Assembly: GCA_048013815.1 (NCBI GenBank)
Contig: CM106585.1
Coordinates: 17,732,001 to 17,796,000, forward strand
Reading direction: 5' to 3'
Source of the DNA: Setoptus koraiensis
Lineage: Eukaryota; Animalia; Arthropoda
DNA length: 64,000 nt
Below the pieces are notes generated by a model that saw only the letters and a program-made list of their open reading frames with translations, did no database searches and was not told where the DNA came from. Each line of letters opens with the position of its first letter. Position 1 is the stretch's first letter. Below are positions 1-64,000 of the stretch, piece by piece. Made by a program: the position numbers and the translations under genes.

Positions 1-956
1 CCGAAGAGCGCCACACTTTTTTCGGGGTATTTTGGGTATTTTTGGGTAGGGTATTGTACCCTGATACCGCGATGCGTATTCCGGAAGTGCGGAAATTCTT
101 CGTTCCCGAGATAACCGAGGTACCGCTCAGTGGGCGTTTCACGGTACCCGACAGCCGCTTGGAGATTTGCGGGTAGTTTTTCGGGGAAATTTTTGGTACC
201 TCATCAAGGTCGCATCCAATACAGCAAGGAATGGCAGAAATAGGCCTCAGCTTCGCTCAGCTTGTGATGGGTCTGAGAACTCGGCCTGCGGCCTCGTAAT
301 CTGGAGGCCGTCACATCTCCGTCGTCGCTCCCGCGACGACTCCGTGCGACGGGAACCCTTCGGGTAGGGTTGATGAGCGCTTCGGGTATCGGGCTGCGCC
401 CTCTACCCTCCGCTCACGTGACTGCAATCCATACCCTGTTAAAAGAGATGATCAGACTGCGAACTGTGAAGCCCAAGATTTCACAGCATCCCATCGAATG
501 CGCAGGCTTCAGATTTAACAGTTCATTAATCAGCGTAATTCCGACCGATTGCGCAAGTATTGCTTCTGTCAGGTCGTCTGATGACGGCATTCCACTGAAC
601 AAAGACCCGTTCGCTGAACTCGCTAAGATCATGCGCATAGAATAGCAAGCAAGAGGTGAAAACCAACAAAAACGGCCCTTATCAGGGCAACCCCACTTTT
701 AACAACTTTCTCTTGGTTTTTCCCAGAGATCTCGAGAACCGCGCGTCCAACATGGCTGAAATTGATGGCGTTGTGCTCAGCATGCTTGAATCTACCAGTG
801 TACCGAGTTTTGAGTCTGTATCTCAGAGTTTTATTAAAACCGGAACCGGAAGTTTCCGCACTTCCGGACCACTCAATTTGTACCAAGGGGGCCCTACGGA
901 CCCTATGTGTGAAGTTTCATCTCAATAGAAGTGTGGCGCTCTTCGGGACTACACCC
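1..956. mobile_element. MITE-like non-autonomous element, unit A (left TIR clipped by the window start)
   Basis: 1-18 CCGAAGAGCGCCACACTT is the exact reverse complement of 929-946, which continues GACTACACCC to 956. CCGGAAGTGCGGAAA occurs at 81-95 and inverted at ~854-868. Termini match unit B at 5443-6428. No transposase ORF and no clear TSD. Confidence 0.55.
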
Positions 957-1164
957 AAAGTTTTTAGTGGATAAGGTGATGAGCCATCCAATAGATCCGG
1001 CGAGGATCTATTCATGGTTGTTTATATATATGTTAAATTATATGTTAAAAGATATTTCTAATAGATATTTCTCTATATTTTGGCTGGATGGGTAAAATAT
1101 GGCATTCGACTTTCTTTTGTGGTGCTACTATCAGATAAACATCCGAGTCTGGCTCTACATCAAC

Positions 1165-2332
1165 AATTTAACTTTGAGACATGTTAGTCCTACAAGTTTG
1201 CACACGAGCATGAGCGAAAAACTGGCGCAAAATTTTGTGCAACATTACTATTTAGAACTGTATACACAACAAGGTTCAATTGAATCAGTTCAATAAAGTC
1301 AACAATGTCAATCATGAACATCAGTCTATGAGTATTGGCGGCAAATTAAGCTGGTCAATAGTCAAATTTTACCAATAGGTGCTTCTGATTAACTTGCCAT
1401 TGACAGATGACCGGCTTAATTGATCATTTGTATCACTTCAAGAGTGATAATTATGTTTGAATGTCATCCAGTGCTTGTATAATATGCTAAACTAACTTGT
1501 CAAGCATGCTATTGACACAGATCAATGCCTAGAGTGACACCAATCTATGCAAAAGAGAGCTAATTTAGCTTTGGGACATGATAGTCCATCAAGTTTGCAC
1601 ACGAGCATGAGCGAAAAACTGGCGCAAAATTTTGTGCAACATTACTATTCAGAACTGTATACACAACAAGGTCCAATTGAATCAGTTCAATAAAGTCAAC
1701 AATGTCAATCATGAACATCAGTCTATGAGTATTGGCGGCAAATTAAGCTGGTCAATAGTCAAATTTTACCAATAGGTGCTTCTGATTGACTTGCCATTGA
1801 CAGATGACCGGCTTAATTGATCATTTGTATCACTTCAAGAGTGATAATTATGTTTGAATGTCATCCAGTGCTTGTATAATATGCTAAACTAACTTGTCAA
1901 GCATGCTATTGACACAGATCAATGCATAGAGTGACACCAATCTATGCAAAAGAGAGCTAATTTAGCTTTGGGACATGATAGTCCATCAAGTTTGCACACG
2001 AGCATGAGCGAAAAACTGGCGCAAAATTTTGTGCAACATTACTATTTAGAACTGTATACACAACAAGGTTCAATTGAATCAGTTCAATAAAGTCAACAAT
2101 GTCAATCATGAACATCAGTCTATGAGTATTGGCGGCAAATTAAGCTGGTCAATTGTTAAATTTTACCAATAGGTGCTTCTGATTAACTTGCCATTGACAG
2201 ATGACCGGCTTAATTGATCATTTGTATCACTTCAAGAGTGATGATTATGTTTGAATGTCATCCAGTGCTTGTATAATATGCTAAACTAACTTGTCAAGCA
2301 TGCTATTGACACAGATCAATGCCTAGAGTGAC
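1165..2332. repeat. 397-bp tandem repeat, ~2.9 near-identical copies
   Basis: AGTTTGCACACGAGCATGAGCG starts at 1195, 1592 and 1989 (period 397). Copies differ by only a few substitutions. The array ends at GCCTAGAGTGAC (2332). Confidence 0.97.
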
Positions 2333-2762
2333 TTCATGAGAGGGCGTAACAAAGGAGCGGGAACAATCCACGAATTATCTTACCTCAATGGCGCTTTGCA
2401 ATGCATGGCGTCATGGACGGGACATGCATGTCCCAAATCATTAAACAAGCGAGATGAAAAAGTTCGATCATTCGCTTCATCGTCAGCACCACCATCATAT
2501 CATCCAGAATAAGTCTCTTTATTATCATTATCACTGAATATATACGCCAACAGATTACCTTTGACTCATATTCTTCGAAAGAAAAGTTTGAGCGCCCCCT
2601 ACCGTGGGGATCAGAAGTTATTCTAGAAAAAAGTTAGATAGTTTAAGTTGGGACACCCCGTATACCGGCATGAATCAGATATTATATATAAGCAGAATTA
2701 CTATCAATTATATTATTTACATTAATCAATATGCCTCGCCAAAAAAGAGCTAGAATGTTTCT

Positions 2763-2955
2763 GGACAGAACCGTCCCACTCAAACTACCTCAACTTCGTC
2801 TGTTGGGACAAGACTGTCCTCGTGAGAGTGGACGGAGCCGATAAATTATCACCGGAATGATCTGGGACAGCACTGTCCTTAGGACCGCCGTAAATACTTG
2901 AAGATGGGCGCGATTTTCAAATCACTAAGTAGAAGTTTTGTGGACAATACTGTCC
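2763..2955. promoter_or_regulatory. Four copies of the palindrome GGACA-nnAC-TGTCC (candidate dimeric protein-binding sites)
   Basis: Copies at 2763-2776 (one mismatch), 2806-2819, 2865-2878 and 2942-2955, with unrelated sequence between them. Function is inferred. Confidence 0.5.
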
Positions 2956-3344
2956 TTCCCGAGCAGTGGGGGGTAAACCCTTTTGTTTCACCAGAAACAT
3001 TGTCCCTTCCCCCAAAATCTAGAAAATAGAAAGAGATACAATTAAACGGTGTAATTGTAATTCACAGCCAATTTGGCACGTTGCTATTCTCATGCGCAAA
3101 CGGAAAAATGTCTAATACGCATACAACTGTTACCAAATCACATATATGTATCGATAACTGCCTTTGTACCCCACTCACTAAACAAATAAAGTAAAATAAA
3201 ATAAAATAGAAAAAATATAGAACAAGTTATACTGATTATACCAGTATAAGAGCGCTTAATTTTTCCAGTGAAGTTTTGGACAGTTTATTAAGAAGTGATA
3301 AGTGCTAGCTGTCACTAGAAAGTTTTTCAAGAATTTATCCTGGT

Positions 3345-3612
3345 GAGAACAGTTTCGAAAATTGAACATACTGTGGAAGAACATGTGCCACAAAATGGCC
3401 TATATCGCCAATACTAGAAACAGAACAGTTTCGAAAATTGCACATAATGTATGGGCACATGTGATCAAAAATCAGATGTATTGAATGAGCTAACATGATC
3501 CAGAATTGCCTATAGCGCCAATACTAGAAACAGAACAGTTTCGAAAATCGCACATAATGTATGGGCACATGTGCCACAATATGGCCTATAGCGCCAATAC
3601 TAGAAACAGAAA
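3345..3612. repeat. ~76-bp imperfect tandem repeat, ~3.5 copies
   Basis: GAACAGTTTCGAAAAT at ~3347, ~3424 and ~3534. CGCCAATACTAGAAACAG at ~3406, ~3516 and ~3591. Confidence 0.85.
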
Positions 3613-4192
3613 ATTGATAAGACTTGCACAGATCGTGTATAGCATCGATCCACCTCCTCACAATACATCAACCTCTGCATGAGCTCTGGACTTAAAATTC
3701 AATTCTCGTTATAGCTTCGGTCCACCTCCTAACTAGACATGAGCCCGAGACTCAAGATTCAATCCACCTCCCTAGTAAATGTGTATTTGGGAGGTGGACG
3801 AACTTTTGAATCTCAAGCTTGAGTGTACCTCCCACCTCCCACCTCCCAAGCACATTCCTGCCTACACACTCACTAAGCACTGATTATGCTAGTGCTAATG
3901 TATGCAAGCACACAGCGCGTGACTCTCAAGATCGAAAACTGTGAATATCCACAAATAAATCGGTACGTGGATATTCACTGGCATACAAAGTCGGAGTATT
4001 CACAAGCACACAGCGCGTGAATCACCATAGCACAATTGGTGAATATCCTATGAAATGCACGAATTAAGTATCCACCATCATACCGTGCGTGGATATTCAT
4101 GCGTGATTTATAGGATCCAACAACACTACATCATAAGCCCTTAATTAAAATTAAGCGCTAATAAAATAAAACTTCTCCATAAAAAAGTAATA

Positions 4193-4786
4193 ATGACTGA
4201 CGACGCAGCTCTTCCACCAGCAGATGAAAATTTCTTCGGAAGTCGCCGACTGGAGATCATGGATAGAAATACTGGAGACAGATGGCCAAGAGTACAGGTC
4301 ACCGGTAGGCCTGAAGATAGGAGAACTCCAAAGGAAACGATAGACTATTTAAGTCGAGGATTAGGATTGACGGTGCGAGAATTCGCAGATAAGGGGTTCG
4401 TAGGCAGGCGTCTTCAATTCATTTTCGAAGGCATAGGAGAGGGATGCAACGTGACAGGGATTGGGAGCACTGACGAAAAAGCGTCGGCAACCGCTCATAT
4501 GCTAGTCCTATTACTTTTCTTCCAACTTGACATCCATAAGACGCCTCTTCGAGTCATGGATGCTCCATATAAAAAGAAAGCATATTGGAAACTTGCTGAT
4601 AATTTCGGATTCGAGCGATTTAAACTGCTTCCCAATAATAGTCGAGAAATAATAGATATCGACATCTTGGCGAACACGATGAACAGTGATGGAGGTAGTG
4701 TTCCTACACCAGCACCGATCGACAAGTATTCAAAATGGGCCGCAAAAGTAATTAGTATGAGTGATTTACCGGATCTCCGATTCTGA
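4193..4786 (+). CDS. 197-aa orphan protein, possible degenerate dsRNA-binding-domain fold
   Basis: ATG-started single-exon ORF, richer in GC than its flanks. PKETIDYLSRGLG...LQFIFEG...VTGIGSTDEKASATAHMLVLLL resembles the alpha-beta-beta-beta-alpha dsRBD pattern (G-x-G-x-S/T...A...A...L), without the usual KKxAK lysines. Confidence 0.55.
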   Translation: MTDDAALPPADENFFGSRRLEIMDRNTGDRWPRVQVTGRPEDRRTPKETIDYLSRGLGLTVREFADKGFVGRRLQFIFEGIGEGCNVTGIGSTDEKASATAHMLVLLLFFQLDIHKTPLRVMDAPYKKKAYWKLADNFGFERFKLLPNNSREIIDIDILANTMNSDGGSVPTPAPIDKYSKWAAKVISMSDLPDLRF

Positions 4787-4945
4787 CGATATATCTGCTA
4801 TTATGAGGATTATAATCTCATTTCTGTTACCACTATATCAAAGATATATGAATAAAATAAAAACCAAACAGATCTCAGCCTTGACCGTTTCCCAACAGAG
4901 ACATGACTGTCCTAATTCATTCAGATCATCATCAGTAAATTCCTA

Positions 4946-5442
4946 TTGTCAAGCATGCTATTGACACAGATCAATCCTAGATTGACACCAATCTATGCAA
5001 AAGAGAGCTAATTTAGCTTTGGGACATGATAGTCCATCAAGTTTGCACACGAGCATGAGCGAAAAACTGGCGCAAAATTTTGTGCAACATTACTATTTAG
5101 AACTGTATACACAACAAGGTTCAATTGAATCAGTTCAATAAAGTCAACAATGTCAATCATGAACATCAGTCTATGAGTATTGGCGGCAAATTAAGCTGGT
5201 CAATAGTCAAATTTTACCAATAGGTGCTTCTGATTAACTTGCCATTGACAGATGACCGGCTTAATTGATCATTTGTATCACTTCAAGAGTGATAATTATG
5301 TTTGAATGTCATCCAGTGCTTGTATAATATGCTAAACTAACTTGTCAAGCATGCTATTGACACAGATCAATGCCTAGAGTGACACCAATCTATGCAAAAG
5401 AGAGCTAATTTAGCTTTGGGACATGATAGTCCTACAAGTTTG
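4946..5442. repeat. Second block of the 397-bp repeat, ~1.25 copies, same orientation as the first
   Basis: Matches the 1165-2332 unit from TTGTCAAGCATGC (4946) to CCTACAAGTTTG (5442), where it abuts unit B. Confidence 0.97.
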
Positions 5443-6428
5443 GGGTGTTCTCCGAAAAGACGACACACTCCGATTTCCTTCAAACTTCACATATGGGCTC
5501 CGAAGGGGCCCAAAGAACAAATAAAGTGGTCCGGAAGTGCGGAAATTTCTACTTCCGGAGTTATAGAAAAATGCATTTTTCGGGCCTCAGAGGGGCCTCA
5601 GACCTTAAATTTTTGTATGATTGTCTAGATCCACATGCTATCTATGTGATAGCGTTTAGATAAATCTTCTACATCAACTCGTTCGCGAGATATTCTACAA
5701 TATATGCAAGTCACACTTCCGGTTTTAAAACTGATGTTATTCGGCTGTACTACCAACTAGTCACGGTCTCTGAAGCAAATTCACACCCTATATAGAAGAA
5801 ATCCGATCACGGGCCCCGCCCATTCGACTCTCAGTCCACGGGAAGAATCTTTTTCAGTTAGGTGGCCGTCAGTCGTCCCGCCGGAGGCCGCAGGCCGTAG
5901 GCGTGGACGACTGGAGGCCGAACCCCTTCTCCGGCCCGGGCCCAAGATGCATGGCAGACGGAAGGGCTATTGTACTGCCTTGAACCCTGGCCCTGAACCT
6001 TTATTAGTAGGAGTCCTGGTCGAGGCTAGGACGTCAGGCTTCGCCTGGGGTGTTACATGGGGGGATATATACATTGGGGATATATCCTTAAATTGATTAT
6101 GCGCGGTTTCAATTCGTGCCGTGCGCATTGGTCACGCCTCTTCAGTTTGATCACTTTTATTTTCTTGCTTTAGCTTCTAGGTACAATCTACCACCGATGC
6201 GAAGACCTTAGTACCCTACCCGATGTCCGTGCGGGTGAGTACGGCCGACTGTACTGTCAATATGCCCTCAAATACCCTAAAATACCCAGTATGCGGTATC
6301 TCGGGTATCTCGGGTACGGGAAATTTCCGCACTTCCGGAATACCCATTCCGGTATCAAGGCACCATACCCTACCCATAAATACCCGAAATACTCAAATTG
6401 GGGTGTGTCGTCTTTTCGGAGAAGCCCC
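5443..6428. mobile_element. MITE-like non-autonomous element, unit B: diverged relative of unit A in opposite orientation
   Basis: TIR TTCTCCGAAAAGACGACACAC at ~5448-5468, reverse complement at ~6403-6423. 5443-5560 aligns with the reverse complement of A 850-956, and 6299-6420 with the reverse complement of A 1-120. Length ~986 bp versus ~960 bp for A. Confidence 0.55.
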
Positions 6429-7356
6429 AGAATATATTGTACCCAATCAGCGTCATGGGACTGTAGACAGTTCCTCCTGAGAAGCCATTATAGAAGCCAT
6501 AGAGAAATTGGGGCAATATAAATAGCATATTCTTGTAAAGAATATGCTATTCATATTGCCCTATTTATATAAAAAAAAATAATTGATTGTTCTAGCCGAT
6601 CGCACATAGAACAAGTGGCCATGGACAAACAATAGACGACGCAACAATCTAAATCTGCCAGGTCCATTGTTTGTTTCGCTCGTTCTTTGTTCGTAAGACG
6701 GAATACCCTCCATAATACCAATGAATAAGCATAAACTCAACTGCACGAAATCGCCACCAGTATTGCCCAATAAGAATGTTTATCAAAAATTGAATGAGAA
6801 AAGAAAATTGGAAACGGATGTCCCAGATAGAAATGAAACGATACTCTTGACAGTGTATTATTCCGAATAGAATCTCGTGATTGGTAATTTTGATGGAACG
6901 TTCACAAACAGTGCAGTTGCAAGAGAGAGAGAGACTTCTGATCAACCAATCGTCGGTCGTTTTGCATATCTGCAAAAATTAACTGACTGAATCGTTAATT
7001 GAGATTGAATTAACCACAAAAAAATGCTCCAATGATAATTATACTTTGCATTATAGACTTTTTATTCTAACCTAGCCATGCATACAAAACGTTAAGACAC
7101 AAATATAAAGTATGTTTGAAACGCGGGTGATTGTAACACCTACTCGACTTTGGAGTCGAATGAGTTTTGATAATCAATTTCGAGATATTCTATAGAGTTG
7201 CAGTCGTAAATGTTGTAAACAATAATTTGTCACAATTGACACACTATTGTACTACTGTATTCAACATACACACTACGATAACGATAGAGAGGCACAGTTT
7301 TAACAGCGTTTTGGCTCGTCTATTTCGACCTATTTTGACAGTGAGAAAATAATCAT

Positions 7357-7659
7357 TTATCGGCTTCTAACAGATTTCGGGGCGACGATGCTCTTGACAG
7401 ATTTCGGGTCGATGATGCTATTAACAGATATCGCGCCGACGATGCTATTAACAGATTTCGGGGCGACGATACTCTTGACAGACTTCTTGCCGGCAAGGCT
7501 TTTAAAAGATTTTGGGCCCAATCCTTTCGTTTCCTGCGTAGATTTTACACCGAGTGATGATGAAGTTTTCCTTGGACCAAGTCCAGTTTTAACAGCTTTT
7601 GTTTTTAGTGACTTTCGTGCACTCTTGGTCGTGTTACCTTGAAAGTCTTCTCCGTTCAT
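7357..7659 (-). CDS. 100-aa Lys/Ser-rich basic protein with 9-aa repeats (KSIVAPKSV); possible sperm nuclear basic protein
   Basis: ATG at 7659 (the track's start at 7665 is TTG). A 27-bp DNA repeat runs ~7371-7485. Strongly basic and low-complexity. Function is inferred from composition only. Confidence 0.6.
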   Translation of the reverse strand: MNGEDFQGNTTKSARKSLKTKAVKTGLGPRKTSSSLGVKSTQETKGLGPKSFKSLAGKKSVKSIVAPKSVNSIVGAISVNSIIDPKSVKSIVAPKSVRSR

Positions 7660-7825
7660 GCTCAAATAGTAAACTGTCCTATAGCATACTGCAGGGTGGG
7701 TGGAGCGTCTGGTCGCAACATCTTCGCAAACGTTGCTGCCTGAATAATTAAATCAATTATTTATTGTCGAATTGTATCAGTTGCCATGGCTGAAGCTGAT
7801 TATTCACTTATCTTTTGAGTTGGCG

Positions 7826-8670
7826 TCAAAGTCTGGCCTCACCGAAGGCGCTCGCCACCAACAAACAAAGACCTGTCAAGCTTAGAATAGTGACGATTAA
7901 AAATTGCACATGTTCCGCCGCAGCCGAATAATTATATTTGCAGCCCCTCTTGATCAAATCAATCAAGCATTTGAATAGATTCGAAGAATAGACAATGTAT
8001 TACTAAATGCTTCACTGGCGATACTACCAATCGAATGTCTCCATTCGAACTTACGGTTTGTCTATCTCAGTGAACTTACCACTTCCAATCTGTCGCAATA
8101 GTCGAATGGATCGGCTAGATGTGATAAATTCAATTTGATAATGTCAGATTTGAATGTTTGCGGTGATTCAAAGCCACAGCACTGATACCTCGTGTTCAGT
8201 TTATGCAATTGATCGGCATTCGTTTCGTCGAGGTGCTCATAATGATTTTTTAATTTATTCTCCACTGATTGAAAGCACAAAATAAACATTGAATAGAGGA
8301 GGCCTGAATAAGCGGCCGATATCATGATCAAATGAGTATGAGACTTTGCACAATTTGTCCATTCATGCACTATCTTGGAGCTTGTCTCTCCTTCTTGTTG
8401 GCTTTCAAGATACTCTGTTACCATTGTCGCAACGATGCTAACCAGAACAATTGTGCCAACAGTAAAAATTATGACACCTGAGGACCTAAAAACAGATACT
8501 ATGTTTGCCAATATAAATTTTTCCTCTGCTTCTATCAGGATCGTTGAACCAGTTATCAGTTCGAGTACGCACATAACTGTTATTGTCACCATAAATAAAA
8601 AGCCAACACTATCTGCGGCTGATTTTTTGTTGTACCTTGCAGCCGTTTTCTTTCTTTCCACAGGGGGCAT
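7826..8670 (-). CDS. Tetraspanin-like protein, 2 exons: join(8670..8080, 7948..7826), ~237 aa
   Basis: Three hydrophobic helices, then QCCGFESP. Donor GAAGTG|GTAAGT at 8079 and acceptor CAAG| at 7949 (131-nt phase-0 intron). Exon 2 reads RGCKYNY...FLIVTILSLTGLCLLVASAF, supplying the last loop Cys and TM4. Confidence 0.8.
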
Positions 8671-9177
8671 ATCACTTAAATTTGGTTGAAAATTTAGCAC
8701 TAATTCTGGCTGGATAAATTATCTGAACGAAATTCTGTTTCTTTCTATCGAGTTTTGCATTGATGTGCCGTTGTCGATATATTTGCCCTGGCTGGCTCGT
8801 GCTTCAATGTCGAACAGATCAACTTGCCAGCCCAACAGATTAACAATTAATGATTTACAGAGGGTCTGTAAGTGGACCCTCATTCTAGAAGAGAATTGAA
8901 AGTCTCCTGGAGAGTTCCGTATCTTTTTGATAATCCATCTCGAACAACAAAGAATAGAGGCGGACGTGACCAACCGATGGTTTCAGTGGGCCGAACATGT
9001 TTGCCGACCATTTCGGTGGCTGTGCTGGCTAAAAAGGTTAGTTACAGAGGAGCCGAAAAATTTTCAATTGATAAATTTATTGGCTAAATTTGAATAAAAG
9101 ACTAAGGAAGGTTGGTTTCACATGATTTCGGGATGGTTTCGCATGGCACAAGCATTTGGAATTGCACACTGCACATT

Positions 9178-10308
9178 CTAGGTTTTTTTTTTCTTGATCG
9201 ACTGCGACGATCTTCGGCCCAGCGAGCTCTTCGGAGTGGCGGAAGTACCTGAGCTGGCTGGGCCACCGATGGGGTGGCGCTTAAGATAATCTTCGCCTTT
9301 TGCTATGCTCACTTTCAATTCTTCCACTGCTTTCGGCAGCATTTGTTGTTCGTATTCGCTGAGCTTGCCCAATCCCAAATTCTTTGACACACCGTTTGGA
9401 CCCAGTTGCAGCGGCGTTGAAAAATAACTAACGCCCGGCACTACGTCTGATCTAACGTAAGCACACTCGACGATGTTGCTTTCGTTTCTCAATCCTTTCA
9501 ATAATGACACAACAAATCTGGCGCCCGCATACGCCATAGCCAGTGTTGCTGTACCAGTGCCGGCTTTGGCCTCCAGAACATGGATGCCAGCCTCTTGGAT
9601 GTTCTTGGTTGTTTTTTCCACGAGTGCCTGATCGCCTAATGCTGCCTGAGGTATTGCAGGCGTCGCTTGAGACAGCAACGGCATAATGGTGATTCCAGCA
9701 TGACCGCCAACTACGGGTAAATTCACTGTTTGCGGGTCTATCGGTGGCTTGAACATGTCTCGAGCCACAAATGTGCTGGCTCTAACTACGTCTAACGTGC
9801 AAACACCAAATATCCGATTTGGGTCATAGCAGTTCATTTTTTTGTAAACCTCGCTCACCAGAGGCACCAATGAGTTGACAGGATTTGAAATGATGGCCAT
9901 GAGGGATTTTGGTGCGTGTTCCGCGCAAACTTTTGCAATATCCACAATTATCTTTGCGTTCATGTCAAACAAATCGTCTCGTGTTTGGCCAGGTTTCTGG
10001 GGTCGACCGGCCGGTATAATAATAATGTGGGAATCTTTGACACAATCGGCCAATTCTTGTCCCTGGTGAGCGGTCACTTTGCAAAATTGATTGACATGAC
10101 TTAGGTCGGCAACAACGCCAGGACAATTGACCACGTCATACATTGCCAAATGCGAAATGTATACGGATTGACATTTTAGCAGCAACGACAATGGCTGACC
10201 AATACCTCCGGCCGCTCCAATCACGGCCACTTTGGCTCCATATTTATTTATGTCTGGCGGATTGGCCCAGTCGTTGCCGGTGCCAATCTGACTAGATGCC
10301 TTGGGCAT
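9178..10308 (-). CDS. Mdh2: Mitochondrial-type malate dehydrogenase paralog with an altered substrate loop
   Basis: KVAVIGAAGGIGQPLSLLLK, ISNPVN, TLDVVRA, VVGGHAG and ATLAMAYAGARF are MDH2 family motifs. Likely ATG at 10308. The loop reads PAGRPQKPGQTRDDLF against canonical PAGVPRKPGMTRDDLF. Confidence 0.95.
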   Translation of the reverse strand: MPKASSQIGTGNDWANPPDINKYGAKVAVIGAAGGIGQPLSLLLKCQSVYISHLAMYDVVNCPGVVADLSHVNQFCKVTAHQGQELADCVKDSHIIIIPAGRPQKPGQTRDDLFDMNAKIIVDIAKVCAEHAPKSLMAIISNPVNSLVPLVSEVYKKMNCYDPNRIFGVCTLDVVRASTFVARDMFKPPIDPQTVNLPVVGGHAGITIMPLLSQATPAIPQAALGDQALVEKTTKNIQEAGIHVLEAKAGTGTATLAMAYAGARFVVSLLKGLRNESNIVECAYVRSDVVPGVSYFSTPLQLGPNGVSKNLGLGKLSEYEQQMLPKAVEELKVSIAKGEDYLKRHPIGGPASSGTSATPKSSLGRRSSQSIKKKKT

Positions 10309-11027
10309 TTCGGTGGTGGAATCGTCGACCTGAATGTTGCGAACTTTCGTTTGACAACAATAGTAAAAGGATATCTCTGTAGCAAAGAGATACAATTGGA
10401 ATATAATTTTCAGTTGTATTCAGTTTTGATCGCAACTCGAAAAGATTGCAGTTGCTAGTCAATTGTGTGAGAGCACATCGCATTTCATCAGCAATGATTA
10501 TCTCGCGCAAGCAGTAGGCGACGTCAGGTGAATTGAGCATCTTATATGATAGATAGGCATTATAACAGCATTGTATAGAGCATCAGCAAAAGATTGCCGA
10601 AATCAAAAATCACGCGCCTGTTCATCAAATGGGCGCTTTATGTCCATTTGTTATCATAATGGTTTTTCCGAAAAAATCCAACTAACCACATTCAATTAGA
10701 AATTGTGCACGGCGACCTCTTTAAATATATCCATTGGAGCTTAAAAAAATAAATAATCCTGGCAATTTATTTCGAAGCCTCTCTACTCAGTGTTAGTGGA
10801 GTCCAGTACTGTAGCTTCGACTGTTGTTCCCATCATCTTCGATCGTTTGTCAATCGATAAATTTTTTCATGTAACTGCCAAACAGTTTTTCGGGACCAGC
10901 TCAACCTCAAGTACAGTATTATCCGATGATAGAATAAGGCAATTTGCAGTTGTAGAAGCAGATACCCCATAGAGGAGCTTTCAAGATTGCTCAAAATACA
11001 ACAGTTATTAGTAGGTCCCTTTGGATA

Positions 11028-12617
11028 GTGCCAACGTTTGTTGCCACATCCTGGATCCTAGTAGTCGGGTGTTTCTTTTTTAAATTTTATCGCAAACCGA
11101 AACAAGCGGATTTAGTAATACCACGTGTTTATGTTTTATGTGCACCAACAAATGTTCAGCGCACCTATGAAATGATACTTAGAGTTGGCATGCCGTCAAA
11201 AGATTATGAGGTTGGCAAAAATGAGCTAGACGTTTCTCTATTAGGTGGACCAAACAAAGAGTTGTTGCCGGTAACAAGAGTTGGCCCATTAGATTTGCCC
11301 GGTAACTTATTAGTGTCCCCTTGCTATTTAATAATGCACAGATTGACGCCTTTACCAGAAGTGAAAACAATATTGATATCACATACGGGAATCTCAACCG
11401 CTTCCCTTTACTGTTATGATTTGGAAATTTTTGAGCCGGCCACTGGTGAGAGACACTTGTTTGCCATTAACACTTGTATATCGTGTGTAAGCACTGAACT
11501 GCCACTGAAAGAAATTACAGATAAAGGGAAAAATCCTCGCTATCCGATATCTGATGTACCTTATCCATCAATTGACACATATGAGTTTTTAGTGAGCTGG
11601 GTACTAAATATCTCTTGTATACACCTTTCGGTTGTTCTCGTACACGATATGGAGTCTCTCAAGCATATGACACTGACTCATCACATTATTGTAGCTTCTA
11701 TCGCTGCGTTTATATCAACTGTTGTATTGATGGTTTATTTAGTACTGTTGAGAACTTATGTAAAACGGAACGAACTACGAGACACGTATTATGAGGAAAT
11801 AGTTAATGGTAAATGGTACTACATAAGAATGTGTGTAAATATTACAGTTGGTTTTTTAGCAGCAATTTTAACTATACTTGGTATTAATTCTTATTTCAAT
11901 GGTGCATCGACTCACATGGATCAAATTGATGAAGGCGAATCTACGCATACACACGAACTTTATATTATTCTCACTGAGATGTTGGCTGCTGAGATAATTG
12001 CATTTGTTTGGTCAATCGTTTCACTGACTACTTGCTACTCGATGCAATTGCCCGATTTCGGTCAGTTAATTTCAGTGAAGAATATAGCGGCAGATAAAGC
12101 CGCAAATGCATTAGGTTCTAACATGGAAGGAACTTTGTCAAGTGGAGCAAGTGATCTGAAAGGAAAGAAATTGATCTCACCGATATCGAGCCTAACAACT
12201 TTCAAAACTCTATTTGAGGCACCCGCGCCTAAAAAAACCGTTGCGGCTACGCAAAGTAGGCCGGCTAATATGGTTGCGCAGCCACAAGTAAAAAACATAA
12301 TTGGCCCCCAAAATTCCCCAGAAACTCATCCAGATCAAACAACAACCAGCCCAGAGAAGGCCCATGATGGACCAACAACAGATGAACCACGTGTTGCTGC
12401 TGATACTCAGAGAAAAACTGTCATAATTCACGAAAGTCATGACAAAGGTGAGGCACACACTGCTAAATCGCCGTCCAAGTTGCCCATTATGAAAGTCGCA
12501 AAAGGCATCGCGCAAAGACAAAACTCAGTATCGAAATCTCGTGCAAGCACCAGGCTAAAAACCCCAAAAATGGCAAATATCCAAGTGAATGCTAAAATAC
12601 TTAGCAAGTCTCATTAA
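11028..12617 (+). CDS. Multi-pass membrane protein with TM - PLAT/LH2-like domain - several TMs (polycystin-1-like order); 5' end incomplete
   Basis: The frame is open from 10956 with no ATG before the first TM, so an upstream exon is likely. TM WIVPTFVATSWILVVGCFFF is followed by YEMILRVG...LDVSLLG...VKTILISHTG...LYCYDLEIFEPATGERHLF, which matches PLAT strand motifs. Then 3-4 hydrophobic helices and a basic disordered tail. Confidence 0.6.
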   Translation: MPTFVATSWILVVGCFFFKFYRKPKQADLVIPRVYVLCAPTNVQRTYEMILRVGMPSKDYEVGKNELDVSLLGGPNKELLPVTRVGPLDLPGNLLVSPCYLIMHRLTPLPEVKTILISHTGISTASLYCYDLEIFEPATGERHLFAINTCISCVSTELPLKEITDKGKNPRYPISDVPYPSIDTYEFLVSWVLNISCIHLSVVLVHDMESLKHMTLTHHIIVASIAAFISTVVLMVYLVLLRTYVKRNELRDTYYEEIVNGKWYYIRMCVNITVGFLAAILTILGINSYFNGASTHMDQIDEGESTHTHELYIILTEMLAAEIIAFVWSIVSLTTCYSMQLPDFGQLISVKNIAADKAANALGSNMEGTLSSGASDLKGKKLISPISSLTTFKTLFEAPAPKKTVAATQSRPANMVAQPQVKNIIGPQNSPETHPDQTTTSPEKAHDGPTTDEPRVAADTQRKTVIIHESHDKGEAHTAKSPSKLPIMKVAKGIAQRQNSVSKSRASTRLKTPKMANIQVNAKILSKSH

Positions 12618-13122
12618 ATGTGACCTTGTTACGATGAGTAAATTTTAGTTATGTGAAATGAAAGTGTGTAAAGAATTGTTGCCATTATCAATTGACGCTA
12701 GGTGAAGCATTTTGCTCGAACCACAAAGTGAAAAACTGTTTTTTCCGATTATAAGCAAGGACCAAAATTTTTTTTGCAACTTCCAGTGGCATCAACTTTC
12801 ATCCAATAGCGTCGGCTGCTTGGATTGAATGACAATGATCTAGTAAATATCTAGTAGAAGCAAGTTTCTCTATTCTTGTGAATCGTGAGAATCGTTTTTT
12901 GATTCACCACACTGATGCGAAAAATGATGATTCATTATATTGATGTTAGGATGAACTGCGTGCTTCTAACAATACAGGAACATCAGCTCGAGACTCCGAA
13001 GACCCACATCGTTTGCCCCTGCGTATGCTATCTGGTGTGACCTGGGTGCACAGTTTTTTTTCAGTCTCTATTTTTTACCGCCTCCTGTTCTTAGCGGAAA
13101 AAAACCGTTTTCTGGCCATCCA

Positions 13123-13647
13123 ATGCATCATAGACGCCCAGTAACAATGTCAGGATTCAAAACTTTTACATTACCAAAGAGCTCATCACCGTCACCAAGC
13201 TCATCAAGTTCGTTGCTAAGTCGCTCATCAACGTCAAGTTATTCTCCAACTTCATCGGCTAGTTCGACATCTTCTTCGTCGAGCGATGTGAAAAAAGTTA
13301 ACGATAAGTCGGATAAATTGTCGCGCCTGCTTAAGCAAAATGTAAGAAAATCTCATCACAGAAAGGCCGTTCTAGATGCTTTGAAAGACAAAGCTTGGTT
13401 ATTGGACGACCAGGTTAAAATGTTTATGAAAGAAACAGCCGATCTAAAAGAATCATTTGCTAGGAGATCATGGAAACGAATAGTATGTATCAGCATGATT
13501 GCACTAGCGCTAGTTTATATTGCACTAAGCGTTCCAGATATGATTAGATGGCTATTCAATTCCAGGAATTATGAAAACGGAATCAATGATCCCTCTATGA
13601 GAGGCCGCTTCTATGTGAAACCATCTGGTCAATTCGGTCGCTACTAG
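13123..13647 (+). CDS. Divergent synaptobrevin/VAMP-like R-SNARE
   Basis: LSRLLKQNVRKSHHRKAVLDALKDKAWLLDDQVKMFMKETADLK parallels the VAMP motif (IMRxNVxKVLERxxKLxELxDRAxxLxxxASQF) with the zero-layer Arg kept. C-terminal TM; Ser-rich N-terminus. Confidence 0.75.
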   Translation: MHHRRPVTMSGFKTFTLPKSSSPSPSSSSSLLSRSSTSSYSPTSSASSTSSSSSDVKKVNDKSDKLSRLLKQNVRKSHHRKAVLDALKDKAWLLDDQVKMFMKETADLKESFARRSWKRIVCISMIALALVYIALSVPDMIRWLFNSRNYENGINDPSMRGRFYVKPSGQFGRY

Positions 13648-14124
13648 AATGTATATCTCAACTCACACTTCGACAAACTCACAATTACCACATTTGCTTT
13701 ATTCATAGCAGAATTCTCATTATGCCAAACGATGGGACCGATCAACATTGCAAAATTTGTTCATTGTCCTTAGAGAAAACACCAAAGTGTCTTCGAACAA
13801 TGCTACTGACGATTGCCCTAACAGCGATTAGCCTGTGATAGCTTGCCTCTTCCATAGATGTTCAAAAACTTCTCCAGGTAGCGTTGCATCGTTCCTTGCT
13901 AGCGAGAGCTTTGACAAGCAGCAATAATCTAGAGGCAAGAACGAATCGTTGTTTACATTTCCAATCGGATTGCACAATCAGCAGGAGATTCTCCTTAATT
14001 TGTGCAATTCATTCGTTTTTATGTACAATAATTCACCTGAAGCTCACCGATTGAACTATAACCAGAATACCTTTTATTTTGGTCCCAATAAATAAATGCT
14101 ATATGTACGAAACGAAGCTTTTGT

Positions 14125-14877
14125 TCAAACAATTTCATCGAATTTGATTTTACTAAATGTGGTAATAATGTCAAACTGTGCAACATCTGCTGGTAGATAG
14201 GTTTTCTTTTCTCGTCTAACCAGAATTACTTTGAAGCCAACGTTTTTTGCCGATCTCGCCTCTTTTGCGTCGTCAGTAAAAAACACAATATTAGCTGGTG
14301 CAACTGCGATCGATTGTGCAATACGATGATAGGTATCTGGTGTAGTTTTTGCCCCAATTTTACTGTCAAAATGTCCGTCGATTAGTTGTAATAGACTACC
14401 ATAGATTGTGCAGGAAAACATTAACATTTGCACATCGGCACGAGCCGAGGAATAGATATAAATGGAAATTCTATCTTCGATTCGCCAGCGATACATCATT
14501 TCGGCGACATCTTTGAAAACGTGTGTCTTTAGTACACCCCTTGCCTGGCCATCTATCCAAACGTACATTTGTAAATACAGCATCGCAATAGTTGTGATAT
14601 TGTTTCGCAATAGAAAATCTATATGAATCAAAACGGACCTTTGCACTTCTATTTGTGCACGATCGTCATCCAATATCTTCGGCACATCTTGATTAAAGGC
14701 CTGCTGTCGTAAATCCTTGACAATTGATTGTACATGCTCTTCACCCCAGTGAGCTTTTACATAAGACTCTAGATTATTTCTAATGTATGGTGAGACAGAT
14801 GATGGATAATAATCGACCGATGTGGTAGTGCCTTCAATGTCCAGCAAGATGGCCTTAGGTTTTTTCATTCTGATCAT
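14125..14877 (-). CDS. ENOPH1: Enolase-phosphatase E1 (HAD family, methionine salvage), catalytic motifs retained
   Basis: LLDIEGTTT (motif I), YIYSS (II), FDSKIGAK (III Lys), FFTDD (IV). Confidence 0.9.
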   Translation of the reverse strand: MIRMKKPKAILLDIEGTTTSVDYYPSSVSPYIRNNLESYVKAHWGEEHVQSIVKDLRQQAFNQDVPKILDDDRAQIEVQRSVLIHIDFLLRNNITTIAMLYLQMYVWIDGQARGVLKTHVFKDVAEMMYRWRIEDRISIYIYSSARADVQMLMFSCTIYGSLLQLIDGHFDSKIGAKTTPDTYHRIAQSIAVAPANIVFFTDDAKEARSAKNVGFKVILVRREKKTYLPADVAQFDIITTFSKIKFDEIV

Positions 14878-15840
14878 TGTGAATTGGTAAGTATTATTAT
14901 GATAGGGTTTATGAAAAGTATCAAATATTCAGAGTGTCAAAAATACGTTTATCGCTGTCTAACGCGATTTATGAAATCTGTGATCTTATCTCTCTTGCAC
15001 ATGAACTACATCATCATCATATTGAGTCTATATTTGATCACATTCTCCATCCTCGTGCTATCCTTCCAGATATTCAAATAATGTTCTACATCGTAAAGCA
15101 TTATTTGCGTTGAATCGAAGCTGAATTGTATTGCAGCGATTCAGAGATTCTGGGTAGGAATGACCGTGCAGCTTCGGTATATTCTAGTTCACTATTGAAA
15201 GCCAAACCACAACAGAGTAAAACGCCATAGAACCTTAGATTGAACTCTTTTGCTCCTTAATCGGTTCCCTTTGGTCCGAACGTGCGAACTGCAATTTTTC
15301 TAGATCTTTTTGATTGATATGATTGATTTAAAATTCCGTCAAAATCTTTTCACGGGTGCTTCTGCAATGAAAGGACAGTTTCACTCTAGCGAAAAACAAT
15401 TCGAGAGATTAGATAATTTTAAGATAATATAATAATGTGCTTTTCGGCCCGAATGTACCAACTGGATGGCCTTATCCCATCCGGTAGGTCCTCCAGTTTG
15501 GCAATGAAGGCAATGAACATTTACGGGTATGGTGATGATTTTCAGCCTCCATGAAAGGCTCGAGTATCCATCATGCTGAAATATGGACGCATCCTAATGT
15601 AGAAGCTCCAACTCATCGAAAATAGTCTTCCAAAGTATATCGATGTAGCTTGCTGGCTCATCGAATGGAACGAGTCAATGACGACTATCTATAAATAGGC
15701 GTATCTTAGAATAGAATCTATGAGAGCCCCATTCAGCCAATCATCAGAAAGTCTTCCCACCGTTGATTGATAATTGATTGAAGACGAAACGATAACTGAA
15801 GTTCTTGCCAACCTAACAATAGATAGATCCCAACATTAAT

Positions 15841-16785
15841 ATGAAAAATATGCATCCGAAACTGTTTGGTTCCATCTTTTTTATATGTTTTGTCGCAATC
15901 GATGTTGCTCTAGTGAAATCAACAGAAATAGATGAGCAGAGTACAAGATCTGTGAAAGAATTGATTCTACGTTATGATAAACCCGGAACATTCCGCAAAG
16001 ATGTCTCGACTAAGCTGAGAAGAGTTCAAACACCGGTCAAGTCGGTCGAAGACTCTGCACCAATATCGGTCGAAGACTCTGCACCAAAATCGGTCGAGGA
16101 CTCTGCACCGATATCGGTCGAAAACTCTGCACCAAAATCGGTAGAGGACTCTGCACCGATATCGATCGAAAACTCTGCACCGATATCGGTCGAAAACTCT
16201 GCCCCGATATCGCCCGAGTCCATAAGAGCTGAAGCATTCAAGTTGGTATCCGATTTAAATGATCTTACAGAACAAATAGAACAAAGCAAGGAATTAATGT
16301 CGAAAGAAGACATTCATTATGGTAGATATTTAGACTTGGTTGATCGATTGAGACAAAAGCTCGCCAATGCCCCAAAAGAACTTCCTGTGCATTACAAAAA
16401 ATTTTTGACTAAACAAATGAGAGACTCCGAGCAGATGAAAGAGTGTGGCCGACTAATGAAATCCGTTGTAGAACTAGAGAAATCAGGCATCAATAGTGAA
16501 TCGACAATTCTAGAATGGGACAAGATGATCATGAGAATATTAGAGCTGAGTCCACAAACAAACAGAATCTGCAAGTGTCCACCGAGTGTCAAACTGTTTT
16601 TAGAGGACAAGAACAGATGTGCAAAGAGCGACCTGAGAAAAAATTTCGTCAAACAAGCTCTCGAACTAGTGAGATCAAAGAACGGAGGAGAAATCGCCAA
16701 GGCAAAATCGACCATTTCCACTACAATCGGCAGATGTCGAAAAGCAAATGTCCCCGTGCCGGCATGGTTTACACGAATATACTGA
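15841..16785 (+). CDS. Secreted orphan protein, 314 aa, with 8-aa repeats
   Basis: N-terminal signal-like segment KLFGSIFFICFVAIDVALVKS, (K/I)SVE(D/N)SAP repeats and a helical, charged C-terminal half. Confidence 0.8.
   Translation: MKNMHPKLFGSIFFICFVAIDVALVKSTEIDEQSTRSVKELILRYDKPGTFRKDVSTKLRRVQTPVKSVEDSAPISVEDSAPKSVEDSAPISVENSAPKSVEDSAPISIENSAPISVENSAPISPESIRAEAFKLVSDLNDLTEQIEQSKELMSKEDIHYGRYLDLVDRLRQKLANAPKELPVHYKKFLTKQMRDSEQMKECGRLMKSVVELEKSGINSESTILEWDKMIMRILELSPQTNRICKCPPSVKLFLEDKNRCAKSDLRKNFVKQALELVRSKNGGEIAKAKSTISTTIGRCRKANVPVPAWFTRIY
16038..16213 (+). repeat. 24-bp coding tandem repeat, ~7 copies
   Basis: TCGGTCGAAGACTCTGCACC(A/G)A(T/A)A-type units encoding SVEDSAPI/K. Confidence 0.95.
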
Positions 16786-16925
16786 ATGCAACTCTTGACG
16801 ACAGAATCAGTCCAGAATATTGCAGCAGAGAATAAGAGAGATTAGTCAGAAAACATCCTCGATGTCACTGTTCGCAACTGATATAGATCAAAATAAATTG
16901 TAATTTAACATGGCACAAATTCACG

Positions 16926-19616
16926 TCATAAGGCCATCCTTAAATCATTGATGAATGTTGTCCAAAAGGTTGACGCTCCCGTCATATCAGATGATATACG
17001 ACTCTTTCGAACAATTAATGAACGTTCCTCCGGAGTGGCGCCTAGAAGAGAATCCTCATCCTCGGTTTCGGAGTTATTTAGCGAGGCATCCCGTATCTGC
17101 CAGTATTCGTTGAATGTGTGCCCTGTTCCATAGCCAAGATCTTGGTCACTCAATTTTTGTTTTTTGTAATCTTGTAAGTTTTCATTCACTTGCCTATCTA
17201 AAATAATTTTACTATTGCAAATAATACACTTGTTAAAAAGTGACTCTTCGAAACATTGAAAACAATAGATTGCGTTGCATTCTATAGTTCCATTACTTTG
17301 GCCTTGTGTTAACTCAGAACATTTTATGAAATCATTCTGATCTTCTACCGATTTGAGGCTACATCTTTGTCCGCATACAATACAACCAATGCCCTCTGGA
17401 AACAACCCCATGCTTTTGAGTAGGTTAAATACAAATTTCGGACAGCAAGTCCTACTGAGATAACTTGCTAGATTCTCGTCGTAATTAGTATTATCACCTT
17501 CTTTTGGTGATCTGTCAGCATACAAACGACCCAATGGGTCTCTAGCTCCCTCGAAGAAGTCTGCATTTTTTGGTTTATTGACCATGGGTATCGCTCTAGT
17601 GATTAGGCCTCTCGACAGTTTCTCTCGTAAAAGTTTCTGGTACAAGTAAACTGCACGCTCTTTAGCTTTGTGAGGATAGTATAACGAGGCAATACAATGG
17701 CGAGATCGAAGTGTATAAGCTTCGGCTATGACTGTCAGGAGCGTAAATAAAGCAAAGTAGCCGATGCATTGATAGGTAGTGAAGTCGGGCTGTCTTATTT
17801 TCGGCAAGCAATCACTAAGGGCACTGTTATAGCTAGTCTGGTTTGGTAAACTACCAGCAATTGTTTTACCTAAGCGAATGTAAAAATTGGTCAATCTTGT
17901 CTGATTGTTAATTTTTGCCATTTGTTGCTGATGGTGCCTAGCTAAAATTTGTTCATGCAAAAGCGAATTCGCATGATCATCACTCCGATGGAGCTCGGTC
18001 TCTACGAGCAACTCCTTCGCCAAGATGCTCTTAAGTGTTTCTAGAATAAAGTTACACAGTTGGAATAATAGATAATCAAGGCTTAGATAGAATGTTATGT
18101 AGTTGAATATACAAAACCAGACTGTTCCTGCTATGCACAATTTATGAACTTCATCATCAGTCATGGCTAGATCTAGGGGGCGTCTATAGTGGCTCCTCTG
18201 TAGTAGATTCAGCGGCAAAACTGTACGCAAACCGAGCTCAGTTCTTCGCCGCTCTATGTCGTAGATATAATTATCTATGTACATGTTGTCAAATTCTAGA
18301 TCAGACTTAAATCTCATATAGTAAAAGGTAGATCGCGATAATATCCATATTGTGATTATGAGACTCAAGAAGGAGAATATATTGCCGAATATTCTCAGCC
18401 AGGCGAATTTATCCGAAATATCTTGACGAATCTCTGTGAAAACCAGTTTGTACTTTTTTGATTTCTCTTTCTTGTAGCGATATTGATGGTCCAGATTTAT
18501 CTTACAATACAGTTCCTCTTTGACGACAGCAATCATTTTGTCCAATTCTGGCTCGATGTTCTTCTCGTATATATCAACTATCTTTGCTGGCAATGCGCAA
18601 ACAACATTGGACACTTTGGCCAAATAACAAGTCTGTTTGATTGGCACAACCAATTGACAAATGAAGCTAAACACTGAGCCAAGTTTGATCTCGCAATCTT
18701 CAATGCAATATTGGAACATCCTATTACAGTTGTCGAACGGTTCATTTTGTTTCGCATTACAAATATCTAAAATTCTTTTGAGCCATAGAAACATACGCTG
18801 AAGTGAGTTAGCAACAATCATGAAGTTTTCGCGCAATTCATCCAGGACTCTCATTAGTGATTCGACAAACTCTCTTATAATGTGCTCCAAGTTTATTATT
18901 ATGTCATCAAGGGCCAAAATTGTATCTAATACATTCTCATCTAAATATTCTTTGCCGCGTACAATGAGATAGCGCTTACTACATTCCAGTGTCTCATGCA
19001 GTTCTCTTATGTTTGTTTGGGTATTCTTTACGGGGCCATTGACGAGCATGGCTAAAACGAAACATATCACTAACGATCGGCCACGATTCGTAAATAACAA
19101 TGGTAGCGCCAACATCAAAATGCAACGAAATTTTCTTGATCTCTCCAAAACAAGTGCAATAAACAAGGTTAGTGAAGATATTAGTGTCAATGAAGTGACT
19201 GTATGGTGCTTAACTAGCACAAAATAGATGAACGTACAACAAATCACACCAAAAATTATGCCAGCATAATAATCTATTAGTTTGTAACGTTTCTCCAATT
19301 TTTTGTTGCGCTCTAATCGCAATTGTTTCATGAGCCTCTGTCGCTTTTTATAATCTTCGAGCAACTCCTTGCTCTTAGGTCGCATCAATTCCCTTTCGCG
19401 ATCATCTTCTTGTTCAAATGTGTCTAAAGATATAAGACAGCAAGTGAGTGTCTTAATTAAGCATCCCATGAGACACGGCACCACTCGTTTAATGCATTGC
19501 AAAATGACACTATACACAAGGAAAATCCATCGGAATCTTGGATCTTGACTTGCATATTGAATTGCTAGTTTTTTCGCTTGATCCTTTCTGGTGGGCCTAC
19601 GTTCTCCTTCGGCCAT
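16926..19616 (-). CDS. DCST2: DC-STAMP domain protein 2 (DCST2 / SPE-42-like), intronless, with C-terminal C4C4 RING-like finger
   Basis: RGRSLV...NGPVKNT, WLKRILDICN...EPFDNCNRMF, FDNMYID...GLRTVLPL and AYTLRSRHCIASLYYPHKAKER match DCST2-type motifs. CIVC...C...CNAIYCFQC...KCIIC finger. ATG at 19616 (the track's 19664 is TTG). Confidence 0.88.
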   Translation of the reverse strand: MAEGERRPTRKDQAKKLAIQYASQDPRFRWIFLVYSVILQCIKRVVPCLMGCLIKTLTCCLISLDTFEQEDDRERELMRPKSKELLEDYKKRQRLMKQLRLERNKKLEKRYKLIDYYAGIIFGVICCTFIYFVLVKHHTVTSLTLISSLTLFIALVLERSRKFRCILMLALPLLFTNRGRSLVICFVLAMLVNGPVKNTQTNIRELHETLECSKRYLIVRGKEYLDENVLDTILALDDIIINLEHIIREFVESLMRVLDELRENFMIVANSLQRMFLWLKRILDICNAKQNEPFDNCNRMFQYCIEDCEIKLGSVFSFICQLVVPIKQTCYLAKVSNVVCALPAKIVDIYEKNIEPELDKMIAVVKEELYCKINLDHQYRYKKEKSKKYKLVFTEIRQDISDKFAWLRIFGNIFSFLSLIITIWILSRSTFYYMRFKSDLEFDNMYIDNYIYDIERRRTELGLRTVLPLNLLQRSHYRRPLDLAMTDDEVHKLCIAGTVWFCIFNYITFYLSLDYLLFQLCNFILETLKSILAKELLVETELHRSDDHANSLLHEQILARHHQQQMAKINNQTRLTNFYIRLGKTIAGSLPNQTSYNSALSDCLPKIRQPDFTTYQCIGYFALFTLLTVIAEAYTLRSRHCIASLYYPHKAKERAVYLYQKLLREKLSRGLITRAIPMVNKPKNADFFEGARDPLGRLYADRSPKEGDNTNYDENLASYLSRTCCPKFVFNLLKSMGLFPEGIGCIVCGQRCSLKSVEDQNDFIKCSELTQGQSNGTIECNAIYCFQCFEESLFNKCIICNSKIILDRQVNENLQDYKKQKLSDQDLGYGTGHTFNEYWQIRDASLNNSETEDEDSLLGATPEERSLIVRKSRISSDMTGASTFWTTFINDLRMAL

Positions 19617-20027
19617 GATAACATTAGCTGCAGAAACTATTGGTGATTGTTCTTGCAAAGACAACTTATAGCAATGTACACACGTTGACCATCAGACGGT
19701 CATCTCAAAGAATCCACGTGATTCACGTATAAATTATCCACACCTATGTGCGCGTTGCGCACTGTGCTCACAGTGAGCGGCCCAAGTGATCCCGATTTTC
19801 CCTGGTTGGTAGTGGAAAAATCCTGTCCCCCCCATCACTGGAAATCTGAGATTTTTTTCGTTTCAAAAATGGCGCCCAGAAAATGAAAATAAATAGAGAC
19901 CCTGAACCAGCTTCATTATTTTCGGCGCTCAACGGCGTGAACTGGGTCCTAAACATTCCATTATCATTACCATCATTATTATTATCTCATTTATTTAACA
20001 TCGTTATTTATTACATTATCTAGAGCC

Positions 20028-20699
20028 ATGTCTAGGGTCGATCAGTCAAGCGTGATTACGTTGCCCGAAGGCCTGTTGGATCTGACAGAAAATCCGAGCT
20101 TTTTGCGGAATAGCACCGTCAATAACACCACCAAAATGGTTGAACTTTCGCGACTCACTAATCGCACTAAACTCAATCCTCCAGTTCCGCCAGCTACTAT
20201 GCAAACTAAATCATGTATTGGACAAGTATGTAAGGAACGCGATGACGCTAGGCAGGAATGTTTCAATCTAAAAGTAAAGCTCTACATGTTGTCTCGTGAC
20301 GACCAATTTGGAAGCGAGCAAGAACAAAGAATAAAAAGAGACATTATTGACAAATATGAGAATGATATAAAATCTTTAAAGCAAGAGATTGATAGACTGA
20401 AAAAAAATGGAGCACCAGATGTCAAACATACTTCTGACAAGCATGTACAAACAGAAGATCTACCGAAACAAATCCCCTACTCGAACACAATGCCAAATTT
20501 ACGCCCCAAATTATCAACTATAGCACCAGCAGCACCTTTAGCACCCATCAGTTTGTCCAGCTTACATTCCCTTTCTGACAATGGACCTAATGCTCAGATT
20601 GAAAAGAACATAAAGAAACTCATCAAGAGGATCAGTCAATACATGAAGACATCGGTAGAAAATATTAAAGCAAGTCAGTATTCCAATGACTCAGACTGA
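20028..20699 (+). CDS. 223-aa protein with a centrosomin motif 1 (CM1 / gamma-TuNA)-like segment
   Basis: RDDARQECFNLKVKLYML followed by a coiled coil (ENDIKSLKQEIDRLKK) resembles CDK5RAP2/Cnn LKKENFNLKLRIYFL. Confidence 0.65.
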   Translation: MSRVDQSSVITLPEGLLDLTENPSFLRNSTVNNTTKMVELSRLTNRTKLNPPVPPATMQTKSCIGQVCKERDDARQECFNLKVKLYMLSRDDQFGSEQEQRIKRDIIDKYENDIKSLKQEIDRLKKNGAPDVKHTSDKHVQTEDLPKQIPYSNTMPNLRPKLSTIAPAAPLAPISLSSLHSLSDNGPNAQIEKNIKKLIKRISQYMKTSVENIKASQYSNDSD

Positions 20700-22926
20700 T
20701 AGTAATATTCCTGATTTGTTCGCTAATGCAACAAGGCGAAGTTTTTTTAAAGATGTAATAAACTGTTCTGTGGCCGCCATTAATTCAATTGAGGTACCAT
20801 TACAACTTATGGGAAATCTATGGAATGTGACTCCGAAAAACTTGGACGCATACTTGACCGTTCATCAAGAGGACTTCCAACGGAATCAAATAGTGTTTAC
20901 CTTTCATGATTTTCCTCGTTTGTCATCGAAGAATTCATCTCGACCTTTAAACGAATTCCACCCTGTTGATAGAAGATACATAGCGGGCGTTGCACTATGG
21001 GCAATACCACCACTTTTATTGATGATGATTAGTTTCATAGCGATAGTTATATTTAGTAGATATGAATTGTATAACGTACCTGATTATAGAATATTGAAAA
21101 AATTCAAGACAGTAGGTTTGAGAAAAAAACTTATTGAGATTGTTGCAGGAAAGAAGGGATTAGATCTAGAGGACTTAAGTCCATCAATCTTAACAGACAT
21201 TGAACTCAACCGGGGTCCATCTACTTTCTTTTTGCCAATATTATCATTATTGTCAGTTGTGCTTGCTATTGCTGTTCTCATAGGTAGCTTCCAAATGCAA
21301 TATGCGGTGCACCAAGTCCGTGAAGATTTCAAAAAATTATCAGTAATAACCACTGAAATTCAATCCAATGTCAGCTATTTCAAGAAAGAATTTTCAGATT
21401 CAGCCCAACAGATTCAGACAGTTTGCGCAGATTCATTCATAAACTTGTGCCTCAGTATGGATTCTAAAGTAATTGCTGCCAATAAAACCATGTTTGTCTA
21501 CCTGGACATATTTGATGCATATGCAACTTGGGTCATGAAGGATCTATTAGAGTACATGGCAGACTCATTTGTGGGTGTGGATAGACTTAGATTTCCAGTG
21601 ACTTTATTTTTTGTTATGATTGTAATAACAATGAATGTTGTACTTATTTATGGAATACTCTATACGACCACTTATGATATTATAAGACTGCACAGCTTCT
21701 TTGGTTCTGTTGCCATGTTCATTGGGTATGTTTCATGCTCAATATTTTTGGTTTTAATAATATTCGGCTCGGATTTTTGCACCAACCCGGAAAAATATTT
21801 CATATCATTCACTAGCCCAGCATATCCCTGGCAAGCTGAATTCTTCATATATTTCGCACATTGCAATCCTAATGCTGAGTGCGATATTCAAGAAATTGAA
21901 ATTTTGAAGTCTATCAAAAAATATCTCGTTCCAGTCGCTAATGTATTATCAGCCTGCACTCCGATTTGTACAGGAAGCTTCACACCTAACGTGTGCAAGG
22001 CAACCGTTATTTTCAGCAACTTAATGAAAGGTTTCACTACCGCACTGAAGAACATTATGAATCATGTTTGTTGTGATCCCATACATGCGCTTTATGTTGA
22101 TGTAGCCTCTAGTCTTTGTGACACTATGATTACAGGGGTCTATATCAGCTTAATAACAACTTTGATAAGTGCTGTATTTTACACAGTTTTTGCCATAGTA
22201 TCAAGTCAATTGTATATAGCACTGCAGAAGCAAGAATCAGCAATCAAATCTGAATTAAAACAAATTGAGAGATTGGCCCAAGCCGAAATTAGCGGCCCAT
22301 CAGATGAACCTGTTGATGTACCCGATGGCGATCCAGAGAAGGCAACGAAAACAATCAAAAGAGCAATTAATCTACCTAGGAAATACCCACAAATAGGACT
22401 GCCGCCTCTCATAGCGAGTTTCGCCAAGCACTCGTTTTTGTCTTTAGACAGAGGACAAAGACAATTTGTTGTGACAAATCGACCCCCAAAAAGAAGGAAA
22501 AGAAATAAATACTTGGTGAACCTGTTTACTGGTCACAAGCGTGCTAACTTGATTCCAACGCCCCAACCAATCGATGATCACGAGCCACCGCTCAAGCGTC
22601 CGAAATCCCTGAAACAAAGGATGGGACTAGAGATCGCGAAAACAGAGAGATCGGCCAAGTTAGGAAGGCCCGGATCTCCTCCCGACGAGGGCCCCAAATC
22701 ACCAGGTGCCGATGAAAAATCTCTCAGGAAGAGTGCCAAATCAAACAAAGGTGAAGCTAAGTCGCTCAGAAAGAGTGTTAAATCTATCAAATCTGGCCCT
22801 AAATCGGCTAAATCAAATAGGTCTATCAAATCGGGCCCTAAATCGGCTAAATCAAATAAGTCCTTCAAATCGGGTCGTAAATCGGCTAAATCAAAAAAGT
22901 CTATCAGATCGAAAACATCTATGTAA
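20686..22926 (+). CDS. tty: Divergent tweety (TTYH) family membrane protein with a Lys-Ser repeat tail
   Basis: FHDFP...FHPVDRRY, five hydrophobic helices, GSDFCTNP, CCDPIHALYVDVASSLCD. The downstream ATG at 20809 may be the real start. A 39-bp repeat (PKSAKSNRSIKSG) starts at 22801, 22840 and 22879. Confidence 0.82.
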   Translation: MTQTDSNIPDLFANATRRSFFKDVINCSVAAINSIEVPLQLMGNLWNVTPKNLDAYLTVHQEDFQRNQIVFTFHDFPRLSSKNSSRPLNEFHPVDRRYIAGVALWAIPPLLLMMISFIAIVIFSRYELYNVPDYRILKKFKTVGLRKKLIEIVAGKKGLDLEDLSPSILTDIELNRGPSTFFLPILSLLSVVLAIAVLIGSFQMQYAVHQVREDFKKLSVITTEIQSNVSYFKKEFSDSAQQIQTVCADSFINLCLSMDSKVIAANKTMFVYLDIFDAYATWVMKDLLEYMADSFVGVDRLRFPVTLFFVMIVITMNVVLIYGILYTTTYDIIRLHSFFGSVAMFIGYVSCSIFLVLIIFGSDFCTNPEKYFISFTSPAYPWQAEFFIYFAHCNPNAECDIQEIEILKSIKKYLVPVANVLSACTPICTGSFTPNVCKATVIFSNLMKGFTTALKNIMNHVCCDPIHALYVDVASSLCDTMITGVYISLITTLISAVFYTVFAIVSSQLYIALQKQESAIKSELKQIERLAQAEISGPSDEPVDVPDGDPEKATKTIKRAINLPRKYPQIGLPPLIASFAKHSFLSLDRGQRQFVVTNRPPKRRKRNKYLVNLFTGHKRANLIPTPQPIDDHEPPLKRPKSLKQRMGLEIAKTERSAKLGRPGSPPDEGPKSPGADEKSLRKSAKSNKGEAKSLRKSVKSIKSGPKSAKSNRSIKSGPKSAKSNKSFKSGRKSAKSKKSIRSKTSM

Positions 22927-23196
22927 CAGCACAAATCAAAAGAATCAACGTAAAAATCTTATATATACTTAAGTAGTGTTGTAAAGTTGGTAAAAGATAA
23001 TCAAATCAATTGAATGAAAGACAACCGGACAACTAGCGATTAAGCACCGAGGTTTGAGGAGGCTACTTAATTGTTGACTAATGAATATCTGATCAGAATG
23101 GTCATACAGATAGAATGATAGTTGTTCTTTGATAGGTCTTGACTCTATTGTGTCCAGAAGTGTCCATATCGTGCACATATTGCACGAACTTCTCCA

Positions 23197-25563
23197 TTAG
23201 GTAGCCGATCCCTTTTCCGTTCTATTGCACCGTAGACAATTCGATATGGTGTGGACGACATGGTCAATGGCCTGGCGAGGTGTTGGCCAACGGTGATCTT
23301 TTATTTCATTAGAAGCTCGCGGTTTGCTTCCTTTATTAGAACCAATAGCCTGGGATTGATCTTTTCGCGACATCTGTGTAATTTCAGAGTTTAATTTACC
23401 ACTCTCTCTTTCGTTGTTGCGCTCCCTGGACATCAGTATCAGATTATATAAGAAAATAATTCTTTGTCGTTCTCTGTAAGGATAAAAGAAGGCACAAATT
23501 AAACGGCGCAATCTAAGAGAATAGATATTTAATTGATCCAATAGAAGGTAGGCAAGCACAACTAACAATAGTCTACAATAGAATGTATAGCTAGTTTGGT
23601 GAGGATTCGGTAGACATTTCTCTGTCGTTGTTGAAACATCTAATATGTAAAGGGAGTTAATATGACTCACAATTTTTCTCACTATTTCTGCCACACTGCC
23701 AGTTCCTTCAACTGTAACATTCACTTGATGTATTCCTGTTTGTCTAATAGAAACCATTGAATGCGATTTGACAGACAATAATATGGAGGCGAATAAGTTG
23801 TCCATATAGATTAGGCCTAATGCAAATACGGTCATCAATATAAACACCACTATGGATGTACGATTTTTGTCTGATTCCTCCTTGGTGCGACGACAGCACG
23901 AATACATCGACAAGTACAATTTATTCTCATCTTTTGTCAGTGGCAACACTGTTGGTCTTTTGAGGACCTTTCGTTTTGCATCTATCTGGCGAAAGTAGCC
24001 AGTTATGTAGATATTATCGTATCTGATTCTTGAGAGATATTTTCCATGATAAGAGTAGGCACTAATGAGAACACTGAGAAAAACAATGCTGGTGATAATG
24101 TTTATAAGCAATGTCAAAGAGTTGATGGTTGTATCTTTGGTTTGAAATAACGACTCTACAACGTCCAGAATAGAGTTTAAAGTGGAATTAAGAGGGCTAT
24201 CTGTCTGAACCTCAGTCAAGTTAGCTGATATTGAATCATTTTTTATGTTTTTACTTAATTGGGTGAGGTTACTTTTGGCTTGATTCATTTTAACAGTAAA
24301 ATGCAATCTACCATTTTGTGTTGCACCGAATTCACGGCTCAACTCACTGAGACCCTCCCGAACTCGACGAAATGCATTTGAGAAATCCGTGGAAAATTTT
24401 TGTTGTGTGTTAGTTGGATCTTTTTTTTCGTCAATTGTTAGCCCCAACATATTGCTTGAATTTTCCACATTACAGATTTGCCTCTGAGCGGCCTGTATGA
24501 GCCAAGCGCAAAAGTTTTCAGGTGTCACAAATGAACAAAATGGCACGGTCAATGCACTTCCCAACCATCCCAATGTAAGATAGCATGTCCGTCTTATTTC
24601 TTGTGATTGCATTATGCAACCATCTTTGGCCCGTTCAATCATTGCATGACATGTCAATTCTATATTAGTTTTGAATGAATTAGAGCCATCCAGTAGATTT
24701 TTAGTGGCGTTGGCTGACAGGAAAAATTTGTTTGAAATTGACGGAGGTAGGCCAATATCAGCTTGAAATTCAAGACTACGGTTTGCTAAATCGCCCTTGA
24801 CGCTCACATTGAATGCTTGGGCCAGCAAATCTTGCAGTGTCTGATTAAATAGAGCACCTTTATTGTTTACCGATTGATCGCTGTCCGGGAGCTTATTCTC
24901 TGTTGCTGTTACTGTTGTTGTTTCCATCGGCCATTGCACAGACTTCTGGCCAGGAGCTTCAATTTGTTTGTTAAGCACATTGAATAATTCAATGAGCTTG
25001 TCTGTTTCTTGTCCAATCTTAAGTAGATTTTCATGGTGGGATCCCACTAGAACCTCGGTCAACGGATTGAATATGAGTTTGATTCGTGCATTCAATTGTT
25101 GCACAATCATGAGGAAGACGCACTCAATAACACGAGCCGACTCGAGTGCATTTGAGGCCAAATGAGAGAAAGGATTTTTAATTAGTGAGGCGAATATAGA
25201 GGCCAGTATAAAATTTTGTCCAGCCAATCCTAGAATTGTTGGTATGATCAATATCGCTATAGTGCGCACGCTAATACAAAAGACAAACAATATGGTACAA
25301 ATAAGTACGAAAATCCCTCTGGCGAGCGTATGACCATCGTCTTTTTGTTTGGAAACTGCTGTAACGGACAGCATTTCTATTGACGGTATCACAACAATTT
25401 GCCATATCAACAAACTGAAGGCCAGCCCGTAGAATATTCTCGCTATGAGGCAGATGAACAATAAGCTAGAGTTGGCCAAAGTAAATCTTCGCACAAATTT
25501 AAACAACTTTTTCGCCTGTCTTGATATTTTATAATTAATGCTGCGGGCAGAATTGTTTGGCAT
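23197..25563 (-). CDS. DCST1: DC-STAMP domain protein 1 (DCST1 / Sneaky / SPE-49-like), intronless
   Basis: RTIAILIIPTILGLAGQNFI, RYDNIYITGYFRQIDAKR...PTVLPL, EKCLPNP and LRLRRLICAFFYPYRERQRIIFLYN. Ends just after a single CLRC. Confidence 0.86.
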   Translation of the reverse strand: MPNNSARSINYKISRQAKKLFKFVRRFTLANSSLLFICLIARIFYGLAFSLLIWQIVVIPSIEMLSVTAVSKQKDDGHTLARGIFVLICTILFVFCISVRTIAILIIPTILGLAGQNFILASIFASLIKNPFSHLASNALESARVIECVFLMIVQQLNARIKLIFNPLTEVLVGSHHENLLKIGQETDKLIELFNVLNKQIEAPGQKSVQWPMETTTVTATENKLPDSDQSVNNKGALFNQTLQDLLAQAFNVSVKGDLANRSLEFQADIGLPPSISNKFFLSANATKNLLDGSNSFKTNIELTCHAMIERAKDGCIMQSQEIRRTCYLTLGWLGSALTVPFCSFVTPENFCAWLIQAAQRQICNVENSSNMLGLTIDEKKDPTNTQQKFSTDFSNAFRRVREGLSELSREFGATQNGRLHFTVKMNQAKSNLTQLSKNIKNDSISANLTEVQTDSPLNSTLNSILDVVESLFQTKDTTINSLTLLINIITSIVFLSVLISAYSYHGKYLSRIRYDNIYITGYFRQIDAKRKVLKRPTVLPLTKDENKLYLSMYSCCRRTKEESDKNRTSIVVFILMTVFALGLIYMDNLFASILLSVKSHSMVSIRQTGIHQVNVTVEGTGSVAEIVRKIVSHINSLYILDVSTTTEKCLPNPHQTSYTFYCRLLLVVLAYLLLDQLNIYSLRLRRLICAFFYPYRERQRIIFLYNLILMSRERNNERESGKLNSEITQMSRKDQSQAIGSNKGSKPRASNEIKDHRWPTPRQAIDHVVHTISNCLRCNRTEKGSAT

Positions 25564-25997
25564 TGTACATCGGCCAATCGTTAAAAATAGTTGCGAAGGA
25601 AGCTTGGAATTTCTTCTCGTGAATTACCACATTCACACCATAACCAGTGCAATTGCCTACATTCTGATGGTGAAGCCATCCCAGCAGACTCTCTTTTGAT
25701 ACTAAAAAACGAAATTATTCTTTGGATCAAGCCGCGCGCCCCTCAATTGTCTATAAGTCACCTTGTCGTCTATATCACGAGTCGCGTAAGTTATTTCTGA
25801 AATGTTTCTTCTCGCTTGCGGGCATATCTAAGTATTGATATAATCGTTGAATTTTTATTGTCCAATTGGACCATTTATTTGTGGATATTTTCACGATACA
25901 ATTTGATATATATTCTTTATCAATAAGAAGTAAAGGAATTCCATGAAAATATTACTATATTGCTGGCTGGTCAACTATCAGAGTGCAAGTGGCTTTT

Positions 25998-27500
25998 ATG
26001 GAGCCCAACAAGCAAATAACTAAGTCTAAACTGACCAGTGAGAGCTCGGAACAGGATGGCAAACAACAAAACAGCAACACTCAGGGTAAAGAAATTAAAT
26101 CATCGCCTACTCCTTTCTTTCCTTCTAGCACTATAAATGCTAGCAACGACCTTAATTTCGAAAGTTCTGCCACCGATAGCAATTTTTTGGTGGCACCTGC
26201 AGGTCCAAGCTCAAATGGTACAAAAAAGCCCACCTCCAAAAATAAGACTGCACACACTGTGAAGCCAGTTCAAACAATTATACCAACTTCCGTTTTTCAT
26301 CCAGTTGATGAGACAGACCATCAGCTACAACTGACACGTTCAATGCAACAACCATCTCAACAACTTAATCGATCGCTGATGCAGCCACCTCTGCATCAAG
26401 GGCAGCTGCAAAAACAGCAACAACTTCCTTCGCAAATGCAATCGAAATTGCAACCATCAAAACCAAAGTCACCACGCGCGCAACCAGCCCAAAAACAAAC
26501 TTCCGCCTCTTCAAAGTCGAGCTCCTCTGTAGGCCCGAATCAGATGCCCTCTATACCTATACATTCGCAAACATCGGGCCCGCCAATGTCTAAATTGCTA
26601 ACTCCGAAGCCTGCCCATCCTGCGGCTAATAAGCAACACTTGGATGTGCTTTGTCCGGCTGTCAAACGTATGGGCTACACATCTAATCCGCAAGAGACCA
26701 TTGGAGAGGGCGCTTTCAGTCGTGTCTACAGGGCCAGGAGTTCTTCCATTCCCAACAAGGATATAGCTGTGAAGATCGTACGCGTCGACGATCCAAATAT
26801 ACCACAAGCATGGAAGGATCACTCGATGAAGAGAGAACTGAAAATACTCAAGAAAGTCAAACATCCAAATGTGATTACCGTTTACGATGTTGTAAAAACA
26901 AGAACACGAATTTACATCTTTATGGATTTGGCCGCCACATCGGTGGCCAGCCATCTAGAGGCAACAGAGCAGCCGGCTAGCGAGCAGACAGCACAAACAT
27001 GGTTCGGAGGTATCTCTAATGCTATTGCCTATTTACATCAGTGTGAGATAGCCCATCGTGATATAAAAAATGAGAACATTTTAATTGATTCGCAAGGGAA
27101 CGCAAAATTAACAGATTTTGGTTTTGCCTGTTTCACCTTTGACAAAGTGAAAAAAAGTCAAATACTTGCTAAGACCTCCTGTGGAACTAAGGCCTACGTG
27201 GCACCTGAGGTATTTAATCCGCCGTACAATCCAAAAATCGCTGATGTTTGGTCTCTGGGAGTGTGTCTATTTGAGACAGTGACTCTGTTGCAACCATTTA
27301 GAGACGACCTACCGATAGCTGTGTTTGTAAAAAGACAGCTGGAAAAGGGTCTTGTTTTGACAAATCAAGTTAAAGAGAAATTAAGTGAGCCATTGTTAGA
27401 TTTGCTCAAAAAAACGATCGAGCCAAACGTGAATAAAAGATTGAGATCGGAAGCCTTACTGATCCATCCGTGGATAAGGTCAGCGAGATCCTCTCTGTAG
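25998..27500 (+). CDS. TSSK: Testis-specific Ser/Thr kinase (TSSK)-like, with a long Gln/Ser/Pro N-terminus
   Basis: GEGAFSRVY, IAVK, HRDIKNENIL, TDFGFA, TSCGTKAYVAPE, YNPKIADVWSLGV. ATG at 25998. Confidence 0.85.
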   Translation: MEPNKQITKSKLTSESSEQDGKQQNSNTQGKEIKSSPTPFFPSSTINASNDLNFESSATDSNFLVAPAGPSSNGTKKPTSKNKTAHTVKPVQTIIPTSVFHPVDETDHQLQLTRSMQQPSQQLNRSLMQPPLHQGQLQKQQQLPSQMQSKLQPSKPKSPRAQPAQKQTSASSKSSSSVGPNQMPSIPIHSQTSGPPMSKLLTPKPAHPAANKQHLDVLCPAVKRMGYTSNPQETIGEGAFSRVYRARSSSIPNKDIAVKIVRVDDPNIPQAWKDHSMKRELKILKKVKHPNVITVYDVVKTRTRIYIFMDLAATSVASHLEATEQPASEQTAQTWFGGISNAIAYLHQCEIAHRDIKNENILIDSQGNAKLTDFGFACFTFDKVKKSQILAKTSCGTKAYVAPEVFNPPYNPKIADVWSLGVCLFETVTLLQPFRDDLPIAVFVKRQLEKGLVLTNQVKEKLSEPLLDLLKKTIEPNVNKRLRSEALLIHPWIRSARSSL

Positions 27501-28129
27501 AATAACTACTTGATTCCAGCTTTATTTTATTGAATACGAGTTGTTCGCTTGGGAGCCTCTTAGCGAGCAGAGCTGAATTGGATTCCTATTTATATTCTTC
27601 TGCCAATTTGTGATGCCAGAGAAGGAGATCCATCCAAAATTTACAGTGGCAGAGGCAGAATTCTGCTTCTTTCGACTTCGGCGTCTCTGGATTTTTCGCG
27701 TTGTTTTCTTACTCAGCTATCTGAACGTTGAGTTTAAATTTGATTTCAATGATGGTTTATACACTTGTAATTGAATCGAGTTTAGCGCTCAAGTGAGCCT
27801 CGAAAGTCTAGTAGTTGAGTTAGGACTAGAAACATATTTTCGGAATCGCTGAAAAATATTACAGTTTGGGGCCCATTTTCTCCCTTTATTGTATATACTG
27901 GATAAGAAAGTGGCCTTGCAAACTATCTGAGTCTCATCCACGGCGATCTGGTTCAATTTGAAATTGTTTTAATCCATCGACGCAAAGTATCTTTGCCGAT
28001 CAAATTTGATATTTCATCCCCAGGAAAATTTTAATCGGGAGATACGATCATCTACCTTGTTGGTCTTAGATAAATTGTACTATCACCTAAACAAAAAGTC
28101 CTGGACAAAAGTCGAAAAATAGTCAGCAA

Positions 28130-29707
28130 TCATCTAGGCATTGTATGTGAGAATATTCCTTCGCTCTCTTCAAATAATTTGTAATATCTACAGATGAAAT
28201 GAAGAAGTGAAGCAGCTATTTTAGCTCCTATATATAAATATCCTGTGCCGTAGCTAATTGGATTTGAGTGGGCTCTATCGGTAATAATTGAATCCTTGCA
28301 CCCTTTTGGATGAACAAATATAGACGACATGTAGCAACCATTTCCTTTGTTTAATGCATTTCGGGCTGTTCCGCCTAAACAACAGAAATCAGGTAGTCTC
28401 TCCGATTCATTGACATCCGTTGTTGGTAGGGTATCTGGGAATGAAGTATCATAATAAGTAGAGCCTGACTTATCATGGTTTATTGTCTGCATCTCAATAT
28501 TATCTGAATCAACCTTGCCAACGGATTTCAACTGATTAGTATAAATTAGATAATCACTAGTACTCATTTTTTTATCTAACAATTCTTCTGGTATTATACC
28601 GTTGCCATAAGATAATTGAATCCTTTGCAAGTCATTGTTCTCTTCTATATTTTCGCTGTAAAAACCATTAGTTGATCCGGCTGATAATTGATCAAGCTTA
28701 TCTACCATGGGCACGATATACTGCTGATCAAACAATGGTGGCAATGTTGTAGATGACTCTTGAACGTTGTCGAAATTCCCATATTGAGCCGCTGCATCTG
28801 CTGACATTAGATCCATTTTTGGCTGAGTTGCAGTTTGAGTGAAATCGGTTGTAGAGTAGATTCCTGGTGCAAAAAAACTGTTTTGCTGCATTGATGTCAT
28901 AGTGTCTTCATATTTCCATGAAGAATTAACGCCTAACCAGTCTTCGGGAGAACTCCAACCACAACATCTTCTGTACAGATGCATATAGAATATTTCGCTA
29001 CACCCGTCTATACTATTGCACGATATGAGAGTATTGCGACGATGCATGAACTCCATGTATTGTTGCTTAAGGATTATATCCTCATATATATCTTCGAATG
29101 AACGAGTTTCATTATTACTATAGTTATGTGATTCGATTGGCTGCGATGATTCGTTTAATGGGGGTTGGAAACCTGTTGATTGTGTAGTGTTTCAAGAGAT
29201 AGAAGACACCAATCGACAGAAGAATTCGACAGGAAAAGATGACGATGGCGTTAGTTTTTTTTTTGTTCGATACAAAAATGTCACCAAGTAAAGAAAAAAT
29301 AAGGCTCTTAGTTTGTTCGAAAACCTATTTTTTAACTCACCTGAGACCCTCGTTTGATCTATGTTGGGACTAACCAATGATGATGCTGGTTTCTTCTGAT
29401 TTATAATTAGCATGATAAACAAAATAAATGTGCTAGATAATAGATTGATTGCATCATAATTGACATGTTTCTCTATGTAGCCCGACATGCAGCTTAATAC
29501 CATCATAGTTATTGCTAACCAATTAAGAAGCAACAATACTAAAAATAGACAACTAGCTAATATAAGATCACTGTCATCGTTAACTAGACCCTTATAAAGA
29601 GTATATGGTAGAGTTGCTACCAACAAGTGGGTACCAATAGTAATTTCGCATAAGGTTGTCATGGCTACCACGAAAGATAGTAAAAACATTATCCATGATG
29701 AGTCCAT
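28130..29707 (-). CDS. Tetraspanin-like protein with a greatly enlarged extracellular loop: join(29707..29341, 29172..28130)
   Basis: TMs lie in the 29192-29917 ORF. Donor CTCAG|GTGAGT at 29340 and acceptor CAACAG| at 29173 (168-nt phase-1 intron) join it in frame to the 28130-29056 ORF, which carries RRCCGW, PDFCC and GNGCY. The start codon is uncertain. Confidence 0.7.
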
Positions 29708-30621
29708 GATAATAGACGCCGAAAAGATAATATTTGATCTAGTAGCTGGACATAGTTGAAACACTGAGCTAATAGCGATAGATTCAGGCAAGTGCGAGAG
29801 GAATTCGATCAAACAAAGGCTCTCATCAATGCAAAAGACATTTCTCTTCTCCTTGCTACTGTGTTCCTTTATATTTGATCCTTTCCAATGGAATTCATCT
29901 ACATTTGAGTGAGTCAAAAGATTGATTTAGCTACCCCTCTTCAATGAAATGGACATCTAGATGGTAACTACATGTAGCTAATCAACTAGTCATCAGTGAA
30001 TTTAAACCCCCAATTTCACCTTACCAAACGACTGACACACGCTAAGATAATGACAAAAGCATGAATGTGAAATGATGAGTGGACGCGTGTATGAGTGCAG
30101 AAAATCAACATGTAAATCAATGATGCAACTTTTACATGAGGCAATAGACTATTCATTTGAGCCTAAATGACTATGTGTGAGAGAGGATGCAATCACAGTT
30201 TATTTGCAACTCGTGATGAGTTGCATTTCACGCGCTCTCAACTCAATCACTTGACATTTCGTCTGACATGTTGAACTAGATTTTTTTTCGATCTTTTTCT
30301 ATTGTTTGCTAAAAACGGCCAATAATCATCATCGATTATTGACTGGCAACGTGTTTTTTTTTTGTTATTCGCTCTACAGGCGATTTTGAGACAAACGACT
30401 CTAAAGATTGTATCTTGTTCCTGTAGTAATCGGATCATTTTGCCTTCCTCCTGTAGAGGACATTACAATCCACTTATTACAGTTATAACATAGTGCGTAT
30501 AATTATCGTTGTTCCAGTTATATGCATGAATAGGCTAATGAATTTAAAAGAAGACATAATATTGGTATGATGATAATATCAGTTTATTTAATGTGGACAA
30601 ATTGTTGATTGTATAGCTAAG

Positions 30622-32799
30622 ATGGAAGAATTAGTTTCAGCGGAGCACAGCTTTAGTTTTAATGGTTTTATATATAGTATAATCATTGGATTAGTGGCCT
30701 TCTTTAGTTTATCATTAGCACTAGCCTTTTGTGCTGGCCATAAATCATCATCGAATACCAGAGATAGACAAAATGTCAGAGTGAGCTCTGGAGTAAATTC
30801 AAAGAGCAAAAGCAAAGATCGTATTATCAGGTTGGCATCTGACACCACTCTACCAGAAACAGCCCGTTCATCAGTGACAACAACAGCGACATCCTCTAAC
30901 ACCACACCATCAACAACACCTGTAACAACTCCAACGCCCGTAACATCAACAACAGTTGCATCAGTCACGAGTACTGATAGGGATCACAAGAAGACATTAA
31001 TTAAACAAACAGTTGCAAATGCCGACGCAACTCTACAAGAGGCCACTATCGAAGCCAATAGGTCACGACCTAACGATCCAATAGGCGGAGGTAAAGCAGT
31101 GAAATCGGGCGGATTTGAGAGTACCGGTGTTAAGTTGTCATCAGTGACGGGCAGTGGATCTTTGGCAGCGACAAAAAAGAGAAAATCGCTCGTGTTGCCC
31201 GATACGGCAATTATAACAATTAGATCGCAGCCAGAGAAGATAGAACAGGCCAGCCAGGTGTCGTCAACAAACACATCTAGAGCAACTACTATAGAATCGG
31301 GTCATTCAAGGGCATCCATGAGTAGCAGTCATTCTGGCATGGGCAACGGAAACGGCAGTCGCTCAGGCGCTGCAGACAATGATAGGGGCAAGAGTAGTAT
31401 TAGTAGAAAATCATTGGGAGGAAAATCGTCGGGCGCAAAATCGTCGGGCGGAAAATCATTGGGCTCAACAATGGATAGCGAAATTAGCGACGCAGTCAAA
31501 AGTGCCGTTAATCAATCGCGAACGGCATCTAGCTTAGGCTCGGCCACCTCCAACCAGGGCATTCGAACGGGTAAGTCTGGCATGGGTGGGGCACAAAGTT
31601 CCCTAGGGGCGCCCTATTCGCAAATAGACATTCAATCGAAACTTGACGGACCTGGCTCTGATCTTGGCTCTGCAATGGGCTCTACTCTGGCCTCATCCAA
31701 TCTAGGCAAGTCCACATTGGATTCACTTGGCAGAAGCAATGTGGGCAGCTACACGTCCCGTTTGGGCTCAGTAATTTCGTCGTCCGGTGTCCATAGTACA
31801 CTAACATCGTCTAGGACTGGCTCAACGCTCGAAAAGAGGCCCGGATCGAGCAATACGGGCTCTAAGTTGGGCTCACAAACTGATGGCGGATCATCTAAGC
31901 GCGCCAAGAGCAAGACGGGCAGCACTATGGGCCACGATAAGAAGGGCTCAACAATAGGTGGTGCTGGACAGGGATCCAAGACGCACAAGAGCACAATGTC
32001 AGGCGGAGCGAAACAATCCGATCAAATTGCCAAGTCGAAAATAACGCGTAGTCACACTAGCGTCAATCAGGCCTCTCCAACACCGACTACTCCAATGACG
32101 CCAACCGAAAGTATAGTGCTGTCGCCTAGTACTAAAATTGTGGACACTGGGGTGTCGCCCAGTGCAGCATCAACGCCGGCATCGCCAAATCTTTCCGCTG
32201 GTAGCTCTAATGATGAACTGAAAGCCGATTCGGCACCAACATCTAGCGGTTCCGGCAAGAACACCCCTGTTGGCAGTAAGACAGGCGAAGGAACTAAAGA
32301 GGTCAAAGAAGACTCTAAGATAGAAACTGCTCCAGGCAAGGTGGCTCTCGAGGAAACCACTACAACCTCCACAAGTAACACTGACAACAAAGCAACAACT
32401 GATGAGGCAAAAAACAACAACGGCATCAAAAGTGGCACAGGCATCAAAAGTGGCACAGGCCTCAAAAGTGGCACAGGCCTCAAATCAAGTGCTGATGCTG
32501 GTCCTCTTGTTGGGGTGAGCTCCAAACTGGAAACAACAGCGAGCAAAAAATTTGGCTCGAAGAACGGTTCGAAAACGGGCGAGGGTGCTCAAGATAAGGG
32601 CGCTGAAGATGACGGCACAGTTCAGGCCCGCATTTCAGTTGAGCAACCTCCAAAGAGCAAGGGCAGCTCGGATGCGAATGACACCAATTCCAAAACAGAG
32701 ACAAAACCGGAACAAGACGCCAATCAAGCTGCTACAATGGCAACTGAGCAAGCCAGTGCTAAGTCCACTCCTGGCGCTGATACGGCAAACAAGAGTTGA
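30622..32799 (+). CDS. 725-aa single-pass protein: N-terminal TM and long Ser/Gly/Thr/Lys low-complexity region
   Basis: Long ATG ORF. TM FIYSIIIGLVAFFSLSLALAFC. Short repeats GKSSG and GIKSGT/GLKSGT. No recognisable domain. Confidence 0.8.
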   Translation: MEELVSAEHSFSFNGFIYSIIIGLVAFFSLSLALAFCAGHKSSSNTRDRQNVRVSSGVNSKSKSKDRIIRLASDTTLPETARSSVTTTATSSNTTPSTTPVTTPTPVTSTTVASVTSTDRDHKKTLIKQTVANADATLQEATIEANRSRPNDPIGGGKAVKSGGFESTGVKLSSVTGSGSLAATKKRKSLVLPDTAIITIRSQPEKIEQASQVSSTNTSRATTIESGHSRASMSSSHSGMGNGNGSRSGAADNDRGKSSISRKSLGGKSSGAKSSGGKSLGSTMDSEISDAVKSAVNQSRTASSLGSATSNQGIRTGKSGMGGAQSSLGAPYSQIDIQSKLDGPGSDLGSAMGSTLASSNLGKSTLDSLGRSNVGSYTSRLGSVISSSGVHSTLTSSRTGSTLEKRPGSSNTGSKLGSQTDGGSSKRAKSKTGSTMGHDKKGSTIGGAGQGSKTHKSTMSGGAKQSDQIAKSKITRSHTSVNQASPTPTTPMTPTESIVLSPSTKIVDTGVSPSAASTPASPNLSAGSSNDELKADSAPTSSGSGKNTPVGSKTGEGTKEVKEDSKIETAPGKVALEETTTTSTSNTDNKATTDEAKNNNGIKSGTGIKSGTGLKSGTGLKSSADAGPLVGVSSKLETTASKKFGSKNGSKTGEGAQDKGAEDDGTVQARISVEQPPKSKGSSDANDTNSKTETKPEQDANQAATMATEQASAKSTPGADTANKS

Positions 32800-33219
32800 T
32801 CAGAGCGCCAGTGTCAACGCGTAACGCTAGCGCATCAACCCCACAATACCTGACAACGACCACAGACGAACAACTTTCCAGACTTTTACCGCTTCTTCAT
32901 CTACATCCGACTGTTTGAACAGTATCTCTCGAGGCTCAGACCATTTGAGCACATCCATCTGTTTAATTTAATGCATCTGTCTATCATAATAATGCGATAT
33001 ATAGCCGTTACAAATAAAGATAATAGGCTTACAAATAAAAATAAAAAATGTATCTTGGAAAAAAAAAATCGATCGTCGCTACTATCTAGGAAACTTTTTA
33101 TTTTTTTCGGTAAATTTTCTTCGTCTCGTTCTACACTTGTTGGAGACTTCGAGTAAGTCTAGATTGATATAAGCATTTAAATACTTTTAAGAAGCAAGAG
33201 AAATTTCGTAGTTGTGCAA

Positions 33220-34026
33220 TCACAATACTTTGGACCCTATCGTGGGTGTTGGTGTGTTAGTTTCGTCCTCCCAAACCAGCTCATTCAATGTTCTTACGTA
33301 ATTAAATCGTTGCTTATCTTCTACTGTAAGCGCCTTGACATTGTGTCGATGAGTCAAAACCAGTACGACACGTATTCCTGCATCGGCGGCCGCATGACCT
33401 TCTGGGGCCGATTTAGTCAATAGCAGCATATCTGGTATTTGTTCCCTGATTTCTGTTGACAACCTTTTCCATGATTGAGGGTCGGTTAAGCTCCCAAAAT
33501 CATTGTCGAAATGTCCCGAAATTAAGCCAGTCAGATCGCCGTGATTTGTTTGTCTCAGAAGAAATTTCTGGGCATCTACCCATGTATTACTGTAAACGTA
33601 GAATTTAACACCCTCACCATGCCATTTACGTAATCTTTTTGGTACATCACTATATATGGGTGTATTTATTTTGTTTTGTGAGTAACCTTCAAACCAAACT
33701 TTGAATCTCAGCTTCGTAACAGGCGGTGCATCAACTCCATTATCGTTTATAAAATGTACAAATGTCAGAAACGTCGCTTTTCCTTGTTCATTGTCGTGTG
33801 GTAGCACTACAGGCGTCGCTGGCTCTTGTCTGTTGAATTCGATTGATTGAGCCATGATCTTGTCGTACAATGACTTGAACTCTCTCTTCTGCCAATTCAT
33901 AGTCACATAATTTTCAACATTGTCCCTGAAAAATGGAAACAATATCTTCTCTAAGAAGCCAGACTTCGAGGCCGTTCCAGTAATATCAAATATAACCGCC
34001 CTGGGTCTTTTCACTGAGAGAACCAT
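33220..34026 (-). CDS. Second enolase-phosphatase E1 paralog, probable pseudo-phosphatase
   Basis: E1 fold motifs are recognisable (AVIFDITGT, ILFPF, TPIYSDVP, YVYSN...AQK.L, HFD), but motif I is DxT, the motif III Lys is replaced (FGSLTD) and motif IV lacks Asp (LLLTKS). Confidence 0.85.
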   Translation of the reverse strand: MVLSVKRPRAVIFDITGTASKSGFLEKILFPFFRDNVENYVTMNWQKREFKSLYDKIMAQSIEFNRQEPATPVVLPHDNEQGKATFLTFVHFINDNGVDAPPVTKLRFKVWFEGYSQNKINTPIYSDVPKRLRKWHGEGVKFYVYSNTWVDAQKFLLRQTNHGDLTGLISGHFDNDFGSLTDPQSWKRLSTEIREQIPDMLLLTKSAPEGHAAADAGIRVVLVLTHRHNVKALTVEDKQRFNYVRTLNELVWEDETNTPTPTIGSKVL

Positions 34027-34471
34027 AGTTCAGGCAAACAATAGACCGTTGACAATAGAAAATAATCAAAATGACCAGTTGAATAAAAGTGACGACATGT
34101 AATAGTGAGATGCTTGTGTGTATTTTGCCCAGATCGGTGCTAATATGAGTAAGCTTGATATGATAATTAACTGCATGTATGATGTGATGAGCAAGATTCA
34201 CTTAATTATTCAAACGTCGAATGTATTCTACATTGCAGAATAGTTGATTGATTGGAAGAGCGCGTGAAACAATATAAAGATTGCGAGAGCGCGTGCTATT
34301 GTCAGCCGAATTTAGCCGAATCATCAGCCAGTCGGCCTTTTATGCGCGCGGTCGAGCCTATCAGAAAGATTTCTCCATTATTTATGACCTTAGTTTTCGC
34401 TGATGAATTTTCATCCAAAGTGAATTGTAATTGTAAAAGGTAACAATTGAGTGACATTCAAAAGCCTGAGA

Positions 34472-35020
34472 ATGTCCGCTTTTCTCGCCAGCAGATTCAT
34501 GATGCAAGTGGCTGGATCCGAAGAAGCTACAGCAGTGGGTTTTATAATTCTAGTTATTATCGCATCAGTGCTGATATTAGTTGCAGTTATTTTATTCTGG
34601 TACTTTTACTGTTATCAACAAAATAGTTGCGATTGGAGGAGATTATTACTTGGTCCGAAGCGGCCAGAAAACGGCATGTCAGAGGTTGTTGTGAACGAAA
34701 CTGTTAAACAAGCTGACAATAAGGCAACGACAAGTCCCACATCAACACCATCAACAACACCTTCAACGACAGTATCGCAAGCATCTGTTGTCACAATTCC
34801 AACACCAGCACCAGAGCCAAAGGCAATCACCGGACCGGATGTTGATTTGACCATAAGACCTCGTGCGAAACCCGAAGAAAAATCGAAAAAATCTACTGGT
34901 TCTGTTGACATGGGCTACTTCCCACCCAGCATAGTTGACGGTGTGAGTCCTCCAGGATTGAAAGATAGCCAGGGTAATGTTCGAGCGAAGCCACCGCCAC
35001 CACTTCCGCAAGTGGCTTGA
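34472..35020 (+). CDS. Single-pass membrane protein with a Pro/Thr-rich cytoplasmic region
   Basis: TM AVGFIILVIIASVLILVAVILFWYFYCY and STPSTTPSTT tract. ATG at 34472 or 34499. Confidence 0.75.
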   Translation: MSAFLASRFMMQVAGSEEATAVGFIILVIIASVLILVAVILFWYFYCYQQNSCDWRRLLLGPKRPENGMSEVVVNETVKQADNKATTSPTSTPSTTPSTTVSQASVVTIPTPAPEPKAITGPDVDLTIRPRAKPEEKSKKSTGSVDMGYFPPSIVDGVSPPGLKDSQGNVRAKPPPPLPQVA

Positions 35021-35335
35021 GCAACTTGCATGATATTTATTCATGACATGTATGAGAATTGTGTGATACCGTTCTCCTATATATCATGACATAAACAGTT
35101 GATGAAAAATTGCAAATATTGTAATATTTCGGACGTATCTATATGCTATGTAGATAATCTTTTCTGAATTACTCAGAGACGATGGACACATCAGAAAAAT
35201 AAAATTGACACAACATGCATGGACCAACTCAATGAACGACGCAATGCATATGAAAACTTTGTGGAAAAAAAGGGAACCATGGCGGTGCTGACTATGTTCA
35301 GCTACCCCAATCATTTCCAAGAGTTTTCCTCTGTC

Positions 35336-35337
<2 letters not shown>

Positions 35338-35374
<37 letters not shown>
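35338..35374. repeat. (CT)n microsatellite, ~18 units
   Basis: Uninterrupted TC dinucleotide run. Confidence 0.95.
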
Positions 35375-35377
<3 letters not shown>

Positions 35378-35972
35378 ATGTCTATTTTTCGAGCCAGATC
35401 AACAAGGTCGATACTGATCACGCCTCATGTCGATTTACCAGCCATTCGAACAGTGCCAATATCGTCACCCAAGTATGTTGTCAAGTATTGGACTGGTGAG
35501 TCATCAGTGACAGCGTTTGTATTGAATGCATACATGTATCACTCTGTTATTACATGCAACGTAACTTCTTCAACTGGAACATTTCGATGTCAAAAGTTGC
35601 TGCTCAACGAATGACCTGTCATATGATCCGAAGAATGTGACACGGATCCCACTTTTCCTAAAGAGTTGCAAACAGCATCATGTGGTTCATATTTTGATAA
35701 TTTAGAGCCGATCCACAAGGCAACTAGATGACACTTTTTCGGTATAGCTAAAACAAATGTCAGTATGAAAATATCTGTTCTTTGAAAACTATTTTTAGCC
35801 ACCTTTTATTTCAAAACTAAATCAGCTTTCCACCTTGACGGATGAATGGTATAAAAGCAGCGCTATATCTCTGGTGAAGATTCAGTAGATCTTTAGATAA
35901 GCTAAAATCAAGTTAGTATCAGAATTACCTATTCACTAAAACGCAAAACCTTTCAAATAAACACAATAAAAA

Positions 35973-36407
35973 ATGCATATCTCCCACAAAATATCGATGA
36001 TTGGCGCCGTCTTGGCAGTAGCTTTCGTTTGTTTGGCTTCATGTAATGCCGAATTCGAAGAATGCCAAAAAGATCTAGCCCAACTCCAAGAATCGTTCGT
36101 ACAATTAGAGAAAGCAGTCGGAGGCAGACTAACTAGAGGTTCGTCGAAAAGAGACCATCAAAAACAGGAACAATTATTAGAATTGATCGCAGATTTAGAG
36201 GACAAGAAAGAAGAATGCAAGAAATTGGCTCGTTCCCATGGAGTTTCAGAAGTTGAGGCTGAATCACCACCTGCAGCGCCCGAGGATTTCTCTTGGCAAG
36301 AAGTTAGTGAGGTCCAGCAATCTCTGAAGTCCGAAACCGCTGATGATGCCGCCCCTGAGGCTGCTGGTGAGGCAGCACCTGAAGAAGCACCTGAAGCTGC
36401 TCAATAA
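35973..36407 (+). CDS. 144-aa secreted coiled-coil protein with an acidic Ala/Pro/Glu tail
   Basis: Signal peptide (MIGAVLAVAFVCLASCNA), heptad pattern flanked by two Cys, a KR site, and AATAAA overlapping the stop. Confidence 0.8.
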   Translation: MHISHKISMIGAVLAVAFVCLASCNAEFEECQKDLAQLQESFVQLEKAVGGRLTRGSSKRDHQKQEQLLELIADLEDKKEECKKLARSHGVSEVEAESPPAAPEDFSWQEVSEVQQSLKSETADDAAPEAAGEAAPEEAPEAAQ

Positions 36408-36820
36408 AAAGCTTATTCTTGAATATAAATTAAATGCATGAAATTTCCAATGATCTAATTCGCATTCTTCTTGCCCTATAGCTTATTTCGCTTGATGCGA
36501 GTCGAAACTGAGCTTTTGATCTTTTATTTTATCATCTTTTATAACTTCATGAACTGCAATTATTGCAACAAGCTTATAAACAGTCTCCTACAGATTGTCT
36601 CATTATGAAACTTTAGTTCAAATCTGGTTTGCAAATCTGGGCAAAGTGTGATGAAAACTATTTCTTTGATTGTTTAGTGCTGTTTGTCGCTGATTTGATT
36701 TGATCCCGCGTTTCTTTTCCATCGGTTATCACCTTCGTTGGATTTACAGCTGACATCTTTTTCTCTTCAACTTCCACTTGAATCATGCTCGCTTCATCTA
36801 AAACGAAGATATTTATGAGA

Positions 36821-37681
36821 TTATCCTTGTGCGGATTGTAAAGCAGTTTGCAACAGATTGGTTATGCCAGCCGATTGCTGTTGTGCGGGTGGAGGTTGTT
36901 GCGGCATCGCAAGCTTGGAAAGATTGTCGTACAACTCATTAGGAGTGTTGGCTGGCGCAACCTGGATTTGTTCGCTGGACTTTCCGCTCAATGGACTACC
37001 CGGTTGAGCGGGTGCTGAAGATCCGCCCAATTGAGAAGATACTCGCTGGTAGAGACCTTTGACCTGTTGGGTTGGTATCAAAATATATCAAGGTTGATTG
37101 CCCAATTTCAGATATGGTCGTATCAGCTAGTGATAACGATGAAATAACTATTAGTAATTTCTACTTACTTCGGGCAACAGATTTGGGTTATTCTGGGCAA
37201 TTCTTTGCAATCCCGATGTCAGTTCGGACAGTGCTGATCGCACTCCAGTCTGGGCAGTTTGGGCCGCTTGTGAGGCTCCACTAACTGCCGTTTGACTTGT
37301 TGTTTGCGCTGCATTTACAGCAGAATTCGCTACACTCTCGGCTGGTGATTGTGGAGCGAATGGATTGCTCTGTTTTGGCTGGAACAACGATTGCGCCTGT
37401 TGAAGTAATTGTTGGGCTTGCGTAACCGACTGGGCCTGTTGTGCCAAATTGTTCAAACTCGCTAAGAATCCGCTACCTGGATCGGTGGCCGGTTGTTGGC
37501 GGCGCTGTCTCAGTAGAAATTGCTGCGGTTGATTTTTCTGGAAATTTTCGAACTCGTCGAGGGTTTCAACGGGACTGACAAAGAATCGCTCTTGTTCGGG
37601 CTGATAACAATTGATACTTGATGTGGCGGCAACCATCATCACTACTAAGCCGACACTGGCCAGCACAAAGAAATTTGTCAT
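36821..37681 (-). CDS. Secreted Gln/Ala/Ser-rich protein: join(37681..37169, 37063..36821)
   Basis: Signal peptide MTNFFVLASVGLVVMMVAATSS and RQRR furin-type site. Donor CCCGAA|GTAAGT at 37168 and acceptor CCAACAG| at 37064 (105-nt phase-0 intron) join the two track ORFs in frame. Confidence 0.8.
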
Positions 37682-38811
37682 GTTTGGATTGTGATTTAGT
37701 GTGTTCTGTGTGGACTGTGAAATCAAACTGAGATAGTTAACTATTGGTCAGTTTATATTCTAGTTTATTGAACTTCTGTCGAAGCCAGTTTATAGCGAAT
37801 GGTATGTGTATAATGTGCACAATCTTTATATATGTATATGAAAAAGAGATGACGAGAACTTTCGAAAAGAGACTCGTCTAGAAGCAAGAGAGAGTATTCA
37901 TTGTCAGGTGTTCAGATTGTAGCAGCTTAAGCAATCGTTGTTGTACAACAACCTGTTGTTGTTGTTGATTAGCGGCAGAGATATTGCAACTTCTCTTTGT
38001 TGTTGTTGCGGTGCAAGTAATGTAAGATGGAGGAACATAGAAAGACCTGCGAGCTCGAGGAGACCTCGCAATGCTATTTCGATTTGTGAGAATTGTTCGT
38101 TATCGGCTCTAAGCCTAGTCTTAAAGCTTGTGGTGCAACTACGAACGCGTCCAATGCGCGACCAATATCAGCAAGTTGTTGTTGTTGTTGCCGTGATAAG
38201 CATCTTGTTTCCAAAAGAACGAATTGTTTCGACAAGAAGAAATTACACACAGAGGCAACGTGAAGGTCATATCTAACCTGTTATGTTGTTCGTTGATAAT
38301 ACTTACCTGTAACTTTCAAGGTGCATTAACAACATTAATTGAGCTGAGTCTTACATCAAAATTATGATATTATAATGCGATAGAGGCTTGAGTTAAACAC
38401 CGTGGCAACATATGTAAATCCAAGTGAACCATTATTGCATGTTGCAACATGTTTATTCATAACTCGTTATGTCTTGCCGACGTGGCGGAGCTTCCAGCAT
38501 CCAACTATCCCATTCACTTTCTACTTGTTATTGAGCTGGCACGCCATCAGCAAGGAATTTTTGCGATTGTGTGTGCCTTTCTTCAACTTTCTTTTTTCCT
38601 CTCTTCATCATACAAAAGTAGCAGTCAAAGTCGGTAAGACCATCGCACTATTTATCTATTCGAGTTTCAATCTGAGTGTCTGACACTCAGAGAACAGGTT
38701 TTGTATCTTGCTCAAAATCGAAGCGAGCCAGCAGGGGTTACGTGCAAGATGATCTGACTGTTCATCCAATCAATATGTACAATCAACACAAATTGACACT
38801 AGTGGGGAGGG

Positions 38812-40545
38812 CTAACGAAATGAACTGTGTAATGAGTCACTAGGCACGACCGAACTGGGTCGGTTCCCCAACGATTTACCTTTTTGCAACGATTTACCTT
38901 TTTCTACTGATTTGCCTTTTCCCAATGATTTCCCCGTTCCCAATGATTTTCCCTTTCCCAATGATTTTCCCTTTCCCAATGATTTGGACCCGATGGTTTT
39001 GCTAGTCCGAACTGGAAAAATCATACTCGCAGTGGACTGTTTGACAGTAGAACTGGTGCTGCCGACCGCCGATGGAACTCCTGAGTTAATTGTCATCTGT
39101 GATTTAGATTGACTCACAACAGTGCTTAATCTTGATTTCACTCCGTCCATCAATGGATAGTAATGTTTTATCGCTAACAGAACTGAAACAAATATTGCAA
39201 GAATTGTTGCCAAAATAATTATACTTATATAGAACCCGACGTTCTTTCTTGAGCTAGATCGACAATCACTCAAATTTCGAATTTCTGCTATATTCTTTCT
39301 TCTGCCATCGGCGAACAGACAATTCGCCCGAACCTGTTCACTTATCACATTGTTTGACGCTACTAGATTACAAACAATATCACTTGTGCAATTTAAATCG
39401 TCTTGTGCCCATCTTAGTTTGTCGGTATTAGGATACTTTCCCACCATCAGAGTCTGCTGAAATATATAGCCCCATTTGCACATGGTTATAATCTCATCCC
39501 CACGATTGGTTGTCTCGAAGAATTCATTTAAGTCGATATAGATGACTATTGGGCATCTCTTGACAACTTTTTCGCCATCTCTTATCATTCCCTGAGAGAA
39601 AAAGGTAGCAGGAATATCAGTGAATGACAGATGAGTTACGCCAACCTTTTCTGTGACATTTTCTTCCCTGCATATAGATTCGTTGAATTGTATAACATCG
39701 TTACTAAATTGTCCGTCTGTCATCATTGGTGGATCACCTTTGTTTTCCTCACGCCAGTATATGAAATTTATGTGCAAATTGTTTGTGGGTAGGTCAGGCG
39801 GTCTTATTCTGAATTTACCAAAAATTTTTATGCTCTTGCTCTTAAGGTCATAATAAGTGGAATCTGCCGGGTTCATTAGATCATGGGGAGCGAATAATAC
39901 ATCTCTGCGTTCATGAATATGGCTTGTGTAGGAATAGCGAAATTCTATTAATTTATTTTGCAGAATTTTGTTCAACCACATCCAGGTTGTATCAGTTACT
40001 TTGAAGTTGTCAATAAACAATACTGATGGTCTTTTTAACTCATCAGATAAAGTGAAACTTATTTCTTTAGCCTCTTCAATGGGTGCACTATTGTTCAAAA
40101 CAACCTGTTCTATGTTGGTAAAATCCATTCCAGATCTGATTTCGCGTTCGTTTATGAAATTTTCGTCTACATTTAAATCAAATGCTCGAATATCTGTGCG
40201 TTCAATTGCATTCTTTATAAGCATTTCCTCGCAAGTGGAAGTCGTAAAATCTCGTTGGAAGATACAAGACAAGGCATAGTATTTCAATTTTTGTCTTTCC
40301 GATTTATCTTTATCGAAGTGCAGATTGCAATGATACTCTGTCTCTGGAATTTTACAGTCCCCAATGATCACATCATGCTGATCCTCCATGTGCACATTGG
40401 GTACCAGTAATAATAGAATCATGATTGATCCTACAATGCTACTGGTGTAATATTTCAGCGTCACGTCCATCAACCTCAATGCCTGCCGAAAGAACGCACG
40501 GCTGATTGCTGGTTCTAGTTCAGAATTGCAACGTCTCCAATACAT
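38812..40545 (-). CDS. Type I membrane protein with a Cys-containing, possibly degenerate LRR-like ectodomain and a (KSLGKG)n tail
   Basis: Signal-like segment IVGSIMILLLLVP, TM VGFYISIIILATILAIFVSVLLAI, and an 18-bp repeat x~7 at ~38863-38990. Confidence 0.8.
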   Translation of the reverse strand: MYWRRCNSELEPAISRAFFRQALRLMDVTLKYYTSSIVGSIMILLLLVPNVHMEDQHDVIIGDCKIPETEYHCNLHFDKDKSERQKLKYYALSCIFQRDFTTSTCEEMLIKNAIERTDIRAFDLNVDENFINEREIRSGMDFTNIEQVVLNNSAPIEEAKEISFTLSDELKRPSVLFIDNFKVTDTTWMWLNKILQNKLIEFRYSYTSHIHERRDVLFAPHDLMNPADSTYYDLKSKSIKIFGKFRIRPPDLPTNNLHINFIYWREENKGDPPMMTDGQFSNDVIQFNESICREENVTEKVGVTHLSFTDIPATFFSQGMIRDGEKVVKRCPIVIYIDLNEFFETTNRGDEIITMCKWGYIFQQTLMVGKYPNTDKLRWAQDDLNCTSDIVCNLVASNNVISEQVRANCLFADGRRKNIAEIRNLSDCRSSSRKNVGFYISIIILATILAIFVSVLLAIKHYYPLMDGVKSRLSTVVSQSKSQMTINSGVPSAVGSTSSTVKQSTASMIFPVRTSKTIGSKSLGKGKSLGKGKSLGTGKSLGKGKSVEKGKSLQKGKSLGNRPSSVVPSDSLHSSFR

Positions 40546-40856
40546 CTGTGACTTGTAGAGGGGTTTCCACTCTCTTGATACATGATTCGATCAGTTAGCC
40601 GTTTGTTGCTCATTTGGTATCAGTATTGCAAGCTTGACTGGTTGATAAAAGAAAAAAGGGGGGACATTGAATGACAACAGTGAGCTAAAGCACATTCAAA
40701 GGAGGATAACGCGCGCAAGACGAAAAAAATTGAAAAATATTCATGTTTGCATCGAAACAGTCAGAAGATCTACATTACGTTATTTTACTTACATAACAAA
40801 AACACAGCACAGTTATCCAATAGCTGATACGTGATATACTTATATTTTGATAGATT

Positions 40857-41078
40857 ATGGATGAAAAATTGTTAGAAGCAGTGTATTTAAGTTTATTCGG
40901 GGGCGTATCAGCACTTTTCTTCATATTGGCGAGCCGTTTCGCTGCTAGATTCGGTAAGGATAAGATTTCCGAAGGTATATATAGAAAATATTCTGTTACG
41001 CCTCAAGAAGCCAATCTGATTCTAGATACGCCTGTAAAAGAGTCAGCCGTGACAAATGCTACCAAAACGAAAGACTAG
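40857..41078 (+). CDS. 73-aa small membrane protein
   Basis: ATG start, one hydrophobic helix (AVYLSLFGGVSALFFILA) and a charged tail. Fills a gap between genes. Confidence 0.55.
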   Translation: MDEKLLEAVYLSLFGGVSALFFILASRFAARFGKDKISEGIYRKYSVTPQEANLILDTPVKESAVTNATKTKD

Positions 41079-41371
41079 TTAAAGAGTTGGACGTTTGAAA
41101 AAAAAAAGGTTCTCTCCTGCAAATGATGGAAAGAGGGATCAAGACAATTATAGCAATGGTGCACAATAAAATTAGTTGACTGGAAAAATCGGACACAATA
41201 CTATTTGTGCAGTTAGTTTGCAATCGGTGTTTTTAATCCATACAACATATGTTCTGATGATCATTTGAATTATCCTTCGAATCTTTTAATTGTCATCTTT
41301 TCACTGTCGATAGACATTGGTCTCTGGTGCTGGTGATGGCCATTAGGCTAAATATATAATGGCCTAAAATT

Positions 41372-41620
41372 TTATATCTTAGGTTTTGAGTAAGCTCTAT
41401 AGATGATCATGGCCGTCATGACAGCGATTCCAACTGTTGCCATTGTTGTCAGAACTCCTTCCAATGTCACACCGTTGTTGTTATATCGTCTATTGTAGCG
41501 TCGACGTGCTCTAGGCTCGTCCATTTCGGCGCCCATCTGTTCCAACTCCTGCTCCAGTTCTCGATCGAAATCGTCGTCGCGTATCGCTCTACGGCCCCTA
41601 CTTTTCGACTTCTCTGCCAT
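41372..41620 (-). CDS. 82-aa tail-anchored membrane protein
   Basis: ATG at 41620, highly charged N-terminus, C-terminal TM VLTTMATVGIAVMTAMIIY and a short basic end RAYSKPKI. Confidence 0.65.
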   Translation of the reverse strand: MAEKSKSRGRRAIRDDDFDRELEQELEQMGAEMDEPRARRRYNRRYNNNGVTLEGVLTTMATVGIAVMTAMIIYRAYSKPKI

Positions 41621-42247
41621 GATTATTGGGCGTGTCAAGTGGTCTAATTTAGGTTAATCTATTGGATCCAACTAGGTGAGAGTCGGCAGAAATAGATTCC
41701 TCTTTTTCAGTATGTGTTGGTGCCCAAAAAACAACTCGACGCTTGCAATTGGATGAAATTGAAACGAGTTGTAGATGATGTTGACTATAGCAGCGAAATC
41801 AGTGCTAGGTCTACTGTGCTCTCGTGTGGAAACAAATCAGTCAATTCGTTCATTTGATTTGTGTTTGTAGTTTGCGACAAGTTAGACTTTGTCGAAAAAT
41901 GATTGTATGCGAGCCCAATCACGTGACACACTCCGAGTGCTTCAATTGATCACAATCAACAAAGGTCTTGACCAGTGCCTATCAGAGGCATATTCATGTT
42001 TGTGCTGGCTGTTATTGATGTAACTAGGATGCGAGTACGGAAGATTGGAAATCGGATCTGAAATTCACTACTTTCCGACATTTTTCAATCAAATGGTGAT
42101 TTCCGATGGATGCGTGAAAGGTTTCATCAATTGATCTCTGCATCTCAGTCAAATATGGCTCGGCGAGTGGCTATAACTTGAACAGTATGCAGACCTCAAT
42201 CTATTGTTTGACAATATCAATGATTAAGGTTACTACAAAAAAAAAAA

Positions 42248-44197
42248 ATGAGTGACACTCTGGACTCAAAATCTAGGGCATTGGTTAGGACGTATGATTT
42301 TGCAAAAGATGGTTATGAAGTGTTTGAGGAGATAAATAGTGGCTCTTTTGCTAGAGTTTATCGTGGCTTACATAAGAAAAAAGAGCAAGTAGCTATAAAG
42401 ATAATGGATCTCACCAAAACAACTAAAAATTTTCGCACCAAGTTATTGCCGATGGAATTGATAGCATTGAGAACATTATCTCACCCTTATATTATAAAAC
42501 TTTTAGACATCTACTATCATAATTCAAAAATTTACATTTTTATGGAGCTGGCTGACAATGGCAATCTAATTGAGTATGTCCTGAAATATGGCGCTGTTGC
42601 TGAGACGAAGGCACGCCTTTGGTTTGCGCAAATATGTAGCGCTGTAATTTACATGCAAAATAGCTGCTTGTTGGCTCATAGGGATCTCAAATGCGACAAT
42701 GTTTTGTTGCATCAGGACTCGGCCAGACTAACTGATTTTAGTTTAGTTTGTCGAGTGCGTCACACAACGATTCAAGTCATGATGCCCGAAAATCCTCTAG
42801 TTATAAATCCGAATTCAAAATCAAATATAAGCACTCGTCAAGTGCAAAGATTGGCCACCACTTTTTGTGGTTCGCCGGCCTATGTCGCGCCAGAAATTCT
42901 ATTATCTAGACCCTATGATCCATTTATTGCTGATTGTTGGAGTTTGGGTATAATTTTGTATGTTATGTTAAATAATGCCCTGCCTTTCGATGATTCTGAC
43001 TTACCCGCCATGATTGCGAATCAATTGCGCAACAAGTGGTCATTCAATAATCGTGTACAGCCATATCCAAGTTCTAGCTCGCGTCAATTGATTAGGGCCA
43101 TGCTGCAACCGAAACCGTCGCAACGATACGGTATCGAGAAAATAATGAATCATCCGTGGCTAAGGGCGCAGATGCGAGAGGTACAAGCCTTTGTAGCGGC
43201 TCAAGAGCAAGAACAGCAACAACAAATAGAACAGCAACAGCAACAATTACAAGAGCAACAGCAGCAGCAACAACTATCAGAACAGCAGCAACAAGCTAAT
43301 GTTGCAGCAACAACAGCACCGGCGACAACAGCGCCGGCGACAACAGCGCCGGCGACAACAGCGCCGGCGACAACAGCGCCGGCGACAACAGCACCGGCGA
43401 CAACAGCACCGGCGACAACAGCGCCGGCGACAACAGCACCGGCCACAACAGCACCGGCCACAGCAGTACCGGCCACAGCAGTACCGGCCACAGCAGTACC
43501 GGAGGTAGCAGCACCGGAGGTAGCGGTACCGGTAACACCAGCAACTGCGGATATTTCACAACGATCGCCGGTTAGCCCGACATCTGCGAATAACATTCCA
43601 GTGGCTTCAGGTGCAACCCAGGGAAAGGCGCGAACAAGCCGGAAGTATGCGGCAGAAAAAACGCCAGATCGAGCTAGCGCATCACCGGCGGCTGCAGGGC
43701 CGAAAGGTTCTAGAGTCGTTGCAAAAACGCCGGATCGAGCTAGCGCTTCACCAACAGTTGGGGCGAAACATAAGGCGCGTTCGCAGAGATCCTCTGCAAA
43801 CTTGAAAAAAGTCAATCAACAACAGCCAATAAATAGTCCCGCTGGCGCTCCACCGGGTACGAGGGTGTCGAAGAGCCAACGGAAAAAGCAACAAGCTTCG
43901 GCAAACAAAGAAAAGCGAGAAAAAACACCCCAGAAAGACGGCAGGAGTATTAAGACTGCAGCAACAAGTCCAAAGCAGCATGGCGGTAGCGTCTCTCCGT
44001 CAGCAAATAGCAAAAAGCTAGAGCCAAAGAAAAGTGACTCGCCGCTACCCGTTGCTCCACAAGTATCCAAAGCAAGTGTTGATGTAGTAACTAGTTTGAA
44101 GTCTCGCAGCAGCTTCCAGTCACCCTCACCAGGTAGCGCAACATCACACGCATCGGATGATCCACTCAACTACACTAATCAGGACAAGAAACAATGA
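42248..44197 (+). CDS. TSSK: TSSK-like kinase with poly-Gln, (ATTAP)n and a basic C-terminal extension
   Basis: SGSFARVY, VAIKIM, HRDLKCDNVLL, TDFS, TFCGSPAYVAPEIL, PYDP..ADCWSLG. Confidence 0.9.
   Translation: MSDTLDSKSRALVRTYDFAKDGYEVFEEINSGSFARVYRGLHKKKEQVAIKIMDLTKTTKNFRTKLLPMELIALRTLSHPYIIKLLDIYYHNSKIYIFMELADNGNLIEYVLKYGAVAETKARLWFAQICSAVIYMQNSCLLAHRDLKCDNVLLHQDSARLTDFSLVCRVRHTTIQVMMPENPLVINPNSKSNISTRQVQRLATTFCGSPAYVAPEILLSRPYDPFIADCWSLGIILYVMLNNALPFDDSDLPAMIANQLRNKWSFNNRVQPYPSSSSRQLIRAMLQPKPSQRYGIEKIMNHPWLRAQMREVQAFVAAQEQEQQQQIEQQQQQLQEQQQQQQLSEQQQQANVAATTAPATTAPATTAPATTAPATTAPATTAPATTAPATTAPATTAPATTAPATAVPATAVPATAVPEVAAPEVAVPVTPATADISQRSPVSPTSANNIPVASGATQGKARTSRKYAAEKTPDRASASPAAAGPKGSRVVAKTPDRASASPTVGAKHKARSQRSSANLKKVNQQQPINSPAGAPPGTRVSKSQRKKQQASANKEKREKTPQKDGRSIKTAATSPKQHGGSVSPSANSKKLEPKKSDSPLPVAPQVSKASVDVVTSLKSRSSFQSPSPGSATSHASDDPLNYTNQDKKQ
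43216..43520 (+). repeat. CAG/CAA tract followed by a 15-bp coding tandem repeat (~12 copies plus degenerate units)
   Basis: GC(G/A)ACAACAGC(G/A)CCG units encoding ATTAP, grading into ATAVP and EVAAP. Confidence 0.95.
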
Positions 44198-44493
44198 TTA
44201 AGGAAATATCAAATAAACAGCACTTTTAAGTCGATTTTAGTTTTTTCCAGATATATGGGCTCTGACATTGACAAAAGAATATCTCCATCATACTGTTAGT
44301 GTTTTATCTGGTACCAAAAGAATTTTCATTCAAAACAGATTTCGTTGATTCCTAATCAAAACAATTGAGGTCGATCTGCAGTTCCCCCGATGAACATTTT
44401 CACTTGCTGCACCTACCTCAATCTCAGCATATCGGCAATAATACATATGTACAATCCATAATTAATGAGGTAACAATAATAATTGATTGTTTG

Positions 44494-45537
44494 TCAATCG
44501 TTTTCGGTGCCACCTTTATCCAATGCAGCGTTATTATTTATACTGTTTGCATCTATTGCGTCCTCATTCGCTCGATCCATTGACGTGGTTGGTGGTGACG
44601 GAATAGATGATGTTGGAATAGAAGAAGACGATGGTGTTTCTACTTGTGGTACATTGATCTCTTGACCTAAACACCAATTGTGTCGCATTACATCCTCCAT
44701 CGAGGGCCGTCTAGATTCATCTGGCTCAAACATTCTATGTATGAGATCTTTGGCGGATGTGCTAACTTCAAATTCTTTGTCCTCTCTATATTTGTAAATG
44801 CCCAGCAATTGTGTCTGGAGCATTCGTTTTATGTCTCTGAATTTGAATGGGAATTTATTGTTTAACATACCATACAAGACAACACCCATGGCCCAAACAT
44901 CTGATTTGAACGGATTGTAGGGCTTCTTTTCCAGTATTTGAGGCGAATAATAGGGCAACGTACCGCAGAATGTTTCGCTCAAATTGAGCCTGCCAGTTTC
45001 GGCGTCGTAAGCTATTCTAGCGAAGCCAAAATCGGTTAATTTGGCTTGGTTTTGAGTATCTAACAGTATATTGTCTACTTTAATATCCCTGTGGGCAATA
45101 CCGAATCTACTATGACAATAATCTAAGGCACTACCAACCTGACAAAACCAAATTCTAGCTTGTGACTCTTGGAGGGCGTCGTGCTTTTTTATATAATCTC
45201 CTATGGTGCCATTAGGTGCAAATTCCATAAATATAAATATCTTGCCGGCCATTCGAAATATATCAAAGATCCTAATAACATTCGGATGTCGAACTTGTAT
45301 GAGTACGCTGAGCTCACGAGGTAGAAATTTCTGCTTGAATTTCTCGCCACATTTTTCTAGATCCATCAATTTTACAGCAGCGGCCGATTCAACGCCTCCT
45401 CGCACTTTCGTGCATAGATTCACCGTGCCAAAGGCCCCAGAGGCAAGCCTTTTGTAGATTGTGTAACCTTTTTTCTTGAGTACAGCCAATGTTCTCGGGT
45501 CTAGTTGGTCACTTGGATCAAAGGTTGGTTTTCCCAT
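44494..45537 (-). CDS. TSSK: TSSK-like kinase (APE motif reads SPQ)
   Basis: ASGAFGTV, AAVKLM, FLPRELSVL..VRHPNV, HRDIKVDNILL, TDFGFA, TFCGTLPYYSPQ, PYNPFKSDVWAMG. Confidence 0.9.
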   Translation of the reverse strand: MGKPTFDPSDQLDPRTLAVLKKKGYTIYKRLASGAFGTVNLCTKVRGGVESAAAVKLMDLEKCGEKFKQKFLPRELSVLIQVRHPNVIRIFDIFRMAGKIFIFMEFAPNGTIGDYIKKHDALQESQARIWFCQVGSALDYCHSRFGIAHRDIKVDNILLDTQNQAKLTDFGFARIAYDAETGRLNLSETFCGTLPYYSPQILEKKPYNPFKSDVWAMGVVLYGMLNNKFPFKFRDIKRMLQTQLLGIYKYREDKEFEVSTSAKDLIHRMFEPDESRRPSMEDVMRHNWCLGQEINVPQVETPSSSSIPTSSIPSPPTTSMDRANEDAIDANSINNNAALDKGGTEND

Positions 45538-46222
45538 TTTATTCTAATGTCGCTACTAGTGCCCTCCACAAATAAGCCACCGTTAACCATACAAGCCATC
45601 TATTGATTCTAGCCAACAGTTTGGGGACATCAAGTAATGATGAATCACTAAGAATTTGGAGCAATAATTTTTACTTAGGAACAACAAAACTAGAGATCTT
45701 AATTTATGACCTGTCAGCGCGATAATAACAGAAATATTTCACGTGGCGATTCCGATCACAAACTGAAAATAATTTTTTCGGCCGCGTGAACTACAACTGA
45801 TCAATCACCTGCTAACGGATCAAAGATAGCTAGCGAAAATTTCAATAATAAGAGAACAAAGCCGATATAATCGACGACATGACCAGTCCCTGAAAAGATA
45901 ATTTGGATACCAAAATTGGTCAAATATCGGCGCAGTTCTCTATTGATCGAGACTAGATTGTAGAATTGAATTTCGTTGATCTATGTTCTCTCAAACAAAC
46001 TTTAATTTACACTCAAAGAGTATCAAGGTGAACGCTGAATTGGATCCTGACTATTCCATGGTTCTAACACCAGTGGTGTGATATATTTGTTTCAGCGAAT
46101 GAGAAAAATCATAAAGGAAGAATCAACAATTGTGAGAATCGGATGACTCAAGCAGCTGGCGCTAATTGCTTTTGTGACCCACCAAATCACCTAGTCAGCA
46201 ACCAACAAAAAACGACAAGTCT

Positions 46223-46537
46223 ATGAGTACCAAAGCAAATAGTTATAAATATCAAGCAACAAAGCAGCCCTTCTCCGCTAAAAGCATTATAAATAATACT
46301 TATGATCATGAACGGCACGATGAACCGACATACATTAGGTTATTTCCTAAATTCGTCGCCTCAGTTTATACAAAACAACCACAATATGTGCCAGAAAATT
46401 ACATCCCGACAGTTCAACAAACACAGCCGCAGGCATTCAGAACTGTGGTCGAGAAAGGTGCCCACGGTGAGATGGATAGAGTTTCGGCGATACCGTCAGA
46501 TTTTGAGCATATATTCCACTTTAGCGACGCAGAGTAA
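46223..46537 (+). CDS. Small orphan ORF (104 aa), possibly the first exon of a spliced gene
   Basis: ATG start. The end overlaps a donor-like GCAGA|GTAAGT, and a possible acceptor AAACAG| near 46649 would add GLHNVHPKK. No recognisable domain. Confidence 0.45.
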   Translation: MSTKANSYKYQATKQPFSAKSIINNTYDHERHDEPTYIRLFPKFVASVYTKQPQYVPENYIPTVQQTQPQAFRTVVEKGAHGEMDRVSAIPSDFEHIFHFSDAE

Positions 46538-46872
46538 GTTTTCCCTTCTTTTAATCTAATTTACATCTCGCTAACACTGACACACAATTAATCCTTCATG
46601 AAATTATGTTCAGTAGTTACTAATAATTGCAATATCTCTCAAAAAACAGGGGCCTTCACAACGTCCATCCCAAAAAGTAGTGGTAATGTTCTGTTGACAT
46701 GATTTCAATGCTTTCACAGTAAACAAATTGTACCTAGAAGAACAAATCGACAATTGCCACTCATAAATTTGAAGAGATCGGTCTGAAATTAGTCAAGCAA
46801 TTTCAGAGAAATTAGATTGATATTGGAATTAAAAAAATTGGTGCACTTTTTGAATGCATTGCTCTCTTTCTA

Positions 46873-47807
46873 TTATTGATTGCCTTCCGTCCGAGGCAAC
46901 TTTGGAGTGCCGGTAATATTATTTGTTTTTTTGTAACTTTTCGCCGAATCTTTTGTGTTTTTTGCTGCTTCGTGATTTTCTGAAAATTCATTGCTCGCAT
47001 CTTCCGCCGTTGATGATTGAGGCGATAAGCGACCCGTAACTATTGTCGCTGGCGTAACAAACTGCTTGAAGATTGCTCTAGGTCTCTTGACGATCCTTCG
47101 TATGATTGGCTTGTCTTCTGGAATCGTTTTCGCTATAACCTCGAAAAGGGCAGAATCTTTTATTGTTGCCGGTCTATTTCCGAAGCCCAGTGTAGCAGGT
47201 GATACAACGTCGCTAGATTTGAAAACTTGTCCAGCAATCTTGGGCGAATGACTTGATTTTCTATTAGATGATGATGATTTTGGTTTGATTACCACAGCCG
47301 GATCGGATTCAAGAATTATTGGTGTGTCAGGTAGGCGACTAGCTCTTCTCAGTTCATAGAATAAAAGGCCAGAGAAGCCAACCAGAGCTCCGGCCATTAG
47401 ATAACCACCTTGGTATGATCCAGTTACATCGTGTATCTTTCCGATAATAGGCATACCAAAGATTGTGCCCACACCAGTCAGACTCAGCATCATTCCATAA
47501 AGTCCAATTAATGAGTCGGGACTAAACAAGTCCTGCAATATGATTGGTTCTAAAATGGTGGTTGTTCCTGAGACAAAACCAAAGAGGAACATGTAAAGAG
47601 CCATGACTAGATAATCTGTGGAGAAAGCGGTACAAATTGTTAGTAATCCAGCTAGGACCGTTGTTGTAGCATAGACATGCGATCTGAAATTCTTTGCAAT
47701 ATAATTGGCCACAAATCCTGTAGCAAGTCGGCCCAAAAATTCAGCCAGGGCATTTATGGCGATCAACCATGAGGCGCCTTGGCCATCTGTAACTTTGTCG
47801 TACAAAC
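46873..47807 (-). CDS. MFS monocarboxylate-transporter (SLC16-like), C-terminal half only; 5' part lost at the junction with the A/T block
   Basis: LIAINALAEFLGRL, LFGFVSG...ILQDLFSPDSLIGLYG, FGMPIIGKIHDVTGSY..GYLMAG. There is no ATG, and the frame runs directly into low-complexity sequence. Confidence 0.88.
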
Positions 47808-50800
47808 TTTATTTTTTTTTTTTTTATTAATATATATTTTTTTATATACTTTTTTTAATATTTAATAATATATTTATAAATTTTTTATTTTTATTTTTAA
47901 TATTTTATTAAATAATTTAATTAATATTTTTTATTTATTTTTATTTTTTTATTATTTATTATTTTATTAAATCATTCTAATATATATATTAATTAATTTT
48001 TATAATATAATTTTTTTATTTTTATTAATTTTTTATTTTAATTATTAAATTTTTTTTTTTATTTTTATTATATTTATATATTTATTATTATATATTTTAT
48101 ATAATTTTTATTTTTAATATTTATATTTTTTATTTTTTTTTATATTATTATTATTATATAATATTTATTTTATTAATTTTTATTTATTTATTATATTTAT
48201 TTATTATTTATATATTTTTTTATTTATTTATTATAATTTTTAATTTTTTAATATTATTTTTTATAATTAATTTTTATATTTTTTATTTTATTTTTATTTT
48301 TTTTATTTTTATATATTTATTTTTATTATTTTATTTTTATTTTTATTTATTATATTATTATTTTTTATTATTTTATTATATTATTTTATATTTTATTTTA
48401 TTTTATATTTTTAATATTTTTATTTTATTTATTATATTATTTTTATTATTTTTTATTTATTAATTTATTTTATTTATTTTTATATTTTATTATTTTATAT
48501 TTTTTATTTTTTTTATTTATTTAATTTATTTTATTTTTATTATATTTTATTTTATTTTATTATTTTTTTTTAATTTATTATTTTTATTATTTATTTTATA
48601 TTATTTATTATTTTTATATTTTTTATTTATTTTTATTAATTTATTTTTATTTTATTATTTTATAATTTATATTTATTTTTTATTTTATTATTTATATTTA
48701 TTTTTTTATTTTTTATTTATATTTTATTTATAATATTATTTATATTTTATTTTTTATTATATTTTTTATTATATTTTTTATTTTTATATTTTTTTTTATT
48801 TTATTATTTTTTTTTATTTATTTTTTATTTATTATTTATATATTATTTTTTATTATTTATTTATTTTATTTTATATATATTTTATTATTATTTTTTTTAT
48901 ATTTATATTTTTATATTATATTTTTTTTAAATTATTTTTATTTTATTTATTATATTTATTTTTTTTTATATTAATTTATTTTATTATTTTAATTTTATTT
49001 ATTTTTATTTTTTTATTATTTTATTTATATTATATATTTTATTTTTTTATTTATATTTATTTTATTTAATTTTTTATAATTTTATTTATTTATATAATTT
49101 TTTTATTTTATTTTTATATAATTTTATTTTTTTTTTTATTTTAATTTTTTATTTATTATTTTATATTTTTTATATTATTATTTTTATTTTATTATTTTTT
49201 TATATTTATTATTGTTTTTTTTTATTTATAATTTTTATTTATATTATTTTATATTATTTATATTTTTATTTTTTATTATTATTTTTAATTTATTTTATTT
49301 TATTATTTTTTATTTTTATTTAATTATTTATTTATTTTATATTATTATTTTATTTAATTTATTTTATATATATTTTATTTTTATTATATTATTTTATTAT
49401 TATATATTTATATTTATATTTTTATTTTATTTACTTTTTATTTATTTTATAATTTTTTATTTTATATATTATTTATTTTTTATTTTTTATTTTTTTTTAT
49501 ATATTTTTTATATATTTATTTTATATTTTTTATTTATTATATTATTTTTATTATTTTTTATATATTTATTATTATTTATAATTTATTTTTATTTAATTTT
49601 ATTTTTTATTTTTTTTATTTATATTTATTTTTTTTTATATTTATATTTTTTTAATTATTATTTATTTTATATTTTTATTTTTTTATATTTTTATTTTATA
49701 TTTATTTATTTTAATTTTTATAATTTTTATTTTTTATTTATTTTTATATATTTTATATTTATAATATTTATTTTATTATTTTTTTTTTTTTTTTATTTAA
49801 ATTATTATTATTTTTTATTATATTATTTATATTTTTTATTTATTTTATTTATATTTTATTATATATTTTATATTTTTATATTATTTATTTTTATTTTTAT
49901 TTTTATTATTTATTTTTATTCTTATTTCTATTTTTATTTTTATTTGGTTTTTATTTTTTTATTTTTTTTTTTAATTTTTATTTTTATTTTTTTATTTTTA
50001 ATTTTTATTTTTTATTTATTATTTATATTAAATATTTTATATTATATTTATTTTTAATTTTATTTTTATTTTTATTATTTTATATTTATTTATATATATT
50101 TTATATATTATTTATATTTTATTTATTTTATTATTTTTTATATTTATTATTATTATAATTTTTTTATATTTATTATATATATTATTTTTTATTTATTATT
50201 TAATATTTTATATTTTATTATTTTATATTAATAAATTTATTTTAATTATTTTATTATTTAATTTTTTATATTATTATTTTATATATTAATTTTATTATTT
50301 ATTATTTTTTTTATTATTTTTATTAATATTATTTATTATATAATATTTTATTTTATATTTTTATATAATATTTTTATTATTTATTATTTTATTTTATTTA
50401 TAATATTTATTTATTATTTTATTATAATATTTATTAATTTATTTATTTTTTATTTATTTATTTATATTATATTATAATTTTATTTATTATTTTAAATTTT
50501 TTTATATTTTTTTATTAATATTTTTTATATATTTATTAATTTATTAATTATTATATTTTTATTATTTTATTTATTTAATTTTTATATTTATATTTATTTT
50601 ATTTTATATTTATTTTATAATTATTTTTTTATTTATTTTATTTATTTTATTATTTTTTAATATAAATTTTTATATAATTATTATTTATAATTATTATTTA
50701 TTATATTTTTATTAATATTTATTTATTTTATTTATAATTATTTATTATTTAATTTTATTATTATAATTTTTATATTTTAATTTTTTTATTATAATTATAT

Positions 50801-53800
50801 TTTATTTATTATATATTTTTATTTAATTTATTATTTTTATTTATTTATTTAATATTATATTTTTATTTTTTTTATTTAAATTATATTTTTTTATAATTTT
50901 ATATTATTTATTTTTATTTATATATTATTATTTTAAATTTTTTATAATTTATTTTTATTTTAATTATTTTTTTAATTTTATTATTTATTTTTTTTTATTT
51001 TATATTTTATTTATTATATTTTTATATGTATATATGTTTTATATTTTAATTATTTTTTTTATATTTTATATTTTTTATAATTTATTTTTTTAATATTATT
51101 TATTTATTTTTTTGTTATATTTTTATTTTTTTTATTTTTTTATTTAATTATTTATTTTTATTTTATTTATATTTATTTTAATTATATTTTATTATTATTT
51201 TTATTATATTATTTTATTTATTTATTATTTATTTATATTTTATTTATATTTAAATTATTTATATTTTTTTATTATTTATTATATTTTATTTTTATTATTT
51301 TTTTATTTTATATTTATTATTTAATATTTAAATTATTTTATATTAATTTTATTTTTTATTTATTATATATTTATTTTTATTTTATTTATTTTTATTTATT
51401 AATTATTTTATATATTTTTTTTTAATTATATAATTTATAATTTTATTTATAATATTTAATATTTTATTAATTTATATATATATTTATTTTTATTTATTAT
51501 ATTTAATTTTATTTTATATTTATTATATTTATTTTAATTATTATAATTATATATTTTATTTATAATTATATTATATTTTTATTATATTTTTTATTTATAT
51601 TTTTAATTATATATTTATTTTAATATTTTTTAATATTATTTTTATTTATATTATTTTATATTTTTATTTTTATTATATTTTAATTTTATATTATTTTATT
51701 TTATTTATTAATTTTTATTTATTTTATTTATTATTTATATTATTTTTTAAATTATTTATTTTAATTTTTTTTATTATTTTATTTTTTTATTTTTATATAA
51801 TATTTTTATTTTAATTTATATATTATTTTTATTTATTTATTTTATTTTTATTTATTTATTAATTTTATTTTATTATTTTATTTATATTTTTTATTTATTT
51901 TTTTTATTTAAATTTTTATTTTTATTTTTTTAATATTTTATTTTATTTATTTTATTATATATATTATTTTATTTTTTATTTTATTTTTTTTATATTTTTA
52001 TTTTTTTTATTTTTTATTTTTTATTTTTATTAAATTTTTTTATTTTTATTTATTATTTATTTTTTATTATTTTTTTATTTATATATATATTTTTTATTTT
52101 ATTTTTAAATTTTATTTTTATTTTTTATATTTATATTATTTTTAAATTTATATTTATTTTTCTTATTAATTATTATTTAATTTTTATATTTTATAATATT
52201 TTTATATATATTATTTTATATATTTTTATAATTTTTATTTGTTATTTATAATTATTTTTATTTTATTTTTATATTTATATATATTTTTATTTATATTATT
52301 ATATTTTATTTATTATTTTTTTATTATTTTTATTTTTTTAATTTTATTTGTATATTTTTATTATATTTTTATTATTATTTTTAATATTTATATATATTAT
52401 ATTATTATTATTTATTAAATTTATTATTTATTATTATTTTTTTTTTTTTTTTATTAAATTTTTTTTTTAATATATTTTATTTTAATTTATTTTTTATTAT
52501 ATAAATATTAATTATTTATTATTTTTATATATTTAATTTATTATTTTATTTTTAATTAATTATTTATTAAATATTTTTTTTTTTAATTATTTTTATTATA
52601 ATTAATTTATTTTAATATATTTTATTATTTTTATTATATTTAATTTTTATATTTTATTTATTTTTATAATTTTTTTATATTAATATATATATTATTTAAA
52701 TTTTAATTTTTTTTTTATTTTATTTAATTTTTATTTATTTATTTATTTATTATTTTTTATATATTTTATTTTTTTATTTTATATAATAAATATTTTTATT
52801 TATTTTTATATTATTTATATAAATTTTTATATTTTATATTTTAATTTTTTAAATATAATTTTTATAATATTAATATTTATATATTTATAATTTTAATTTA
52901 ATTTTTTTAATTTTTTATAATATATTTTTATTTTTTTTTTTTTTTATATTTTTTTTATTTATTATTTTTTTTTTTATTATTTTTATTATTATTATTTATT
53001 TATTAATTATATTTTTTATTTTTAAATATATATTTTATATATATATTATTAATTTTTTTTTATATTTTTATATTTAATATAATTTTATTTTTTTTTTTAT
53101 TTTTTTTAATATTATATATAATATTTATTTTATTTTTATTTTATTTTTTATATTTTTATAATAATATTTATAATATTATTAATATTTATTAATTATTTTT
53201 TATATTTTTATAATATAATTTATTTTATTTTTATTTTAATTTATTTTATTATTATATTATTATTTTTAATATTTAAATTTATTATTATTATTTATTATTT
53301 AATTTTTTATTTTATTTTTATTTATTTTTTTTTTTTTTTTTTTATAACTTTTTTTATAATATTTTATTTATTTTTTTATTTTATATTTTATTTATATTTT
53401 TTATTTTTATTATAATTATATTTTTTTTTTTTATATTATATTTATATTTTTTATTTTTTTTATAATTATAATTTTATATTTATTTATTTATTTTATTTAT
53501 ATTTTTTTTTTTATTATATTTTATTATTTATTATTTTTTTATTTTATTTTTTTATTTAATTTTTATTCTTAATTATATTTTTATATTAATATTTTTATTA
53601 TTATTTATATTAATATTTTATTTTTTTTTAATATTATTTATTTTTTTTTTTTATTTTTTTTTTATTATTAATTTATTTTAATTATTTTATTTAATTTTTT
53701 TTTTTTTTTTATATTTTTTATTTTATTTTATTTTATTTATTATTATATTTTTTTTATCTTTTTATTTTTATTATTTTTTTTTTTATTTTTATTAATTTTT

Positions 53801-55918
53801 TTATAAAATATTTTTTTTTTATTAATATTTATTATATATTATATAATTTTTTTTTATTTATTTATTTTTTTTTTAATTTATATATATTTTTATTTTTATT
53901 TTTTTTTATAATTTTATTTTTTTTATATTTATTATTTAATATTATTATTATTATTTATTATTTGTATTATTTTTTATTATTTTTTATTTTTATTTTTAAA
54001 TAATTTTTTATTTTTAAATTATATTTTTATAATAATTAATTATTTTTTTAATTTTGTTTTTTTTATTTTTATATTTTTAATTTTTTTTTTTATTTTTTTT
54101 TTTTTATATTTTATATTTTTTTTTTATAATTTTTTTTTTTTTTTATTATTTTTTATTTAATTTTTATTTTATAATTATAATTATTTTTTTAATTATAATT
54201 TATTTTTAATTTAAATTATTTTTTTTATTTTTATTTTTTTTTAATTTTTATTTTTATTTTATAATTTTATTTTTTTTATATTAAATATTTATTTTTAATT
54301 TATTTTTTATTATTATTTTTATTATTTTTATATTTTTTATATTTATATTTTTTTTTATTATTTTTTTTTTAATTTTTTTATTTTTTTATTTTTATTTTTT
54401 AATTTATTTTTTTTTTTTATTTTTTATTAATTTTTAAATTTTTTTTTTTATATTTATTATTTATTATTTTTTATTATTTATTTTTTTTAATATTTAATTA
54501 TTTTTTATTTTATTAATATATATTAAATTTAATATTTTTTATTTTTTTTATTTTTTTTTTATTTTATTTTTTTATTTTTTTTTTAATTTTTTTAATTAAT
54601 ATTTTTTTTTTTTTTATTTTTGTATTTTATTATTTTATTTTTTATAATATTTATTTTTTTTAATATTTTAAATATTTAATTTATTTATATTTTTTATTTT
54701 TTATTTTTTTTATTATTAATTATTATTTTTTATTTTTAATTTTTTTTTTAATATTTTTTTTTTTAATTTTTTTATTTTTATTTTTATTTATTATATATAT
54801 TTATATATAATTTATTTTTATTTTATTTTTTTTTTTTATTATTATTTATATTTTTTATTAAATTTTTTAATAATTTTTTATTATTTTTATTTTATTTTAT
54901 TTTATTTTTTTTATTTTTATTTTATTATTTATATTTTTATTATATTTATAATTTTTTTATATTATTTTATTAATTATATTATATTATTTTTTATTTTTTT
55001 AATATTTATTTATATTAATATTTATTTTTATTTTTTTTTATTAATTTTTTATTATTTTTTTTTTTTTTATATTTTAATTTTTTTTTATTTATTTTATTTT
55101 TATATATTATAATTTTTTATTTATTTATTTTTTTTATTTTTTTGTTATATTTATAAAATAATACTTTTTTTTAATTTATATTTTTTTTTTTTATATTATT
55201 TTTTTTTATTTATTTATTAATTAATTTTTTTATTTTATTATTATTTTGTATTTTTATTATATTTTATTTTAATTTATATTTTATTAATATTATATTTTAT
55301 TATATTAATTATTTTTTTTAATTTATTTTTTTATTATATATTTTATATTTTTATATTTTTTATTATTTTTTTTTTTTTTTTTAAAATTTTAATTTTTTTT
55401 TATTAATATATTTATTTATTTTATGTTTATTAATTTTATTTATATTTTTTTTTTTTTATTATTTTATAATTTATTTTATTTTTTTATTATTTATTAATTT
55501 TTTTTTATATTTTATAATTATTTTATTATTTATTTATATTTTATATATTATTATTTTTTTATTATATATTTATATTTTATTTATAATTTTAATTTTTTTA
55601 TTTTTTTTATTTTATATTTATTAAATTTTTTATTTATTTTTTATTTAATTTATATATATTATTTAAATATATATTTATAATTTTATTATTTTTTATAAAT
55701 TTTATATTATTTTATTATATATTTAAATTTATATTTTTAATATTTATTAATAATTTTTTTTATTATATTTTTTATATATTTTTATATTATTATATATAAT
55801 ATTAATTATTATTTTTTATTTATTTTATTTTTATTATTTAAAATTATTATATTTTTATTTTTAATATTATTTATATTTTTTTTTTTATTTTTTTTTAATA
55901 TATATTTATATATTTATT
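47808..55918. other. Near-pure A/T, T-skewed, aperiodic low-complexity sequence (probable artefact)
   Basis: Only scattered C or G in 8 kb. No repeat unit visible. Abrupt start inside a CDS. Confidence 0.8.
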
Positions 55919-56418
55919 NNNNNNNNNNNNNNNNNNNNNNNNNNNNNNNNNNNNNNNNNNNNNNNNNNNNNNNNNNNNNNNNNNNNNNNNNNNNNNNNNN
56001 NNNNNNNNNNNNNNNNNNNNNNNNNNNNNNNNNNNNNNNNNNNNNNNNNNNNNNNNNNNNNNNNNNNNNNNNNNNNNNNNNNNNNNNNNNNNNNNNNNNN
56101 NNNNNNNNNNNNNNNNNNNNNNNNNNNNNNNNNNNNNNNNNNNNNNNNNNNNNNNNNNNNNNNNNNNNNNNNNNNNNNNNNNNNNNNNNNNNNNNNNNNN
56201 NNNNNNNNNNNNNNNNNNNNNNNNNNNNNNNNNNNNNNNNNNNNNNNNNNNNNNNNNNNNNNNNNNNNNNNNNNNNNNNNNNNNNNNNNNNNNNNNNNNN
56301 NNNNNNNNNNNNNNNNNNNNNNNNNNNNNNNNNNNNNNNNNNNNNNNNNNNNNNNNNNNNNNNNNNNNNNNNNNNNNNNNNNNNNNNNNNNNNNNNNNNN
56401 NNNNNNNNNNNNNNNNNN
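55919..56418. other. Assembly gap, 500 N
   Basis: Run of exactly 500 N, consistent with a default scaffold spacer. Confidence 1.
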
Positions 56419-59400
56419 ACTATCAATCTTACGAGAGCAAATATTGATTTTTTTTTGAGTGTTATTTTATAAGAGTTTCAATTAAACTATATTATTATTA
56501 GTGGTTATTTTTTGTTTTGTGTATAGTTATATTGTGTATTAGATAGATTATTTTATACATTTTTTTTTATGTGGTTATTTGGATATTTTGTTATAGAAAT
56601 TTATTTATTTTTTTTTTTTGGTTATTTGGTTATAATTTTTATATATATTATTATGATTTTTTGTTTTTTTTTTATATGTGTATTTGAATAATTTTTATTT
56701 TTTTTTTTGTAATGTTATTTTTGAAATTTATTATTATTTTTTTTTTTTTTTTTTTTTGATATGTTTTTTTATTTTTTTTTTTTTTTTTTTTTTTTTTTTG
56801 TAATTGTTGTTGTTTTTTTTTTGTTTTTTTTTGTTTTTTTTTTTTTTGTTATTTTTTTTTTTTTTTATTATATATATTTATTTTTTTTTTTTATTTATAT
56901 TTTTTATTTATTATTATTTTTAATTTTATTTTATTATTTTATTTTTTTGTATTATTATTTATTATTTTTTTTTATTAATATTTTTAATATTATTTATATT
57001 TATATTTTTTAATATTATTTTATATTTATATTTTTTATTTTATTATTATTTTTTATTTTTTTTTATTTTATTTTTATTTATATTATTTATTATATTTATA
57101 TTTTTATTATATTATTTATATTTTATTTTATTAATTATTATTATTATTATTTTTATTTAAATATTATATTATTATTATTATATTTATTATAATTATTATT
57201 ATATATTATTATTTTTATTAAATATTATATTTTATATTTATATTTTATTTTTATATTATTTATTTTTTTTTATTATTTTATTTTATTTTTAATATTATTT
57301 ATTTTATTTTATTTTTTTTTATATTTATATTATATTATATTTTATTTTTATTATTTTTTATATTTATTATATATTATAATTATTTTTATTTTTTTTATTT
57401 ATTTTTATATTTATTATTTTATTATTTATTTATATTATATTTATTTTTTTTTATTTTATTTTTATTTTTTATATTATTATTTATTATTTTTTTTTATTTT
57501 TTATTTATTTTTATTAAATATTTATTTTATTTTTTTTTATTATTTTTATTTATAATTTTTATTTATATATTATATTTTATATTTATTATTTTTATTATTT
57601 TTTTATTTATTTTTTTATTAATAATTTTTATTATATATTATTATATTTTTATTATTATTTTATTATTTTTTATTTTTTATATATTTTATTATAATATATT
57701 TATTTATTTTTTTATTTTTATTATATATTATTTTATTTTTTATTATTTTTTAATATTTATAATTATTTTTTTATTTTTTATTTATTTTTATATTATTTTT
57801 ATTTTATATTATTTTATTTTTATATTTATTATTTTATATTATATTTATTAAATAATTTATATTATATTTATATTTTTTATTTTAAATATTATATATTTTT
57901 TTTATTATTTTATTTATATTATTATAATATTTTATTAATATTATTATTTTTTATATTTATATTTTTATTTATTATTAATTATTATATTTTTTTTATTTTT
58001 ATTATATTTATATAATTATATTATTTATTTTATTTATTTTTATTATATTTATAATATATTATTATAATTTTTATTTATTTTATATTTATATTATTATATT
58101 TATTTATTTTTTATTATTATATTTTATTAATATTATTATTTTTTATTTTATTATTTATTATATTATTAATATTTATTTTTTTTATTTTATATTTTTATTT
58201 ATATATTTATATTAATATATTATTATATATTATTTTTTATTTTATTATATTTTATTAAATATTATTATATTATTTTTTTTATTTTTTATTTTATTTTTTA
58301 TATAAATTATTATTTATTATTTTTATTTTTTTTTATTTATATTTATTATAATTATATTTATTATTATATTTTATTTTTTTTATTATTATTATATTTTTAT
58401 TTTAAATATTATATTATTATTTTATTATTTTTTGTATTTATATTTTATTATAATTTTTATTATATTTTATATTTTTATATATATATATTATATTATATAT
58501 TTATATTTATTTATAAATTTATTATTATATATTATATTTTTAATTATTTATATTTTTTTTTGTTTATTTATATTTTTTATTATTATTTTATTATTTTTTA
58601 TTTTTATTTTATTTATAATATTATTATATTTTTTTTTATTTATTTATATTTATTAAATTTATTATTATTTTATTTTTTATTTTATTATATTTTATAAATT
58701 ATTATTATTTTATTTTTTTATATTTATTATTTTATTATTAATATTATATTTATTTTTTTTTATTATATTTATTATATAATTTATTATATTATTTTTTTTT
58801 ATTTATATTTATTATATATTATTATTTTATTATTATTTATTTTTTATATTTATTATTTTATATTTTATTTTTTATTATATTTATATTAAAATATTTATAT
58901 TATTTTTTTTTATTATTTATTATTTTATTAAAATTATATTATTATTTTTATTTTATTTTATTATATTATATTATTAATTATTATATTTTTTTTTATTTTA
59001 TTATATATTTTTTTATTTTTTAATTTATTTATTTATATTTTTTTATTTATTATTTTATTAATTATTTATTATATTTTTTATTAATTTTATTTATTTTTAT
59101 ATATTTTTTTTTATATTTTTATTATTATATTTTATTTTATTATTTTTTTATTTTTTTTTATTATATTAATTTTTTATTTTTATTATTTTATTTTTATTAA
59201 AATTATATTTTTTTTATTTTTTATATTTATATTTTATTATTATTATTTTATTTTATTTTTTATATTTATTATTTTTTTATTTTTATTATTATTTATTATA
59301 TTTATTTTTTTTTATTATTTATTATATTTTTTATTATTTATTATATTTTTTTTTATTTATAATTTATTTTTTATTTATTTATATTTTTATTTTTTATTTA

Positions 59401-62400
59401 TTTTATTATATTATTATATTATTTATTTTTTATTTTTATTATAAATTAATATATTTTTTTTAATATTTTTTATATTTTTTTATTTATTTATTATAATTTT
59501 ATTATTTTATTTTATTATTTATTATATATTATTATTATTTTTTTTTATTTATATTTTATAAATATTATTATTTTTTTTTATTATATTTATATATTATTAT
59601 ATATTTATATTATTTTTAATTTTATATTTTATTAAATATTTATTATTATTTTTTTATTTAATTTATTTATATTTTTATTTAATATATATTTTATTTTTTT
59701 TTATTTTATATTTTTATTTTTAATAATATTTATATTAATTTATTATATTATATTTTTTAATTAATATTTTATTTTTTTAATTATTTTATTTTATAATATA
59801 TTTTAATTTTATTTTTATTATTTTATTAATTATATTAATTATTATTTTATTTTTTTTATTTTTATTTATTATATTATATTATATATTTTAATTTTATATT
59901 ATATATTAAATTATTATTATTTTATTTTTTTTATTTTATTATATATTTATTATTTTTTGTTTTATTTATGTTTATTTATATATATATATTTTTTTATATT
60001 TTTATTTTATATTATTTATTATTTTATTTTTATTTTTATTATATTTTTTATTTATATTATTTTTTATTTTTATTATTTTTAATTTTTTTATTAATTATTT
60101 ATTATTATTTATTTTTATTTTTATTTATTATTTATTTTTTATTTATTTATTTTTTATTATTTATAATATTTTATTATTTTATTTTATGATTTTTTATTTA
60201 TTTATATTTATTTATATTATTTTTATTAAATATTTTTTATTATATTTTATTTTTTATTATATTTATTAAATTTTTTATATTTTTTTAATTTATTATATTA
60301 TTATTATATTTAATTATTTATTTTATTTATTTTTTTTATTTTTTATTTATATTATTATTATATATTATTTTTTATAATTATTTTTTATTTTTATTTTATT
60401 TATTATTATTATATTTTTATTATTTTTTTTATATTTTATTAATTTTATATATTATTATTATTTTTTTTTATTTATATTTTTTTAATTATTTTTTATTTTT
60501 ATTTATAATATTATTTTTATTTTATGATTTTTTATTTTATTTATATTATTTATATTTATTTTTTATTTTTTTATATATTATTTTTTTATAATTATTAATT
60601 TTATTTATATTTTTTTTATTTATTATTTTAATATTAATTTTATTTTATTTTAATTTTTAATATTTTTATTAATATTTTTATTATTTATATAATTATTTTA
60701 TTTTATATTTTATTTTTTATTTAATATATTTTTTTATTATTTTTTATATTTATTTATTTATAATATTATTTTTTATATTATTTTTATTTTTATTAATATT
60801 ATTAATAATTTTTATATTATTTTTTATTATTTTATTTTATATTTTATTAATTTTATTTTATTTTATTTTTTATTATTTATATTTTATTTAATTTATTTAT
60901 ATTTATTTTTTTATTTTTTTTTTTATATTTTATTTTATTAATTTTTTATTTTTTATTTTATTTTAATTTTATATTTTTTTATTTATAATATATTATTTAT
61001 TATTTATTTTATTTTTTTTATTTATTATTTTTTTTATTTTTATATTTTTTTTATTTTATTTTTTTTATATTTTATATATTATTTATAATTATTATTTTAT
61101 ATTATATTTATATTTTTATATTTTTTATTATTTTATATTTTTATTATAATTTTTATTTTATTATTTTTTTTTATTTTTTATTTTTATTTTTATATTTATT
61201 ATTAATATTTTATTTTTTATTATTATTTTTATTTATTTTATTATATTTTTTATTATTTTTATATATTTATATTATTTATGTTATATTATTTATATATATT
61301 TTTGTTATATTTTTTATTTATTATAATATATATATATTTTTATTATTTTGTTATTTTTTGTTTTTTTATATTTTATATTTTATTTTTATTTTATATTATT
61401 TTATTATTTTTTTTATATTTTTAATTTAATATTTATTTTTAATTTATATTATTTTTTTATATTTTTTATTTTTTATTATTTTTATTATTTTATTTTTTTA
61501 TTTTATTTTATTATAATTTATTTAATATTTTTATATATTTTATATTTTTTATTTATATTTTATATATATTATTTAGTTTTAATTTTAAAATTTATTATTT
61601 TATTTATATAATTTTTTTTATTTTTTAATTATTATTTATATTAAATTAAATATTTATATTAATTATATTTTTTTTTATTATTTTTATATATTTTATATTA
61701 TTTTTTTATTATTATATTTTATTTTTATATTTTATTTAATTATTATTTATAATAATTTAATTTATTAATTTTTTTTATATATTTTATAATTTATAAATTT
61801 AATATTTTTTTATTATTTTTATTTATTTATTTATATTATTTATAATATTTTTATTTATTTTATATTTTATATTATTATTATTATAATTATTTTTATTTAT
61901 ATTTATTTATTTATTATATAAATTATTATATTTATATATTTTATTTAATATTTATTATGTTTATTTTTTTAATATATTTATATTTATTTTATTATATATT
62001 TTTATTATTTATTAATATTTTATTTTTTTATATTATATTTTATATTATTTATTTTTATTTATATTAATTTTATATAATTTATTTTATTTTTTATTATTAT
62101 ATTTTTTAATTATTATATTATTATTAATATATATATTTTTTTATTATTTATTATTATTATTAATATTATATATATTTAATTTTTTTTATTTATATTTTTA
62201 TTTTATATTATTTTATTTTTTTATAATATTTATATTATTTATTTTAATATATTTATTATATATTTATTTTTATTTTATTTTATTTTTTATTAATATATTT
62301 TTTATATTATTATTTTTATTTTTTTATATATATATATATATTATATTTAATTTTATTTTTTTATTTATTATTTATTATTTTATTATAATAATTTATAATT

Positions 62401-64000
62401 ATATTTATATAATTTTTATATTATTTATTTTATTTATATTTTTTTTAATTTTATTATATATTTATTATTTATTTTATTTAATTTTTATTTTATTTTATTT
62501 TTTTTTATTTATTTATATTATTATTTATTATTAATAATTATTTTATTTATTATATTTATTTTTTATATTATTATTAATTTATTTTTTTATATATATTTAT
62601 ATTATTTTATATAATTTATTTACTATATTTTTTATCTTTTTTTATTTTTATTTTATATATTATATATATCTTATTTAATTTAAATCTAATATATTGTATA
62701 TGATTTATTTTTAATTTATCCTTTTTTATATTTAATTATCAATTTATTTTATTTATATATTTAATTTTTATTTACTAAAATATATGCTATGTATTGCTTT
62801 TTTATATTATTCTTTTTTATTTTATTTCTAATATTTTCTATATATATATATATATTATATTATATATTTTTTCCTATATTTAATTTTTTATTATATATAA
62901 TATATTATATTATCTTTATTGTTTCATATATAAATTATATCTATCTTTTTAAATTATTAGATTATTTATTTTATTTTTGATTTATTATTTATTTTATATA
63001 TTCTTTTTTATATTTTTAAATAAATATTTTATATTATATTTATAATTTATTTTATTTTTTTTTATATTTTTATTAAATTTTATATTTTTTAATTTATTTA
63101 ATTAATTTTTTTTTAATTTATATTATTTTAATATTTTATTTTTATTAATATTATTATTTAATTTAATATTTTTTATTTATTTTTTTATAATTTTAATATA
63201 AATTATTATATTATTTATATATTTATATATTATTTATTTTTATTTTATATTTTATAAATATTATTTTTTTTTTATAATAATTTTTATTTATAATTAATTT
63301 AATTATAAAATTTTATATATTATTTTTTTATAATATTAAATATTATTTTTATTATATATTTTTTTTTTATTTTATTTTTTATTTATATTATTATTTTTTT
63401 TATTATATTTTAATTTATTATATAATATTTATTATATAATATTATTTTTTTTTATTATTTATTTAATTTATATTTTATTATTAATTTTAATTTTTTATTA
63501 TTATTTTAATTTTTAATAATAATATTTTTTATTATTTTATTAATTATTTTTTTTTTTTAATATATATTATTATTATTTTTTATTTAATTTTTAATTATTA
63601 TATATAATATTTTTTTATTTTTTTTTATTATATTTTATTTTTTTTTTTTATATTTTTTTTTATATTATTATTTTTTTTATTTTTTTTAATTAATTTTTTT
63701 TTAAATATATAATTTTTATATTTTTATTATTATTTATTATTATTAATTAATTTTTTTATTTTAATTTATTTTATAATTTTATATATAATTATAATTTATT
63801 TTAATTTATTTATTTTAAATTTATTTAAATTATTATTTAATTTTTTTTTTATTATATATATATTTTATTTATAATTTTTTAATAATTTTAAATATTAATT
63901 ATTTTATTTTTTTATTAATTATTTTTTATAATTTTATTTTATTTATAATTTATATTTATTATTTTTTTTTATTTATTATATTTTTTTTATTTTATTTTTT
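56419..64000. other. Near-pure A/T low-complexity sequence (probable artefact)
   Basis: Starts with ~40 nt of four-letter sequence, loses C and then G over ~400 nt, then is A/T only. A weak patch of C reappears at ~62590-63010. Confidence 0.8.

Follow-up and report, generated by a model that had tools for sequence, protein, structure and literature searches.

A candidate neighbourhood of male-reproductive genes within about 40 kb of the genome of the eriophyoid mite Setoptus koraiensis

The window analysed here, a 64,000-nt stretch of contig CM106585.1 of Setoptus koraiensis, a tiny mite that feeds on plants, carries about 25 ORF-level genes across some 40 kb (7357–47805), which represent at least ten families plus orphans, that is, a physical run of unrelated genes in 40 kb. 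Judged from its sequence, this block is probably a genuine neighbourhood whose genes function mainly in the male reproductive system, above all in sperm. The reading builds on the observed gene content, the divergence of the genes, the constraint on a malate dehydrogenase (MDH) copy, the partial conservation of the grouping in other species and the poor representation of the block in bulk RNA, with male or germline expression of the block genes being suggested by homology and context. The core of the neighbourhood would consist of two DC-STAMP fertilisation-factor genes and three TSSK-family kinases, accompanied by what may be sperm-style machinery (an MDH2-derived dehydrogenase, a probably non-catalytic ENOPH1-like protein, an R-SNARE, a tweety protein, tetraspanin-type proteins and an MCT-like transporter) and by fast-evolving, repeat-bearing orphans as possible sperm-surface or spermatophore proteins. 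The neighbourhood would persist because its linked genes have a permissive chromatin or expression state in common in the testis, similar to the Drosophila testis gene neighbourhoods, while the gene order itself would not be required.

The gene families listed in the initial annotation were recovered by Pfam and PDB matches (Table 1), weakly so in the case of the CM1 protein and the tetraspanins, and the enrichment in sperm-type families (DCST, TSSK) together with strongly diverged members of conserved families was borne out, with the count of about 27 genes lowered to about 25 by the ORF-level recount. The right end of the block, previously placed at 47807, proved to be an assembly break, and the last gene, of which only the C-terminal half is present, is cut at 47805. 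A contig of X1, DNA of the same sample, equals the window without a difference over 43473–47804 and then continues for 3.5 kb unlike the window; DNA contigs of both X1 and X2 run past 47804 with other sequence, and the A/T-only block that follows in the window is absent from the DNA contigs of the same sample. Since this block lacks DNA-contig support at 47805, the end coordinate of 47807 is not biological; the right edge at 47805 is an assembly junction, and the A/T-only block, probably an artefact of assembly, lies outside the cluster. To the left of the gene block lies a satellite or transposon-like stretch.

Table 1. Features of the block and its right flank, with coordinates in the window.
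Feature	Position	Strand	Basis or remark
Small basic K/S-repeat protein, 100 aa, pI 11	7357–7659	-	ORF, composition
Tetraspanin-type gene 1	7831–8670	-	Sequence, hydropathy
MDH2-derived gene, 376 aa	about 9178–10308	-	Pfam Ldh_1_N, Ldh_1_C
Orphan multi-pass membrane protein, 481–529 aa, basic S/K tail	11028–12617	+	ORF, hydropathy; no Pfam match
VAMP-like R-SNARE, very diverged, 174 aa	13123–13647	+	Pfam Synaptobrevin E 5e-10, 39 bits (cut-off 26)
ENOPH1-like copy A, 250 aa	14125–14877	-	Pfam HAD hydrolase; PDB 1yns E 1e-37
Orphan secreted protein of 314 aa with SVEDSAPI repeats	15841–16785	+	ORF, N-terminal hydrophobic segment
DCST2-like DC-STAMP protein, 896 aa	about 16926–19616	-	Pfam DC_STAMP E 3e-29
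Coiled-coil protein, weak CM1 (Cnn_1N) match	20028–20699	+	Pfam 17.6 bits (cut-off 28.5)
Tweety-family protein, very diverged, 746 aa	20686–22926	+	Pfam Tweety 57 bits (cut-off 32)
Second DC-STAMP protein (DCSTb), 788 aa	23197–25563	-	Pfam DC_STAMP E 2e-47
TSSK-like kinase c, 500 aa, with a long low-complexity arm at the N-terminus	about 25998–27500	+	Pfam Pkinase E 1e-58
Tetraspanin-type gene 2, 470 aa after intron removal	28130–29707	-	Pfam Tetraspanin 18.6 bits (cut-off 32.1)
Orphan S/T/G/K-rich membrane-anchored protein, 725 aa	30622–32799	+	ORF, composition, coding repeats; no Pfam match
ENOPH1-like copy B, 268 aa	33220–34026	-	Pfam HAD hydrolase; PDB 1yns E 2e-28
Six orphan genes (next six lines)	34472–41620	both	ORFs, hydropathy; no Pfam matches
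Orphan, single hydrophobic segment	34472–35020	+	Hydropathy
Orphan, N-terminal hydrophobic signal-like segment only	35973–36407	+	Hydropathy
Orphan, N-terminal hydrophobic signal-like segment only	37151–37681	-	Hydropathy
Orphan, type-I-like, two hydrophobic segments	38812–40545	-	Hydropathy
Orphan, single hydrophobic segment	40857–41078	+	Hydropathy
Orphan, single hydrophobic segment	41372–41620	-	Hydropathy
TSSK-like kinase b, 649 aa	42248–44197	+	Pfam Pkinase; Q-rich and ATTAP-repeat basic tail
TSSK-like kinase a (TSSKa), 347 aa	44494–45537	-	Pfam Pkinase
Small spliced gene, 113 aa	46141–46760	+	CDS start 46223; intron 46534–46649
SLC16/MCT-like transporter, C-terminal half	46873–47805	-	Pfam MFS_1; aligns with residues 275–437 of MCT2/MCT1
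A/T-only block	47808–64000		0.8% G+C; 500 N at 55919–56418

In mouse, fish, fly and worm, fertilisation depends on the testis-expressed sperm factors DCST1/2, Sneaky and SPE-42/49 (PMC8055269, PMC8989947). Both DC-STAMP proteins of the block match PF07782 above the cut-off and have six hydrophobic segments each, and the 896-aa protein has an atlas score of 0.97 to DCST2 clusters. A C-terminal non-canonical RING finger with six invariant cysteines is a trait of the DCST family (PMC8989947); inspection of the sequence points to a Cys-rich, RING-like C-terminus in the 896-aa protein, and in DCSTb the C-terminal RING appears to have shrunk to CxxC, with two or three cysteines left at the C-terminus in both the 788-aa protein and its ortholog in another eriophyoid (L007). 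A Cys-rich exon was searched for downstream of DCSTb and none was found, and a Pfam match to RING_DCST1_C was reported for neither protein. The L007 ortholog of DCSTb is about 28–30% identical to it (E 5e-85), and the comparison of DCSTb (~30%) with TSSKa (~71%) in one species pair indicates faster evolution of the former. As in vertebrates, two genes for DC-STAMP-domain sperm factors lie close together; in mouse and zebrafish, however, Dcst1 and Dcst2 are arranged head-to-head and their 5' regions overlap (PMC8989947), whereas the mite genes share a strand, are separated by 3.5 kb and two intervening genes, and include one copy apparently without most of the C-terminal RING finger.

In the PDB the best match of each of the three kinases is TSSK6, and they appear to be closest to the TSSKs rather than to MARK, AMPK or SIK. 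The margin is clear in kinase b alone (TSSK6 at 160 bits vs 147 for the next match) and small in kinase c; kinase a has the KFLPRELS motif in common with TSSK6, and those of its relatives that bear a name are acariform-mite TSSKs and CG14305 of the fly. The likeness to the known family (mammalian TSSK1-6, fly CG14305) thus resides in a kinase domain for which TSSK6 is the best solved relative, and the mite proteins differ by long low-complexity arms in two of the three and by PDB margins over MARK and SIK that are small for two of the three. Orthologs of TSSKa in L007 and L011 are about 71–75% identical to it. Acariform mites have an enlarged TSSK family, which makes a chance co-location likelier.

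Among the metabolic genes the MDH copy is strongly diverged. It matches human and pig MDH2 (PDB E 1e-105), and in the tree, within the MDH2 clade of eriophyoids, it shares with its ortholog P0001 a stem branch 0.9 substitutions per site long, as opposed to about 0.05–0.2 for ordinary copies, so that its description as a strongly diverged, derived MDH2 holds. The substrate loop reads GRPQKPGQ in both proteins and GVPRKPGM in all canonical copies, meaning that the Arg of GVPRKPG that selects oxaloacetate is replaced by Gln, as is found at this position in lactate dehydrogenases. The loop change is kept in P0001, as are an N-terminal extension and a KKKK tail, and with 85% identity and a dN/dS of 0.09 between the two, purifying selection acts on the copy at present. 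In another eriophyoid the ordinary MDH2, of 318 aa, is situated among Brix, GT7 and RabGAP housekeeping genes; the paralogy, which is putative for the genome of S. koraiensis itself, would accordingly be indicated by the tree, the loop change and this differing genomic context in another species. Mammalian LDH-C is a germline-specific paralog of a metabolic enzyme, and the mite gene resembles it in being a duplicated dehydrogenase with predicted changed properties among sperm genes and near an MCT-like transporter, but differs in deriving from a mitochondrial-type MDH2 with an Arg-to-Gln substrate change and in being known from sequence alone.

The two ENOPH1-like genes, which are about 25% identical to each other and both have human ENOPH1 (E-1 enzyme) as the best PDB match, have taken different courses. 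The HAD signature has DxE/DxGT as motif I and an acidic residue in motif IV. Copy B groups with P0252, P0278 and P0292 (support 99), and since motifs I and IV read DITGT and LTK in the alignment of it and its clade, where HAD catalytic residues are thus lost, it is probably non-catalytic. In copy A the HAD motifs are intact (DIEGTTT in motif I, FTDD in motif IV) and the divergence is no greater than that of the ENOPH1 of other mites, and for these reasons it may be the sole active ENOPH1 and could be a housekeeping enzyme. Its ortholog P0241 (73% identical) lies beside a TSSK-like kinase in L017. The initial annotation had seen fast-diverged paralogs of MDH2, ENOPH1, VAMP, tweety and tetraspanin and no clearly conventional housekeeping sequence; the first description fits the MDH copy, VAMP, tweety and copy B, and the second agrees with the gene list, while copy A, not evidently a diverged paralog, is a possible exception to both. 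Intronlessness, which had also been remarked on in these paralogs, is genome-wide in eriophyoids, and because 83.7% of their genes are intronless (PMC7738191) it marks neither retrocopies nor testis paralogs.

The remaining family members are for the most part strongly diverged. The VAMP-like protein had no match at E 0.01 in the PDB search, and the tweety-like protein, which ends in a K/S-repeat tail with a 39-nt repeat, reaches only 30 bits with TTYH3. The end of the CM1-like ORF overlaps the tweety-like ATG by 14 nt; the designation of that ORF as a CM1 protein is tentative, its Cnn_1N match falling below the Pfam cut-off. The tetraspanin assignments are likewise tentative, both genes showing the CCG motif and the 3+1 transmembrane layout after intron removal, with a sub-threshold Pfam score for gene 2 and no Pfam match for gene 1. 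The first exon of gene 1 encodes three transmembrane segments and the CCG motif and is followed by a GTAAGT donor at 8079, and a putative second exon encodes TM4; its ortholog in L001 is 56% identical, with a dN/dS of 0.37 that indicates fast evolution. In gene 2 a 168-nt GT..AG intron (29173–29340, CAG|GTGAGT...CAG) removes an in-frame stop, and the CCG motif lies in a giant EC2 loop.

About 11 of the approximately 25 genes are orphans by Pfam, mostly membrane-anchored, secreted or repeat-bearing, and six block genes contain coding minisatellites, among them kinase b (15-nt repeat, x13.9) and the 314-aa orphan (24-nt repeat, x7.1). The basic repeat protein noted earlier was confirmed as such by its pI and an in-frame 27-nt repeat (x4.4), and it had no Pfam match. 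Basic K/S-repeat tails recur in the tweety-like, 577-aa and 725-aa proteins, the 100-aa basic protein and the MDH copy. The 577-aa orphan membrane protein gave only a weak LRR lead (atlas 0.88), and for a 73-aa orphan L011 contains a weak match.

The grouping is found again, in part, in three further eriophyoid assemblies. In L007 the TSSKa ortholog is about 3 kb from the DCSTb ortholog, a PPP-family phosphatase lies in the interval, and a basic ORF of 160 aa, rich in Arg/Ser, adjoins the kinase; in L011 the distance from the TSSKa ortholog to an ENOPH1-like gene is about 1.3 kb, and an Arg-rich repeat ORF of 277 aa intervenes; and in L017 the ortholog of copy A abuts another TSSK-like kinase. 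Such recurrence is equally expected from ordinary conserved microsynteny with local shuffling, and an explanation by ancestral linkage and local duplication, in which the DCST genes would be a long-standing tandem pair, the TSSKs, ENOPH1-likes and tetraspanins would go back to early local duplications and bystanders would be kept by microsynteny with no functional neighbourhood, is unlikely but to be taken seriously. It is consistent with the adjacency of TSSKb and TSSKa, with family pairs less than 25 kb apart, with an order that varies between species while linkage persists, as neutral local inversions would produce, and with the outcome of a search for a shared conserved promoter motif, in which none was found and the sole candidate word, CAATAG, failed controls. 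The head-to-head arrangement of Dcst1 and Dcst2 in mouse and zebrafish (PMC8989947) also favours it, as the DCST1–DCST2 linkage may be ancestral. The duplicates are, however, ancient (the kinases being about 35% identical to one another), and local duplication therefore fails to explain the co-location of unrelated sperm-type families; moreover, DCST, PPP phosphatase, Arg-rich ORFs and ENOPH1-like genes variously flank TSSK orthologs in the three assemblies, and the lineage-restricted MDH copy also landed in the block.

A farther-reaching reading, which appears quite doubtful, makes the block part of a conserved sperm-gene island across Eriophyoidea in which kinases and their substrates would co-evolve side by side. 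It would combine K/S-repeat tails that could serve as arrays of TSSK phosphorylation sites with a re-tooling of MDH2 and ENOPH1 for the aflagellate sperm of mites, one ENOPH1 lineage having become a pseudoenzyme.

The only RNA run of S. koraiensis (X4) is a single, bulk and shallow one, counted as RNA because one of its contigs skips 116 nt with GT..AG ends and no mismatches at the small spliced gene; this gene, at 46223 (+), is clearly expressed and spliced. There is no contig for TSSKa in X4, kinase b is represented by scraps on its tail only, and the run holds less than 5% of the words of ENOPH1-A and 24% of those of a 6-kb stretch spanning the DCST2-like, CM1-like and tweety-like genes. 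Low representation of this kind fits any weakly expressed gene, and together with the abundance of family-less orphans and coding minisatellites, the satellite or transposon-like stretch on the left and the assembly break on the right it would suit a lineage-specific, weakly expressed, fast-evolving region by hard-to-assemble DNA, not specific to sex, in which DCST and TSSK genes lie by chance. This is decidedly unlikely, given that the MDH copy is strongly constrained, that in every case tested DCST and TSSK act in sperm or testis and that the same families co-occur on contigs of other species. Highly improbable is a block that is male reproductive but only partly germline, with the secreted low-complexity orphans as spermatophore or accessory-gland products, which would agree with the deposition of spermatophores by eriophyoid males (PMC7738191) and with the signal-like segment only and the repeat, Q-rich or acidic composition of the genes at 15841 (+), 35973 (+) and 37151 (-), although signal peptides were judged from hydropathy only.

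A neighbourhood of mainly male-reproductive genes would have precedents in the testis gene-expression neighbourhoods of Drosophila melanogaster (PMC2994658) and the positional clusters of testis-specific genes in mouse (PMC548148). Those are likewise runs of unrelated genes over tens of kilobases, often fast-evolving and with duplicates of housekeeping genes, in which the order inside the run is not essential; shared testis expression was measured there, whereas in the mite it is inferred from the genes alone. The mite also differs in being haplodiploid, with sperm transfer by spermatophore, and because its genome, of about 45 Mb, is nearly intron-free, the genes of the run are packed far more tightly (about 25 in 40 kb). 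This genome is gene-dense and has two chromosomes.

For the present the block is a well-supported candidate, and its kind is already familiar from flies and mice. If male-limited expression is true, it would be the first testis-type gene neighbourhood described in a mite, set in a genome that ranks among the smallest and most intron-poor of animals and has minimal regulatory DNA, and neighbourhood effects should therefore be easy to dissect. MDH2 and ENOPH1 would offer clean cases of enzyme re-tooling, and for these crop pests, whose reproduction has hardly been studied at the molecular level, the block would provide a list of candidate proteins of sperm and spermatophore.

Genes are densely packed over the first 47.8 kb of the window, where G+C is approximately 40%, and Rfam and tRNA scans of positions 1–48000 returned no RNA genes. 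Most of the gene families that the initial annotation had placed in the block at 7357–47807 were recovered by Pfam, namely two DC_STAMP proteins, three protein kinases, an LDH/MDH-fold protein, two HAD hydrolases, a synaptobrevin and a tweety, together with a truncated MFS transporter. TSSK6 is the best solved relative of all three kinases, and the named relatives of the 347-aa kinase (kinase a, or TSSKa) comprise a large majority of acariform-mite proteins annotated as “testis-specific serine/threonine-protein kinase”, along with the fly CG14305. Human enolase-phosphatase E1 is the best solved relative of both HAD proteins, whose named relatives in other mites carry the same name, while a protein homolog search placed the MDH nearest to named proteins of Aceria tosichella and Fragariocoptes setiger, as would be expected of an eriophyoid (gall) mite. 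The 896-aa DC-STAMP protein reaches an atlas score of 0.97 to DCST2 clusters and bears a Cys-rich, RING-like tail; the 788-aa one has just a CxxC left at its C-terminal end, and a search for a further exon of it found none. A word-indexed homolog search with the 788-aa protein returned no matches, close kin included, its candidate list probably having been swamped by low-complexity words.

Two other assignments stood in part. The CM1-only protein has a Pfam match with a score under threshold, and both proposed tetraspanins likewise fall below the Pfam threshold, although removing the intron reveals in each a CCG motif and transmembrane segments in a 3+1 layout. At E 0.01 no solved structure matches the VAMP-like protein, despite the many VAMPs in the PDB, and the tweety-like protein matches TTYH3 with 30 bits; judged by their sequences, the two are extremely diverged family members. 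Fast evolution is also seen in the tetraspanin-type and DC-STAMP genes. The block holds about eleven more genes that are orphans, most of which encode one or more hydrophobic segments of signal-like or membrane-spanning type and several of which bear repeats; for the 577-aa orphan, a weak LRR lead from the atlas search (score 0.88) is the one hint of identity. Six genes of the block contain coding minisatellites. Basic K-S-x repeats such as KSAKSNKS, GKGKSL and KSVKSIV end or sit within otherwise unrelated block proteins (see table), and one idea is that these tails could serve as arrays of putative basophilic-kinase (TSSK) sites. The CM1-like ORF ends 14 nt within the tweety-like ORF, in another frame of the same strand (20686–20699), which would reflect either extremely tight gene packing or a single transcript.

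Positions of principal genes, introns and K-S-x repeats of the block (window coordinates)
Feature	Gene or protein	Position	Remark
Gene	Kinase a (TSSKa), 347 aa	44494-45537 minus	
Gene	Kinase b, 649 aa	42248-44197 plus	
Gene	Kinase c, 500 aa	25998-27500 plus	
Gene	DCST2-like, 896 aa	16926-19616 minus	
Gene	DC-STAMP (DCSTb), 788 aa	23197-25563 minus	
Gene	MDH copy	9178-10308 minus	
Gene	ENOPH1-like copy A	14125-14877 minus	
Gene	ENOPH1-like copy B	33220-34026 minus	
Intron	470-aa tetraspanin-type gene		
Intron	202-aa tetraspanin-type gene		donor seen, second exon putative
Intron	small gene at 46223		RNA-confirmed
K-S-x repeat	100-aa basic protein	7368-7516	
K-S-x repeat tail	MDH copy	9178-9260	
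K-S-x repeat tail	tweety-like protein	22779-22911	
K-S-x repeats	725-aa protein	31406-31464, 32422-32484	
K-S-x repeat	577-aa membrane protein	38867-38985	

The enzyme genes had been proposed to be diverged duplicates, a view that fits the three copies unequally. The MDH gene is, from its place in the tree, very probably a diverged duplicate of MDH2: it shares a stem of 0.9 substitutions/site with an ortholog of 85% identity found in a different sample, and this stem is nested among the 318-aa eriophyoid MDH2 proteins, a clade with good support in which most branches measure 0.05–0.2. All canonical MDH2 read GVPRKPGM where the window protein and its ortholog P0001 read GRPQKPGQ, such that Gln replaces the oxaloacetate-selecting Arg of MDHs (9997–9999, minus strand) and a new Arg appears two residues upstream, an arrangement kept in P0001; this loop reads as a loss of the substrate-selecting arginine. 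The N-terminal extension and the KKKK tail are likewise common to the MDH copy and its 85% ortholog. Between the two species the dN/dS of the copy is 0.09, i.e. it is under strong purifying selection, which places the burst of change early on and implies that the product is used. Elsewhere in the protein collection no eriophyoid sample yielded such a copy, so that the duplicate looks lineage-restricted, and in both species that have it a tetraspanin-type gene adjoins it. Canonical MDH2 in another eriophyoid has Brix, a glycosyltransferase and RabGAP as neighbors; when canonical MDH2 was sought in the sample of the ortholog, the sole candidate that was examined proved to belong to other samples. 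ORFs called for canonical MDH2 in eriophyoids (L002:10001-10957, P0003-P0035) span just 317–321 aa and begin approximately 5 residues ahead of the glycine motif for NAD binding (MSLISKIAVLGASGG), with no mitochondrial presequence visible in them; either a 5′ exon has been missed or import is different.

ENOPH1-like copy B belongs to a supported clade (with P0252, P0278, P0292 and the locus L018) in which the motif I glutamate is replaced by T, N, S or M and the motif IV aspartate by lysine, so the lineage is probably a pseudoenzyme and looks like an old family of such proteins and not a one-off decay. Copy A fits the proposed status less well, since it keeps the HAD motifs, and its distance from a tetranychoid ENOPH1 is about that of another mite's ENOPH1 from the same protein. 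It may be the sole active enolase-phosphatase, yet less than 5% of its words occur in the RNA run X4, which counts against a housekeeping role. The paralogs had also been described as mostly intronless. Intronless genes make up 83.7% of the total in the eriophyoid that was sequenced first (PMC7738191); because they are the rule in eriophyoids, the lack of introns is uninformative on retroposition or testis origin. Three genes of the block do carry introns.

Grouping in related species was borne out for membership and not for order, parts of the gene set being found, differently arranged, in three other Logan assemblies. At locus L007 approximately 3 kb separate the kinase a ortholog (75%) from that of the 788-aa DC-STAMP gene, and a PPP-family phosphatase occupies the interval; at L011 the kinase a ortholog has a third ENOPH1-like gene, very diverged, approximately 1.3 kb away, and a small membrane protein nearby weakly matches the window's 73-aa gene; and at L017 an ortholog of ENOPH1-like copy A (72%) sits between another TSSK-like kinase, which abuts it, and a WASH-7 gene. 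Adjoining the kinase a ortholog of L007 is a 160-aa Arg/Ser-rich basic ORF (L007:308-787, minus), and between the kinase and ENOPH1-like genes of L011 is a 277-aa Arg-rich ORF (L011:4119-4952, minus); both, being extremely rich in Arg/Ser, are candidate protamine-like proteins of the sperm nucleus. The 277-aa ORF contains approximately ten repeats ending RRRRS-G-QHSGV. The window showed K/S-rich proteins and no Arg-rich counterpart. A 222-aa ORF of L011, considered as “SNAP-25-like”, was dropped for want of Pfam support. Longer contigs of L007 and L011, sought through neighboring proteins, were not found, and a metagenome scan with kinase a recovered only TSSK-like loci that are distant, contain introns and lack other block genes in their vicinity.

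Recurring membership with shifting order fits a neighborhood in which content matters more than order; the same pattern would arise if an old linkage group were shuffled locally and neutrally. As an illustrative sum and not a test, assuming approximately 10,000 genes (PMC7738191), one particular single-copy gene would stand within three genes of another particular gene about 6 times in 10,000, the cases being non-independent because linkage is inherited. The proximity of the DCST pair may itself date from the bilaterian ancestor, because Dcst1 and Dcst2 are head-to-head neighbors in mouse and zebrafish (PMC8989947).

Of the sequencing runs, X1–X3 derive from DNA, their depth being flat and their contigs extending across genes and spacers, and X4 is RNA of the same species, with patchy coverage and a contig that skips 116 nt with GT..AG ends and zero mismatches. 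The block is poorly represented in this bulk RNA. Between 41.9 and 47.9 kb the small spliced gene at 46223 is well covered, kinase b is present as repeat-tail scraps alone, the MCT-like gene as a trace and kinase a not at all, and 24% of the sampled words of 16.9–22.9 kb are found, a value judged without a baseline region. Within the Q-rich (CAA/CAG) and ATTAP-repeat part of the kinase b tail (43100–43540), depth is thousands-fold in all runs and is meaningless, because unrelated contigs pile up there. Male- or testis-limited genes in bulk material of a female-biased population would look like this, and any weakly expressed gene would also fit; a literature search found no sex-biased or sex-resolved expression study of eriophyoids.

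To the left, the block is preceded by a 397-bp satellite (2.9 tandem copies, 97% identity, 1165–2332). Its last gene on the right is the C-terminal half of an SLC16/MCT-like transporter, beyond which 47808–64000 is 16 kb of non-periodic A/T-only sequence (0.8% G+C; on the plus strand T makes up 72% and A 28% of A+T) with a 500-N gap at 55919–56418. Among DNA contigs of the same sample, one of X1 has zero differences from the window over 43,473–47,804 and then runs into 3.5 kb of unlike sequence, and an X2 contig likewise matches and then departs. The A/T-only block is therefore unsupported by reads and the cluster may run on past the usable sequence of the window; this A/T-only stretch is probably an assembly artifact that truncates the MCT-like gene.

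In sum, the proposed sperm-gene neighborhood is confirmed in its gene content and supported in part as an interpretation. A weak promoter signal, CAATAG/CTATTG, is found in both orientations no more than 100 bp from the ATG of 9 of 24 genes. As a shared promoter word it was rejected, being nonsignificant after correction for 230 words and absent from the orthologous promoters of L001, L007, L011 and L017, and thus the promoter-word search does not lend positive support to common cis-regulation. The block genes would be expressed in the male germline, judging by what is established for DCST1/2, Sneaky, SPE-42/49 and the TSSKs (PMC8055269, PMC8989947). A shared expression state belongs to the testis neighborhoods of Drosophila (PMC2994658) and would extend to this block by analogy. 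On balance, a predominantly male-reproductive role for the block appears somewhat favored, and the block is a candidate testis-type gene neighborhood, of a kind known elsewhere, in an unusual genome.
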